From the NCBI GenBank assembly GCA_001661245.1, contig KV454012.1, positions 950,848-1,014,847 on the forward strand: a stretch of 64,000 nt of DNA, given 5' to 3'. The notes below the pieces were generated by a model, which ran no database searches, was not told the origin of the DNA, and saw only the letters and a list, made by a program, of their open reading frames with translations. Origin of the DNA: Pachysolen tannophilus NRRL Y-2460. Lineage: Eukaryota. The position numbers and the translations under genes are program-made. Each line of letters begins with the position of its first letter. Position 1 is the stretch's first letter. Shown piece by piece: positions 1 through 64,000 of the stretch.

Positions 1-803
1 AATGGTAATTCAGAATATTGTGGGAATTGTTTGAAAAATAATTGTAAAAAAGCATAAACATCCTTACCTGCAGCAACAGTATTACTGATGGAACTAGAAC
101 TATAAGAATAACCAACATTAACAGGCTGATCTAAAAAGATAACTGAAGCATTAGAATTCCATGAAGTAGGATTACGGATTGGTTTAATCTTGGAATCAAT
201 TGAAGAAGGACCCAATTCAAAAAATAATCCAGTCAATGAAGAACATCCTGGTCCACCATTTAACCACAAGATAATTGGATCATTTTTAGGATCATTTCTA
301 GATTCAAAAAACCAAAAGAAAAAATGTTTATCTTCATCTTCAACATCTAAATAACCAGAATATTGAGTAACATCATCAACACCTAAATCTTTTGGAGTAT
401 TCTTAGCCCTCAATTGATAATTTGGTAATTCATTGTCTTGAATCTTATAATTCCAATTGTCATGCCTCTTTATATTGAACCTTGGTCTTGAAGCAAAATT
501 TAATTGAGAAACTGCATCTGGGAAAAATAAAGTCATTTCAGACCAAACTTTTTTAAGTTCATCAGAGACAGAATCAACTGATTGACCCAAAGCATTAGCA
601 GCATGGTCTAACAAACTCATATAGTCCGGATTCAGTTGCAGATGACCACCAACTTTATCGGCAACTTGATCGGCGTTTGATTTTTCAGCCTCGAGTTTCA
701 AAGGTTGCTGCTGAATATCATTGATAAGATTCTCAATAGATATCCCATTGGCCAAAGCAGCAGCAGCTACCACGGTAGAAATAACAGTCGTAGATAATTT
801 CAT
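1..803 (-). CDS. PRC1: Carboxypeptidase Y precursor (serine carboxypeptidase S10), 5' part; runs off the window's left edge
   Basis: Manual translation from the ATG at 803: signal peptide [20 protein letters not shown], a propeptide, then [53 protein letters not shown], the S10 family signature. Absent from the ORF track because no stop lies inside the window. Confidence 0.95.
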
Positions 804-1539
804 TTTCCTAATGATTGATTGATTGATTGATTGATTGAACTGTTGTATCTTTATCACCTTGTCTTTTTATTTCTTTGTCTCTATTATCAGTAATTTAATT
901 GCCTGACACAAATACGATAATAACGGCGCTAATAACAGAGTAATAAAAACTTAGCAATTAATTAATTAACAAAAAAATTCAAATAATTTCTTTCCATATA
1001 TATTATACAGATATCCTGATAGAATTTATCAAGTGTATCTAAATAAATATATATTGAATTTATTTGTTAAATATATATATAAATACAAATATATATATAT
1101 AAATAAATTGTACGATGTAATTTAATATGTAAATAATTAAAAGATAACCATTTCGATAATAATAGTAGAAAAAAGCGACAAAAAGGGAAATGGCTCTAGC
1201 CTCCTGCCTATTCGGGGAAGCCAAAAGATTCCTAAAACGAAACTAACCAATTTACCCGGAGAAAAACATAGCAAGCAGCACAGAACAAGAACAGGAAGAA
1301 GAAACAAAAATAGAAAAACAAATTTCCGGATTGGGGAGAAAAAACAATTTCAAGGACGTGCACCAAGCTACTTAAAAGTACCAAAACGGAAAACAACATT
1401 TAAGAATGTTGTATCTCAATTAGTAAAACAAAACAAATATATATATATGTGGATATAAGTATGGATATGGATATATTTAGATATATATATATATGTGTGT
1501 GTGGATATATGCTTTGAGGCCTAGGCGCTAAGGTCGACA

Positions 1540-2544
1540 ATGCATTTTGGTGATTTTCAGTCTATATGTTTGAGGACGCTGCTTCCATTATGTTCGGTGG
1601 TGAGTTCAGAAACGAGATTAGATGAGTACTTTGTCACCGGTACTCTTCCAGAGTGTTATGCGAGAGCAGTGGAATTATCGAATACGATGATTTATGAAGT
1701 TGGTAATGCGTTTATACATATACTGGGGATATTTGTTTGTTTTATTATTCTTTTCAATGTTAAGCGTAAATATACCGCTATAGCGCGTTCTGAGATGTTA
1801 ATTTTTTTCTATCTTTTTGCTGCTTTGACAATTGCATCTTTATTGGTTGATTGTGGAGTATCTCCTCCTGGAACTTCAAGTTATGCTTACTTTGTGGCAG
1901 TACAAATTGGCTTGGTAGGAAGCTGTTGTTGGGCATTGATGGTAAATGGGTTCATATATTTTCAAATATGGGAAGATGGTACAACAAAATCACTTTTATT
2001 TTTAAGATTGACATCTTTTTTAATATTTGCTCTAGATTTTATAGTGGCATTTATAACTTTTAAAAGTTGGTCAAATGCTACTGTTATTAAGACACATACT
2101 ACAATGTTATTTATTGTGATGTATATTATTAATTCTGCCTTTTTATTCATATTTGTTATATCCCAGGTAATCTTGGTTGTTACATCTTTAAACAATTTAT
2201 GGGCATTAGGAGCAGTCTTATTAGGTTGCTTTTTTTTCATTGTTGGTCAAATTATTCTTTATGTGGGATCAGAACCCATTTGTAATTCTTCAAAACATTA
2301 TATAGATGGATTGTTTTTTGCAACATTATTTAATGTTTTCAGTATAATGATGGTTTACAAATATTGGGACATGATTACAACTGAAGATTTGGAATTTAGT
2401 GTTGCTATTCAAGAAACTGGAATTGCTTGGAATGGTACCAATAATAACAATATTAAAAAACAAATGAAAGAATCTGTATTAACCAGAAGTGAGCTTGAAT
2501 TCAAAAATAATGGAGAAATGAAAAACTTACTAGAAATATCATAA
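1540..2544 (+). CDS. CHS7: Chitin synthase export chaperone (multi-pass ER membrane protein)
   Basis: MxFGDF..C..LPLC N-terminus, CYARAVELSNTMIY, KYTAIARSEM, C...KHYIDGLFF, VYKYWDMITTEDLEFSV; multiple hydrophobic segments. Confidence 0.95.
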   Translation: MHFGDFQSICLRTLLPLCSVVSSETRLDEYFVTGTLPECYARAVELSNTMIYEVGNAFIHILGIFVCFIILFNVKRKYTAIARSEMLIFFYLFAALTIASLLVDCGVSPPGTSSYAYFVAVQIGLVGSCCWALMVNGFIYFQIWEDGTTKSLLFLRLTSFLIFALDFIVAFITFKSWSNATVIKTHTTMLFIVMYIINSAFLFIFVISQVILVVTSLNNLWALGAVLLGCFFFIVGQIILYVGSEPICNSSKHYIDGLFFATLFNVFSIMMVYKYWDMITTEDLEFSVAIQETGIAWNGTNNNNIKKQMKESVLTRSELEFKNNGEMKNLLEIS

Positions 2545-2792
2545 AATATAACATCCTTTAACTTTGGAAAGTTTGTAGTTTTCTTATTTAAATTCTTTTA
2601 ATAAAATTAAGGTAAAAAGTAAAAGTAAAAGTAAGTAAAAGTGCAAAAAAAAAAAACAAAATAAAAAAATTTTAAAAACTATATTTTTTGCACCCATAAA
2701 TATATATATATATATATCTATATATCGTTAATACAGCTAACTAATTTTCAAGCTAGAAACTAAATTAAATAACTAGCATTCAAATATTTTTC

Positions 2793-5700
2793 ATGCGGTT
2801 GGGACCAGAGCAATTATCCAAATTGCAATCAAATCCTTCTTGTATAAGGAATGTTTGTATCTTGGCTCATGTTGACCATGGTAAAACATCATTATCTGAT
2901 TCGTTGTTAGCGGCAAATGGAATCATATCGCAGAGAATGGCTGGGAAGGTGAGATACTTGGATTCAAGACCAGATGAACAATTGAGAGGGATAACAATGG
3001 AAAGTTCTGCAGTATCTTTATATTTCAGAGTATTAAAAAAAAATAAGGAAGATCCAAATTCTGAACCAGAAATTAGAGAACATTTGATCAACTTGATTGA
3101 TTCACCGGGACATATTGATTTTTCTTCAGAAGTTTCTACTGCATCGAGATTATGTGATGGAGCTGTTATCTTAGTGGATGTGGTGGAAGGGGTGTGCTCA
3201 CAAACTATTACTGTCTTGAGGCAGTCGTGGGTTGATAATTTAAAACCTATTTTGGTTTTAAACAAGATTGATAGATTAATAACAGAGTTAAAGTTGACAC
3301 CTGCGGAAGCTTATTTACATCTTTCAAAAGTTATAGAGCAAGTAAACTCCATTATAGGTTCTTTCTTTGCAGGTGAAAGAATGCAAGAAAATTTACTTTG
3401 GAGAGAAAAATTGGAAAAATCATTAAATCAAGATGAAGAATATATTGAAAAAGATGATCAAGATATATACTTTTCACCAGAAAAAAATAATGTAATTTTT
3501 GCTTCAGCAATAGATGGATGGGGTTTTAATATATCTCAATTTTCTGCTTTTTATGAAAAAAAATTAGGAATGAAAAGAGAAAATTTACAAAAAGTATTAT
3601 GGGGAGATTATTATCTTGATCCTAAAACCAAAAAAATTATTACTTCAAAAGGTTTAAAAGGTAGATCTTTAAAACCACTTTTTGTTTCATTTGTATTGGA
3701 TAATATTTGGACAGTGTATGAAAATGCTTTGATAAATAAAAATTTAGAAAAATTAGAAAAAATCATTCAATCTCTTAATCTCAAGATATCTCAAAGGGAC
3801 TTGAAATCTAGAGATACAAAATATTTATTGCAGTCAATATTTGGTCAGTGGTTACCTGTGTCAACTGCTGTATTAATAACGATAATCGAAAAATTACCAT
3901 CACCTCTAGAATCTCAAAAGAGTCGTATACCTACTATTTTAAATACTGCGCCAGGTTCAGAACTTATAAATGAAGATTTAAAACAAGCAATGCTTCTGTG
4001 TGATAGGAACGGACTTACCAGTGCATATGTCTCAAAGATGGTCTCAATTCCAGAATCTGAATTACCTAAGAATCAGACAGTGGCTTTGACTGCGGATGAA
4101 ATGATTGAAAGAGGTAGAGCAGCAAGGCTGGCAGCAGCAAAAGCTGCTGAAGCTGCAAGGAAATTTCAAGAAGAAAATTCCAAGAAAGATGATTTTGAAA
4201 TTGTAGATAGTAATAATAACTTTGATGATCCTTTTGGTGAAGATATCTTTGAAACTGAGGAAGAAGATCAAGAAGAAGAAGAAGCGGAGTTAGCAAAGGA
4301 AGTGTTGATTGGTTATGCCCGTGTTTATAGTGGTTGTTTGAAAGTTGGCTCAGAGTTAACGGTTTTAGGACCTAAATATGACCCATTGAGACCAAACGAA
4401 CATATCCATAAAGTTACCATTAGCGAACTCTACTTGTTGATGGGCAGAGAATTAATTGCTTTGAAAGAAGTTCCTGCAGGTAATATAGTTGGTATAGGTG
4501 GTCTAGCTGGGAAAGTATTAAAAAATGGTACATTAATTTCACCTGATATTACTGGGGTTAACTTAGCTGGTATAACTTTAAATGCACCTCCTATTGTGAA
4601 AGTTGCTTTAGAACCAGTGAACCCAACTCAAATGGACAAGTTAGAAAAAGGTTTACAGTTGCTTAATCTGGCAGATCCTTGTGCTCAGACTTTTCTTCAG
4701 GATACAGGAGAACATATTCTCGCTACAGCAGGTGAATTACACTTGGAAAGATGTTTGAAAGATTTGAGAGAGAGATTTGCCGGAATTGAAATATCTGTAT
4801 CAAATCCTCTTATTCCTTATCGTGAAACAATTGTGTCTAAACCTGAAATGAACCCTCCTAAATTCCCAGAGCTAGGTAGAGGCTGCTCTGAATTAAAAAT
4901 TGCAAATATATCTATCTTATTTAAAGTAAGACCTTTACCAAATTCAGTAACTGATTTCTTAATTGAAAACCAAAATACGATTCATTCTTTAATAAACAAA
5001 GTGGTAAAACTGAAATCTGAAGAAAATAGCAATCTTGAAAGTGGTGATGAAGATAGCGATGTTGTTGATGATGGAGTAGGAATTAATCCTGTTATAGCCG
5101 CAACTGATTTCAAAAAAAAATTACAAGAATTATTTAGTCAGGCAACCAACGAGAATAAAAAAGACCCATTTAACTGGGATGGATATGTTGATAAAATCAC
5201 TTCTTTTGGACCGAAAAGAACTGGACCTAATATTTTATTTGATTTGAAAGAGCATACCCTTAGAAGAATTTTTCTGTCTTCAAACACTAAAAACTTTGAA
5301 TTTGAAGATTCTATATTAAATGGGTTCCAGTTAGCCACATATGAAGGTCCTTTAGCACAAGAATTTGTTCAAGGTATTGCTGTATTCGTTGAAAAAATTG
5401 AAGTTATAAAAGATGAAGATTCCGAACAAAAAGATGAATTCAAAAATCTTGCTGGAAGAATTTTGACTTCTACAAGAGATTGTATCCACCGTGGGTTCTT
5501 AGATTGGTCTCCAAGATTAATGTTGGCAATGTATACATGTGATATTCAAACATCAGCAGAGGTCTTGGGTAAAGTTTATGCTGTTGTCCAAAAGAGAAGA
5601 GGACATATAATGTCCGAAGAAATGAAAGAAGGAACTCCATTTTTCACCATAGAAGCTAGAATTCCGGTTGTTGAAGCTTTTGGTTTCAGTGAGGATATAA

Positions 5701-5939
5701 GAAAGAAGACATCAGGTGCCGCAAGCCCCCAGTTAGTCTTTGCAGGATACGAAATCATCGATGAGGATCCATTCTGGGTACCTACAACTGTAGAAGAGTT
5801 GGAAGAGTTGGGTGAAATAGCGGATAAGGCTAATATTGCAAGAAAGTACATGAACGCTATCAGAAAACGGAAAGGTTTATTCGTGGATGAGAAAGTCATT
5901 CAAAATGCAGAGAAGCAAAGAACTTTAAAGAAAGACTAG
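2793..5939 (+). CDS. RIA1: Elongation factor-like GTPase EFL1/Ria1 (60S maturation)
   Basis: AHVDHGKT, RGITM, DSPGH and NKID GTPase motifs; EF2-like domains; EFL1-type C-terminus (FGFSEDIRKKTSGAASPQL...AEKQRTLK). Confidence 0.95.
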   Translation: MRLGPEQLSKLQSNPSCIRNVCILAHVDHGKTSLSDSLLAANGIISQRMAGKVRYLDSRPDEQLRGITMESSAVSLYFRVLKKNKEDPNSEPEIREHLINLIDSPGHIDFSSEVSTASRLCDGAVILVDVVEGVCSQTITVLRQSWVDNLKPILVLNKIDRLITELKLTPAEAYLHLSKVIEQVNSIIGSFFAGERMQENLLWREKLEKSLNQDEEYIEKDDQDIYFSPEKNNVIFASAIDGWGFNISQFSAFYEKKLGMKRENLQKVLWGDYYLDPKTKKIITSKGLKGRSLKPLFVSFVLDNIWTVYENALINKNLEKLEKIIQSLNLKISQRDLKSRDTKYLLQSIFGQWLPVSTAVLITIIEKLPSPLESQKSRIPTILNTAPGSELINEDLKQAMLLCDRNGLTSAYVSKMVSIPESELPKNQTVALTADEMIERGRAARLAAAKAAEAARKFQEENSKKDDFEIVDSNNNFDDPFGEDIFETEEEDQEEEEAELAKEVLIGYARVYSGCLKVGSELTVLGPKYDPLRPNEHIHKVTISELYLLMGRELIALKEVPAGNIVGIGGLAGKVLKNGTLISPDITGVNLAGITLNAPPIVKVALEPVNPTQMDKLEKGLQLLNLADPCAQTFLQDTGEHILATAGELHLERCLKDLRERFAGIEISVSNPLIPYRETIVSKPEMNPPKFPELGRGCSELKIANISILFKVRPLPNSVTDFLIENQNTIHSLINKVVKLKSEENSNLESGDEDSDVVDDGVGINPVIAATDFKKKLQELFSQATNENKKDPFNWDGYVDKITSFGPKRTGPNILFDLKEHTLRRIFLSSNTKNFEFEDSILNGFQLATYEGPLAQEFVQGIAVFVEKIEVIKDEDSEQKDEFKNLAGRILTSTRDCIHRGFLDWSPRLMLAMYTCDIQTSAEVLGKVYAVVQKRRGHIMSEEMKEGTPFFTIEARIPVVEAFGFSEDIRKKTSGAASPQLVFAGYEIIDEDPFWVPTTVEELEELGEIADKANIARKYMNAIRKRKGLFVDEKVIQNAEKQRTLKKD

Positions 5940-6227
5940 TACTGGTCCCGTCCATGTTTATAGATGATTATAGTGTTTGATAGATTAATATATAAAACCC
6001 AACTGTTCCTGGATTTTGGTGTAGGATGTTTGCAAAGAAAGTTTTAAATAGAAAATTGGTAAACAAAACAAGTATTATTAAAATTAATAGATCTAACTAA
6101 TACTAATTAATTTTTTATTTTTTAAATACTATTATTGAACGTGGTTAGAGCCTATATTATTCGATAAGAGAGATTGAGTCTAGAGATCTAGATCTAAGAA
6201 AGTAATTTGTTTTGTTTTGCTTCATTA

Positions 6228-7739
6228 ATGACAGTTTTAGAAGTTGAATCAACAATAGATGAAAAGAGTCAAAATACAGGAATATGGGATCGTTTGTTGA
6301 AAACATTCAAAACTGATTCTCATTATGGTGTTTCATCTTTTTCTAAGAAGAAGGCGTTGCTTATTGTTGGTGGGACATCAGATCAACAGAAGATAATTAT
6401 AGATAAGTTAAGGAGTTCAAGTAATAAGAATTCTTTGTTTTCTTCAAATAAATCCAAAAACAATTCTGCTGAGATTGCTAATGAATTTTCATTAGGGTAT
6501 ACATATATGCAATATTATTTGAAATTGAATGAGGATAGACGGCAGGAGGAGATAATTGGAGGAGATGATTTAATGTATAATGTATTAGATATTTATACCC
6601 TTTGTTCTACTGAAGGATTATATGGAGAAAAAGAGTTTGATTTTGAACATTATTTTAACTTGTTACAAATATTTAAAGAAAAAGAGTTTGAAGATTTATT
6701 AGTTTTACAACTTTTCAGTCTTGATGGTTATAATGAAAAAAATTTTGATGTTCAACAAATAGTTAATAGGATTATACCTTGGTGTAAATTGTTAAATGAT
6801 GCTTTTAGTAAACAAATGAAAAATGATATTGTTAAAAAATGGTTTTATGAATCATTGTTAGAGTATTATCCAAATCCAACTAGTGCAATATTAAATAATG
6901 AGTCAAATATTCAAATAGAGGATCAAACTAAAGGAGAATGTGATTTCCCTATTGGATGTAATTACCTTTTAATGGTAACAGGAACAGAATTTTTAGATAC
7001 ATCAATGAATCCTTTATTATCTCAATTAGAAATAGACAAATTACAACAAATATTAAGAATGATTGTTTTAAAAGTTGGTGGAAGTTTTTGTTATTTACCA
7101 AATTTTACTAAAGATGAAATGATTTTCCCAATAATTAAATTATTAAATAAATTGTTGATTAATAATAGTAATGGTAAATTCAAAAGCAAAACTAAAATTG
7201 AACCAATAATAAACAATTTTTTAAATATTTTGATTCCTAGAGGTTGGGATACATGGGGTAAAATTAAAACATTAAATGAAAATATCGACTTGGATTTTTG
7301 GAATGAAGAATTTGAGAAATTAATACAAAAAACCCAAGAAACAGAAATTGATGAAAAGAAAAAAAATATTGTTTCAACGGGAAATGAAGATTTAATTAAT
7401 GACAAATATCAAAATTTTTTGTTAAGTCAATATAAGAAACAGTTAGAACAAGACCAAAAATTGGCAATAGAAAAATCAAAAGGAATATCAAGACAAAATA
7501 ATAACATTGAAAATGTCAAATCCATTTTGGATAATGAAAATGTCACTGAGACCCAAAGTTCCCTACAAAATTTCAGAAACCAGTTCCTAAGTGGTAGTAA
7601 CTTTGATGATGACGATGAAGATGATGAATTCCTGAGATTGAAGACATCTGGAAATGAATCTGTTACTTCAACCTATTCTCAACCAGACATCTTAAACGAA
7701 TTTTTGTCAGACATCTTGAGGAAAAAAAAAGGTATATAG
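6228..7739 (+). CDS. DYN3: Cytoplasmic dynein light intermediate chain (Dyn3-like); first ATG at 6228, track start is a TTG
   Basis: IWDRLL, SLGYTY, LQQILRMIVLKVGGSFCY and LIPRGWDTWGKIKTL resemble fungal DLIC motifs (IP..WDSWGKI); C-terminal LxxFLxxLL-type helix (ILNEFLSDIL). Confidence 0.75.
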   Translation: MTVLEVESTIDEKSQNTGIWDRLLKTFKTDSHYGVSSFSKKKALLIVGGTSDQQKIIIDKLRSSSNKNSLFSSNKSKNNSAEIANEFSLGYTYMQYYLKLNEDRRQEEIIGGDDLMYNVLDIYTLCSTEGLYGEKEFDFEHYFNLLQIFKEKEFEDLLVLQLFSLDGYNEKNFDVQQIVNRIIPWCKLLNDAFSKQMKNDIVKKWFYESLLEYYPNPTSAILNNESNIQIEDQTKGECDFPIGCNYLLMVTGTEFLDTSMNPLLSQLEIDKLQQILRMIVLKVGGSFCYLPNFTKDEMIFPIIKLLNKLLINNSNGKFKSKTKIEPIINNFLNILIPRGWDTWGKIKTLNENIDLDFWNEEFEKLIQKTQETEIDEKKKNIVSTGNEDLINDKYQNFLLSQYKKQLEQDQKLAIEKSKGISRQNNNIENVKSILDNENVTETQSSLQNFRNQFLSGSNFDDDDEDDEFLRLKTSGNESVTSTYSQPDILNEFLSDILRKKKGI

Positions 7740-8064
7740 CAGGTTATTTATAAACTTATATACAAATTCATTATACAATAGCATAGCAACCAATACAGCA
7801 AATCTTTCTTAAAATCACTGCTCAAGAACTTGATCAATAAAATGTTTGAAAAGATGGTATTTGGAAAGAATAAAGCTTTTCTTAGTAGTGTAAATATTTT
7901 TTTCATGAAAATACTAAAAAGAAAAGTGAAGTTTTAAAGATATCTATCTATCTATCTATCTCTTCTTCTTCTTCTTTAAAAAGAGAGAATTTTTGGTTTA
8001 ATCTATTTGTTATTGATAGGACGATCAAGTAGACCAGTATTAGTTAATATTTCTATTCTTTATT

Positions 8065-9974
8065 ATGGCTTCTCAGATTGATGATCAGTCAGTGGCGGGT
8101 GTTGCAGGGTTAGTTATCACAAGAGATGGTGGTGGTGAAAAACTTGCAGTAAAGAAAAATGGCGAAGTTTCAAAGATGAATAATAATAATAATAAAGAAT
8201 CCAAGAGAAGAAGATCATCTTCACAACAGAGTAATAATACGCTGTTGAGAAAGCGTAAGTTTTTACAAAAACCAGAACTAAGGATAGATAAGAATTATTC
8301 TAAAAAAAAATTGGTATATCTGATTTAAGAGACTTGTTACTATACTTATTAACAGATACAAATGTTGTACCGAATTGGGTTAGTGCTATCAATAAAACAG
8401 CTATTCAAAGAGTTTTATTTTTGTTTGTTCCAGGTTTAACGGCAAATGATTTTGGATATGAAGATTTTATAAATGATATATCTCCAAAAATTGTGAATCC
8501 CATTGAGAAGTTAAGTTTTTTCAAAGAACAATTTGAATATGTTTTCCCTTTACAATCACCAGGTTCTAAAGATTCATTAGTAAGTTCATATAGTGCTTTA
8601 ACAAATGTTCCATTAACCAAGAAGGAAAAGGAAAAATTGAAAAAACTGCAAAAAGAGATTAAATCTGATACAATACTTCCAGATTTAGTTATGAATTTGG
8701 AACAATTGATACAAAATAATTATCCAATACATCCTTTATCACCAAATATCACTGAAAAATTCAAAGAGCAAAATTTTTTAAAAGAAGGTTGGGTTGATAC
8801 TATGGAATTTGATCATGAAGGGTCACATACTTTTGCACTAGATTGTGAAATGTGTGATGCAGCAATTGGTAAAGTCTTGACAAGAATTTCTTTGATTGAT
8901 TTTAATAATAATGTAATAATGGATGAATTAGTTAAACCAAAGGAAGAAATTATAGATTATGTTACTCTGTATTCTGGTATTACTGAAGATATGTTGCGTG
9001 ATGTTAATACTACGTTACATGATATACAACAAAAACTATTAAAAATAATTTCTACAAATGATATATTAATTGGACATTCTTTAGAAAGTGATTTAAATGT
9101 ATTGAAATTGCGTCATCCATTGATAATAGATACAGCAATAATATATGATCATCCAAGAGGACCTCCTTCCAAGGCATCATTAAAATGGTTAACGAAAAAA
9201 TTGTTAAATAAAGATATTCAAACAGGTATAAATGGTCATGATTCAATAGAAGATAGTAAAGCATGTATGGAATTAGTTAAATTAAAAGTATTAAATGGTA
9301 TAAATTTTGGTAAAAATACATTTGATACTAGTTTATTTGATAAATTATCAGAAGTTTCAAACAATAATAAAAAATCTAAAAATTCAATTGTAATTGATTA
9401 TTCTGCAATTAGAAATTCAATAAAATTGAATACAGAAGATAAAATCCAATGTTTTAATGATGATGAAGTTGTTGATAATATAATTAAGAATTGTGATCAA
9501 TATGATTTAACAATTGCAAAATTGAGAGAATTGGAATTTGCTAAAAAATGGTCACCTCGTCCTAAAAATTTTGAATTAAAAAATAATGATGATAAGAATA
9601 ATAATAATAATAATAATGATAATGAAGATGATTTTACAACAGAATATCAAGATTTGAATTTAAGATTAACAAAAATTTATAATAATTTACCTGAAAATAC
9701 AGCTTTAATAGTTTGTTCAGGTAATGGAAATCCAATAAAGATGTTAGAATTACAAAAACTTAGAAATCGATTTAATAAAGAATATAAAACTAAAAATTGG
9801 GATGAAGTAGAAAGTAAATGGGAATTAAAAGATTCAGATAATTTGAAAAAGGCAACACTTATTGCTAGAGATTCATTATGTTTTTTAACTGTTAAACATA
9901 GTAATGATATACCTCTGACAGCTACATTAGATAAAGAATTAACAGTTGAATCTGAATATGATAATAAAGATTAG
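8065..9974 (+). CDS. RNH70: DEDDh 3'-5' exoribonuclease Rex1/Rnh70; reading frame broken by one nucleotide at the A9 run 8302-8310
   Basis: Exonuclease motifs FALDCEMC, IGHSLESDL, GHDSIEDSKAC. The ORFs at 8065-8328 and 8334-9974 join into one frame (...YSKKKIGISDLRDLLLYLL...) if one A is added to the homopolymer. Confidence 0.85.
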
Positions 9975-10092
9975 TAAAAAAACTATTATAAATATATTCC
10001 AAAACATTTAAAATGGTTTTTTTTTAAAAAAATATATATATTTATATAGATTTGTAAATATGTAAATGAAATTTAATAATACACAATTGGAC

Positions 10093-10821
10093 TTACTCCA
10101 TCTCAACGTCTTCCTTTTCATTTTCATTTTCATTTTCATTTTCAGCAACTGATGGTGCTGATTCATTAGCTATTTCTTCAACTTTTACTTGTTTATCATC
10201 TTCTTCATCTTTATTGGTCAGCAATTTTTCTTCATCTTTCAAGTCTTGTTTCAAACTAGATTCATTAGAAGTATTATTTTCCTTATCCAGTTCATTTTCA
10301 AGTTTAGCTTTTTCTTCTTTTTCAACTTGTGCTTGACTACTTGAAAAACCTGCAAGCATATCTCCACCACCAACTGCTCCTCTTATATCTGCATCCGATA
10401 ATCCTTTACCATTATTTTCAGCTTTTCTAGCTTCAGTAGTCTTTTCTTTCAACCCAGAATATGGATATTGTAACAAATCTAAAATATCTCCTTCTTCTTC
10501 AAGATCCACAACCAGATCTTTAGCATCAGGTAATTCATCAGTAAGAATCCAAGTTTTAATCTTTAAATCATATGAAGGTTGTGGAGTCCCAGCAGAAGTC
10601 GAAGTCTCTGTAGAATCAGCATTTGTAGATGGAACCGGCGTAGCAAAACTAAAATTACTATTCAAATTAGGCGTAGCTGAACTTTCAACTCTTTTTGGAG
10701 GTGAAACCCAATCTCTAATCCAATGTCTTTCACTAGAACCTGAATTCATCAAATTCACCAGCGAAAACGAATTGGCACTCCTAACCAACGATTGACCATA
10801 AAGACTGTGTCTAGCAGACAT
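10093..10821 (-). CDS. Uncharacterised 242-aa protein: compact N-terminal region plus acidic/charged tail; divergent from TAF1
   Basis: ATG-initiated ORF filling the gap between RNH70 and TAF1, with protein-like composition. No family confidently recognised. Confidence 0.75.
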   Translation of the reverse strand: MSARHSLYGQSLVRSANSFSLVNLMNSGSSERHWIRDWVSPPKRVESSATPNLNSNFSFATPVPSTNADSTETSTSAGTPQPSYDLKIKTWILTDELPDAKDLVVDLEEEGDILDLLQYPYSGLKEKTTEARKAENNGKGLSDADIRGAVGGGDMLAGFSSSQAQVEKEEKAKLENELDKENNTSNESSLKQDLKDEEKLLTNKDEEDDKQVKVEEIANESAPSVAENENENENEKEDVEME

Positions 10822-11108
10822 GATTAACCAACCTTATAGCAATATCCCCAAAAAAAAAAACAAAGATCAACTCTCTCCACTGATTAACCCTATAATACTG
10901 GCGGTTATATTGTTTATTAAAGCTATCAAATTGGACGACTTTTTTTTTTTTTGGTTATTTATTTTTTTTTTTTTTTGTATTATTATTATTTACTGGTTTA
11001 AAATAAATTAAAATGGTGGTGATGATAATTTTTAATTAAAAATTGATAATTTTAATTCATCGTTTTAATTAGGAATAGATCCATAATTTGGGAGTGTGGA
11101 TTTTGGAG

Positions 11109-14100
11109 ATGTCATTGTCTGATTCCAAAAGAGTCCATAAGGGGGCCAATAGTAATAATAATGGCGTTGGCGGTGGTGGTAGTAGTAGTGGTGGTAAGAA
11201 TGGTGGTAGCGGTAATAGGAATGGGGAAAGTGTAAATGAAGATGCACTTTATGATACTGCTTTAACTGGTAATATATCGTTTAATGAGTTTGATGAGATG
11301 TTTCGGAAAAGTGAAACTGTTCATGCTGCTGATGCTATTGATTTCGAAGATGAAGATGAATTAGCGGAAGAGGATGATGAACTTGCTGAAGAAGAAGAAG
11401 AAGAAAAAGAAGAAAAAAAAGAAGAAGAAGAAGAAGAAGAGAAAAGTGATGATTTCATAAATGAATTAGAACAAGAAGGGTTAGAAGGAGTCAGCGCGTC
11501 CTCTGTGGCAAGTAACCAGGGTTTATTTGGAAATAATCTTGGTATGGACACAAAGGATGAACCAGATTTGACAGTAGGGAATAAACAGATTGGTGAAAGT
11601 GATTTAGAAGATGATGAACAGTATGAAGGTTCTCAAAACCATTTGGTAGAAGAAAAATTGAAACAAGAGAAATTAAGACAACAAAGGAGAAACCAAAAGC
11701 TTTTGAAAAGATATTTCCCAACTTTTAAAAAAAATTCTATTTTGAAAATGATTCCTTTATTTCTTTCTACTGAATATGGAGAATATAATTATCATAGACC
11801 TATGTTACCAGATGAACCATTGATTCCTACAACAATCAATTTTCTTGAAGTTGAACCTGATCAGCGGAAGGCTTTTTCAAGAAATGTAACAAAACCTGTT
11901 GTATGGAAGTATCAAAGTGGCAATCAAGCTCAATTACAATATCATCTGTCATCAACAAAGGCAGAACAGGATATAATAGAAATAAAGGAAACTGATTTAG
12001 ATGTATTGATTCCACCAACACAAACACAGAGGCTTGAAAAACCTAAATTTGATGATTACGATAAAGATTTAATACTTTCTACATGTGATTGGAACGATGA
12101 AGAAATTATAAATGGTGGTAGTACAAGTGATGATACAATTGCCACTGGAAAAGAAATAAAATCACCAATTTTGAAAAAACGCAAAGTTAATAAATGGGAT
12201 CACTATGACATTGATGATTGGATAGATGATGATGATATGTTATTTGAAGGTAGACTAAGCGTTAAATCGTTAAAATTACAATTAGATATGAATGATCCGA
12301 ATTTATTATTTATTAAAAACAAATTATTAGAAAAGGAAAATGAAAATAAAGCTGTAATTCCGACAAATGAAAAATTATTAGAATTGAAATTTAATATTTC
12401 AAACGATAATGAATATAATGTACTAAGAGAAAATTATCAAACTAAAGTTAGATCAACCATTGGAAATTTATCTATTGATCACTCAATGCCTGCAATTAGA
12501 TTACAATTCCCATATTATAAAGTTAGGATCGATTTGCGTAGTACAAGATTTTTCCATAGACCTCAATTTTATGTTAGACCAAACACATTGATACAATTTA
12601 GCAAAGTTAAAGCTAGAAAGCGCAAGAAGGATAAAGGTAAGACAATTCATGAATTGTATTCAAAATCTTCTGATTTAACTTTAGGAGATTCTGCAAATTT
12701 TTTCATGTTGGAATATAGTGAAGAATATCCTTTAGCATTATCAAATTTTGGTATGGGTTCAAAATTAATAAATTATTATAGGAAAAGAAACGAAGAAGAT
12801 ACTTCAAGACCAAAATTACCAGTAGGTGAAACACATGTTCTTGGTCCTCAAGATAGATCACCATTTTGGAATTTTGGTTTTGTTGAACCAGGAAATATTG
12901 TTCCAACATTATACAATAAAATGATAAGAGCACCTGTCTTTCAACACAATCCAAAAGAAACAGATTTTTTATTAATAAGAAGTTCTGGTGGTAACTCAAA
13001 TAGTCAGAGATATTTTTTAAGAAGTATTAATCATGTTTTCACAGTTGGTCAATTGTTCCCAGTTGTTGATGTTCCTGCTCCTCATTCTCGTAAGGTTACT
13101 TCTACTTCAAAAAACAGATTAAAAATGATTGTTTACAGAGTCTTAAATAAAAATGATCAACATAGATTAGCAGTTAAGGATATTTCAGTTCATTTTCCTG
13201 ATCAAAATGATATGCAAAATAGACAAAGATTAAAAGAATTTATGGAATATCAAAGAAGTGGTGATGACCAAGGTTTTTGGAAAGTTAAACAAGGAGAAAG
13301 TTTACCGAATTTTGAACAAATAAGAAATATGATAACACCAGAGGATATAACTTTGTTAGAGTCCATGGCAAGTGGTCTGCAATATTTGAAAGACTTGGAA
13401 TATTATTACGGTGATGAAGAAGAACAGGAAAGACAAAGACAAAGAGAAAAGGAAAAATCTAATAACAATAACAAGAACATTGGAGAAGAAAGTATTGAAG
13501 AACAACTTGCTCCTTGGAATGTCTCTAGAAATTTTATCAATGCCACTCAAGGTAAAGCAATGTTACAGATACACGGTGAAGGTGATTTTACAGGAAGAGG
13601 TGAATCATTTTCCTATTTAAGAACGTCTATGAAAGGTGGTTTCAAAGGATCAAATGATACTGATTTTATTCCTGGCATGCCGGGAACTCCACCTCCACAA
13701 AAACCTGAGAAAAAAAGAGGTAAGAAGAAGGATAAAGAAGAAGAAAAATTGAAAGTAGGTCCTGGACATACTTATAATGTTGCAATGCAACAGAAAATGT
13801 ATAATGAAGAAATTGCAAAAGTTTGGTATGCGCAAAGAAGAGCATTTAGTAAAGACACTTTTGGTTCCGAAGGCCAGAAAAAAAATAAGATTGAAGAAAT
13901 ACGTGATGAAGACTTGTTTGATACTATCAAAGAAGGTACTCCAGTTAATATTAAGAATCCAGAGCCTGCAAACAAACCGCAACGTAAATACTTGAAAATA
14001 ACAAGAATGGTTAGAGATGAAAATGGTATACTTCAAAGAAAAGTGGAAATTGTAAAAGATATGGCAGTCATTAAAGCATATGTCCTGCATAAGATTAAGC

Positions 14101-14558
14101 AACAGGTAACATCATTGAATCCAGACTTATTAGCACCAACTAACGATGAAGAACAAAATCAAAGGATGAAGAAGGCATTGATGGAGCAATTGGAAAAATT
14201 GGAAAAATCTAAAGAAAGAAGGAAAAAGAAAGGCCCTCATAAGAGGAAGACATCCCAATCCCAGTCTCAATCTCAATCTCAATCTCAGTCGATGACACCT
14301 GAAGCCGAAGGTTTTTCAAATGGCGCTACTCCTGAATTTCCAGATAGAATTGCAGGAAAGGGCATCGGAAAGGGCAAGAGCACCATCAGAAGATGCAAAA
14401 CTTGCGGAGCCCTAGGTCATATCAGGACAAACAAAAAAGCTTGTCCTATGTTTGGCAAAAACAAGAAAAAACGTATGAGTGAAACACCATTATTCAGTGG
14501 AGAAGATGCAGATTTTAGCAGTAGTATTGATCCTAATTTTGGTAACAATGATTTTTAG
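11109..14558 (+). CDS. TAF1: TFIID subunit Taf1 (first ATG at 11109)
   Basis: DAIDFEDEDELAEE (TAND region), FNISND, HSMPAIRLQFPYYK, EYSEEYPLALSNFGMGSKLINYYRK, APWN..RNFINATQGKAML, C-terminal zinc knuckle CKTCGALGHIRTNKKAC; no bromodomains, as is typical of yeasts. Confidence 0.96.
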   Translation: MSLSDSKRVHKGANSNNNGVGGGGSSSGGKNGGSGNRNGESVNEDALYDTALTGNISFNEFDEMFRKSETVHAADAIDFEDEDELAEEDDELAEEEEEEKEEKKEEEEEEEKSDDFINELEQEGLEGVSASSVASNQGLFGNNLGMDTKDEPDLTVGNKQIGESDLEDDEQYEGSQNHLVEEKLKQEKLRQQRRNQKLLKRYFPTFKKNSILKMIPLFLSTEYGEYNYHRPMLPDEPLIPTTINFLEVEPDQRKAFSRNVTKPVVWKYQSGNQAQLQYHLSSTKAEQDIIEIKETDLDVLIPPTQTQRLEKPKFDDYDKDLILSTCDWNDEEIINGGSTSDDTIATGKEIKSPILKKRKVNKWDHYDIDDWIDDDDMLFEGRLSVKSLKLQLDMNDPNLLFIKNKLLEKENENKAVIPTNEKLLELKFNISNDNEYNVLRENYQTKVRSTIGNLSIDHSMPAIRLQFPYYKVRIDLRSTRFFHRPQFYVRPNTLIQFSKVKARKRKKDKGKTIHELYSKSSDLTLGDSANFFMLEYSEEYPLALSNFGMGSKLINYYRKRNEEDTSRPKLPVGETHVLGPQDRSPFWNFGFVEPGNIVPTLYNKMIRAPVFQHNPKETDFLLIRSSGGNSNSQRYFLRSINHVFTVGQLFPVVDVPAPHSRKVTSTSKNRLKMIVYRVLNKNDQHRLAVKDISVHFPDQNDMQNRQRLKEFMEYQRSGDDQGFWKVKQGESLPNFEQIRNMITPEDITLLESMASGLQYLKDLEYYYGDEEEQERQRQREKEKSNNNNKNIGEESIEEQLAPWNVSRNFINATQGKAMLQIHGEGDFTGRGESFSYLRTSMKGGFKGSNDTDFIPGMPGTPPPQKPEKKRGKKKDKEEEKLKVGPGHTYNVAMQQKMYNEEIAKVWYAQRRAFSKDTFGSEGQKKNKIEEIRDEDLFDTIKEGTPVNIKNPEPANKPQRKYLKITRMVRDENGILQRKVEIVKDMAVIKAYVLHKIKQQVTSLNPDLLAPTNDEEQNQRMKKALMEQLEKLEKSKERRKKKGPHKRKTSQSQSQSQSQSQSMTPEAEGFSNGATPEFPDRIAGKGIGKGKSTIRRCKTCGALGHIRTNKKACPMFGKNKKKRMSETPLFSGEDADFSSSIDPNFGNNDF

Positions 14559-14828
14559 TTTTATGACACTTTTTTCTAAAATTGGTGATACATTTTAATT
14601 TGGCGGTTTTATGTAATATGTAATTTTAAAGTTATTAAAAAAAGATGAATTTTTATTACTGATCTATGATTGTAGAAGAAAATCAATGTGATAACTAAGT
14701 TACAGATTTTAAAAAAAAAAAGTGTAGGTTAGTTACATTTATATATTAATAATTATCAGATATCTACCATTAAATAATAATAATAATAATAATTATAATA
14801 ATGAAATCCTAATTAAAATATCATTCAA

Positions 14829-15423
14829 TCATTCTGCCAATAATGAATATTGATTTAGCAACGGACAATCTCCTCCTCTTTCTGGATCCAATCCATAATT
14901 ATAGAAAAAACCTTCAGAAGTAACAACCATCACATGTAAAAATTTCTTCAGTGTTAAATCGGTATCCTCTCCGCTACTACTATTTGTGCTACTGTTTTCA
15001 AAAAAAGCAGTAGGTATTTTATCAACGGAGATTTCTTTACCTATTGCAACAACTGTTTTGGTATCTCTAGAAACAGGAACTTTACAAGAAGCAAAATGCC
15101 TATTTGGTTCCAATATTGAGGAAAATTTTGGAGGAAGATAATTCCCCCATTTTCCAATGACTTTTGTCCCTATAGATTGGGAAGTTCTTCGAAACAATCT
15201 TCCCATTGTCTTTCTTGAATTATCAATCAATGGTTCAACTTTGTCGGAAGAGTCCGCACTATTATAAGAGCCTAAAGAAGAATTTGATCGCCGCCTGGGC
15301 ATCTTTGGTAATGCAACAACAACTTCTTGTTCATCCTCACTTTCACTTCCAGAAGATTCACTTGCGGCTGACAGTTTGTTGATGGAATCGCTTTGATTAC
15401 TAATATTACTGTTATTAGCACTG

Positions 15424-15454
<31 letters not shown>

Positions 15455-16451
15455 GATTATTCATATGGCTTTGGTTTTGTGATATAATTTGAGATTGCAA
15501 TTGTAAAAGCTGTTGATGAGGATTTGGTATAGTCTTTGCAGCTTCATCTTCACCCAATCTGAATATATGAACTGTTTCTGTAGCTGAACTTGTAGCTAAA
15601 AATTTATTATCGCTACTAAATGATAATGAAAAAATTTTTGTTGGATAAGTTCCCCGCCTAAATTGATACAATTTAACTCCAGTTTCTACAGAGAAAACTC
15701 TAACAATTGTTCCTTTATCTGATGCAGTCAGTAACAAGAGACCATCATTACTCAATGCAATAGCAGCCAACTGGGTTTTATGAGCCTCAATGACAGACAA
15801 AGGTTGTAAAGTCTTTGCATTAAATATTATCACATCACCATTTCTAACAGGCGCTGATATATTATGTGATTGATTTGTATTTTCTATTGCTGTTACTTCC
15901 TGTGTATGTGGTTTTGGAGGTGATGGATAAGCCAAATAGTTATTTTCTGTTGATGGAGATAAAGCAATCAACCCATTAGGGTTAAGCGGGATCTCAATGG
16001 TATGTAATAATCTCATATTATTAATATCATAAATATAAATTGTTTGTTCCAATAATACAATCAACCTTTCACGATTCATCTTCACAGCTAATACAGCTGC
16101 TGGGAAAGTTAACTCACATATGACAGATTGCCTCTTAGTATTAATTACTCTTAAACGACGTGGAGATAAAGAAGGCTCATCTCCTAACCCAACAACAGCT
16201 ATTAAAGAAGTACAAAATAACATTTGAACTATCCCTATACTACCATCATTCTTAGAATAACATTTCCCCAAAGGATCACAATTGAAAATCTTATACCCAT
16301 GAGAATGACCCATAGATATACAACTAAAATCCTGATTAAACCCAATAAAATTAATCGAATCTGTTGTATTATTCGAATGGGATTGTAAAACTTCCGTTAC
16401 TGCTTCCGAGGCAACATTGGCAACATTTAAAGCAACAGGATTTGTTGACAT
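14829..16451 (-). CDS. ATG18: PROPPIN WD40 phosphoinositide-binding autophagy protein Atg18 (first ATG at 16451)
   Basis: [55 protein letters not shown] lipid-binding motif, ERGGDC C-terminus. Confidence 0.95.
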
Positions 16452-16981
16452 TGAATCCGTAACACTAAAATCCTGAATTAGGAACAATCTGGCAAGAAAA
16501 GACTCAATAAAGTCACCTGTCAATTCTTTCAACACTCACCTTATGAATTCAAATATAAATATATAAATATATATAAATATAAATATATTTATATATTTTA
16601 TATATATAAATATTTCTCTATCTAAACCCTTTAAAGATACAATTAATAGAAAATACACAAACAAAAACGGAAAATTTTTCAAATTTCCTAAAACGGAAGT
16701 CGGACTTTTTTTAATTTCCAAAAATTTCCTAAAATCGAACTTTATTTCCGTTTTGGGAACTTTTTGGTATTTACAGAACTACCATTATGGCTTTTGGTGG
16801 TAATGGAAACAGTTGAATCCAACGACGACACCAAGTTTATAGCTATTAGTATAGTATAGTATAGTATAGTATAAATGGAGATGAATTGTAAGTCTACACA
16901 GTTTAAAAGTGTCAAGAAAAGTAAGTATAGTAAAAAAAAAAAAAANAAAAAAAGAAAAAGGTAGATGTACGTATATTACCA

Positions 16982-17415
16982 NNNNNNNNNNNNNNNNNNN
17001 NNNNNNNNNNNNNNNNNNNNNNNNNNNNNNNNNNNNNNNNNNNNNNNNNNNNNNNNNNNNNNNNNNNNNNNNNNNNNNNNNNNNNNNNNNNNNNNNNNNN
17101 NNNNNNNNNNNNNNNNNNNNNNNNNNNNNNNNNNNNNNNNNNNNNNNNNNNNNNNNNNNNNNNNNNNNNNNNNNNNNNNNNNNNNNNNNNNNNNNNNNNN
17201 NNNNNNNNNNNNNNNNNNNNNNNNNNNNNNNNNNNNNNNNNNNNNNNNNNNNNNNNNNNNNNNNNNNNNNNNNNNNNNNNNNNNNNNNNNNNNNNNNNNN
17301 NNNNNNNNNNNNNNNNNNNNNNNNNNNNNNNNNNNNNNNNNNNNNNNNNNNNNNNNNNNNNNNNNNNNNNNNNNNNNNNNNNNNNNNNNNNNNNNNNNNN
17401 NNNNNNNNNNNNNNN
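16982..17415. other. Assembly gap (N run); both flanks show nearly the same ~50-bp sequence
   Basis: N run; a poly-A tract followed by gg(t/ta)gatgtacgtatattacca occurs on both sides (ending 16981 and 17467). Confidence 0.95.
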
Positions 17416-17461
17416 AAAGTAAAAAAAAAAAAAAAAAAAGAAAAAAGGTGATGTACGTATA

Positions 17462-19885
17462 TTACCATGGATTATCTTCAATTTCACCCCAAGTCTTGTG
17501 TGCTAAACTAGAAGGAATTTGTACTTCTTTGAACAAGTCTCCACCTTTGAAATTCTGGTCATTGCTGCTACCACCACCAAGAGGAGTTTCGTCAAAGTGG
17601 TTAGCTTCATCATTATCAAGAGAGGTTCCCATTAGACCTTCTCCATTGTCGTATTCATCATTATCTTTACCTGTTTCATCATAAATTTCATCCAATGCAT
17701 CAATGATAGTTATTGGTAATAGCGGTTGAAATTCTTTAGATCTTTTATCATCTAGTCCACTTAGTCCTGAGCCATAACGTTTTATAAGTTGTTGAATATT
17801 TGATAACACTACTGGGAAAAGATGATCTGGATTTAAAAATAAATGATCTTCAGATTTGGAATTATTGAAAAAATATAAATTAGAAGGAATAATAAATTTT
17901 TTAGAATCATTTATTTGTTTTAATTGAAATGTTAATTCTTTTGGAAATTTTAATTCTTCAATTTCATATCTATAAGTTTTCACAATTTTTAATAATTGAA
18001 TAGGATTTAAAGTTATTAAACTTGATAAAGTTTTATTTAAAGTTTTAATATCCAGTAAAGAAGTCATTACTTGTAACCATTCTAATAATTCAACAGCTGG
18101 CATTAAATGATGTTTACCAATTTTGAAAAGTGAATTATAATAAAATGTAGAATCATTTGGATCATTAATATTTTCATTAAATTTTGCAACATTATTTAAT
18201 TTAATTTTTTTATTAATTATTGTTTCAGGAAATTCTTTATCTTTCATAAATGATGGATCAACAATATCTGGTTTAAAATCATTTGTTCTTAACCAATCTT
18301 CAATTACTGAAAGATTTAATCTAATTTGCATGGCCCGAGTTCTAGAATGATAATTTTTATTTGCAAGTAATCTATTAAATAAACTTGCACCAAACCAATA
18401 TAAAACAGCTGATAATGTTTGTTGTCTTGTTACATCAGTAAGTCGATGTAAATCTAAAACATATAATAATGCTCCTAAAGTTTGTGTAATTTTTATTGGT
18501 GAAGGTTTCATTTGTTCTTTTGGTGGTGGTGGATATAACATTTCTAAAATATCATCATAAGTTGATTTATTTTTTAAAAATTTTCTTTTAAATAAATGCC
18601 ATTCATTTTTAAAAGCAACATTTTTAGAATCTGCTAAATTAGTATAATCTAATACACATATATCAATCAAATCATCTAATCGATTATTAATTGCAAAAGC
18701 TAATTCTGCTATTAATGATTGTAAAGTACTTATTAAATCTTGTAAAAATTGTGGATATTTTATGAAAAATTTACAAGCAGAATCTCTGTATAAATAATAA
18801 TATACAAAATTAACCACTGAAAGCCAATAACTTATCATTACAATATCACCTTTTGAATTAGATAAAGATGGAACACCACTTTTTGAATTTGTAATTGATC
18901 TTACTTTTGTTAAAAATAAATTGAAAAAAGTTTCAACCAATTCACTTGATTCTAATTTTGATTCTGCATATCTTAAACATTGATATATTATAGCAGCTGG
19001 TAAAGTTGTCTTGTGTGGATATAAATTATATAAATTGAAAACATAGTCCAATACTTCCATTATACCACCATCATGAAATTTAACAAATTGTTTTGGTGAA
19101 ATTTTAGTAAAATCAAATCTTTCCTCTATATCATTATATTCCAATGGGTTATTATCAAATACACTACTGATATTATTATTATTAAAAGTTGCTGTATGAT
19201 ATATATTATCTTCTGATTGATCATTTATCATGAGACCACTTATTCCCACACTTTGTAATTTGATTTGTGCTTGTAAATCATCTTGATCATGTTCTTGAAA
19301 TGTTGAAACATTATTATTATTATTATAGGAAAAATTATCAGTTATATCTTCAATTGGTTCTCTATCAGTTGATTTAATTAAATTATGTTCAAGGAAAAAA
19401 TCATACATAGAAGTACCTGGTATTGCCAAATCAATAGCATTTTTACCACTTTTTGAAGGCTTTAAATATGGATCTGCTTCTCCATTTAATAAAGTTGTAA
19501 CCATATCTTTTAAATTTAAATATGTTGCCCACATAATTGGAGTCCATCCAAGAATTTCATCTGGTTGATTACAATCAACATTAAAATTTATCAATAATTC
19601 AACACATTCTACCTTATTAAAACAAACACCATAAATCAATGGAGTTAATCCACTTTTATCTAAAGCATTCAATATAGTAGAATCATTTGATAACAAATCT
19701 TTAATTATAAAATTATCTCCATCTGCTGCGGCAAGGCATAATTTAATCACTGAATTAGAATTGGAATCACCTCCCAACAACTGTAACGCCTTCTTGGCAG
19801 CAACAATCTTGGCATAATTCGTATCGCTGGAAGTGAAAACAGACGAAGCTGTTGTTTTAATAGCTGTCCACGGGTCTAAATCCAT
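17462..19885 (-). CDS. Ankyrin-repeat plus DIL (dilute) domain protein, YPR089W-like (first ATG at 19885)
   Basis: N-terminal ankyrin repeats (GLTPLIYG, GWTPIMWA); C-terminal DIL-type motifs LFNRLL...RAMQIRLNLSVIEDW and ELLEWLQ...LNPIQLLK..YRYE. Confidence 0.8.
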   Translation of the reverse strand: MDLDPWTAIKTTASSVFTSSDTNYAKIVAAKKALQLLGGDSNSNSVIKLCLAAADGDNFIIKDLLSNDSTILNALDKSGLTPLIYGVCFNKVECVELLINFNVDCNQPDEILGWTPIMWATYLNLKDMVTTLLNGEADPYLKPSKSGKNAIDLAIPGTSMYDFFLEHNLIKSTDREPIEDITDNFSYNNNNNVSTFQEHDQDDLQAQIKLQSVGISGLMINDQSEDNIYHTATFNNNNISSVFDNNPLEYNDIEERFDFTKISPKQFVKFHDGGIMEVLDYVFNLYNLYPHKTTLPAAIIYQCLRYAESKLESSELVETFFNLFLTKVRSITNSKSGVPSLSNSKGDIVMISYWLSVVNFVYYYLYRDSACKFFIKYPQFLQDLISTLQSLIAELAFAINNRLDDLIDICVLDYTNLADSKNVAFKNEWHLFKRKFLKNKSTYDDILEMLYPPPPKEQMKPSPIKITQTLGALLYVLDLHRLTDVTRQQTLSAVLYWFGASLFNRLLANKNYHSRTRAMQIRLNLSVIEDWLRTNDFKPDIVDPSFMKDKEFPETIINKKIKLNNVAKFNENINDPNDSTFYYNSLFKIGKHHLMPAVELLEWLQVMTSLLDIKTLNKTLSSLITLNPIQLLKIVKTYRYEIEELKFPKELTFQLKQINDSKKFIIPSNLYFFNNSKSEDHLFLNPDHLFPVVLSNIQQLIKRYGSGLSGLDDKRSKEFQPLLPITIIDALDEIYDETGKDNDEYDNGEGLMGTSLDNDEANHFDETPLGGGSSNDQNFKGGDLFKEVQIPSSLAHKTWGEIEDNPW

Positions 19886-21690
19886 CAACAAGATATATAT
19901 ATATATATATTTACACTTAATTCAAAAACTAAAAAGAAGAACCAAAAAAAAAAAAAAAAAAAAAATTTAAATTAAATTAAATTAAATTTCAACTTTTTAA
20001 TTCTTTCTTACTTCTACTTTTTAAACAAATAATAAGATCAATTCTTTTAAATTGATCTAAAAGAAGAAATTAGTCAAATTACTAATTAATCAAAAACTTT
20101 TTACTTTTACCAACCTGAATTTCGGTCGGTCTTGATGGTATCTTTTTTTTTTCTGTTAATTTTTGAATTTTTGGTTTTTCAAATAAAACAAAATAGAATT
20201 TCCAAAAAAGGAAATTTGGTTTATGAACACACGACTACTTGGTAGCGGTATAAAAGAAAAGGGGGTACTATTACCCCCTTTCAGAGTGGTTTTTTATTTA
20301 TTTGTTGAATGAATGAATGAATGAATTGTTTTAAAAATTAGTTTAATTTTTTAGAGATGGTTGAAAAAATGGGGTTTTCTGAGTGGTTTAAGTATGTGGA
20401 GAATAGAATGTTTTTGAATTGAATTGAATTGAATTGAATTGATTTTATGGATGGATGAGCCGCATGAAATGTGTAAATGTTTTGTACCTCTTGAAAGAAG
20501 ATGATGATGTTACACAAAGCAAAAGAGATTTACAAGTAATTGAAGTAGGAAAAAAAAAAGTTAATAGGTGGTGTTTCCACTTGACTACTAGTTGGAACAA
20601 TTTAATTTTTTTTAATTTTTTTTTNTTTTTTNNNNNNNNNNNNNNNNNNNNNNNNNNNNNNNNNNNNNNNNNNNNNNNNNNNNNNNNNNNNNNNNNNNNN
20701 NNNNNNNNNNNNNNNNNNNNNNNNNNNNNNNNNNNNNNNNNNNNNNNNNNNNNNNNNNNNNNNNNNNNNNNNNNNNNNNNNNNNNNNNNNNNNNNNNNNN
20801 NNNNNNNNNNNNNNNNNNNNNNNNNNNNNNNNNNNNNNNNNNNNNNNNCTTCTTGGCAGCAACAATCTTGGCATAATTCGTATCGCTGGAAGTGAAAACA
20901 GACGAAGCTGTTGTTTTAATAGCTGTCCACGGGTCTAAATCCATCAACAAGATATATATATATATATATTTACACTTAATTCAAAAACTAAAAAGAAGCC
21001 AAAAAAAAAAAAAAAAAAAAAATTTAAATTAAATTAAATTAAATTTCAACTTTTTAATTCTTTCTTACTTCTACTTTTTAAACAAATAATAAGATCAATT
21101 CTTTTAAATTGATCTAAAAGAAGAAATTAGTCAAATTACTAATTAATCAAAAACTTTTTACTTTTACCAACCTGAATTTCGGTCGGTCTTGATGGTATCT
21201 TTTTTTTTTCTGTTAATTTTTGAATTTTTGGTTTTTCAAATAAAACAAAATAGAATTTCCAAAAAAGGAAATTTGGTTTATGAACACACGACTACTTGGT
21301 AGCGGTATAAAAGAAAAGGGGGTACTATTACCCCCTTTCAGAGTGGTTTTTTATTTATTTGTTGAATGAATGAATGAATGAATTGTTTTAAAAATTAGTT
21401 TAATTTTTTAGAGATGGTTGAAAAAATGGGGTTTTCTGAGTGGTTTAAGTATGTGGAGAATAGAATGTTTTTGAATTGAATTGAATTGAATTGAATTGAT
21501 TTTATGGATGGATGAGCCGCATGAAATGTGTAAATGTTTTGTACCTCTTGAAAGAAGATGATGATGTTACACAAAGCAAAAGAGATTTACAAGTAATTGA
21601 AGTAGGAAAAAAAAAAAGTTAATAGGTGGTGTTTCCACTTGACTACTAGTTGGAACAATTTTAATTTTTTTTTAATTTTTTTTTTTTTTT
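19790..21690. repeat. ~840-bp near-identical direct duplication (19790-20631 and 20849-~21690) flanking an N gap; probably an unmerged contig overlap
   Basis: The copies match at an offset of ~1059 bp. The differences I could see fall in or next to homopolymer runs. N gap 20632-20848 lies exactly between them. Confidence 0.9.
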
Positions 21691-21767
21691 TGGTTTAAAG
21701 AAAGAAAGAAATAAAAAGTTTTCATATAATAACTAAACTAAAATCTTTTTTCAAAATACAATAAAAG

Positions 21768-23066
21768 ATGTTTTTAGTATATTTATTACAGAAAAAAATT
21801 CAATCATTAGGAACTTTTCCAATTCGAATATTATTATTTTTTTTACTTTCACTTTGTTTGTGTATATTACATCTTAGGATTGAAGAAATTGATAATTCAT
21901 TTGATAATTCAATTTTATTTGAAAATTATCATGTTGGACCAAGATCTGCACATTTTTTTAAAAAAATGCGTAATCCAAATTATAATAATGTTGAAAATTT
22001 TTCTCAACAAGAAAATGATTATAAATTTTTAGGATCAAATGAAGTTGATATTAATGGGAATCAAACTGATTATGATGAACCACTTTTTGAATTAGAAAGT
22101 AAATTAAATCCAGTTTTCATTGAACATGGTGAATTAAATGTTAAATGTAATTTAGATACAAGATTTAATATGGGTTGTAAATTTATTGGTATTATTAGAA
22201 AACCAAAATATTATATTGATATTGTTACATTTAATAATTCATTTATTGATATAATGCCTTATCAATCAAAAAGTTTAAATTATAAACCAAATGTTTTTAA
22301 TAATCAAGATACTTTTTCACGTTTAGCAAGTTATTTTTTCATTTTTGAAAATTTACCAGGAGAAATTTATAGACATTCAACACTTGATAGTATTAGTCAA
22401 ACAGATGATTTTAAAAAAATTAGATCAAGAATTGAAGCATATTATAGAGAAGGTTTACAATGGAGAATTTGGACTGATTATATCTTATTATTAATTGCTT
22501 CATATTGTACTCTTGTTCATCTTACAATGTTAATTACAAAACAATCTGTAATTTTTTTCCAACAAAGAAATAATTTAAATCTTGTTATTGAAATTGAAAA
22601 TCAAAATTTTAATAATAATAATAATAATAATATTAATAAAAAAACAAAAAATGCTAAAAAATTTTTAAAAAGATTACAAACTTTTAGCAAATTTCATATT
22701 ATTCTTGTCTTGTTAAGTTATTTAATTCATAGATTTGTTAGTTTATTGAATTATATTATTCAAACTTTTATATTAAATGTTTTAACTGAAAATATAACTT
22801 TTAATTCAACAAAATATGGTTTAGAAAATTTTAGAGTTTTATCAATGATTATAAGTGTTGGATTTTATTTATTTTTTCTTTTATTATTACATCATATAAC
22901 TTTTAAAAATAGTTTAGTGGAATTTTTAACTCCACAATCATTTCAAGAAAATTTTAAAAAAAACAATTTAGAAAATAATGGTAATTATAAAGATGTTGAA
23001 GAAGCAATTGCTTATGATATTAGAAATTCAATGCTGGATCATGCTGCTGATCCAGAATATTGGTGA
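21768..23066 (+). CDS. Uncharacterised integral membrane protein (about 4 hydrophobic segments, one large loop after the first)
   Basis: 432-aa ATG-initiated ORF in very AT-rich sequence. One N-terminal hydrophobic segment, a ~200-aa Cys-containing loop, then three further hydrophobic segments. Confidence 0.7.
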   Translation: MFLVYLLQKKIQSLGTFPIRILLFFLLSLCLCILHLRIEEIDNSFDNSILFENYHVGPRSAHFFKKMRNPNYNNVENFSQQENDYKFLGSNEVDINGNQTDYDEPLFELESKLNPVFIEHGELNVKCNLDTRFNMGCKFIGIIRKPKYYIDIVTFNNSFIDIMPYQSKSLNYKPNVFNNQDTFSRLASYFFIFENLPGEIYRHSTLDSISQTDDFKKIRSRIEAYYREGLQWRIWTDYILLLIASYCTLVHLTMLITKQSVIFFQQRNNLNLVIEIENQNFNNNNNNNINKKTKNAKKFLKRLQTFSKFHIILVLLSYLIHRFVSLLNYIIQTFILNVLTENITFNSTKYGLENFRVLSMIISVGFYLFFLLLLHHITFKNSLVEFLTPQSFQENFKKNNLENNGNYKDVEEAIAYDIRNSMLDHAADPEYW

Positions 23067-23558
23067 TTAAAAATTAAAAAAATTTCTCTTTTCTTTTTTG
23101 CCCATTAGCATGACAATTCCATTTTTGGACTTTTCATTATTATTATCATCATCATTATCACCATATTATTGTTATCGTTACTGCTATATAATTTATATAA
23201 TCTATATAATCTCTAAAAACTTTGAAATGAAAGCTTTTCTTCTTTTTAATATGAAGAAGAGACAGAGAGAGATGATAATCCAAAAGTAGTTTCCAAAAAT
23301 ACAAAAATCCTAAAACAGATTTTTGAGTTGTAGTCACACTCCAAAAAAATCCCCCACCAAAGTCATTTTATGTTCTTTTGGATATAATTGTAAATGGTTT
23401 CAAAGAAACAAGAGAATAGAATAGAATAAAAGATTAAAAAGAAGTTGATCTATTGAATTTTCTGTTTTATCTGTTTTTATATATATATATATATACTGGG
23501 AAAAGTGTGAGTGAGTGAGTGTTAGTTTTTTTTTTTTTTTTTTTTTGTTGTTGTTGTA

Positions 23559-24065
23559 ATGTCTCGCTCGGTAACGACTGCACAAAGAAGATTATTAAAG
23601 GAATATCAACAATTAGCAAAGGATCCACCAGAAGGTATTGTTGCTGCTCCAATTAGTGAAGATGATTTATTTGTTTGGGAATGTTTATTAGAAGGACCTC
23701 CAGAAACACCGTATGAGAATGGAGTTTTCCAAGCCATTTTAAATTTCCCAAAGGATTACCCTTTATCGCCACCAACATTAAAATTTAATCCTCCAATATT
23801 ACATCCAAATATATATTCAAATGGTACTGTTTGTATTTCAATCTTACATCTGCCTGGTGATGATCCTTTACATTATGAAAGAGCAGAAGAAAGGTGGTCA
23901 CCAGTTCAAAGTGTTGAAAAAATCTTACTTAGTGTCATTAGTATGTTGGCGGAACCAAACCCGGAAAGTGGAGCAAATATTGATGCTTGTAAGTTATGGA
24001 GAGAAGATAGAGAAACTTATAATAAATTGGTTAAAGAACAAGTTAAAAGAAGTTTAGGATTATGA
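23559..24065 (+). CDS. UBC7: Ubiquitin-conjugating enzyme E2 Ubc7 (ERAD)
   Basis: [27 protein letters not shown]..[15 protein letters not shown] with the Ubc7-type acidic insertion, [16 protein letters not shown]. Confidence 0.96.
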
Positions 24066-24635
24066 AATTTAATTAGATTATTATTATTGTTGTTGTATGT
24101 ATGTGAGTATTTTTCTTTTTTTTATTTGTAGAACTAGAATTAAAAGAACTTTACAATTTTAAACTAAAAAAAAAAAAAAAAAAAAACCTCTTTTAATATT
24201 TTCTTTACCCATTTTTTTTGACATTTACCTTATTTCCATTCATCTTCTTTTATCTTTTCTTAATCATTTAAAAATTGAAATTAAAATTGAAACTTTTATT
24301 AAAAAGTGAAAAATTTAATGAGCCGCACAAAAACAAAGGAAAAAAATTGTTCCGAAATTTTTCAAAAAAAAAAATTGAAAAAAAAAGTTGAACGCGGACA
24401 AAAAGGTTTTTGTCCGCTAAATTATTAACTATTTTATTTTCAATTTTTTTTTCCTTTTACTTTATTTCTCTCCCTGTATCTGTATTAAGATTGAAATTAA
24501 TGCTAACTTGTATATAGTGAGCAGAGGATAGAAGGAGAAGAGGTTTTTTCTTTTTTTTTTTTTTTTTTTTTTGTTGTTGTTGTTTGTTTGTTTGTTTTTT
24601 TGTTGAAGAAGTTAGAAAGAAGAATCAAATTTAAA

Positions 24636-27600
24636 ATGACTGAAGAAAGTAAAACTGAAGTTCAAGAGAGTAAGTTTTTTCAATTTTTTTTTGATTTGTA
24701 GAAAAAAAAAAAGGATGTTTGGGTTACTAACAAAGATATGGATTTAGCTATTAAACTTGTTGTTGAATTACCTGGTAAGAAAGATTGTATTACATTACAA
24801 GCAGATTTATCTGAAAATATTTCTGGAATCAAACAAGTTATTTCTTCATTACCTCAATCAAGACAATTTACAAATTTTTCATTGACTTTTGATTCATTAA
24901 AACTTGACCAGTCGTTAACTTTATCTTCGATCATTGAGTTACTGAATTTACAAGATTTAAAAGAATTAAAATTTGGTTTAAAAGAAGATCCTTATACTGA
25001 ATCTTCAATAAGGGAACATGTGGTTAAAGTTAGAGAATATCTTGGTTTAGAATTAACAATTTTAAATAATTCTGCTGAAGGAGTCTCTACAGGGGTTTCA
25101 AAATTCCAAAATTTGGAATTATATGCAATTAAGGACCAGAAACAGAAACAAAAAGAAAATTCAAACTCAAAAGAAGTTGAAGAAAAACCTATAGTAGAAT
25201 TATCAGAAGATGAAAAATTAAAATCAATTGATTCTATTGAAAGTATATTTAAATCACAAGAATTTAAGTTGCATGCACCTAAACAACAGTTTAAATTGCA
25301 ACCAGCTTTGAAAACATTGGCTATTTCAATGTGGTTTCCTCCAACTTCAAATCAACGTTTAAAAGGAGATTTATTATATTTACAAGCTCAAACTTTAGAA
25401 GGTGATACTTTCCATATCACTGGTAATGTTAAAGGTTTTTTCATTAATAAATCTTCAAGTTCAAAATTTGATGGTTCAATAAGAATTATTCCTTCATCAA
25501 ATGGTAGGTATAAATTGAACAAATCTCATTCTTTATTAGAATTATTATCTGCTTTATCACCTTTATTAGTAGAACAATTAAAATCTAATATTGAAATTCA
25601 AATGAAATCTGAACCAGAAGTTTATTTTCCTCCAGGTAATACTTTATTATCAAATCCTTGGATTGTGAAAAATCCAGATTCACAATTAAGTGATCTTGGA
25701 AGATCCCAAGCAAATTATTTATTGGGTGGTCCAGATGCTGGTGATTTATTAAAAGAATGGAATGAAGATTATCAAAGTATTAGAGAATTACCTCACCTGA
25801 ATTTTTCTGAAAGAGTCTTGAGAGAAAAACTTTTAAATAGAGCTGGTTATGAATTCACTTTAGCTGCCGTTAATGGAGCAGTTTCAATTGTTAAAGGTGA
25901 ATTGGAACCTATGAATCCAGAAGAATCTGAAGAAAATCGTGTTTATTTACGTAACAATATTTTTTATTCCTTTGGTGTCGATTCAACTGAACAATTTAAA
26001 GAAACTGGTGGAAACGAAGCAGCTCGTGCAGCAGCTTTAAAAGATTTAGATTCAATCCGTTGCTTGAATAAAATCGACGCAAATGGTGTTCTGCATCTTT
26101 GTACTGTTGTCGTTGATTATTGCGGTAAACGTGTGATTTGTCAAACTCCAGTCCCAGGTATTTTTAACCAATCTCAAATTCAAGAAAATGAAGAGGTTTC
26201 AAATTCAGAAGAAAAACTGGGAAATGAAGCAAATGATGATGAAGCAAATGATCATTCAATCTCATCTGATAGAATTGTTTATGGTTTAACAGATGGTGCT
26301 ACTAAATTAGCTGCTGACAAGGAATTTCTTAAAAAATTTGCTCCAATTGGTGAAGCATTCCATATAAAACCTCATCAAGTTTGGACCACGGATGGTCAAG
26401 TTAAAGAAACTGTAGTTACTTCAGCTGAAACTAAAGGTTTAATTGGTTCTGATGGCCGTTCTTATATCATTGATTTATACCGTACTACTCCATTAGACAT
26501 TGAGTTTATTGATAATCATTTTAATCCAGAAACTGAAAATTCATATCCTCATCGTGAAACAACTTTAAGACATGAAGCTACAGAAGAATGGTGGAGACGT
26601 CAAGTAGCCGTTGCTATTAAAAAGGCTACAGATGAATTTGAATCTGAAAAGCAGAAAAAATTGGAAATGGGTGAAAAAATTGATGAAGAGGTTAAACCAA
26701 CTTTTACCGTTAAACCAAGTGATTTTGCTTTAAATCCTGATGCTTTTTCATTAAACAGAAAAGTTGTATCAAAAGAAGATCAAGGAGAATTGGAAAAAGA
26801 TGAACAAACAGTAAGAGAAGTTTCGAAATTTGTTTCTTTGGTTTTACTTCCAGAGTATATTGAGGAAGTTGCTTCAGCTAAGATAATGGCTCCAATTGAT
26901 GGTTGCCATTTAGTTTCAGTTTTGCATAAGCGTGGTATCAATGTCCGTTATTTGGGAAGATTAGCTTCTGAGGTTTTAAAAGTTAAAGAGAGCTATTTAC
27001 TTGAAGAACTGACTAAAAAACTCGAAATTAAAAAATTGAATGAAGAAGCAGAAGCAAAAGCTGCAAATACAGATGATAAAAAAGCTGAAGACGAAAAGAA
27101 AGAAGAAGAAAAAGAAGAAGAAGAAGAAGAAGAAGAAAAGGAAAAGCCTAAATCCTCATCAAACTTTACTCCTACAATTTCAGCTTTGGATAGTTTATAC
27201 CGTATTGTTATCCAGGAAATTGTTTGTCGTAGTGTAAAACACCTTTTGCGTTTGTACACTTCTTCATTACCATTGGTTTTAATTCCATCTGCTATTGCTC
27301 ATATCCATAACTGTCTCTTAGGTGACAAAGTTAACGGATCTCCTGTTGCAGTTGTTGACGAAGAGTTGAGAGATCTTTACAGTGACTCTGATTTTTCTTT
27401 TACTGAAATTACTCCGTCCTCATTGATTCAATCAATATCTAATGAAGCATTCATTCGTTACCGTTACGAGTTACCTGCTGGTTGGAAGGAAGAATTAATA
27501 AATCCAATTTCATTATTAAGAGAAATTGCTATCAAGTTTGGTATTCAATGGGAATCTCGTTCTTACGCTTTCACAAAGGAAGAATTTGAAACAACCCAAG

Positions 27601-28727
27601 TACAAAGTGGTATTTCCGAAGTTGATACTCAAGTTTTGAAAAATACCAAAAAGAAGGGCAAACATTCAAATACTTCTGCAGTAAATTCTGCTACCAATGG
27701 ATCCGAGGTAAAGCGCTCTACTACTTTTACACCAGAAGATATCATTTGCATACTTCCCGTGGTAAAAGACTCAATATTTCGCTCTTCAGTTGTTGAAGAA
27801 GTGTGGGAGCTCGGCCGCGAACGTATACAAACAGAAGAAGAACGCGAGTTTGGCCTTAATCTTTTAGTCGAATCAGTTCAATTCTATGAGCAGATATATG
27901 GTACCATTCACCATGAGGTCAGCAAAGCCTATGGTGTGTTAGCTCAAACCTACTTTGACTTGGGATTAATCGAAAAAGCATGTGAATATGCTCGTAAATC
28001 GGTTATCATTAGTGAACGTACTTTTGGATTCGACTCTTTCGAGACTTTATTAAGTTTGATCAACTCTGCATTTTTTGAGCTGGCTAACAATAATATCTCC
28101 AATGCATTTGTCATGTACAGCCGTGTTTTGAAAGAATGGAATCTTATTTTTGATGGCCATCATCCCTCGATCATTACGACTTTGAGTAATATTGCTTCTT
28201 TGTTGGATCAACACAAGTTGTACAAGCAAGCTATTCTTGTATTGAAACTGGCAGCTGACTTAAGTTCAAAGATCAATGGGGAAGAATCACAGATTACCGC
28301 AATGATCACTTATCAACTTGGTCAAAACTTCTTGATGGATAAAGATGTTCCATCTGCCATGGAAGAAATGAAAAAATCTTATGAAATTTTCAAAAATCGT
28401 GTTGGCGTCGATGATTTACTTACCGTTGATAGTAAAAAATGGTTGGACACATTAAAAGCATATTCTGCTCGTCTTTCTGAGATATCAGCTAGCCAGGGTC
28501 AGTTGTCTGCAACTCCACTGACTGGTAAGAAGAACAAGAAGAAGGGAAAGGTCATCCAAGAGCAACAACCTCAATCGTTAAAGCTAAATGCCAAAGCTAA
28601 GCAGCAAAATATTATCTCAGTGCCAGAGATTGCTAATCAATCTGTTGAAGATATATTGGCTTTCATCGAGGGAACACACAATGGTGGCAAGCAAAAGAAT
28701 GGCAAAAAGACAAATGCTAAAAAATAA
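24636..28727 (+). CDS. CLU1: Clustered mitochondria protein Clu1/Tif31; two exons, 24636-24669 and 24748-28727
   Basis: CLU-N (EDPYTE..IREHV), GDLLYL..TLEG, EWNEDYQSIRELP, TVVVDYCGKRVICQTPVPGI, C-terminal TPRs, SVEDILAFIEG. An upstream ATG exon joins in frame across a canonical intron. Confidence 0.93.
24670..24747 (+). other. Spliceosomal intron in CLU1 (78 nt)
   Basis: 5' site GTAAGT (24670), branch point TACTAAC (24725-24731), 3' TAG (24745-24747). The phase-1 join gives MTEESKTEVQETIKLVVELP. Confidence 0.88.
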
Positions 28728-29000
28728 CCACGTCTACCGTTTCTTTGAACTTTTCTTTGAACTTTTAAAGATAGAGAGAGATCTATGCTTCATAATCAAA
28801 CAACTTGTAAATAGAGTAGTTATTTTATTAAATTTTTATTATTATCAGTTACATTGAAGTTATAATACTATATTATCTAAATAAAAAAAACCAAAGTATT
28901 TCTTTATTCATTAATGTAAAATATGCGATTATAAATCAAACTAAATGTTAAATAACAAAAGCAAATGAAAAAAAGCTATACTCGATTTAAGTTTTTGTTT

Positions 29001-31604
29001 CTAATAAAGATCTGAATCCTCTTCAACATCACCATACATCCAACAACCTATATGCTTTCTTTTAGCCTCGTTTTCTAATTTGATCAATTCTTCCCATTCA
29101 GCTTTCAACAACTTTTCATAATCGTTTAGATCTTTTTTGACAATTGCCAATCCTTTTTCAACGAGTTGTCTATTTATTGAAACATTATTCTTTCCAGGAG
29201 CACTGACTACAGGGTAATCGTATAATACAACATTGCAATCAACATCAGGCTTTGAACTATCATTATACTTAACAGCAACTAATGAATCAGTTTCAGTAAG
29301 TTCAAACACAGTATCAATAAAATCATCCAAGTATGGAGGTGGTGGAACTTTCAATAAGGACAAATCTGCAGAATGCAATTGAGTGGGACAAGAAGATGTG
29401 GAATAATTAGATGGCAATTCATAAATATCTTTTGATGAAACTTTTTGGATAAGACCATAATCAATTCTTTGGACTTCATATTCAAATTTTGAATGCGACA
29501 AAACTTTGGCTCTGTAAAACTTCTCTGATTCTGGATCTTTTATAGCTATAACTTCATTTCTCTTAGGTGATCTAGATATTGCCATTTTTGACAGCAAATA
29601 TGAACGCATTGCATCTTGAATCTTTTTGAAATTTTCATTTTCTTCATTTTTCAAATGAAAGAAAATAGTTCCTGTCTTGGAAATATCTTTAACATCAACA
29701 TTAAGGAATTTTGGTTCCAATTCTAGTTTTTGAACTCTACTATTGATTTTGTCAACAGAGTTTTCTGCTGTTGAATCATAATGTACCCACAAACCAACTT
29801 TATTAGTTTGAGCCTCTTCCTGGGCTTGAGTTAATTCAGAAGCAAATCCAGTTTGATTAATCGATGGCTCATGAATCTTTGCCAAACCTTGGAGAAGCAA
29901 AGAATGTTGTAATGGAAGACTTTGATTTTGGGAAAATAAATTACCAACAAAAGCACCAGTGTTATCAGTTTTATAAACAGAGATGTTGACGTCTCTTTGC
30001 AAATATTTTTTAACAACGTAGTTCAATGCCTGTTTGGAGAGATCCAAATCATTATTTGATACATTAGCTAACCCTCCTAATACCAACACCATTCTTATTG
30101 ATTCACGAGGTAAGAAGATAACAAATCTATTGTATTTGATAACTTTTTCCACAATTGCAGGAATGCTATTTCTTGATTTAAAAGTGTTCAAAAATGCTGC
30201 AGCACGAGTTTTCTCTTCACTTGCCTCTATGACTTTACCCTTTTCTGGGGCCTTACCGTAAATACCTTTCTTATTTTTCTTTGCAGTTTCTTGTAATTCA
30301 ACGAGTAAATCCCAATTTGGTGCTCTATCAACATCTCCAGCTCTATGATTGATAACTGAAGCATAACCGGATTCCACAATCGATTCAGACAAATTTTTAC
30401 CATTTGACAAAGAAACGGTTACTAATGGTCTCTCTTCAAAATTTTCAGATTTTGGTCTGATAGCAACGATATTGAGAGATATCTTTTTACCAATAATCTT
30501 TTTACGAACAAACTCACGAGCATCTGAGATAAATGCAACAGTTGCTGGGTCATTTTGACGCGGCGAACGTAATGATGCCAATTGGACTGTTATTTCCTCA
30601 TCATTATCAAGGTAAACATTTAAAGTCTCAGCACTGATAACTTTGCTAACTACCGCTGAAAATTTAGCACCCACCTTGACCACTGATGATGATGAAATAG
30701 CCAGCGAATGAGTAGAAGATAAAGGCAGTGGAACCGCTGACCATTTACCTTTTTTAGAACTTTTTGCCTCTTGGAGTATATTACGTAAAACGGACATATT
30801 TGATGCTCCCAAGATAATAGATTGTCTATCATCCACTTCAGCTAAACCTTCTTTAAGTAATCTTTGTGAAAGATTGGTACCTGTATTTGAAGCAACATCT
30901 GAATCATTTGAAATCTGTGCAATTGGGATCCCATTGGACAATTCACCCAAGAAGTTAACCTTAATTTTATGAGCCATATAAAAAAGTTCAATATAGTATT
31001 TTACCTGTTGAGAGTAAGGCTCCACATCTGGAGCCCTCACACCAGCGATATTTACCAATAGCTCTGCATGTTCATATTTCTTCAACAACACTGTAATTTT
31101 CAATCTATCACCCGACAATACTCTTTCTACAATAGCATCATATGGCTTAACTTTAGATTTTTCCAATTCAGCTTCTGTTAACGAATTCCTAACTTCAACA
31201 ATTTTCACTTTATCATCCCATAAACCTAAACCACGGGTCTTAGCCAAATCTTCTGCATCTTTTAAATTAGATGCTTCCATTTCATCGACTCTGTCACGAA
31301 CTTTAGCACCACCATTCGCTACAATATATTGACCCAAATCTCCGTGAACTCTAGATTCACATTCACCAAACTCTCGTCCAGAAGCTGTAATATTGGAAAC
31401 TTTACATTTAACCACCTGATTAATCACGGATTCTCGCAAAAACTCTTTGGATTCAAAAGCATATTTCTCATTATTTCTTGGTGCCTGAATATGCGATAAC
31501 GTAACAATACGTTCAGTTGGTGAAGTTTTACCCTTATGGCCAGGATTCACCAAAACAAGAGTATCACCGGATAAAACGTTTATAACTTTACCAAAGAAAG
31601 ACAT
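29001..31604 (-). CDS. Tudor staphylococcal-nuclease protein (Tudor-SN/p100 family); first ATG at 31604
   Basis: Four tandem SNase folds (VLSGDTL, VLSGDRL, VISAETL, GAFVG; each ending in A...GLW/GIY), a Tudor region (FYRAKV...IDYG), and a terminal GCWMYGD. Symbol omitted because S. cerevisiae SND1 is an unrelated gene. Confidence 0.92.
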   Translation of the reverse strand: MSFFGKVINVLSGDTLVLVNPGHKGKTSPTERIVTLSHIQAPRNNEKYAFESKEFLRESVINQVVKCKVSNITASGREFGECESRVHGDLGQYIVANGGAKVRDRVDEMEASNLKDAEDLAKTRGLGLWDDKVKIVEVRNSLTEAELEKSKVKPYDAIVERVLSGDRLKITVLLKKYEHAELLVNIAGVRAPDVEPYSQQVKYYIELFYMAHKIKVNFLGELSNGIPIAQISNDSDVASNTGTNLSQRLLKEGLAEVDDRQSIILGASNMSVLRNILQEAKSSKKGKWSAVPLPLSSTHSLAISSSSVVKVGAKFSAVVSKVISAETLNVYLDNDEEITVQLASLRSPRQNDPATVAFISDAREFVRKKIIGKKISLNIVAIRPKSENFEERPLVTVSLSNGKNLSESIVESGYASVINHRAGDVDRAPNWDLLVELQETAKKNKKGIYGKAPEKGKVIEASEEKTRAAAFLNTFKSRNSIPAIVEKVIKYNRFVIFLPRESIRMVLVLGGLANVSNNDLDLSKQALNYVVKKYLQRDVNISVYKTDNTGAFVGNLFSQNQSLPLQHSLLLQGLAKIHEPSINQTGFASELTQAQEEAQTNKVGLWVHYDSTAENSVDKINSRVQKLELEPKFLNVDVKDISKTGTIFFHLKNEENENFKKIQDAMRSYLLSKMAISRSPKRNEVIAIKDPESEKFYRAKVLSHSKFEYEVQRIDYGLIQKVSSKDIYELPSNYSTSSCPTQLHSADLSLLKVPPPPYLDDFIDTVFELTETDSLVAVKYNDSSKPDVDCNVVLYDYPVVSAPGKNNVSINRQLVEKGLAIVKKDLNDYEKLLKAEWEELIKLENEAKRKHIGCWMYGDVEEDSDLY

Positions 31605-34600
31605 CAAAGACAAAAAAGTTCAACAATAAAATGAAATAAACAACGAACAAAAACAAAAAACAAAAAATTTTTTTTGTTTTTTAAAGAAACTGTCTTAGTT
31701 CGTTTGCTGATTTGTATTGAAGTTAAGTTACCGTTCAATTCAATAATACCACAATTCAAAATATAGTTGAACAATTAGGTCCATGCGACCAATCCACTGA
31801 AAAATTTGTCCAAAAAAGGAAATTGGAAAGCCGCACACGACACACACTGTTTTGGTCCGCGGCTCAACTAACCTTACTTACCCACTGATAGGACCAGAAA
31901 CCATCGATGAATTCACTAGATCATTAATCAAGTGGTTAATCAGATAGTGGATCAAGTAATAACATCTGTTGAGTGCTGAGTGTTACTGCCTTTTGGAGTT
32001 TTTTTTTCTAATTTTTTAGTTTTACTTTTTTCTTCTCTACTTTTGCCATATTTATGACTATATTATATATTTATTTATGTCCAAGCAATTAGCGAACTGA
32101 AAGCTAAAGATTTCGAAACTAAGATAAGTTCTAGATTCACTTTACGGAACAGGTGATAATATCAATATACAGAGACAGAGAGAGCCGCAGGTATTGAGAC
32201 TGAACAGACAGCTCAATTGAATTACTTATTTATATTAATTGAGAAGTAATTAATTGCATGGCCATAATTGCCCGAATTTGGTATTTTTCACTAAATATAA
32301 CTAAAACTAATTTTTACATTGTTGGAAAATGTGCATCAAATTAGAGACTAATATTAAATAAGTAAATGAACTAAGGTAAGGGATATTAAACTAAGGTTTT
32401 CAACTATATATCTATCATATATATATATAATTTACCTGAAATTTTACCAAATCATGTATGGCTCCATTTCTTTGCCGAATTTGATTTCTCGAAGGTATAT
32501 TCTCACCTTCTTTGAAGTTCAATTAAGACTGGATCAAGTAATTGAATGTTTGATTTTTTAACTATTTAATTCTTTATTTTTTTTTATTATATGCAGACAT
32601 TTGTAATGCTTCTCATAAGCTTTTAATATAGTTGCATTCAAAAACTATCATGATTACTTTAAGTCTTCTAATTCAGCTTTCATAGAAAAGTATTTTTATT
32701 TATTTATTTATTTTTTTTTATTTTAATCACGTTCAAGTAATTATTTGGTACTTAATAAAAAATGTAACTTTATGATATTCAGCGTGAATTCATTTAACCT
32801 TAACCTAAAAATCAAATCGTTTAGCATTGGTAAACCTACAATATCACGTGACCTAAAGAGTATTTTTTATCAAATGCTTTTAGTTGGGTTTAATGGTTTA
32901 CATTTATATTGAACTAGGTTATTATTATGTTGATCCAATATGGTGAAGAGAAAATATTTTTTTTTCCCATATGTAACATAAACTAATTCTTAATATGATA
33001 GGTAGACTTTTGAATTAATTTAGAGCCATGAAGCTGCTATGGCCCTGCTCGATAGAGATTTTCTTTAAAACTTCAAAAAGGTGCCAAGCAGTTTTCAAGG
33101 AGTTTAACCTATTGTTAGACGCCAAGTAATTAAATCTCACAAGAAAAGAAAGTAGAGAAAGGAAGCAATAGGCTTTTTACAGATTTTTGTGAAAAATAAG
33201 TAACCTATTTTTCCAAAATCTTTGTCACAGAGTCAAATCAAAAGAACAAGCAAAAATTTTCAGATCGAATAGAATCAAATGGAATCGATTCGAATCATCA
33301 TCATCTCTTTTTCCTTGTATCTCAAATTTTGATTTGATATAAATCAATCACTTTTGAGCGCGTCAACTTGATAACATCATTTCTTTTCCTGATTCAGACA
33401 TATATAGTATATGCGTATAATATATCTTTGATGCAAAAAGGTGTCTGCTCTTTCTCGATGGTGTACTCCTCCAGTAATGCATTAAAAAAAGCAAGGGATT
33501 TTTTTTTTTTTTTTTTTTTTGCTTCTTTGGTGATGTCAAGTACATTAAGACGTCTTTGCAAGTAGTTATGCATCCAATAAATGTTCTTGCAAAAATGATT
33601 TACTGTAGGGTCCACTCCTTTTAGTGTTCAAGTTTAATGATAATTTCCAACTATGTTCCCAAAAGAATCAAAAACTGAAAACTTTATTTCACAATTATTT
33701 GCAGCTTTACACCATATACAGCTTAATTTTCGTTCAACATTTCTAATCTTTTAACAAAATACACATAAAAAAAGAAAAAAAAAAAGAAATTTCACATTTA
33801 ATACCTTTATTAAAGTTTAACCGTACAGCTTTAAGGCAGCTTGCGGCTGTCAAACTTCAAACTGTAGTTTTCCTTAATTTTATCTTTAACAGATTTAGTT
33901 TGGCAGAGGATTAATCGGGTGAACCAGATTCTAGAAAATAAAAGTTTTTGAAACACGATTTTCAAGAAACTTTTTGGGACCTGGGTGGTACTAATTGTAT
34001 AAACTGATTGGTTGTGCAAAGGGTCTTTTCGTCGTCTACTCGTTTATATGTTCCAACAGTAGCAAATCCTTGTTCGGAAAGAACCCGACATGAGACATAA
34101 AGAATAGAGAGAGAAAAAAAAAGAAACGACAAAAAAGAAAAAAAAAAATTTAACGAAATTTTTTTTAGTCGAAAGCTTATGCGCGAACATTAATGATCTA
34201 CACTTTTTCTTGTTTTACACTATATTCGATAGTTTATGAATAAACTTTTTTTATTACTGATTCAATTTGAACAGAAAATTTCCTGATCGATAAGGCCCCC
34301 TTTGAGTAACTACAAAAAAAAAAAAAGGCAGTTAGCTGAAAAAAGAGCAACTACAAGAGGTGGAATTCTGTAAAATTACTTTATTAAGTTATTGGTTAAC
34401 AGTGTATTATTGTTAGAAATTGCTAGAAGTAAGAAGGTTTATTAAAAGCTTTCTTATTTTTTATTTCAAAATTTTTTTTTCATTTTTGTTTCTCTTTTTA
34501 CGGAACAAAAGATTATGTTTCGATGGCAACAGGGGAAAGTGTCTCCTTGCTTGAGCATGGCTTTTATTTCTTCATCATGACAAATTGCTTGCCTACAATA

Positions 34601-35186
34601 TTTAAAAAAAAAATAAAATTACGAGCTACTACATACTGGGACTCCTCTGACGTGTTGTAAAGTTGAAGTACAACTGCCTTAATGTATAATGTATGTTTAT
34701 TTTAGGAAACCATACTTCCCGCCACTTCACAAGTCTGGTAACTGAAAGGTGAAAAAGAAAAATAAAAAAAAATAAAAAAAAAATAGGTGAATCTAAGCGG
34801 CCACCGTTTCTGTATTTTGATTTTGCTTCAATTATATAACCCTGGTTGCAGAACTTCTGTCATATTCCTAGATTTAGATATGGTGTCATTTCTTAAGTTT
34901 TGTTTGTTTACGTTTAAAGCTACTCGGTTTTTTTGAAATTTGAACTGAGTGTTTCACGAATACCATACTAGATCTTTCTGAGTTTTTCAGTGATATCATT
35001 ATTGCTATTTAAAGTAGTTATGCTCAACAAATGTACCTTATACAACTTCAACCAAAAAGTGCAAGTAATTTATTTTAGACCGCTCTAGCTCAAATCAGTA
35101 TTTAAAGATCTACAGCCATCTTTTGTAGCTGTTTACATTCTTAATGCATTTTTGTTAACAACAAGCATAACTCTTGTCAAATGTTT

Positions 35187-35313
35187 CCCGAAACTTGCAT
35201 CAAATTTTTGCTTATTGGTCCATAAAACACGTACACGAAAGCTTTCGTTTGTATCTAAGTATTAAACAAATATGCATAGTTATGCACGGTTACGCATAAA
35301 AATTTTCACGAAA
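35187..35313 (+). promoter_or_regulatory. Candidate SCB (SBF-binding) cluster upstream of the cell-wall protein gene
   Basis: CACGAAA at 35234-35240 and 35307-35313, variant CCCGAAA at 35187-35193; TATA-like run near 35472. Confidence 0.4.
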
Positions 35314-35584
35314 CTTTAACTTAAATAAGCGCAACGCTTTTAAGGTTTTTCTTTTTTTTTTTTTTGCAGAATTTCAATAGAGACCAACAAACTTCTTCTT
35401 TTCACTGGCATCCGCAAAAAGAAAAAAAAACTTGGATTGCACAATTCCCGAAGCACAAAAAAATAAAAAATTATATATATAGAAAAAAAACTCGTACCTT
35501 TTTTCTTTAAGACATTTTATATTAGTTTATTCATTAATTTGTTCAAAGTCGATATAGTCTACTGGATAGGTATTTGATTTAGTC

Positions 35585-37516
35585 ATGAAGCTTCGTTTGT
35601 TTCTTCTGGCTTTGTCATTATTGACGGCAAATGCCCAAGGTTATACTATTAACATTTTTAATAGCTCTTCCTCGGCTCTCGCCCCAGCAGGTAATTCAGA
35701 GTCGGGAACAGCAACAAGTACAACTACAGTATTGATAACTTTAACACCATCATCTTCAAGCTCTTTAGTTCACTCAACTTCTCTTGGAGCAGCAGTTGAA
35801 GTCACGTCTTCTTCTGAATCTTCAGCATCAACTGTTGCCGCTGAAGGTACTTCAACAGCTTCAACTGGATCTTCAGCTTCAGCTCTTGCCGCTGAAGGTA
35901 CTTCAACAACAACATCAACTGGAACTGAATCTTCAGCATCAACTGTTGCCGCTGAAGGTACTTCAACAACATCAACTGGAACTGAATCTTCAGCTTCAAC
36001 TGTCGCTGCGGAAAGTACTTCAACAACATCAACTGGAACTGAATCTTCAGCTTCTACTGTCGCTGCGGAAAGTACTTCAACAGCATCAGGATCTTCAGCT
36101 TCGGCTCTTGCAGCTGAAGGTACTTCAACAACTGAAACTGGAGTCTTTGGAACTACAACAGTTACAATCACTTCATGTTCAAACAACCTGTGTTCCACAT
36201 CTACAGCCACAACAGGTTACACAGTTGTCACAACTACTATTTATGGTACTGAAACATCATACACAACTTACTGTCCATTAACAGCAACTGGAAGCGCTAC
36301 CGTTGCCCCAGCTTCTGTTGAGGTTGTAACTGTAACTGCAACTGAAACTACTGTCATCCCAACTACTTATGAGTCAGCTGGTTCTACTTACTCTACAGTA
36401 GCCACTACAGGTGTTGAAGTTGTCACTGTTACTATTTATGGAACAGAAACCAGTTACACTACATACTGTCCATTGACTTATACAAGTACCGTTGCTCTGG
36501 AAGCCCTGACTGCAGCAAGCACTTACACAACAGTTGTTCCGGCTTCTAGTACCACTGTTTTCACAACCACTTATAGTTCAAGTGGATCTACTTATACTTC
36601 TACTGTTACAACTGGTGTTGAAGTTGTAACTGTAACTATTGATGAAACTGTCACTATTTACACAACTTATTGTCCATTGACTGCTACTTCGGTAGTTACC
36701 AGCAGTGCTGCCAGTTCATCAAAGGCTACTGCTACTGTTGCTGCTGCTGCTACAACGGCTGAATCCGAGGAATCAGTTTACACATACACTACAACTGTTT
36801 ACGCTCCATCCACCACAGTCTTCCCAACAAGTTATTCGTCAGCAGGTACTACTCTTTCTTCAACAGTTACCACTGGTGTCACTGTTGTAACTGAAACAAT
36901 TGAAGAAGTCATCACTATTTACACAACGTATTGTCCATTATCAAAGATCTCAGTTGTTACAACCACATCAACAAGTGCTGAGCAATTCATTTACAGTGCC
37001 GGCGCATCTTCAACTGCATCTTCAACTGCTACTTTAGCGGCTGCTGAAGCAACAGCAACAGCAGCTCCTGCATCATCTTCAGCAACTGTCAAACTGACTC
37101 TGAGTAGTTCAGAAACTGAAACTACAACTGTTTCATCGGCTACAGGTGGCAGCGCTACTGCAAGTGAAGCAACAGAAAGTTCAACTAAAACTGCTGCTTT
37201 AGTTGAAGGTGGTATTATTGGTGAAAGTATAACAACTACAAGCTCAAGTGGAGCAACTGCAGAAACTTCTTCTGAAGCTTCTGCTACTGAAGCTGCTGAA
37301 GCTACCGCAACTGCAGCAACCGCTACTGAAAGTTCCACAGAAACTATCTCCACCACAGTAAGTACTTCTCCTGCATCATCATTAGTAACATCTATTTCAG
37401 GCAATTACTCCAGCTCTAGCGCAGTTGCCTCTGTTTCGGAAGGTTCGGGTGCTGTTGTTAAATCAAGCGTTTCTGCCTTACTCGGTCTCTTGGCCCTTGG
37501 ATTTTTGATGATATAA
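35585..37516 (+). CDS. Ser/Thr/Ala-rich GPI-anchored cell-wall protein (flocculin/adhesin-like repeats)
   Basis: N-terminal signal peptide; tandem ESSASTVAAE[G/S]TST repeats; TITSC....C motif and four YTTYCPL repeats; C-terminal small-residue plus hydrophobic GPI signal (EGSGAVVKSSVSALLGLLALGFLMI). Confidence 0.92.
   Translation: MKLRLFLLALSLLTANAQGYTINIFNSSSSALAPAGNSESGTATSTTTVLITLTPSSSSSLVHSTSLGAAVEVTSSSESSASTVAAEGTSTASTGSSASALAAEGTSTTTSTGTESSASTVAAEGTSTTSTGTESSASTVAAESTSTTSTGTESSASTVAAESTSTASGSSASALAAEGTSTTETGVFGTTTVTITSCSNNLCSTSTATTGYTVVTTTIYGTETSYTTYCPLTATGSATVAPASVEVVTVTATETTVIPTTYESAGSTYSTVATTGVEVVTVTIYGTETSYTTYCPLTYTSTVALEALTAASTYTTVVPASSTTVFTTTYSSSGSTYTSTVTTGVEVVTVTIDETVTIYTTYCPLTATSVVTSSAASSSKATATVAAAATTAESEESVYTYTTTVYAPSTTVFPTSYSSAGTTLSSTVTTGVTVVTETIEEVITIYTTYCPLSKISVVTTTSTSAEQFIYSAGASSTASSTATLAAAEATATAAPASSSATVKLTLSSSETETTTVSSATGGSATASEATESSTKTAALVEGGIIGESITTTSSSGATAETSSEASATEAAEATATAATATESSTETISTTVSTSPASSLVTSISGNYSSSSAVASVSEGSGAVVKSSVSALLGLLALGFLMI
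35816..36132 (+). repeat. Coding minisatellite, about six imperfect 51-60 nt units
   Basis: Repeated tcttcagc(a/t)tcaactgt(t/c)gc..ctgaaggtacttcaaca units encoding SSASTVAAEGTST and SSASALAAEGTST. Confidence 0.9.
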
Positions 37517-38451
37517 ACAGATTAAAAAAAAAAGTGATTTCATTTTTCTTTGAAATTCTTGATTCAAATAATTTTTTTCATTTTTCATGCAAATTGTATT
37601 TCTACAAAATAATACTACTAATAGGTATTAATAATGGTATGGTTAGGTTTGCTTTGCAATTGGTTGTATTTTTAGATGAAATGTTTCATTCAATTAAAGA
37701 ATTATCATCTTTACAACTTTTGTTCATTGATACCGTTTTTTTCAAACTTTTAACAAACATCTTGTAACATTACTGGCATTCCAGTTTCAATTGTCCGGTT
37801 TAATTTTCAACTATTTTCTTTACAGTTATTCCAATATATTGATTTTTATTTTTATTTTTATTTTTTTTTTTTTCACATTTGAAATCTTCTTTTTCTTGGA
37901 ATTCAAAATAACCATTTACATGATGGTTTTATTGACACAAGTCATTCCATCAACGGTGAAAAACCACTGCTACCACATTTTTCTGTTTCTTAAACTTTAC
38001 GGTTTTTGTTTCAACTTTTACTTATTTTAGACAAGTTTTTCTTTTTGTCTCTTAATAATTGTACATGCTTTTTCTTTTTCTAAACAGTTTCAAAAATCTT
38101 TTTTTTTTATTCTTTTTTCTGTTAGATAGGGAAGTTCTTTCGCTTCATACCTATTTTTTTCTTCTTTATATTTGTGCCTTAATTCATAATTTTTATAGAT
38201 GAAACAAATTATCCATTCAATAAATCGGTACTAAACATCTGTTCTGAAAATGAAAAATCTTGTAAAAAATTACATCAAGCAAACAATGGTAGTGTGTTCT
38301 GAATTAAAAAAGTTTTTTGGGTCATAATATGGTCCAGAAGAATATGAAGATGGAGATGGAGAATGGATGGGTGACTGATGTCTTTTAATGAGGTAGAGAG
38401 ATAGCGTTCTTATCTTGATGAACGTATATAGAAGTTAGATAGAGGTCGGTC

Positions 38452-38994
38452 ATGGTTCGTCTTAAGACTCGTTATATTTTATTTGAGATATTGTATCCAT
38501 TTGAAGCTTCTTCCGATAAAGTGATTCTGGAACCTGAGACTTTATTATCACTTCATCAACCTTCACCAAGTTCTATTACAAATAAATTATTGATTCAACT
38601 GGTAAGACAGTCTTTACTGGATCATTTTGGTGACTATGGAACAGGGACAGCAGGAACCTCGTTGGTGATAAAGTATTTTTCTCCAAGGACATCTACTGGG
38701 ATTTTAAGAGTCTCCAGAGATTTTTATAGGTATATATGTGCCTCTTTGATGCTTATTAAAAAAATTGATGGTAAAGATGTAATAATAAGAGTAGTGAGGG
38801 TTAGTGGTACAATCAAGAAATGTGAGATGGCAGCGATTAAAAGGAATAAGGATTTTATAAATCTGTTGAAAAAAAATGAATTAGGTGGGTTAGAACTGAT
38901 GTTTGGGTCTGCTTCTGCTTCTGTTTCTGCTGTTGATGAAGAAATTAAAAACCTGGATGCTTATATAACAGATCAGGATATAATAGAAGAATAA
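38452..38994 (+). CDS. POP5: RNase P/MRP subunit Pop5
   Basis: MVRLKTRYILFEILYP, FGDYG, KYFSPRTSTGILRV, VVRVSGTIKKCE. Confidence 0.95.
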   Translation: MVRLKTRYILFEILYPFEASSDKVILEPETLLSLHQPSPSSITNKLLIQLVRQSLLDHFGDYGTGTAGTSLVIKYFSPRTSTGILRVSRDFYRYICASLMLIKKIDGKDVIIRVVRVSGTIKKCEMAAIKRNKDFINLLKKNELGGLELMFGSASASVSAVDEEIKNLDAYITDQDIIEE

Positions 38995-39069
38995 ATATAT
39001 ATTATACAATATTGAATTTTTGTAATAGATATAATTAATACTATACATATACATAAACTACATAGATAA

Positions 39070-39440
39070 TCATTCCCATCTCGATTTTTTTTTCATAGAG
39101 CCTTGTGTTTGAAGACCAGATCTCTTCTTCCCATGATCTTCATCGTGTTCGGTAAGAGAAACTCCATCATCTTTTTCAAATTGTACAGGACCTGATCTGG
39201 CTTCTGATTTTTCAACGGGAATTGTGTTTGATTTTTTTGAAGAATCATAGTCAGTAGCACGATCCTCAGCATAACTTGCTTCATAATCCGTATTATAATT
39301 ATTATCAATTCTTGGCCTGTAAATACTATTAACCGCTTCCTGAGCAGCAAATAATGGTTTGTCATAAATTTGATCATCTGATGATTTAGCATTTGAACTT
39401 GCAGCTTTTAAAAACAATCTCGAATCAAAATGTGATTCTA

Positions 39441-39473
<33 letters not shown>

Positions 39474-40539
39474 GGTTCAGCGTTGAATTACTAGAAAACT
39501 CAACTTTATCAGAAACATCACGACCACTCTCTTTTAAGAATTTCTCTGATGGCAGATTCAATGATTGAATTTCTCTTTGAGCTCTTCCACGCCTTTGTTC
39601 TCTTAATAACTTTCTTCTTCTATAAGGATCAGAAATTGAATCACTTCCTTCAAAAGATTGCAAATTTTCAGATCTTGAATCAATATTCCTTTGTCTTCTT
39701 GCCCTATCTGCTAATTCTCTAATTTTTTGTTCTTGTTCTAATCTTTCCTTTTCTTTTAATTTCAGTTCTGCTTTTGCTCTTAATTCAATTTCTGCTCTTG
39801 CTTGTTTTTCAGCAATCTCCAATGCATCTGCTAAATTGGCAAAATTATCATTTATTTCAACATCTTTTAAATTATTACCTCCTAAATATGACATTCTCTT
39901 ATCTATTGCAATAGTATAACCTTTTTGATTTTTCCAGTTAGATATTGCTGCTGGTATATGGAAATCTTTACGATCTTGAGCTGATAATTTCTCATCTGGC
40001 TCATGTAAAATTGGTGGTGGAGGAGATGGTGGTCCTTGAGGTGTCTTTTTAACTTTAAATTTTGGAGGAAGCATTGGATCCTGCTGCTTATCAACAATTT
40101 TAATTATCCTTTGTTGTGGTGCTGTTGTCTTATTTAAAACACCACTTGGTGTATACCTAATAAAAGTCTCTCCATTTTCTGATTTTTGAGAAATACCTTC
40201 TGTCTTTGAAGAAATTATTTTATTTAATGCTTCTTGAGTCCTTCTACTATTTTCTTCAAGATCTTCATCCCCAGGCCTTAATAAGTCTTTATCACTAAAT
40301 TTACCTCTAGAAGGAATCAAATCCTTATACGAACTTTGAACAATCTGTCCCGATAAACGGCCCTGCCCCGCTATTATCAGATTATAGTCAATCACTTGCT
40401 CACTGCCATACCCATGACCATCATGACCATCATCACCATTCTCAGACAGTCTCTCAGACAGTTTCTCAGACCGTCCCAGTACCAACGCATTAGATCTATT
40501 AAATGATATATTCCTATTATTCCTATTATTCCCTGACAT
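39070..40539 (-). CDS. PRP45: Splicing factor Prp45 (SNW/SKIP family)
   Basis: FIRYTP, QQDPMLPPKFK, GPPSPPPPILH, IPAAISNWKNQKGYTIAIDKR (SNW motif), FDSRLF, YDKPLF, GPVQFEKD. Confidence 0.95.
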
Positions 40540-40605
40540 CCTCTCAACTCATTCAACCAATCTATCTCTTTTCCTTATTTTCCAATTTGTAATTTGATAT
40601 ATAAA

Positions 40606-40644
40606 CTCATCGTTATTTAGAAAAAAGAAATATAAAAATTTTTT
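40606..40644. promoter_or_regulatory. PAC-like (CTCATCG) and RRPE-like (AAAAATTTT) elements in the PRP45/NCS6 divergent promoter
   Basis: CTCATCG at 40606-40612 and AAAAATTTTTT at 40634-40644; consistent with a ribosome-biogenesis regulon gene, but short motifs in AT-rich DNA. Confidence 0.35.
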
Positions 40645-40731
40645 ATTCAAAAAAAAAAAAAGAAAAAAGAAAAAAAAAAGAAATCAAATTTAAAGAAAGA
40701 AAAGTTGAAGATAATTAAAATATTGATTTTT

Positions 40732-41997
40732 ATGGAGACTGAGAGTAAGAGTAAGAGAGAGGTTCTGAGAGAGGTTCTGAGAGAGGTTATGCCGTCCAAA
40801 ATATTATCTGATTCTAACTTGAAGGTTCCAGTAAAGAGGCCGCTTAAGGTTAAATCTTTATGTGAAGTTTGTCATGCTAGAAAAGCTGTTATGAGAAGGC
40901 CTAAGAATTTTAGCAGTTTGTGTAAAGAATGTTTTTATCAAGCTTTTGAAACTGAAATCCATAATACTATAGTTGGTAATAAGTTATTTTATTCTGGGGA
41001 GAGTGTTGCTATTGGTGCATCTGGTGGGAAAGATTCTACTGTTTTAGCTTATATAATGAAGATTTTAAATGAGAGGTATAATTATGGATTGAATTTAGTA
41101 CTTTTAAGTATTGATGAAGGTATAAAAGGTTATAGAGATGATTCTTTAGCTACTGTTAAAAGAAACCAACAACAATATGAAATGCCTTTGGAGATTGTTT
41201 CATATAAGGATTTATATTCTTGGTCTATGGATGAGATTGTTGCATCTTCTGGGATACGATCAAGTTGTACTTATTGTGGTGTTTTAAGAAGACAAGCATT
41301 AGATAGAGGTGCTGCAAAATTAGGTATAAATCATGTTGTAACAGGTCATAATGCTGATGATGTTGCTGAAACTGTTTTAATGAATTTACTTAGAGGTGAT
41401 ACTGCAAGATTAGAAAATTCCACTGCTATAATGACATCTTCTTCTGGATCTCCAATAAAAAGATCAAAACCTTTTAAATATACTTATCAAAAGGAAATCG
41501 TACTTTATGCTCATTATAAGAAATTAGATTATTTTTCAACAGAATGTACTTATGCTCCAGAAGCTTTTAGAGGTACTGCAAGACAATTATTGAAAAATTT
41601 AGAAGCTGTTAGACCAAGTTGTATAATAGATATTATACATAGTGGTGAAAATTTTAAATTAAAAGAAAAAAGGAAAAGAGAAACATTACAATACAAGAAA
41701 AATTGTCGAAATGTACAACAAATAAAAGAAGGTAATAATAAGAATATAGATAATCCAATAGAAGTTCGTTCTGATGGTTCAGTTTCAATTTTTAAAGGAG
41801 AGAAAAAATCACTGAATGGGTTTGTTGATGGTAATAGATGTGAAAAGTGTGGTTACTTATCTTCAAATAAAATTTGTAAAGCTTGTATATTATTGCAAGG
41901 TTTGGAACATAATAGAGCAAAAGTCTTGATAGATACAGACACAAGCGTTGATGGTGCTGCGGTACTTACTAAAACACTAGAGAAATTAACTTTTTGA
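40732..41997 (+). CDS. NCS6: Cytoplasmic tRNA 2-thiolation protein Ncs6/Ctu1 (start at ATG 40732 or 40789)
   Basis: CxxC pairs, PP-loop [42 protein letters not shown]-terminal [14 protein letters not shown]. Confidence 0.96.
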
Positions 41998-42159
41998 AAA
42001 TTTATTGATCATATATATATAGATTTACAAAAATATTTAATAGATTCTTGATTTATTATGTAAAAAGACAAAAAAAAAAAAAGAAAAAAACAAACATAAT
42101 ATACATATATTAAAAACCAATTTCAATAAATTATAAGATATATACATTTTACTTCAAAA

Positions 42160-45100
42160 TCAAACAAAATAGCTTTTCCACAAGACTCCTTCAAGGTCTT
42201 GTAATTCTTCTTCAGTGAAAAATTTACTGTCAATGTGCCAAGTATCTTTTCTATTTTTCTTGAAATCACTTAATGTATTCTTAGCTGATTTTCCAACAAT
42301 TCCAGAAAGGTTAGAAGACTTATTAGCCAAAGTTGTTAATATACTTGGTAACCATTTAGGGATTGGAGAAACATAAGGGAATGCTTTTACTAATGCACCT
42401 AAACCTAAAGTAGCACCATGTAGTTTTATTGAAATTTCATTATTGTTTTCATTTTTATTCAATGTCTTTCTATATTTGTTTAAAATTTTGGTAAAACGAT
42501 TAATACAATACTCAATTCTTTCATCGATTTGGTCCTCAGGTGTTATATGAATAATACCTGTGAATGTATTTGCCGCACTCTCTCTAACTTCCAATGTTTC
42601 GTTAAATAATAATTTGTAAATAAATTCAAAAATCAAAGAGTGTTGATCTTTGGTTAATGATAAATATTTTTTAATATAAAAAACTTGAGCAAATGTCAAT
42701 ACTAAAATGGTACTATGCCAAGTAGCTGTAGAAGAATTAAAACCCACAATAAGATTAATAATTTCTTGATTTTGGTCTATCCTATAAGGAATCTGAGCAA
42801 TTAATACAAAAACGCTCAGAGGACTAATATTTGCTAATTTACAAACATCCCTCATTTGTCCTAGTTTTAAAAGAAATGGGAAAATATAATCTTTCATATA
42901 AGGTACCAAACTAACTGAGGATGAAGAAACCATTATATGTTTCAAAAAATATAAAATTGTTCTTGACTTGTTGAAATAACTTGATTTAATAATTTCTTGA
43001 ACACTCAAATTTTCAATATCAATCCTTAATTTCTCGATTTCCACAAAAGTTGTAATAAGTTTCTCCTCAATGTAGCCATCAATTTTAAAAGGTAACATTC
43101 CTAACGACAATTTTTGTTCATTATTTGTTTCAAAATAACTTTCACTATCAGGAAATGGATCAATTAAGTTAACTATAAAGAGAACACATATTAGTGTACC
43201 AATCTGCTCCCGGACATATCTATAAGGATGATCCAAATTACTGAAACATTCTTCAATGGCACGTTTTCTCTCTGGAAATCTCCAAGAGGTAACAGTTGCA
43301 AATGATTTAACAAAAGATAATTTAGTCGCTTCTTTGAAGGCTGAATCAGTATCACGGTTGATCTTAAAATCAAGTAACACCTTAATGACGTTTGGAAATC
43401 TGCGAACATCTACATGACTTGGAAGCCACCAAGAAAAAATTATCCAAACTCCAGAATTGTCTGGAGACAAATCTTTTGAGAAGATGTTCGATAGTTTCTC
43501 GGCAAGAAAATTATCTCTTAATAATTTAAGATCCTCTGTCAATGAACGAGAAGCTATCAATAATCCACAAAATAGTTCACATACTATAATCTGGTTGCCT
43601 TTTTCATCTTTGATATACAATTCATCTATAATCTCAAGAATTTCTTCAAATTTCAAGTTGTTGATATACCCATTAGCCATTAAACGAATTATGCCTGCAA
43701 TCAAAAAGACATCCGTGGAATGAAAGCTTCCATCTGACTCATTATCTTGAATTAATAGATTTAGAGTACTTTTAATCCAATCTTTAGTAACTAAATCTCC
43801 GAATTTTTTCAATACATCAACTTCTTTATCATGAAGATTCAAATCAATAAATGCTTCGTTTTTAATAACATTAATACCATCTCCCCAAAACAACCAGCTA
43901 AAATTACTTTTGTTGTCTATAAAATAATGCGGACTATCAAAATTTGACATTTCTCGATAAAATTCTTCTTTATAATTGACAATAGCACCATTAGGACGTG
44001 TATTGATCATTAGAGTCTCATTTGGAACATAATCTAAAACATAAAACCTTTCGAAATCATAATTGTAACTACTCAACAGAGAAAATTTATTATAAACTTT
44101 AGTTATACCCTTGAAGCATAATCTTGCAATGGCAGGATGCGAACTTTTCGATAATTCATGAAACTTAACTAAAACTTCAGGGTTTGTTTGAACTTCAATA
44201 TCGGTTTCAATGTTAACAAGAAATATCAAATTGTATAAATTAATTTTCCAAAACTGAGTATTATTTGTATTCTCCAATAATTGCAGAACAATTTTCTGAA
44301 TCTGCTTCAGAAAAAGTTCTCGCTTTTGATCCTTTGCTAGCTTAACTGCTCTAACTTCTAAATCAATATACGAATCAGGAGGTTTAATTGAATTAACAGC
44401 ATTGTGATCTATGACACAAACCGAGCTTGGAAGTTTGAATCCTTCAGCAATGCTTTTATAAGTAACACAAGCTAATTCGGATGTGATAACATCATCCAGC
44501 TTCATACAAGAAAGCAAAAGCAAAATTAATTCAGGGGTATGAATGAAATCAGACATTATTTTGTTTTTGATTCTTCTTAGTTGTAATAATCTCAATGTGC
44601 TTTGAATAACTTTGTAATCTTCTTTAGCAATGGCATCCCTTAAAATTTGAAAAATTTGCTTAATAATAAGAGCATAAGTACCCAATAAAGATTTAAGAGA
44701 TGAAAATAATGTTATAGAAGCAGGTTTAGCAATATCTGAATAGGCAGAAGCTGAAAGCTTAACCACATCTTTCAAAAGAATTCTATCTAAGTCAGATGTG
44801 AATCTGCTGCTAACAAATAAACCTACTCTTTGATTATGGTATTTTTCTAACCTCGCACCAAACGCCAATCTGGTAAAAGGTTTAGTTACCTTTTTAATAC
44901 ATTGAACTGACTCAATAAAATCGTATTTTATGGAGCTGTAGTTATTGTATCCCATAACTAAATCAGCACCAGCATCCGTTATCCAAATTCTGATTGTGTG
45001 CAATAAGATTTTAAAAAGTTTAGTATTATTTGGATGATTGACATTCAAAAACTCAAATACTTCATGTAGTTTGTTTCCAATTTCATTTCTTAACTCATGT

Positions 45101-48100
45101 AGCTTAACGTACTGTAAATTTTGTATTCTTGTGCTATTTTCATCTCCAAAAAAATAATGGCAAGTGTAAAGTTTTTGCTCCCTAAATGTCAAAGAAGGAT
45201 TTAATGCAGAATTATCAGAGTTGGAGGGGTGTGAAACTGATGGAGTCACTCTCCCTGATATAGGTGCTTCATCAATATTGTTGGTCTGATCATAATCCAC
45301 CAATTCGTCATCTAACTTATTAGGATCAACAATTTCGTCCTCTTCTTTCCGAATATCCTTTGATACCCCATCAAGAGATTCTTCACTATTTTCCTTCTGA
45401 TTTTGTTTGGATGAGATCAATGGTGACTTTGGATTCTGGAAATCTCCAATAACACTATATGATTCGGTTTTAGTTAGCTTTGGTGAGTCGTTTTTAGCTG
45501 CTAATTTTCTGATGTTTTTCAAAACCATCAATCTTTGTTCTAAAGATTGAAATTTAGCACCATCTTGTTCACGCAAAATTTCCCTACTAGATGGGTATAA
45601 TAGACTTGATATTCCTGCTATCCCATGAGCTAAATACAATAAGTGTAAATTGAATTTATCGGTATATTCTAAAGCTTTTGAAGTCTCTTGGATGTCTTTG
45701 ATTGATATTGACATTGATTGTTGAATGTTCTCCATTACTGTTTTTACGTGCAACTCAAAACAGCTGATAGCAAAATCGACTTCAGATGGAGTTGGAATAT
45801 GCCAATGAAATTTCAAATTTTCTCTGTTAAATCTTTCTTTGCTGAACTGAAATCCACCCCAAAATTTTTCTGTAACTTTACCATCATTTTTTAAAAGAGC
45901 TTCTTCTGAAATTAACCTATTTTCTTTCAAATTTATGCACGTTAAAGTGTTCAACATTTGATATAAAAGTATTGGAGAAATCAATGAAACAGGTCCTCTA
46001 ACCTTCTGCATAACATAAATGGATAATTCTGTTAAATCCGTTCTGTGTTGTAATAATTCTTCCCCTGCAAAACTGACTGCACCCGATAAGATAACAATAT
46101 TCCAAAGTAATGGCTGATCACGCGGCAAGATATCATCGCCCCCTCTTATGGATCCTGCACCATTTTCATCGATTTCTTCCCTAATTTTAGGAATCAAAAG
46201 TTTGATAAATTTGGAAAATTGGGTTTTAGGATCTCTTTTGACAATAGATGCAACTATAGATGCCACGGCATCTGAAACTGTATAATGAACATTATTGGCA
46301 ACATAATCATAAAATTCATTAGAAAAAGTTTCATAACAATCATCAGAAAGTGACTCCATCAAAATTTGAACGGTGCCAGGTAGGGCCTCAATAATTTTTG
46401 ATTCAACCCCGGAATTTTTACGAGGGTCTGGTAAGTTTCCCAATAAATCAAAAACCTTAGAACAAAAACTTTTTATAAAATCTTTAAATGAAGATGACGC
46501 CGAATACAAGGCCTGTTGTTCCAATTCCGGATCGTAAGGGAACTCTTCAGTATCAAAGCCTTTTGTATCAGAAACATCATTGTTACTTTTGTAAAATTTT
46601 TGCTCTAGAAAGTCCAAGTGCTGCTGTGTAAAATTCATGGCAAATATACCTCCATCGCCTGAATCATCACTCATGTCGGCAAACGGAATAAAACTGCCGA
46701 CTGAACCTATTAAATATAGAGTTTGCAATGTCTTTATTAGATCATTTGAATCAATACCTGGTAAAGCCAAGGACAATATCCTAACAACATGAACACGATA
46801 AACAGGTAATTCAACCATATAACGAGATAAAACAGATAATTCTTTTAATACAACTTTTAGTCTATGGTTTAGCATTACGTTATCTAAAGAAGAATAGCAG
46901 TCAATTAGCACCTTGTCCAATACCAACTTGGGTGCGGAATAGCATAATAGATTCAAGGCTTCAATGTAATTATTAGATATAGAATCTTTTTTCGAGTGAA
47001 TACCAACTTGAATAACCGGAATAAAAATATCCACCATTTTGGAAGTAATTTTATTGTTTAACTTAAAATCGTCATTCAAATTCGACAATGCGTTTTTATG
47101 TGTTATTCTTCCTTCACGAGGTCTTTCCATTTGAAGCCTTTTATGATATTGGGAAACAATCAATTGAATTAACTTTGAAATAGGAGAGGACCAGCTACCA
47201 GCATTGGAAGGATGAACATATGTCTTGATTGCATTAATTAACGTTGATAATGTTTCAAGGACACCATTCTCTACAAATGCTCGATCTCCAATCATTGAAA
47301 AAACTATCAAATTTGCAAAAGCTTGATAATACGTAGAAGAACGATTAGATGATTTCAAAGTCATGATATTCAAAGATTTAGATAAATTTTCCATTAAAGT
47401 TTTAAACTGAGCTTCTGTGAATATACCAAACGTACCAAATTCAAACTTTTTGTGATTATCAGGGTTAGAAGCATATTCAACTAAGGAATACTCTGCAATT
47501 CTAGATATTAATACAACTATGTGCATATCTATATTTTCCAATCTAGCAACAGTAGACCAAATATGAAATAAACTTGGAATGTAGTATCTCACATCATTTT
47601 TGTCAAAGTGTACAATTTTGTTGTCATCAATTACAAAAGATTTAAAGCTCATTGGAACTAATGCATAAAATGCACTCATCGTCATACTTCCTGTTGTTGT
47701 TGAAAATTTCGAAAATACTTTTGATGCTATGGTGGAAACAGCATCTTTATCAAAAAAAAAATTTGCATGGAAACTTAATTGAATTAATTTTCTAAAATGT
47801 TCTTTATCATAGAAATCATAATAGTAATCTGGATGTGGGAAATTAGAAATTAGCTCATCATACATGGGTTTCCAATCTAGTACCAACCCAAGCTCTTTTA
47901 AAATTTCTCTATCCTTTGTTAATAGTTGAAAGACTTCAATATACAAATCAAGATTCAAAAATTGTCCCTTTGACAAGCAAACTGCGTAATAAACTTTTGC
48001 TAAAGATGCCCTAAGCTTGAAAGGGATATCATATTTCATTTTGATCAATGTTTTCAATTCGATTGTCCAACTTCTGGTATTAATAATAGCTGCAGATTTT

Positions 48101-48789
48101 GGAGATAATTTTGTCACAGGTGTAGACCTTCCTTTATTTTCACCTTCATTTTCGTTATCATCATTTCCCTCGCTTTCATCACCAGAATCATCTTCTATAT
48201 CATCTATTGTTTCTTCAGCATTAAAATTGCTATCAAACAAATCAGTTTCTAATGCAAGATCAATATCACTAATTAAATTGTTTTTCAAAGATGCTAAATC
48301 TTTAGCACTAATCGAAATAGCACCCAGCAAATCTAATGAATTTATAGCTATATAGAGATGTGAAACAATATGCGAAAGGTATCTTGCCTTATCCTTTACA
48401 GTTTCAATATTATATGGTAAAAGACTTGGTAAATCGGGCTCATCACTTGGGTCTTTGGAGTAAAAATCACAAGATTGATCCAACTGCAATTGTGAAGCCT
48501 CTTGGTTATCCTCAGGAAAATCCAATTTATAATGATGAATCCTAGATGACTCAATCGAAAGAAAAGTCGATTGATACCTCACATCACCGCCCAGCGATGG
48601 TGTTATTGATCTGTTATTAAACTGTTGACTAGGAAGAAAAGAATCATCAGCATTGGGATTTTCACTAATAAACGCTGACGAACTCCTTGCTAAAGGTGAA
48701 TTGTACCTTGGATGAACACTCAATGACTTCCCCAAGTCTTTATTAGGTAGCCTCTTTAACGGAATTGGCTGTTTTATTCGATGATCCAT
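42160..48789 (-). CDS. BLM10: Proteasome activator Blm10/PA200 (first ATG at 48789)
   Basis: ~2200 aa; LLPYNIE, YVHPSNAGSW, LPGIDSNDLIKT, WHIPT, LHGATLGLGALVKAFPY, C-terminal LEGVLWKSYFV. Confidence 0.95.
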   Translation of the reverse strand: MDHRIKQPIPLKRLPNKDLGKSLSVHPRYNSPLARSSSAFISENPNADDSFLPSQQFNNRSITPSLGGDVRYQSTFLSIESSRIHHYKLDFPEDNQEASQLQLDQSCDFYSKDPSDEPDLPSLLPYNIETVKDKARYLSHIVSHLYIAINSLDLLGAISISAKDLASLKNNLISDIDLALETDLFDSNFNAEETIDDIEDDSGDESEGNDDNENEGENKGRSTPVTKLSPKSAAIINTRSWTIELKTLIKMKYDIPFKLRASLAKVYYAVCLSKGQFLNLDLYIEVFQLLTKDREILKELGLVLDWKPMYDELISNFPHPDYYYDFYDKEHFRKLIQLSFHANFFFDKDAVSTIASKVFSKFSTTTGSMTMSAFYALVPMSFKSFVIDDNKIVHFDKNDVRYYIPSLFHIWSTVARLENIDMHIVVLISRIAEYSLVEYASNPDNHKKFEFGTFGIFTEAQFKTLMENLSKSLNIMTLKSSNRSSTYYQAFANLIVFSMIGDRAFVENGVLETLSTLINAIKTYVHPSNAGSWSSPISKLIQLIVSQYHKRLQMERPREGRITHKNALSNLNDDFKLNNKITSKMVDIFIPVIQVGIHSKKDSISNNYIEALNLLCYSAPKLVLDKVLIDCYSSLDNVMLNHRLKVVLKELSVLSRYMVELPVYRVHVVRILSLALPGIDSNDLIKTLQTLYLIGSVGSFIPFADMSDDSGDGGIFAMNFTQQHLDFLEQKFYKSNNDVSDTKGFDTEEFPYDPELEQQALYSASSSFKDFIKSFCSKVFDLLGNLPDPRKNSGVESKIIEALPGTVQILMESLSDDCYETFSNEFYDYVANNVHYTVSDAVASIVASIVKRDPKTQFSKFIKLLIPKIREEIDENGAGSIRGGDDILPRDQPLLWNIVILSGAVSFAGEELLQHRTDLTELSIYVMQKVRGPVSLISPILLYQMLNTLTCINLKENRLISEEALLKNDGKVTEKFWGGFQFSKERFNRENLKFHWHIPTPSEVDFAISCFELHVKTVMENIQQSMSISIKDIQETSKALEYTDKFNLHLLYLAHGIAGISSLLYPSSREILREQDGAKFQSLEQRLMVLKNIRKLAAKNDSPKLTKTESYSVIGDFQNPKSPLISSKQNQKENSEESLDGVSKDIRKEEDEIVDPNKLDDELVDYDQTNNIDEAPISGRVTPSVSHPSNSDNSALNPSLTFREQKLYTCHYFFGDENSTRIQNLQYVKLHELRNEIGNKLHEVFEFLNVNHPNNTKLFKILLHTIRIWITDAGADLVMGYNNYSSIKYDFIESVQCIKKVTKPFTRLAFGARLEKYHNQRVGLFVSSRFTSDLDRILLKDVVKLSASAYSDIAKPASITLFSSLKSLLGTYALIIKQIFQILRDAIAKEDYKVIQSTLRLLQLRRIKNKIMSDFIHTPELILLLLSCMKLDDVITSELACVTYKSIAEGFKLPSSVCVIDHNAVNSIKPPDSYIDLEVRAVKLAKDQKRELFLKQIQKIVLQLLENTNNTQFWKINLYNLIFLVNIETDIEVQTNPEVLVKFHELSKSSHPAIARLCFKGITKVYNKFSLLSSYNYDFERFYVLDYVPNETLMINTRPNGAIVNYKEEFYREMSNFDSPHYFIDNKSNFSWLFWGDGINVIKNEAFIDLNLHDKEVDVLKKFGDLVTKDWIKSTLNLLIQDNESDGSFHSTDVFLIAGIIRLMANGYINNLKFEEILEIIDELYIKDEKGNQIIVCELFCGLLIASRSLTEDLKLLRDNFLAEKLSNIFSKDLSPDNSGVWIIFSWWLPSHVDVRRFPNVIKVLLDFKINRDTDSAFKEATKLSFVKSFATVTSWRFPERKRAIEECFSNLDHPYRYVREQIGTLICVLFIVNLIDPFPDSESYFETNNEQKLSLGMLPFKIDGYIEEKLITTFVEIEKLRIDIENLSVQEIIKSSYFNKSRTILYFLKHIMVSSSSVSLVPYMKDYIFPFLLKLGQMRDVCKLANISPLSVFVLIAQIPYRIDQNQEIINLIVGFNSSTATWHSTILVLTFAQVFYIKKYLSLTKDQHSLIFEFIYKLLFNETLEVRESAANTFTGIIHITPEDQIDERIEYCINRFTKILNKYRKTLNKNENNNEISIKLHGATLGLGALVKAFPYVSPIPKWLPSILTTLANKSSNLSGIVGKSAKNTLSDFKKNRKDTWHIDSKFFTEEELQDLEGVLWKSYFV

Positions 48790-49227
48790 CTCGCAATCGA
48801 ATTTTGCCTCCTTCACTTTTAACCGCTACCAATTACAAAATTATCAACGTTAACAACTCTTTTTTTTTCTTTTCTTTTCTTTTTTACCAAAAGATAACAC
48901 TGATACCAATAATTGCTATGATATAACCTTCTAATAGAATCCAAGATATCCTCAGTCTTTAGAACCAATTAATAAATAATAAATATGGAGTCGTTCTCTA
49001 ACGTTTCCAATAATTTGATAATTGTATTAAAAATAAAAGAATATGTTTAAAAATGAGGTTCTTGTTAGGCGGACATACGCCACTACTTTTCAATTTGTAA
49101 TCTACAAGAGGCAATCATCAACCAGTTAGATGAGTTAAATGAGTTAGACGACTACTTATAGAGGGTAAATATCTGATAAGATAAATTGTATTATGTAATT
49201 TTAGTTGAAAGCTAATTCAAGTATGTT

Positions 49228-52200
49228 TCATAGTTCATCATGGGTTTTTTCATTCTTGGACTTTGAATCAGTTTTAAATTGCTTATGATCAAGCAATTCG
49301 AAAATCTCGTTATCGTAAGAAGTCCATTCAGGAACTTGTCTTCTAGCTCTATCCAACTTTGGTTCTTTTGTCAAAGGATTATTACATAGATCTATTGTCT
49401 TGGCCACTTTAAGACTTTCGTCACTGCACCATGTCTCGCACCATAACCATTCTTGAGGTAACGAAAATATCTTAATTCTATGTTGCAAATTATTTGGAAG
49501 ATCTTGATCTAAGTTGGATAACGAACTTGGATCAGCAGATAAGCTTTGGTAATGTTGCCTTAAGATATCACCAGCCATTAGTTGCCTGAATCTTTTCAAA
49601 TCGATAACATATAATGCACTAATGTGATATTGTAAACCATTTTGTCCCAATACTTTATCCCAATAACCTTGCTTCCAAAATCTAAAACCTTCCATTTCTT
49701 TACGTGAATCACACATTGGAGTATAACCATAAGGTGCACCTTCTAAATCCAAATCGATCAATTCTTTTAAATCAGTACGAACAATTTGGTCTGCATCAAC
49801 AAAAATAACTTTTTGTAAATCTTGAGGAAATAATACATCTAAGAATAAAATCTTATAACCCCAAATTGTTCTTTGTTTCTCTCTTTGACCTCTTAACCAT
49901 TTTGGCCATTTATATGTGACCAATTCGTATTCAAAACCATAGTTTTCAGCCAATATTGGTAAATTTTTTTTAAATGTTGGAGACATGTAGTTTTCAATTA
50001 GCCAAAATTTAACTGTATGTTCTGTATTTTTCATAACAGAAGCAGTCATAATGCTTAAAAATCTTTCATACAAGTGTCCACTGGCAACGGTGAAAATGTT
50101 TATTTCTGCTTGCAGTTTTGGTTTATCCTGTGATTTGAAAAATCTCTTGAATAAATTTGTACCTTGTTCAATGATTCCAATATCATCATCTTCATCGCTT
50201 AAAATGGAATGTGACTCTTTGCCAATTTTTTTCTTAACTACTGGATAAATAGTTAAACCATTCAAGTTCAATATAGAAAACATAACAGAATCTTTAGAAG
50301 TTACCTTTTCATATTCTTGAATATCAGATATAAAAGTAGTATCAACGTCAACTATTTCGTAAATACTAGATGTCTTAGTATTAGGCTTTAACTTAAATTC
50401 CCATAATCCTGGGTTAGCTTTTAATTGTAAATATCCCAAGTTGGCCATAACATTGGTATCAGAGTATAACTCATCTTGTGTCAATTGAACTTGTAAACCG
50501 GTAGGAGGTTGGCCAGATTTGGAATTTAATGATACTTCTCTTGCATGTCCTTCAACCAAAATATTTTTCAATTCGTATATTCCACTTACATCACCAGTAT
50601 TGTCTAGTTTGACATTATCCAAATCTGATATTGCTTCTTTAATGGTGACAATCCAAGAAGATGGAACATCCAAATCTAACGTGAAAAGAGTCTTTTCAGG
50701 CACTTGTTTGAAAACTCCTCTATTTTCATCATTCAAATATATATAGTCTCCATTTTCGTCAAAGTTAACACCAGTTTGATATACACCTCTATAGAATCTC
50801 TTAATTTCAATATTTTCCAAAGTCTTCAATGGCTTTAAAGCAATTTTAATGTTAAGAAAATCTTTATCAAAGCTATTGAATACTTTTACTAATGAAATTA
50901 ATTTTTGTGAAAGTTCATTAATCGGTTGAATCACAACAGTAATGTCTATTAATGAATTTTCAATATATGGTCTAACAGGAATAATAGTATTTTCTCTGAT
51001 TAAAGATAAATCATATCTAGGAATTGGAGAGTTGAAATATATACTAGAATCTTCATCGTCATTATCATCTTTATAATAAGTTTTAGTTATTTGGGTTGAC
51101 AAGAGTTCAAACCAAGTATATTTTTCAATTCCAGTGTTTTTTTCAACATCAAACTGACCTAAATTATCATAAATCATCCCTAATCTACTGTCAACTTCAT
51201 AATTTATGAATAGTTCCAAGTCATCAAAGGATAAAATATCGGTTTCATCATTAATTTTTAATACTCTACCATTTAATATAACGTAATAAGAAGAATCTTC
51301 TTTCAACAAAGTACTTAAACCGTATAATTTCTTAATTTTTGATAATTTAGCTGGATCGATCTCTGAAAGATTTACATCTTTTTGGGAACTGTTTATTTGT
51401 TCAATCAAATATTCTTCGGCTTCTAATCCAACAGTATTATATTTTTCTTTGAAATGATTGAAGATGGATTCTCCTTTACCAATATTGATATAATTCAATT
51501 TCAAATTTCCTGTTACAGTTATCACCTTAAGTAAGTGCAAAAACTGGGTTAAACATTTCTCTGATTCAAAATCACCGATAAACCACAAAGTTTTCAAAAC
51601 CGATTCATCTGCAATATTGCTTGTGATTTGACCAATCTGATCTTCTTCTAATAATTTCTGATACTCTTCAAAATTGAGTTTTTTATAAATAGCTGGTGTT
51701 TCCAGATCCAGAGAATCAGGAATGATAAATGTATTTCTACCCTTGTCTGCATCACTAAATAAAAAGTCTTTTAAAGGAGTTGTCTTTCTAATTTCTTTGT
51801 TTTTCAAAGCTTCAGAAAGCTTTAAAACATCAAGATAAATTTGGGTAGCAATATACATTTGCCATTGTTGACCAAAACTATAAAAAACTCCATTAACTAA
51901 AATTTGTGGTTTATTGATTGAAAATTTTTTTAAAAACTTTTCATTCAGAAGTAATAATTTCTTCAATTGTTCATCAAATTCTTCTGGAATATCCAGATTT
52001 TCAATTATTATATCTGTAAGAGGTAGTTGACCATTTTCTTGGATACTCTGCATCAACTCTTCATTAACTTGTTGTAAATAACTAAAAGCTTGCCTCAAAC
52101 CTTCAGCATGAAGTAAATATAAAAATTGTTTTGTAATGATCAAATCTCTCTCATTTTTAATCAATGGAATAATACCAACTTGCTGAGGAATCATATTTTG

Positions 52201-53748
52201 TAAAATCATTTGAGAAAACTGAAGAAAATAATAAACTTGAATAGGATCAGAAAAACTGACTATAAAAACGGTATCATGAACATTTTCTTTCAAATTTGGA
52301 ACTTGACCTGGTTGAATTTGTTTAGTAACATAATCTTTCCTAGTTCTTTTCAAATTTGCATACATTGGGTCTTTTTCTATATCGTTCACATATATGATAA
52401 CGTCTTGACTATCCCTAATATCATAACGTTTTTTGGAAGATGAACCTTTAGTCTTCAATAAACTATGATATGCAAAAGAATTTATTAAATTTTTTGACTG
52501 AAATGGATTTAATCCCAAATTCATCAAATATTTTATTATTGACAGTTCTTTAGAAACATATTTCAAAATTCCATGTAAATTTAAAGAAAAATCATCTAAT
52601 GGGAATCCATTTATATATAAACCTGGTGGGGCCACTGTTTCAGATTCCAACAAATCCAGAACGGTATCATTATCAAGAGTATCTAATTCAGATAAATGAG
52701 AAGCATATTTAGGGAAATCTTGTAATAAAATATTCAAGATTTCATAATTTTCAGTTCCATTTCCTGAGTAGTTTAAAACATAATCAGCAATTTTTAAATC
52801 CAAATCATCAATCTTACTAACTGGTTTGATATCTTCCATATATTGTTCCCAAAAATTCTTTGAAACAACATTATCAGAAATTTTACCCTTAATCTGATCA
52901 GTAGATGCCTTACGTTGATTATTTCTGTCATCAATTACAATATAATCAGTTCTTTTCAAAGTCAAATCCACTCCATATCCTGATAATTCTTCATAACAAA
53001 AATTTTCTTGGTCTCGTTGTTCTTGTTGTTGTTGTGGCAAATATCTCCAAATAAATCTTAATTTATCTGCTTGAACAAATTGATATAAATTGTAAAACAT
53101 TTTCCTAAATTCTGAGGAATCAACTGTACCGTATAATATAAGCACAGGGCCTTCATTATCCCCAATTACTCTATCAAATGGTAAAATAACATCACTCTGA
53201 GACTTCTTATCAGTTATTATTGCAAACAAATCATCTGCAGAACAATATAACTCATCATTGAATAATACAAACGATTTTGGTATTTCACCATTACCACCAG
53301 AACATTTCTCAACAAGTTTTTCTCCATATTTCGGTAACACATCTGATTTAAAAAATTGATAATGAGATTGAACCCTTGGAGTGAAAAACTTATTCGCCAA
53401 GTAAAGCTCCATAATGCGACGATCACTTTTATCAACAAGATCTAACGATACCTCGTACAATTTTGAATCAGAAAGCACTTTTAAATTATCATCATCATCA
53501 AATTCTTCTTCTGCAGCATTGTTTAAAGGAATTTGTAAAAAATTCGATACCAAACTCAAATACGCACTCTCATTTAAAGAACTAACAGTCTCCAATAAGT
53601 TCAAATGAAATGGTGTTCTCAACCAAGTACTTTCCAATTGAACATCAACCAAATGATCATTACCTCCATCAATTATTTTTCTTGCACAAGCATGTGTCCA
53701 CAAGCAATTGAACAAAACCGTAAAAACTACCACAAGAAAATACCTCAT
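49228..53748 (-). CDS. UDP-glucose:glycoprotein glucosyltransferase (UGGT, GT24; Kre5 homologue)
   Basis: Signal peptide, LSGYGVDLTLKRTDY, MANLGYLQLKANPG, INIFTVASGHLYERF, FVDADQ, LDQDLPNN, WLWCETWC, terminal HDEL. Confidence 0.95.
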   Translation of the reverse strand: MRYFLVVVFTVLFNCLWTHACARKIIDGGNDHLVDVQLESTWLRTPFHLNLLETVSSLNESAYLSLVSNFLQIPLNNAAEEEFDDDDNLKVLSDSKLYEVSLDLVDKSDRRIMELYLANKFFTPRVQSHYQFFKSDVLPKYGEKLVEKCSGGNGEIPKSFVLFNDELYCSADDLFAIITDKKSQSDVILPFDRVIGDNEGPVLILYGTVDSSEFRKMFYNLYQFVQADKLRFIWRYLPQQQQEQRDQENFCYEELSGYGVDLTLKRTDYIVIDDRNNQRKASTDQIKGKISDNVVSKNFWEQYMEDIKPVSKIDDLDLKIADYVLNYSGNGTENYEILNILLQDFPKYASHLSELDTLDNDTVLDLLESETVAPPGLYINGFPLDDFSLNLHGILKYVSKELSIIKYLMNLGLNPFQSKNLINSFAYHSLLKTKGSSSKKRYDIRDSQDVIIYVNDIEKDPMYANLKRTRKDYVTKQIQPGQVPNLKENVHDTVFIVSFSDPIQVYYFLQFSQMILQNMIPQQVGIIPLIKNERDLIITKQFLYLLHAEGLRQAFSYLQQVNEELMQSIQENGQLPLTDIIIENLDIPEEFDEQLKKLLLLNEKFLKKFSINKPQILVNGVFYSFGQQWQMYIATQIYLDVLKLSEALKNKEIRKTTPLKDFLFSDADKGRNTFIIPDSLDLETPAIYKKLNFEEYQKLLEEDQIGQITSNIADESVLKTLWFIGDFESEKCLTQFLHLLKVITVTGNLKLNYINIGKGESIFNHFKEKYNTVGLEAEEYLIEQINSSQKDVNLSEIDPAKLSKIKKLYGLSTLLKEDSSYYVILNGRVLKINDETDILSFDDLELFINYEVDSRLGMIYDNLGQFDVEKNTGIEKYTWFELLSTQITKTYYKDDNDDEDSSIYFNSPIPRYDLSLIRENTIIPVRPYIENSLIDITVVIQPINELSQKLISLVKVFNSFDKDFLNIKIALKPLKTLENIEIKRFYRGVYQTGVNFDENGDYIYLNDENRGVFKQVPEKTLFTLDLDVPSSWIVTIKEAISDLDNVKLDNTGDVSGIYELKNILVEGHAREVSLNSKSGQPPTGLQVQLTQDELYSDTNVMANLGYLQLKANPGLWEFKLKPNTKTSSIYEIVDVDTTFISDIQEYEKVTSKDSVMFSILNLNGLTIYPVVKKKIGKESHSILSDEDDDIGIIEQGTNLFKRFFKSQDKPKLQAEINIFTVASGHLYERFLSIMTASVMKNTEHTVKFWLIENYMSPTFKKNLPILAENYGFEYELVTYKWPKWLRGQREKQRTIWGYKILFLDVLFPQDLQKVIFVDADQIVRTDLKELIDLDLEGAPYGYTPMCDSRKEMEGFRFWKQGYWDKVLGQNGLQYHISALYVIDLKRFRQLMAGDILRQHYQSLSADPSSLSNLDQDLPNNLQHRIKIFSLPQEWLWCETWCSDESLKVAKTIDLCNNPLTKEPKLDRARRQVPEWTSYDNEIFELLDHKQFKTDSKSKNEKTHDEL

Positions 53749-54084
53749 CTTCTCAAACTTCTCAAGCTTTTCAAACTTCTCAAGCTACACACAATATATC
53801 AACCCAGCTTCCTCCAGAGACTTTTTTCTATTCATCAACTTAAAAGTCGAGTTTATTATCTTTTGAAAAGTTTCCAATTCACTTTTCCGCCAGTAGTGCT
53901 GGAAAATTCAAAAATGGTATCTTAAAACCGTTAAGTTAAACTTGAAAGGAAGAGATGAGAACCAATTGATTGGAATGATATTGATTGGAAGAGTTTAGAA
54001 GAGTGGTTTGAGAAGGGTTTTTCTTTTGGTAAAGTTATTGATTGTTGTATATTGATTTCTTTGGATTTAGTGGGATTTTCATAA

Positions 54085-55935
54085 ATGATGTTGCGAGTTT
54101 GTGCTAGGAGTGGGTTGAGGTTTCTGATTTATAAAAAATTGAGTAGAGAGAATTTTAGTGGTGGTATCTTATTGATGAGAAGTGTTTATACTACAACGGA
54201 TGGTAACGATGAAAGTAAGAATTCGATCAAGGTTCCTTATGGTAAGAATGTGGAGATATCACGAGGTTTCAAGAAAGGAGCTGAAGGTGGGGTTTTGGAA
54301 GGTCAAGAGCAAGAAGATATTATCAAACCTCCAGTTCATGTGGATATCTTGGAAGAACAAAAGAAATTTGAGCAAAGTTTAAAATTAGAAGAGGAAATAG
54401 AAAGAGCTAAATTGGTCAAGTTACCGACACCTAAGATGTTGAAACAGCATTTAGATGATTATATTGTTGGTCAAGAAACTACCAAGAAGATTATATCTGT
54501 TGCTGTTTATAAGCATCAATATATTCAACAATTAACAGCAATAGATAAAAAATATAAAATGAGATTACATCAATTTAATAGTTCATTGCTGTCTTTGGAA
54601 TCTTATGATACAGAGCTAATGATAGAAGAACCTGATTTGGAAAAATCCAATATTTTATTAATTGGACCTTCAGGTTCAGGAAAGACTTTAATTGCAAAGA
54701 CATTAGCCAAATTATTAAAATTACCAATTACAATAACGGATTGTACTTCATTAACTCAAGCAGGGTATGTCGGTGAAGATATTGAAAGTTGTATTGAGAA
54801 ATTATTAATAAATGCAAATTATGATGTTGATTTATGTGAACGTGGAATTGTGGTATTAGATGAAATAGATAAATTATCCAAACCTTCACTTTATAGTGGA
54901 ACAAAAGATATTGCAGGAGAAGGTGTTCAACAAGGTCTTTTAAAATTGATTGAAGGTAGTAAAGTTAGTGTTAAGGTAAAAGATTATGCCAATATTAAAG
55001 GTGTTTTGAATGATAGTACAAACACTGATAATAGTAAAAAAAATGGTAATGAACAAAATTTTATTGTTGATACCAGTAATATTTTATTTATTTCAATGGG
55101 TGCTTTCATTGGTCTTGATAAAATTGTAGCACAAAGATTTAGATCATCATCGGCTATTGGGTTTGATGATGACGATCATAATAATAATAAAATTGATTCT
55201 AAAAAAGTAATCGATCAAGATGAATTTAATTCTGAAAATATTGATCAAGATGAATTTACTACATCTGGTTTCCAAGAGAAAATAAAAACTCTGGATAAAG
55301 ATGATTTCAAGACAAGTATAGTTGAACATGTTGTCTTGAGTAATGGTAAAAGTTTATCTGCATTAGAATTAACTTCTCCAGTGGATTTACAACAATTTGG
55401 GTTAATACCTGAATTAATTGGAAGGTTACCAATAATTACAGCATTGAACCCATTATCAGTTGAAAATCTTGTAGAAATCTCAACAGAACCTAAAAATTCA
55501 ATAATTAAACAATATGAATATTTTTTCCAAAAAATGGGAGTAAGATTAGCCATTACAAATAAGGCAATTGAAAAAATTGCCAAAATATCACTTTTAAATG
55601 GATCTGGAGCAAGAGGCTTAAGATCAATCTTGGAGAAAATCTTATTAAGTGTTAATTATGATTGTCCAGGTTCAGGTATTTCATTTGTATTAATAGATAA
55701 ACAAGTTCTTTATAATTTTGAAAAAAATGATGGATTAATAATTAATACAGATCATACAGAAACACAAATCCAAAACTCAATTTCAGCAAAATACTATTCC
55801 AGAGGTGATATATTCACTTTCTTAAACGATGTGGGCCAAGAAGATGAACAATTGATGAAGAAAATCGAACAAGAATACAAGATCCCAAGTTTAACCCAAC
55901 ACAAGAAAGTTGAAAAAATCAATGCCTCCGGATAA
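54085..55935 (+). CDS. MCX1: Mitochondrial ClpX AAA+ unfoldase
   Basis: Basic presequence-like N-terminus, LDDYIVGQ, Walker A GPSGSGKT, TQAGYVGED pore loop, Walker B LDEIDK, GEGVQQ, PELIGRLP, GARGLR. Confidence 0.94.
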   Translation: MMLRVCARSGLRFLIYKKLSRENFSGGILLMRSVYTTTDGNDESKNSIKVPYGKNVEISRGFKKGAEGGVLEGQEQEDIIKPPVHVDILEEQKKFEQSLKLEEEIERAKLVKLPTPKMLKQHLDDYIVGQETTKKIISVAVYKHQYIQQLTAIDKKYKMRLHQFNSSLLSLESYDTELMIEEPDLEKSNILLIGPSGSGKTLIAKTLAKLLKLPITITDCTSLTQAGYVGEDIESCIEKLLINANYDVDLCERGIVVLDEIDKLSKPSLYSGTKDIAGEGVQQGLLKLIEGSKVSVKVKDYANIKGVLNDSTNTDNSKKNGNEQNFIVDTSNILFISMGAFIGLDKIVAQRFRSSSAIGFDDDDHNNNKIDSKKVIDQDEFNSENIDQDEFTTSGFQEKIKTLDKDDFKTSIVEHVVLSNGKSLSALELTSPVDLQQFGLIPELIGRLPIITALNPLSVENLVEISTEPKNSIIKQYEYFFQKMGVRLAITNKAIEKIAKISLLNGSGARGLRSILEKILLSVNYDCPGSGISFVLIDKQVLYNFEKNDGLIINTDHTETQIQNSISAKYYSRGDIFTFLNDVGQEDEQLMKKIEQEYKIPSLTQHKKVEKINASG

Positions 55936-56280
55936 GTAAATCTCTATAATCGATATACTTATATACGTACATACAAACTATAAAAAATAACCCCAATACA
56001 AAAAAACACACTTCTTGCTATTGCTCTTGCCATTATCGCTCTCGTCATTGTCGTTGTCGTTGTCGTTATCTCTTCAATTCTCCAGGTGAAATCTGCCAAA
56101 ATGTCCGCTGTGTCAATGTGCCACTAACCTTTCCTCTTTTGTAAACGGTATCAAACCGATAATAGGTGCCATAATAACTTTGCTCATTGGTATTTAACAT
56201 ATAATATATATATATATAATATATATATATGATATAAATATTAGTTATTAATTATTGATTATAATAGATCTTAAGAGGTT

Positions 56281-58536
56281 ATGGAAAAATTCAATCTTCC
56301 ATTTAGGAGGCCGGCGGCTTCTAAGATTTTGAAAATTTGTAATGTTCCAAGTAATCAACTTGCATTAAGTAATTGTGTTGTTGCTAATCCAAAAGATTTT
56401 CGAGATGGTGAAACTGTGATAGCAGATAATATTTTTGTATTTTCAGTGAGAACATCTAGTGAGGTTGGTGAAGGGTTTCTTGGTGCTAATGGGAATCAAA
56501 GGATGTGGGCTCATTGGTCATTGAATCAAGATGTTTCAATTGCTCCTTATGATTTGTTTAAGAGTACTGGTAGTCATGCATATTTAGGACTGTTAAACAT
56601 TGAAATTAGATTTAGAAATAGAAATAAGACTACTAATCATAAATTTGATCAAGATGTTTTATCTGAAAAATTTATTCAAAATTATGAATCTCAAATTTTT
56701 CAACCAACACAAGAGATGGTATTTGAATTTCAAGGTTTTTTATTTAATTTAGTTGTTAAATCAGTTCAATTGGTAGATTTGGGACAAGCGGCTTCTCTGG
56801 ATTCAAATATTTCTTCTAATATTACCTCTAAAGGTTTATTAACAAATCATACTTTAATAACTTTTTATAGTGGTGATAATATTGTAAAATTGGATTCAAA
56901 TTCTTTAAATAGACCAAATGCAGATGCAATTATAAGACCAGATTTTAAATTTGAAGATATGGGAATTGGTGGTTTAGATAAAGAATTTACATCCATTTTT
57001 AGAAGAGCTTTTGCTTCAAGAATTTTTCCTCCAGCTTTAATTGAAAAATTAGGAATTACTCATGTAAAAGGTTTATTATTATATGGTCCTCCTGGTACTG
57101 GTAAAACTTTAATTGCAAGAAGAATTGGTAAAATGTTAAATGCAAGAGAACCAAAAATTGTTAATGGTCCAGAAATTTTAAGTAAATATGTTGGTTCATC
57201 AGAGGAAAATATTCGTAATCTTTTCAAAGATGCTGAAGCAGAATATAAATCAAAAGGTGATTCTTCTTCTTTACATATCATTATATTTGATGAATTGGAT
57301 TCTGTTTTTAAACAAAGAGGTTCAAGAGGTGATGGTACAGGTGTTGCTGATAACGTTGTTAATCAATTGTTATCCAAGATGGACGGTGTTGATCAATTAA
57401 ATAATATTTTAATTATTGGTATGACCAATCGTCGTGATTTGATTGATGAAGCATTGTTAAGACCAGGTAGATTTGATGTTCAAGTTGAAATTCATTTACC
57501 AGATGAATATGGTAGAAAACAAATTTTAGAAATTAAAACCAAGAAAATGAAAGAAAATTCAATGTTAACTCCTGATGTTAATTTAAACGAATTAGCTTCT
57601 TTAACTAAAAATTTTAGTGGTGCTGAATTAGAAGGTTTAGTTAAAAGTGCATCTTCTTTCTCCATTAATAGACATATTAAAGTTGGAACCGTGGCAGCTA
57701 TTAATGAAGATGTTGCCAATATGAAGGTTACTAGACTGGATTTCCTCAATGCATTGAATGAAGTTAAACCTGCATTTGGTGTTAATGAAGAAGATTTGAA
57801 AATGGTTACTAAAGGTGGAATAATAAAATTCTCTACTAAGATTGATGAAATTATAAATCATGGAATGCGTTATTTGAAACAAGTTAGTGATTCTCAAAAG
57901 ACTTCTTTTATCTCATTATTAATGCATGGTCCATCGGGTTCTGGTAAGACAGCTTTAGCAGCATCAATTGCCTTGGCATCTAAATTCCCCTTTGTCAGAT
58001 TTATTTCTCCAGAAGCTATGGTAGGAATGTCTGAATCAGCTAAAATCCAATACATTGATAATACTTTCCGTGATAGTTATAAATCTCCTTTGAATGTATT
58101 GGTTGTTGATAATATAGAAGGATTAATCGAATGGGTTCCAATTGGTCCAAGATTTAGTAATCCAATTTTACAAGCTTTAAAAGTATACCTTAAGAGATCA
58201 CCACCAGAAGGTCATAGATTGTTGATCATCTCAACATCATCGACTCATGCTGTATTACAACAAATGGATATTCTAAACTGTTTCCACAACGAATTGGCTG
58301 TTCCTAATTTGACCTCATTAGCTGAATTCAACAACGTTATGGAATCTGTTGATTTCATGGATGAGAATGCAAGAGCATATATTACAAAGAAATTACAAGC
58401 AATCGAAGCAAACAATGGTGCAAGATTGAATGTTGGTATCAAGAAAGCATTGACAAATATCGATACAGCTTCTTTCGATCAAGATGAATCAAACGAGCTT
58501 ATTGAATTAATGGCACAAACCATGACAAGCAGATAA
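56281..58536 (+). CDS. SEC18: Vesicle-fusing ATPase NSF/Sec18
   Basis: MGIGGLDKEF..IFRRAFASR, GPPGTGKT, IIFDELD, LLRPGR, second Walker A GPSGSGKT, PIGPRFSN. Confidence 0.97.
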   Translation: MEKFNLPFRRPAASKILKICNVPSNQLALSNCVVANPKDFRDGETVIADNIFVFSVRTSSEVGEGFLGANGNQRMWAHWSLNQDVSIAPYDLFKSTGSHAYLGLLNIEIRFRNRNKTTNHKFDQDVLSEKFIQNYESQIFQPTQEMVFEFQGFLFNLVVKSVQLVDLGQAASLDSNISSNITSKGLLTNHTLITFYSGDNIVKLDSNSLNRPNADAIIRPDFKFEDMGIGGLDKEFTSIFRRAFASRIFPPALIEKLGITHVKGLLLYGPPGTGKTLIARRIGKMLNAREPKIVNGPEILSKYVGSSEENIRNLFKDAEAEYKSKGDSSSLHIIIFDELDSVFKQRGSRGDGTGVADNVVNQLLSKMDGVDQLNNILIIGMTNRRDLIDEALLRPGRFDVQVEIHLPDEYGRKQILEIKTKKMKENSMLTPDVNLNELASLTKNFSGAELEGLVKSASSFSINRHIKVGTVAAINEDVANMKVTRLDFLNALNEVKPAFGVNEEDLKMVTKGGIIKFSTKIDEIINHGMRYLKQVSDSQKTSFISLLMHGPSGSGKTALAASIALASKFPFVRFISPEAMVGMSESAKIQYIDNTFRDSYKSPLNVLVVDNIEGLIEWVPIGPRFSNPILQALKVYLKRSPPEGHRLLIISTSSTHAVLQQMDILNCFHNELAVPNLTSLAEFNNVMESVDFMDENARAYITKKLQAIEANNGARLNVGIKKALTNIDTASFDQDESNELIELMAQTMTSR

Positions 58537-58784
58537 GAAATCGATACCATTATCATCACCATTAACAACTCACAAGAATCAAAAATCAAAAAGAAAAAAA
58601 AAGTTGATTTCTGTCGATATATTCTATACGTCTATATATATATATATATATTTATATATATACATTCTATATATTTGTCTTTTCTGTTCACTATTATGAT
58701 TGATAAATTTTAAAGATCTTTTAGTTATATCATGTAATTTTGAATCTTTCCATTAACCTGATAAATCGAATTGAAAAAAGAATA

Positions 58785-58786
<2 letters not shown>

Positions 58787-58834
<48 letters not shown>

Positions 58835-59356
58835 NNNNNNNNNNNNNNNNNNNNNNNNNNNNNNNNNNNNNNNNNNNNNNNNNNNNNNNNNNNNNNNNNN
58901 NNNNNNNNNNNNNNNNNNNNNNNNNNNNNNNNNNNNNNNNNNNNNNNNNNNNNNNNNNNNNNNNNNNNNNNNNNNNNNNNNNNNNNNNNNNNNNNNNNNN
59001 NNNNNNNNNNNNNNNNNNNNNNNNNNNNNNNNNNNNNNNNNNNNNNNNNNNNNNNNNNNNNNNNNNNNNNNNNNNNNNNNNNNNNNNNNNNNNNNNNNNN
59101 NNNNNNNNNNNNNNNNNNNNNNNNNNNNNNNNNNNNNNNNNNNNNNNNNNNNNNNNNNNNNNNNNNNNNNNNNNNNNNNNNNNNNNNNNNNNNNNNNNNN
59201 NNNNNNNNNNNNNNNNNNNNNNNNNNNNNNNNNNNNNNNNNNNNNNNNNNNNNNNNNNNNNNNNNNNNNNNNNNNNNNNNNNNNNNNNNNNNNNNNNNNN
59301 NNNNNNNNNNNNNNNNNNNNNNNNNNNNNNNNNNNNNNNNNNNNNNNNNNNNNNNN

Positions 59357-59400
<44 letters not shown>
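58787..59400. repeat. (TA)n microsatellite flanking assembly gap 58835-59356
   Basis: More than 20 TA units on each side of the N run. Confidence 0.95.
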
Positions 59401-59403
<3 letters not shown>

Positions 59404-59409
59404 TTTAGA

Positions 59410-60568
59410 ATGAATTGTTCTCTGTCATCCAATGCTATAGCACTTATGGATGACTTCATAACTTCTAGTTTAATTGATAATGTATGTATGTAATTTTTTG
59501 TTTAAATAATGTTTTTGCAAAACTAACATTTATTGAGAATTGAGTTACCATTAGTTATATTTTTGGGCAACAACAAGGAAGATACAGGATATATGGTTCA
59601 AGCCAATCTTGAATCGTTATGTGTTAGAGTCAATCCAGATGTATTTATTGGATGTAGCTGATGAACCATTATGTTCTTTATGTGTTAGCGATTTAATGGA
59701 AAGAGTAGAGACTAGAGAATTTATATCTAAATACATTGATAATGAATTGAAATTAACAGAATTTGAGAATCATTTTGAAAAATATCTCAATATTTATTTA
59801 CCAGATTGTGTATTTGAAATTAATACTACTAGTAGATATGGTGGTAAGATAGGTAAGAGATTTATGGAAGGAACTGTTGTTGCTAGAAGAGAAATTTTAC
59901 TGGGACAAGAGATTAAATATTTACAAGGTATTTTAAGTGAAGTTTCAGAAGAAGAAACTTTGAATATAAATGATTTGAGTATAATTAGATTATCAAGTAA
60001 AAAAAATAAACCATGTTTAATGTTGGGTCCTTTAAGATTTGTTAATCATGATTGTAATGCTAATTCAAAATTTTTTTCAAAATTAAATGTTTTAAAAATA
60101 GTTTCCACAAGAAAGATTTTGATGGGAGAAGAAATAACTGTATTTTATTCAAATGATTATTTTGGTGAAGATAATTGTGATTGTTTATGTGCTAGTTGTG
60201 AACGTAGTCTTAATGGATATTGGAAATTACATAGAAAATTGATGATTCAAAGATCCCTTGATTTACCAATATTGAATAATACCAAGTCACAATTATCGAA
60301 TACAAAGATAAGACCAAGACGTTATACAAGGTTACAAAATTCGAAAAATAAAACAATACTAGATTTTTATGGAATGAAACCATCCCAAGATAAGAAAAAG
60401 ACAATTAATTTTTTAAACAAATTGTATAACAGAAATGTAAGGTCCAAGGCAAAATGCGACAACTGCGGTGTCTTCACTGCAGCTGAACCCATATGCTTGC
60501 GGTGCAAAAGACACCAATTAATATATAAAACTGCTTGGCCATTAACATTACAAATTCAAAGGAGCTAG
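59410..60568 (+). CDS. SET9: Histone H4-K20 methyltransferase Set9/Suv4-20 family; two exons, 59410-59481 and 59555-60568
   Basis: The spliced N-terminus MDDFITSSLIDN|LYFWATTRK matches the family's DD...L.D..YW motif. Also YLNIYLPDCVFEINTTSRY, LMLGPLRFVNHDCNAN, GEEITVFYSNDYFGEDNCDCLCASCE (SET plus post-SET), and C.RCKRH..IY...WP. Confidence 0.9.
59482..59554 (+). other. Spliceosomal intron in SET9 (73 nt)
   Basis: GTATGT at 59482, branch AACTAAC at 59521-59527, TAG at 59552-59554. The phase-0 join is in frame with the ORF at 59609 and restores a conserved motif. Confidence 0.88.
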
Positions 60569-60878
60569 CTGATAAAAAATTTTTTTTTTCTCTCTTTCTT
60601 TAGAAGCAGGTCTTCTATCAGCTTTTTCAATCTTGCTGCTATAGAGAGAAGTCTTAACCGCCCATATAGATCTATATCTACTATTTGTACTTTTTTTTCA
60701 ATTTATATCGTTGTCGTCGTCGTTGTTGTTGTCGTCGTTAAAAACTTCTTTTAAAAAATGATTCTTCCTCTCACCAGCCACTGTAATTATCTTTATTACC
60801 CTTTTAGGCTAGCAGCATTTGCCACATTCTGTTTTAGGAAATTTGGCGAATTGTGGCTGGCTTGAATGTTTTTTTCAA

Positions 60879-60889
60879 TGAAAAATTTT
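60879..60889 (+). promoter_or_regulatory. RRPE-like element upstream of eIF3a (similar TGAAAAATTT at 24307 upstream of CLU1)
   Basis: TGAAAAATTTT about 160 bp upstream of the ATG. Confidence 0.4.
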
Positions 60890-61045
60890 TTTTTTCCTCT
60901 TTTTTGGTCGTAATAACGAAAATCAATGAATAAAGTAGAGGAGGATATTATAAAATTGTCTTAATAGTGGAGAGATATAGATCCATATATCTATATATCT
61001 ATATATATCTATATATATAATAGTTGAGAGCAATATATATTGAGA

Positions 61046-63880
61046 ATGCCTCCACAAGTGGTTCGTCCAGATAGTATATTGAAGCGTGCTGAAGAGCTTA
61101 TTACAGCTGGGCAATCTGAAGCTGCGTTACAGACTTTATACAATTTGATTACTTCCAAGAGAACTCGTTCAGTTTTACCATTGGAGTTGGAACCAATTGC
61201 TTTGCTTTTTGTCGAGTTAGCTGTTAGTTTGAGGAATGTTAAGTTGGTAAAGGATGGTTTACATCAGTATAAGAAAAATGTTCAAACATCTACTAATGGG
61301 TTACAATCTGTTGAAACTGTTGTTAAAAAATTTATTGAATTATCTGAATCCAAGTTGAATGAAGCCCAGATTAAAGCTGATACAGTTGCTGTTGAAGAAG
61401 ATGATTTAGAAGCAGCTGAGTCTCCGGAGAGTATTTTATTGTCGGCTGTTTCGACAGATGATTCAAAGGATAGATCAGATCGTGAATTAATTACTCCATG
61501 GTTAAGATTTTTATGGGAAGGTTATAGAACTGTATTAGATATCTTGAGAAATAATTCTAAATTAGAACTTACTTATCATAAGATTGTCTTACAAGCTTTC
61601 CAATTTTGTTATAAGTTTAATAGGAAGACTGAATTTCATAGATTATGTGATTTATTAAGACAACATATTCAAAGTGCTACTATTTATCAAAAACAACAAG
61701 ATTATGTTGCAGTTAATCATGTGGACTTGACAGATGTTGATACTTTACAAAGATATTTGGAATTACGTTTTCAACAGTTGAATTTTTCTGTTAAATTGGA
61801 ATTATGGCAAGAATCTTTTAGGTCAGTTGAAGATGTTCATACTTTATTAAGTTCTTCAAAAAGACAAACAAAACCTCATATGATGGTTAATTATTATGAA
61901 AATTTGGCCAAAATTTTTGCCGTTTCTGATAACGCTTTATTTCACGCTGCTGCATGGCAAAAATTCTTCAACTTGTATTCTCAATCACCAACTGCCACTG
62001 AAGCTGAAATTAAACATTATGCTTCTGTTTTCTTATTATCTACTTTAGCTATTCCCCCTGAAGATGGTAGTGGGTCATCAAATGTTGATTTTGTAAGAAG
62101 TAAAAATTTTAAATTGACATCATTATTGAATTTACCAAAAATTCCAACTCGTGATTCATTGATTCAATCTATTTTAAATAGAGGTATTTTAAACATTGTT
62201 GATCCATCATTAGCAAAATTATATTCACTTTTGGAAAAATCTTTCCATCCATTAACTCTTGCTAAAGAAATTCAACCTTCATTTGAAATTATTGAAGCTA
62301 ATGTTGATTTGAAAAAATATGCAAAACCTTTATCAGAAGTTACTTTAACTAAATTATTTCAACAAGTATCAGAAATTTATGAAAGTATTAAATTAGATTT
62401 TTTGGTAGAATTAGCAACTTTTAAAAGTGAATTTCAGAAAACACCAATTGAAATTGAAAACTTTTTGGTTAATGCTGGTCAAAAAGGTTTATTATCTGTT
62501 AAGATTGATCATGATGCTAAAGTAGTTTCATTTAGAACTGATCCATTTGAAGAAAAATTATTTGGTACAAGTAACTTACAACCTATACCTGCCGAATTAG
62601 TTCATTCATTATTAGCTAATTTAGCTCAAACATTAGTTATAACCAATAGTAGAATTGATCCATCAATTGCTTTAGCTAAAGAAGTTGCAAGAAAACGTGC
62701 TTTAGAATTAGCAAATAAGGAATTTGATGCTGAAAGTAAGGAAGTTCTTTCTCGTTTCAATATTTTGGAAGAACGTCAACGTAAATTGGATGAAGCTAGA
62801 CGTATCAAGGAAGAAGAAGAAATTAGATTAAGACAAGAGAAACTGATAGCTGAGAAGAGAGCAGAACAAGAACGTATTGAACAAGAAGCTATTAGAAGAA
62901 GAAAGGAAAAATTATTGCGTGAACAAGAAGCAATTAAAGAAAAGGAAAAGAAGAAGATTGCAGAAGAAATTAATGCTAAAGGTATTATTAAAATTGATGT
63001 TGATAAATTGGAAGATCTTGATGCTGATAAGTTACGTTTGATGCAAGTTGAACAATTAACCAAGGATAAGAAAGATTTGGAAACCAAATTAAGATCTTTG
63101 GCCAAGAAGATGGATCATACCGAGAGAGCTTATAGAAGATATGAGTTACCATTATTGGCTAAAGATGCCGAGTTACAAAAGGAGAAAGATAAAGAAATTT
63201 ATGAAGAGACAAAGACTAAGATCATTGCTCAAGCCAAGAAAGAGCATGAATCTGCTATTAAATTACGTGATCGTCTTCAAAAAGTTGTTCCAGATTTCGA
63301 AAAGTTTAGAGCAGAAGTTGGTCTGCAAAAACATGAACAATATCTTGCTAAAGTTGCTGAGCTTAAGGCTAAATTAGAAGCTGCAAGACAAGAGCGTATT
63401 TCACAAGTTATAGCTGAAAGGAAAGCTTTTATGGAGGAAGAACTTAGAAATAAGAAAGAAGCTGAAAGAAGAGCTGCTGAAGAAGAAGAAATCTTAAAAC
63501 AAAAAGCTGAAGAGCGCCGCAAGAGAGAAGAAGCCATTGAAAAACAAAGAGAAATTGAACAATTGGCCTTACAGAAGAATAATAGCACGAAAAGAGTTGC
63601 ATCTCCTAGTGCTAGTGCTAGTACTGGTGCTGGTGCCGCCGAAGCTATCCCATCTGACAGACCATTAAGCTTTGCCGAAAAGATGAGACTTAAGAGAGAA
63701 CAACAACAAAGAGAAGGTTCTAACGCAAGCAATACAAGCTCTCCACGTGCCCCAGCCTCCTCACTTTCTCCAGCCTCTGCATCATCAAAAGTGGCATCTC
63801 CATCTCCAGCTCCTGCAAAGAAAGAATTGACATTTTCAGAGAAGATGAAATTGAAGAGAGCACAGGAAAAGAGATTGTAG
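61046..63880 (+). CDS. RPG1: Translation initiation factor eIF3 subunit a (first ATG at 61046)
   Basis: RPDSILKRAEELI, TPWLRFLWEGYRTVLDILRNN, KLELWQESFRSVEDVH, PCI domain, long charged helical region with DHTERAYR. Confidence 0.96.
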   Translation: MPPQVVRPDSILKRAEELITAGQSEAALQTLYNLITSKRTRSVLPLELEPIALLFVELAVSLRNVKLVKDGLHQYKKNVQTSTNGLQSVETVVKKFIELSESKLNEAQIKADTVAVEEDDLEAAESPESILLSAVSTDDSKDRSDRELITPWLRFLWEGYRTVLDILRNNSKLELTYHKIVLQAFQFCYKFNRKTEFHRLCDLLRQHIQSATIYQKQQDYVAVNHVDLTDVDTLQRYLELRFQQLNFSVKLELWQESFRSVEDVHTLLSSSKRQTKPHMMVNYYENLAKIFAVSDNALFHAAAWQKFFNLYSQSPTATEAEIKHYASVFLLSTLAIPPEDGSGSSNVDFVRSKNFKLTSLLNLPKIPTRDSLIQSILNRGILNIVDPSLAKLYSLLEKSFHPLTLAKEIQPSFEIIEANVDLKKYAKPLSEVTLTKLFQQVSEIYESIKLDFLVELATFKSEFQKTPIEIENFLVNAGQKGLLSVKIDHDAKVVSFRTDPFEEKLFGTSNLQPIPAELVHSLLANLAQTLVITNSRIDPSIALAKEVARKRALELANKEFDAESKEVLSRFNILEERQRKLDEARRIKEEEEIRLRQEKLIAEKRAEQERIEQEAIRRRKEKLLREQEAIKEKEKKKIAEEINAKGIIKIDVDKLEDLDADKLRLMQVEQLTKDKKDLETKLRSLAKKMDHTERAYRRYELPLLAKDAELQKEKDKEIYEETKTKIIAQAKKEHESAIKLRDRLQKVVPDFEKFRAEVGLQKHEQYLAKVAELKAKLEAARQERISQVIAERKAFMEEELRNKKEAERRAAEEEEILKQKAEERRKREEAIEKQREIEQLALQKNNSTKRVASPSASASTGAGAAEAIPSDRPLSFAEKMRLKREQQQREGSNASNTSSPRAPASSLSPASASSKVASPSPAPAKKELTFSEKMKLKRAQEKRL

Positions 63881-64000
63881 TATTTCCCCAAAATTATATA
63901 TAAATATATATAAATATTGTTTATTTTTTTTTTTTTTCTCAACTTTCTTCCACTTATACAGGTTGTCTTATAGCATGATTAACTTGAATAATATGTCATA

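Follow-up and report, generated by a model that had tools for sequence, protein, structure and literature searches.

A 64-kb nuclear window of Pachysolen tannophilus NRRL Y-2460 in which CTG is read as alanine, the code already known for this yeast

Three independent reassignments of the CUG codon are described in the Saccharomycotina, and the one that yields alanine marks a clade made up of Pachysolen, Nakazawaea and Peterozyma (PMC5951914). The CUG-Ser1 yeasts (Candida and Debaryomyces, NCBI table 12) resemble this clade in that the same codon was reassigned and that the CAG tRNA came from a non-Leu tRNA (PMC5951914), but differ in that the codon is read as Ser rather than Ala, through an independent event and from a separate tRNA source; the invariant sites of the DNA described below carry A, not S. 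The CUG-Ser2 yeasts (Ascoidea and Saccharomycopsis) represent the third of these events (PMC5951914, PMC6041473), and in them CUG is read as Ser or as a mixture of Ser and Leu, stochastically so in Ascoidea asiatica, whereas the Pachysolen codon is described as unambiguous Ala (PMC4937558).

For strain NRRL Y-2460 the reassignment, the decoding tRNA and the proteomic proof were published in 2016 (PMC4937558). As described there, the tRNA(CAG) belongs to the Ala type, bears G3:U70 and A73, and is reported to be without a Ser-type variable loop, while the published model also includes the lack of any tRNA-Leu(CAG). Of 907 CUG positions with full support in LC-MS/MS, 97.2% were Ala; 8 positions carried Ala together with another residue and 18 a non-Ala residue, and since such exceptions were no commoner than at the unambiguous AUG, decoding was judged to be unambiguous (PMC4937558). 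In the mechanism proposed, the ancestral tRNA-Leu(CAG) would have been lost and a duplicated tRNA-Ala would have gained the anticodon CAG. Alanyl-tRNA synthetase recognises G3:U70 and A73 and not the anticodon, so that a CAG-bearing tRNA-Ala would still be charged with Ala, which would then be inserted at CUG. ARAGORN finds no tRNA gene and Rfam gives no match in the window analysed here (the whole 64-kb stretch of DNA), and the tRNA and peptide evidence for CUG = Ala is accordingly that of the literature rather than of the window.

The CLU1 protein of the window has as its best match PACTADRAFT_32447 of Pachysolen tannophilus NRRL Y-2460 (99% identity, 100% query coverage, CTG entered as X), and the lineage of this species includes the order Alaninales. 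The best explanation, and almost certainly the right one, is that the window is nuclear DNA of this strain in which CUG is read as Ala. With respect to NCBI table 26, the Pachysolen nuclear code, the window is identical, as NRRL Y-2460 is the type strain and its public proteins are table-26 translations. Exact look-up of SEC18, UBC7 and POP5 in NCBI/UniRef/nr recovered the table-26 translation for all three and the table-1 and table-12 translations for none of the three; furthermore, in the public versions of six proteins of the window every CTG site (30 of 30) is A, an agreement that mirrors the annotators' choice of code and is not an independent measurement. The initial annotation had proposed CUG = Ala throughout the window, as new only for a species outside the known Ala clade. 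The proposal is correct, with the organism, the public annotation and two invariant-Ala sites (PRP45 aa54 and ATG18 aa241) in its support, but already known: the species lies inside the clade as its type species and strain (PMC4937558, PMC5951914), and the reading is not new because it was published for Pachysolen tannophilus in 2016.

The GC content of the window is about 30%. Across the 25 ORFs of at least 150 aa, CTG occurs 82 times in 16,676 codons, or 4.9 per 1000, and all but one of these codons (81) belong to the 23 ORFs regarded as genes. The codon is thus uncommon, as had been remarked, but rarity by itself is no diagnostic sign, since the same ORFs of this AT-rich DNA have even fewer CTC (25) and CTA (61) codons. 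The eight codons that the initial annotation had offered as examples, and that of TAF1 at 13377, are all CTG in frame. The features are as follows, with positions counted from the first letter of the window.

633..63325, no strand assigned: stretch over which the 23 ORFs treated as genes carry 81 CTG codons in frame (codon counts), all to read Ala
4128..4130, plus strand: RIA1/EFL1 aa446, CTG in the Ala-rich stretch RAAR[x]AAAKAAEAAR; E 81, A 10, L 7 and I 7 of 117 homologues; A in the public copy
13377..13379, plus strand: TAF1 aa757, CTG; L in yeast TAF1, E in human TAF1
15729..15731, minus strand: ATG18 aa241, CTG in DGLLL[x]TASDKGT; A in 5 of 5 solved Atg18 chains, from two proteins, among the matches listed
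23850..23852, plus strand: UBC7 aa98, CTG in CISILH[x]PGDDP; A or S, and never L, among the matches listed
36497..36499, plus strand: flocculin-like ORF, CTG at the x of the motif [ST][TA][VL]A-x-E (position 5), compared with the internal copies of that motif
38599..38601, plus strand: POP5 aa50, CTG; E in yeast, L in human and one archaeon; A in the public copy
40378..40380, minus strand: PRP45/SNW1 aa54, CTG in DYN[x]IIAGQG; A in 5 of 5 solved Prp45/SNW1 chains among the matches listed
56590..56592, plus strand: SEC18 aa104, CTG; S 34, T 14, A 14, K 9 and E 9 of 127 occupied positions (150 rows); A in the public copy
57736..57738, plus strand: SEC18 aa486, CTG; D 30, A 26, E 25, S 19, N 12 and Q 9 of 150; A in the public copy
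59422..59424, plus strand: putative short 5' exon of SET9, CTG in frame in M-N-C-S-[CTG]-S-S-N, followed by the intron start GTATGT
59900..59902, plus strand: SET9 (KMT5-like) aa88, CTG; R in 4 human KMT5B chains among the matches listed

The residues that homologues place at CTG were tabulated for CLU1 (119 homologues), RIA1 (117), UGGT (119) and SEC18 (150), the 23 CTG sites of which gave 18 columns with at least 50% occupancy; the tabulation excluded P0125 and P0126, RIA1 rows of more than 70% identity, as well as P0004, P0124 and P0244, which are the window's own copies. Leu has a mean frequency of 0.064 at the 18 CTG columns versus 0.519 at 468 columns of true Leu codons, for which the individual means (TTA, TTG, CTT, CTA and CTC) range from 0.37 to 0.55, and in 20000 random draws of 18 columns from those of Leu codons so low a value never arose. 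CTG columns therefore do not resemble those of the other Leu codons, and CUG = Leu is rejected for the window. A Codetta-like log-odds score on the four homologue sets decoded 20 of 20 control codons correctly and likewise rejected Leu for CTG, while no residue scored positive at the CTG columns (best E -1.6, S -5.4, Q -7.3 and A -8.0), such that the tabulated consensus excludes Leu and the score does not single out Ala.

The initial annotation had held that Leu fits poorly at CTG. This is borne out statistically; POP5 at 38599, where human and archaeal homologues have L, does not support it, and SET9 at 59900 is uninformative because the site aligned to human KMT5B only, which has R there. 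Homologues tolerate Leu at POP5 aa50, at POP5 aa56 (aligned residues S, L, L, L and A), at UGGT aa402 (L in 45 of 119) and at TAF1 aa757, the last as had been cautioned at the outset. The CTG sites of MCX1 fall within unaligned insertions, and the assignment of the codon at 59422 to a 5' exon of SET9 is a tentative one, made from a splice site read in the sequence.

Ala and Ser are also poorly represented at the CTG columns of the four proteins. Mean Ala frequency is 0.079 versus 0.442 at GCN columns, with 0 of 20000 draws as low, and Ser does no better, at 0.096 versus 0.322, a value that a single one of 20000 draws reached; because both residues are poor at these columns, CTG must occupy unusually variable ones. 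Consistent with this, the most frequent residue reaches a mean of 0.362 at CTG columns, versus 0.583 overall and 0.600 at GCN-Ala columns. Among the four closest non-self homologues listed per site (44-74% identical), no consistent Ala is seen over 20 CTG sites. In the published description, Pachysolen CUG codons lie 'mainly at conserved alanine positions' (PMC4937558), whereas most CTG codons here lie at variable columns. That the CUG-Ala codons of the window are largely excluded from constrained positions is a doubtful generalisation, drawn from a sample of four proteins. An origin of CTG from codons one step away (L, M, V, P, Q and R) was also considered and is unsupported, as the corresponding residues have a frequency of 0.271 at CTG columns versus 0.290 at other variable columns, with 13180 of 20000 draws as high.

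Avoidance of constrained columns (0.362 versus 0.583) is what would be expected of an unreliable codon, and raises the prospect that CUG is ambiguous, read chiefly as Ala but also, to a substantial extent, as another residue, comparable to the Ser/Leu mixture of Ascoidea asiatica. The published positions with Ala plus another residue (8) or with a non-Ala residue (18) would fit such decoding (PMC4937558). However, in the same study these exceptions were no commoner than at AUG and decoding was judged unambiguous (PMC4937558), and in the window CTG is present at two invariant Ala positions; the window sequence itself has no power to measure ambiguity. Ambiguous decoding is thus very unlikely, and CUG = Ala remains the preferred reading.

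The choice of Ala over Ser within the window is carried by few sites, most other CTG columns being variable and non-discriminating, and the alignment evidence for Ala specifically, beyond the exclusion of Leu, is thin. The initial annotation had cited three conserved motifs. The invariant Ala of the PROPPIN ATASxKGT motif is found in solved structures at the position of ATG18 aa241, and that of the SNW motif YxAIxxQG at PRP45 aa54; at UBC7 aa98, within ILH[A/S]PGDDP, the aligned residues among the matches listed are S in two yeast Ubc7 chains and A in three other chains (one E2-18 kDa and two UBE2G2). An internal comparison comes from the flocculin-like ORF, where the motif [ST][TA][VL]A-x-E occurs in 7 copies and the other 6 of 6 have Ala at the position of CTG (GCT four times, GCG twice). 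Furthermore, Ala is enriched 1.42-fold within 3 positions of CTG, versus an Ala self-enrichment of 1.61, and the neighbour profile of CTG correlates best with that of Ala (0.54), Ser being next (0.49). Over the few informative sites (PRP45, ATG18, UBC7 and the internal motif) the conserved CTG columns are those of Ala, not Ser.

Decoding of CUG as Ser, as in Candida (table 12) or in the Ascoidea and Saccharomycopsis clades, draws on the S of yeast Ubc7, on S being the commonest residue at SEC18 aa104, and on the slight excess of Ser over Ala at the CTG columns of the four proteins (0.096 versus 0.079; log-odds -5.4 versus -8.0). Against it, the residue aligned with PRP45 aa54 and ATG18 aa241 is A and never S (5 of 5 each among the matches listed), the other copies of the flocculin motif all have GCN-Ala, and the organism is Pachysolen, a member of the Ala clade. 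CTG does not fall at conserved Ser, nor are the public proteins table-12 translations, these being absent from the public collection in 3 of 3 cases, and the published tRNA(CAG) is described as lacking the Ser-type variable loop (PMC4937558). Reading as Ser is therefore extremely unlikely. Least credible of all, and close to impossible, is the standard code, under which CTG would be rare from AT-richness and, with few sites, the misfit of Leu would be accidental: other Leu-box codons are rarer than CTG, POP5 aa50 and aa56, TAF1 aa757 and UGGT aa402 tolerate Leu, and the signal-peptide site at aa8 of the flocculin-like ORF would suit it, but the column frequencies fall far below those of every other Leu codon, PRP45 aa54 and ATG18 aa241 are invariant Ala, the public collection lacks the table-1 translation in 3 of 3 cases in which it has that of table 26, and proteomics gives 97.2% Ala (PMC4937558).

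The present analysis shows which organism the DNA comes from, that CUG is not Leu, that two invariant sites are Ala and that the public annotation uses Ala. Because CUG is read as Ala in this yeast, each CTG-derived 'L' in the standard-code ORF track should be changed to A, as had been proposed; left uncorrected, the track is in error at roughly 0.5% of its residues, or 81 sites over the 23 ORFs regarded as genes. Translation of the window requires table 26, and the importance of this is practical rather than scientific. The analysis also indicates that 64 kb of raw sequence is enough to recognise a change of code, with rejection of Leu being easy and the choice between Ala and Ser resting on two or three conserved sites. 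If the suspected exclusion of CUG-Ala codons from constrained positions were true genome-wide, CUG would fall short of full equivalence with the other Ala codons in Pachysolen, and might instead be young, poor in tRNA or slightly error-prone, and tolerated mainly where the identity of the residue matters little.

The window is AT-rich (~30% G+C), and its 64 kb is tightly packed with yeast genes, including those for carboxypeptidase Y, CHS7, RIA1/EFL1, TAF1, ATG18, UBC7, CLU1, Tudor-SN and a flocculin-like protein, together with POP5, PRP45, NCS6, BLM10, UDP-glucose:glycoprotein glucosyltransferase (UGGT), MCX1, SEC18, a SET9/KMT5-like gene and eIF3a. To our knowledge, Saccharomyces cerevisiae has no Tudor-SN and, for UGGT, only the divergent Kre5. 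Neither tRNA genes nor Rfam matches were found in the 64-kb window. The ~4 kb upstream of the flocculin-like gene (31605-35584) has no ATG-initiated ORF of at least 70 aa under translation table 26 (CTG as Ala), no tRNA and no Rfam match. Three runs of N interrupt the sequence, with poly-A, poly-T or (TA)n tracts on their flanks, and ORFs of at least 150 aa at 16785-17468 and 58725-59459 appear in a mechanical list only because the reading passes through these runs.

2793-5939, plus strand: RIA1/EFL1, uninterrupted ORF of 1048 aa
16982-17415: N run, 434 bases
20632-20848: N run, 217 bases
24738-28727, plus strand: CLU1
29001-31604, minus strand: Tudor-SN protein, with staphylococcal nuclease repeats and a Tudor domain
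35585-37516, plus strand: flocculin-like Ser/Thr/Ala-rich wall protein, with six CTG codons and the tandem motif ESSASTVAAEGTSTT
49228-53748, minus strand: full-length UGGT, all thioredoxin-like domains present
58835-59356: N run, 522 bases
59400-59640 region, plus strand: short 5' exon of the SET9/KMT5-like gene, starting M-N-C-S-[CTG]-S-S-N-A-I-A-L-M-D-D-F and followed by a GTATGT donor

Three gene models bear comment. The public RIA1/EFL1 protein (P0124, 1000 aa) begins at Met49 of the 1048-aa ORF, and because the GTPase domain (AHVDHGKT; Pfam GTP_EFTU from residue 18) begins within the 48 absent residues and homologues span 100% of the longer ORF, the public model looks N-terminally truncated. 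At its N terminus, the public CLU1 protein (P0004, 1337 aa) has 8 additional residues and 4 mismatches relative to the ORF, suggesting that a short 5' exon and an intron lie upstream of 24738. In the SET9/KMT5-like gene, the CTG at 59422 lies inside the short upstream exon, ahead of GTATGT, and the main ORF resumes by 59639; the intron placed here by the initial annotation appears to be right.

CTG accounts for 82 of 16,676 codons in the 25 ORFs of at least 150 aa, and 81 of the 82 fall within the 23 ORFs taken as genes. Rarity alone is not diagnostic, because CTC (25) and CTA (61) are even scarcer. Every CTG codon cited in the initial annotation, which read CTG as alanine throughout the window and held that leucine fits poorly at these codons, is in frame and correctly located.

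The meaning of the codon was examined in the columns of homologue alignments for four large proteins (CLU1, 119 homologues; RIA1, 119; UGGT, 119; SEC18, 150), built with MAFFT after masking CTG as X to keep the alignments unbiased, and leaving out the window's own public copies and two RIA1 rows of >70% identity. Columns at least half occupied, which comprised 18 of the 23 CTG sites, were scored by log-odds of their composition. This score decoded all 20 control codons tested correctly: TTA, TTG, CTT, CTA and CTC as leucine, GCN as alanine, the six serine codons as serine, and ACT, GAA, AAA, CAA and GGT as expected. Mean leucine frequency was 0.064 at the 18 CTG columns versus 0.37-0.55 under true leucine codons, and 20000 random samples of 18 leucine-codon columns each never gave so low a mean (minimum 0.230), so the window's own data reject leucine.

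The same tabulation, which the initial annotation had proposed as a check, does not point to alanine over these 18 columns. No residue reached a positive log-odds, the best being E (-1.6), S (-5.4), Q (-7.3) and A (-8.0). Mean alanine frequency was 0.079 at CTG columns versus 0.442 under GCN codons (0 of 20000 draws that low), mean serine frequency 0.096 versus 0.322 at serine columns (1 of 20000), and mean top-residue frequency 0.362 versus 0.583 overall. CTG codons in the window thus occupy unusually variable, hydrophilic columns, in contrast to the summary of Pachysolen CUG in a 2016 paper as 'mainly at conserved alanine positions' (PMC4937558). In the four-protein sample conserved alanine columns are avoided by CTG, a mildly unexpected lead of low probability. 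An origin of CTG from one-step neighbour codons found no support (frequency 0.271 versus 0.290; 13180 of 20000 draws as high).

Evidence within the window for alanine over serine comes from a handful of sites. Among the matches listed, alanine occupies PRP45 aa54 in 5/5 solved Prp45/SNW1 chains and ATG18 aa241 in 5/5 chains from two proteins, and the residues aligned to UBC7 aa98 are S, S, A, A and A. Alanine is enriched 1.42-fold among residues flanking CTG, and the neighbour profile of CTG correlates best with alanine (0.54) and next with serine (0.49), a weak separation. In the flocculin-like ORF, position x of the motif [ST][TA][VL]A-x-E, present in seven copies, is GCN-encoded alanine in six copies and CTG in the remaining one. 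Of the ORFs in the window, this one shows the most visible change of repeat pattern if CTG is read as leucine rather than alanine. Other sites do not favour alanine: among the matches listed, the aligned residues are E, L and L at POP5 aa50, S, L, L, L and A at POP5 aa56, and R in four human chains at SET9 aa88; TAF1 aa757 aligns with L in the yeast protein and with E in the human one, UGGT aa402 is L in 45 of 119 homologues, and the MCX1 CTG sites lie outside aligned regions.

The public record carries the alanine reading. The best CLU1 match is 'hypothetical protein PACTADRAFT_32447 [Pachysolen tannophilus NRRL Y-2460]', at 99% identity across the whole query. By exact-sequence look-up in NCBI/UniRef/nr, table-26 translations of SEC18, UBC7 and POP5 were all present (3/3), and none of the six translations under table 1 (standard code, CTG as Leu) or table 12 (CTG as Ser) was found. 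Public copies of six window proteins have alanine at 30 of 30 CTG sites.

In Mühlhausen et al. 2016 (PMC4937558), LC-MS/MS of the same strain gave alanine at 97.2% of the 907 CUG positions with full support; the predicted proteome contains 16,824 CUG-encoded positions. The published tRNA complement of the strain has a single class with anticodon CAG, bearing G3:U70, A73 and a short variable loop, and lacks a tRNA-Leu(CAG). According to Krassowski et al. 2018 (PMC5951914), CUG was reassigned three times independently among budding yeasts, and the Ala clade consists of Pachysolen, Nakazawaea and Peterozyma. NCBI taxonomy places the species in the order Alaninales, family Pachysolenaceae. A second 2016 report is reportedly that of Riley et al. 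in PNAS. The observation holds and the interpretation of CTG as alanine is right, its decoding-tRNA and peptide support being that of the literature; as this is the very textbook example, it is already known.

Follow-up and report, generated by a model that had tools for sequence, protein, structure and literature searches.

Reading CTG in a flocculin-type wall-protein gene of Pachysolen tannophilus: an alanine codon isolated from the other alanine codons

Introduction

A gene for a Ser/Thr/Ala-rich protein, lying in the 64,000-nucleotide stretch of Pachysolen tannophilus DNA analysed here (the window), contains six in-frame CTG codons, and raises the question of how this codon is read and whether the repeats of the protein itself reveal it. 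The original prediction, made from the sequence alone, had answered that they do: CTG would behave in this protein as an ordinary synonym of GCN, which would favour Ala over Ser independently of any outside homologue.

That CTG stands for Ala in this species is already known, having been published in 2016, and is in use in public proteins. Mass spectrometry of P. tannophilus assigned Ala to 97.2% of 907 fully supported CUG positions, with non-Ala exceptions occurring at the same rate as for AUG, the source of the proteome being a cytoplasmic extract (PMC4937558). The same code is reported for Nakazawaea and Peterozyma, in the order Alaninales (PMC5951914, PMC11182611), and code calls based on Pfam match the known clades in 453 of 462 yeasts, the exceptions that are named lying outside the Ala clade (PMC8629427). 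A conservation study of 2014, in which no CUG of Pachysolen fell on positions where Leu or Ser is 90% conserved, had assigned Ser to the species (PMC4986446). In the CUG-Ser yeasts (Serinales; Ascoideales) the same codon was likewise reassigned through an anticodon-mutated tRNA (PMC5951914). Our literature search found no published analysis of CUG-Ala based on repeats or synonymy, nor one dealing with how isolated this Ala codon is in repeats, an absence that it does not prove.

Results

The wall-protein gene and its six CTG codons

The features of the gene are as follows (positions in the window).

35585..37516, plus strand: open reading frame of 643 codons with 6 in-frame CTG, coding for a Ser/Thr/Ala-rich predicted GPI-anchored cell-wall protein
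35585..35638, plus strand: probable signal peptide, about residues 1-18, deduced from the translation
35606..35608, plus strand: CTG, residue 8, in the hydrophobic core of the signal peptide; its best context match is Leu
35814..36147, plus strand: 57-bp tandem array of about 6 copies with 82-86% matches, coding for 4 STVAAE and 2 SALAAE
36152..36283, plus strand: Flocculin_t3 unit 1, with the Cys loop SCSNN[CTG]C (G000:C2:986999-987130 in the genome)
36188..36190, plus strand: CTG, residue 202, preceding the second Cys of the unit 1 loop
36347..36478, plus strand: Flocculin_t3 unit 2
36485..36511, plus strand: S-T-V-A-[CTG]-E-A-[CTG]-T, in the linker 3′ of unit 2, with CTG at 36497 and 36506, residues 305 and 308
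36551..36682, plus strand: Flocculin_t3 unit 3
36842..36943, plus strand: Flocculin_t3 unit 4, a partial match
37094..37102, plus strand: [CTG]-T-[CTG], in the Ser/Thr/Ala-rich stalk, with CTG at 37094 and 37100, residues 504 and 506; no informative internal counterpart
37442..37513, plus strand: small-residue stretch and hydrophobic tail, a putative GPI-signal-like C-terminus deduced from the translation

The product matches PF13928 over four stretches (E 1.5e-24, 86.6 bits against a cut-off of 21.9). Its known counterparts are the Flocculin type 3 (PF13928) GPI wall proteins of yeasts, for instance "yeast-form wall protein 1" (P0251), which it resembles in its four units, the Cys loop in the first of them, the Ser/Thr-rich stalk and the hydrophobic ends; these ends suggest a signal peptide and GPI anchoring. 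Twelve outside relatives were found at E <= 1e-8, all of them PF13928 proteins. A close orthologue was not among the hits, the best of which had an E value of 4e-13 in a search made without the N-terminal 19-residue array. No exact match to the protein was present in the protein collection under translation tables 26, 1 or 12, and no self-hit appeared among 8,000 candidates of 353-1126 residues, while two neighbouring genes had matches; the gene may thus be unannotated or differently modelled in the public set. 

The adjoining Pop5/Rpp14-family gene (38452-38994) has 6 CTG in 180 codons (3.3%), the highest density among the 40 CTG-richest sampled ORFs listed. Further along the window, a 244-codon ORF at 58725-59459 on the minus strand is spurious, and is produced by a block of N with AT dinucleotide repeats on either side (around 58750-59400).

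A tRNA(CAG) of alanine type

One tRNA gene with the anticodon CAG was found in the genome, in a single copy (G000:C6:217831-217902, minus strand). It is 72 nt long, starts with GGGC, lacks a long variable arm and carries G3:U70 and A73, together with A35 and G37, as in Leu tRNAs. Global alignment gave scores of 30.5 and 24.5 with two tRNA-Ala types, the higher being for tRNA-Ala(AGC), against 18 for Val, −1 for Thr and −5.5 for tRNA-Ser(AGA). Identity to the two tRNA-Ala types of the genome amounts to 54/72 and 51/72 bases. A count against tRNA-Leu(UAG), for which the genome has one, intron-bearing gene, is not meaningful and was left out. The label given to tRNA(CAG) by ARAGORN is Leu, from the anticodon alone. 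Energy folding formed the acceptor, D and anticodon stems, with a z-score of −0.59 that we do not take as evidence.

A tRNA with G3:U70 and A73 is charged by alanyl-tRNA synthetase, and since tRNA(CAG) keeps both elements, it would be charged by this enzyme. By itself G3:U70 is no proof, as it is present in some Leu tRNA(CAG) (PMC4937558). Compared by description, the gene agrees with the tRNA portrayed in the text of PMC4937558 in its GGGC start, G3:U70, A73, G37 and lack of any extended variable loop. The tRNA of the CUG-Ser yeasts, in contrast, is of Ser type with a long variable arm.

CAG was the anticodon of none of the 16 Leu/Ser-type tRNA genes recovered by a D-arm pattern, 10 of which are of Ser type; the list may be incomplete, since no Leu-CAA gene surfaced in it. 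An earlier pattern joining the Leu/Ser D-arm to CAG gave 0 matches; it fitted only part of such tRNAs and was superseded. An Rfam tRNA search of the genome, in which 63 of 1003 candidates were scored, did not list tRNA(CAG). A pattern for the anticodon and T-loop produced 9 matches, compared to 4 in the control, and proved too strict for the real tRNA(CAG) gene; ARAGORN, under its first settings, placed no tRNA at the loci of those matches. As for the Leu tRNA genes themselves, the D-arm pattern recovered (L205-L220) four with TAA, one with AAG, one with TAG and none with CAA; TTG is the second commonest Leu codon, and the missing Leu-CAA gene was probably overlooked by the pattern.

Agreement with the published code

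The window belongs to P. tannophilus, as its Clu1 gene has 99% identity to P0001, an entry under the name of this species, with the next match at 49%. In the public versions of two window proteins, Ala stands at 15/15 CTG, which is a matter of annotation and hence not independent. Single conserved sites point the same way in Atg18 (LLL[CTG]TASDKGT), where CTG stood opposite A in 3/3 alignments shown, and in the MAPK motif TEYV[CTG]TRWY, which in 7 other genes has A (3), S (2) or V (2) at this place. Ubc7 (ILH[CTG]PGDD) is divided, two of four alignments having S opposite the codon and two A.

We conclude, with a probability of about 0.96, that the window follows the CUG-Ala code by means of an Ala-derived tRNA(CAG), and that CTG is isolated from the other Ala codons. 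The window's code shows no difference from that of the Alaninales (NCBI table 26). The proposed sequence of events begins with what is seen in the DNA, a single-copy gene derived from tRNA-Ala that carries the anticodon CAG and retains G3:U70 and A73; alanyl-tRNA synthetase would charge this tRNA and so place Ala at CTG, in line with the published mass spectrometry, and Ala would presumably be inserted at the six CTG of the wall gene too.

What the repeats of the wall protein tell

The original prediction had listed CTG at 36188, 36497, 36506, 37094 and 37100; all five are in frame. It had overlooked one more, which lies within the signal peptide at 35606. Its description of the domain also holds. 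Leu makes up 2.5% of residues 19-620, the CTG at 36188 does lie within the Cys loop of Flocculin_t3 unit 1, and STVAAE occurs four times (35828, 35939, 35996, 36053), its two Ala being written GCC-GCT twice and GCT-GCG twice, besides two SALAAE.

In-frame CTG is absent from the 57-bp array (35814-36147). The stretch 36485-36511 had been read correctly, and what does not stand is its status as the "same motif" within a repeat, as it lies about 340 bases past the array. It shares 10-12/18 bases with the four STVAAE copies, compared to 14-18/18 among the copies themselves; its Ser is encoded by AGT, while the copies use TCA or TCT, and the likeness is lost in the flanks. Such an echo was found at only 1/5 CTG sites, outside the array. 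When residues 186-620 were shuffled 20,000 times, STVA.E turned up anywhere in 2.1% of shuffles, and with CTG at the open place in 0.03%, a figure which favours the prediction and has to be read knowing that the pattern was picked after the fact and that local clustering is ignored. We therefore regard the STVA_E echo as suggestive only, a resemblance to STVAAE at the protein level. The parallel drawn between VK[CTG]T[CTG]SS and SKATAT comes down to a common K and T, and for neither site does SKATAT rank among the 8 closest context matches.

For calibration, the same context rule was applied to residues of known identity in the wall protein, where Ala represents 14.5% overall. With partners restricted to the array, "Ala" calls were correct in 0/12 cases when 5 of 8 flanks were required and in 10/43 when 4 were; with partners anywhere in the protein, they were correct in 15/44 and 16/49 cases. 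Over the five sites, a flank classifier scored T 4.2, A 4.2, S 3.9 and L −1.5; the preference for Ala over Ser is thus not borne out, the first three scores being close and the paralogue columns described below ranking Ser first. With a CTG-free array, a single echo outside it and a poorly calibrated rule, a database-free proof from the protein's own repeats fails. The conclusion that CTG is Ala was right all the same, on other evidence, namely the Ala-type tRNA(CAG) gene and the published proteomics (PMC4937558).

The best internal hint is one that the original prediction did not have. Both other units of the genome with the exact SCSNN_C context carry Ala at the place of residue 202. Over 15 other units of the genome, this column has A 4, S 4, T 2, V 2 and one each of G, K and E, with no L; over 28 units from 12 outside relatives it has K 16, A 5, L 2, M 2 and one each of V, S and I.

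Repeats in a genome sample

The proposal had called for an examination of repeats and paralogues across the genome, and this was done on a sample that reached 205 sequences and, overlaps included, 0.84 Mb; it contained 416 ORFs and 931 CTG, about 6% of the 16,824 CUG positions counted in the published work. A subset of 326 ORFs with 807 CTG served for the repeat, first paralogue and flank analyses. The outcome was divided: most of the data speak against a Leu-like CTG, as anticipated, and the anticipated pairing with GCN was not found.

Near-identical repeats, defined by at least 80% base identity over 7 codons on each side, provided partners for 23 CTG sites, 13 of them from one gene. CTG was opposite CTG at 18/23 sites, and other partners occurred at 6/23 (TTA; CTA and CCA; TTT; ATC; GAA; CAG). 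GCN was opposite CTG at 0/23 of these near-identical sites and Leu codons at 2, whereas GCA was opposite GCT at 35/108 repeat sites. A C8 flocculin (L042) has one unit with CTG where 7/10 units have Leu. Alternation of CTG with Leu codons, which had been put forward as the sign that would overturn the Ala reading, therefore does exist in repeats although the code is Ala, and is not a valid test.

L044, L045 (minus strand) and L040 are the readable parts of a repeat gene of great length, rich in Ser, which is N over much of this copy and ends in a Flocculin_t3 unit. In L044 and L045 its repeats are 15-16 residues long and of two types, with either CTG (13 copies) or TTT (17 copies) in the same column; another column has CCA 16, CCT 3, CTA 5, GCA 5 and CTG 1.

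Paralogues, homologues and sequence context

Paralogue profiles were built from 148 rows (kinases, permeases, helicases, sugar transporters) and contained 71 CTG sites; the kinase loci were 90 stretches spanning the best of 115 matches, weaker ones being left out. The CTG sites scored −26.5 as S, −43.8 as K, −44.8 as A and −71.8 as L. As controls, 12/12 codons were called right, as were all 1,500 subsamples of 71 GCT, TTA or TCA sites, and true Ser codons scored +31 to +65. CTG fell in Ala-rich columns at 4/71 sites, against 30/79 for GCG, and in Leu-rich columns at 2/71, against 36/96 for CTA. The claim of synonymy with GCN thus finds no support in these Ala-rich columns or at the repeat sites. 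A mixture fit attributed to Ala a share of 0.19 of CTG (bootstrap 0.05-0.37), compared to 0.90 for GCG, the largest part of CTG being Lys (0.26). Pairwise paralogue counts placed Ala opposite CTG in 9-24% of cases, versus 39-64% opposite true Ala codons, at every threshold, and in a first likelihood ranking S and then A came on top, both under background.

Outside homologues of Clu1 and UGGT (best 48 of 120 and best 60 of 120 hits, respectively, self-hits excluded) covered 15 CTG columns, where the top residue was A once and L three times. The flank context of 791 CTG fitted no residue, L being the least bad and A outside the top five. Per ORF, CTG frequency correlated positively with Ser (+0.27) and negatively with Ala (−0.18). 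In 8 Ser/Thr-rich ORFs, CTG was enriched 2.4-fold, with values of 2.3 for Ala and 0.5 for Leu. CTG made up 0.21% of codons where family columns are conserved and 0.49% in ordinary ORFs, and its share reached 1.18% in ORFs rich in Ser/Thr.

In the protein kinase L200 (G000:C5:96065-97356) a CTG takes the place of the Gly of DFG, in a column that is 97% Gly over 91 paralogues, so that under the Ala code the motif reads DFA. The sugar transporters L062, L063 and L064 have CTG at the same aligned site (WMIGA_IQSSS), a codon that is therefore older than their duplication.

Altogether, the internal data mostly reject Leu yet do not pick Ala. According to a statement in PMC4937558, the reassignment of CUGs in Pachysolen took place mainly where Ala is conserved; our sample supports this only for the few CTG at conserved sites.

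Why CTG does not exchange with GCN

The isolated position of CTG as an Ala codon follows from the code table. Its nine one-step neighbours are four Leu codons and one codon each for Met, Val, Gln, Pro and Arg; none is an Ala codon. CTG is two changes away from GCG and three from GCT, GCC and GCA, so a single silent change cannot link it with the other Ala codons. In the absence of a one-step route between CTG and GCN, repeats and paralogues look "not Leu-like" without looking "Ala-like", and CTG is scarce in conserved columns because a conserved Ala cannot silently move to it. CTG would then reside mostly where constraint is weak and in wall proteins rich in Ser/Thr, and a new CTG would often be created when a codon for Leu, Pro, Gln, Val, Met or Arg undergoes a single change; the repeat columns suggest this for Leu, Pro and Gln codons at tolerant sites. 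Such a route accounts for the pattern only in part, since Lys has the largest share in the mixture and none of its codons is one step from CTG.

Discussion

Three other readings of the wall-protein CTG were weighed against an Ala codon isolated from its family. In the version of the original prediction, CTG behaves towards GCN as an ordinary synonym would, the motif at 36485 is a diverged copy of STVAAE, and the gene alone demonstrates Ala rather than Ser. Five of six residues do match the four-copy motif, with CTG at the open place in so few shuffles; Ala is present in both other SCSNN_C units, and the enrichment of CTG in Ser/Thr-rich ORFs is nearest to that of Ala. A diverged copy is nevertheless difficult to reconcile with a CTG-free array, a Ser from the other codon family and no likeness of the DNA beyond what the shared residues impose, and synonymy with GCN with the complete lack of GCN among the 23 repeat sites. 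Nor does the gene alone designate Ala, given the calibration of the context rule against a background of 14.5% Ala, the first rank of Ser in paralogue columns and the equal numbers of A and S in the Cys-loop column (4 and 4 of 15). This reading is largely refuted here, and we hold it to be unlikely. Reading CTG as Ser, as in the CUG-Ser yeasts, would account for the top paralogue-column score, the top per-ORF correlate and the S found opposite Ubc7 in 2/4 alignments, and is what the 2014 conservation study had assigned (PMC4986446). The score in question is however negative, far from the values of true Ser codons, the sole tRNA(CAG) found is of Ala type, and proteomics later gave Ala (PMC4937558); Ser was already refuted by the published spectra and its chances are practically nil.

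Mixed decoding is the third possibility: CTG would be read mostly as Ala and partly as Leu, through wobble of tRNA-Leu(UAG) or mischarging, and wall proteins would be mixtures. The genome does have a tRNA-Leu(UAG), tRNA(CAG) has the A35 and G37 of Leu tRNAs, and the C8 flocculin has its CTG where most units have Leu; moreover, the published proteome came from a cytoplasmic extract (PMC4937558), in which wall proteins were probably poorly covered. Against it, 97.2% of the CUG positions in that proteome were Ala with exceptions at the AUG rate (PMC4937558), CTG is found in Leu-rich columns far less often than CTA, and a one-step mutation from TTG or CTA accounts for the Leu columns with no mixed reading. 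We consider mixed decoding highly improbable. If true, ambiguous decoding would make the cell surface vary in the CUG-Ala clade, through wall proteins in which CTG is enriched 2.4-fold and at times occupies Leu columns of the repeats, and the proteome, taken from a cytoplasmic extract, would have missed this.

The preferred reading, an Ala codon cut off from GCN, carries a caution of method. When several mutations separate a reassigned codon from the family it has joined, the two do not exchange in repeats or paralogues; for this reason internal alignments can rule out the former meaning and yet suggest a wrong new one. Here the wrong meaning is Ser, the same that the 2014 conservation study had reached before mass spectrometry gave Ala (PMC4986446), and the refuting test attached to the original prediction would wrongly reject a true code.

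For the organism, the code matters for the correct translation of the P. tannophilus genome. We would further put at roughly even odds that CTG, as a cut-off Ala codon, opens one-step routes from Leu, Pro, Gln, Val, Met or Arg to Ala, and lets repeat units switch back and forth between Leu and Ala.
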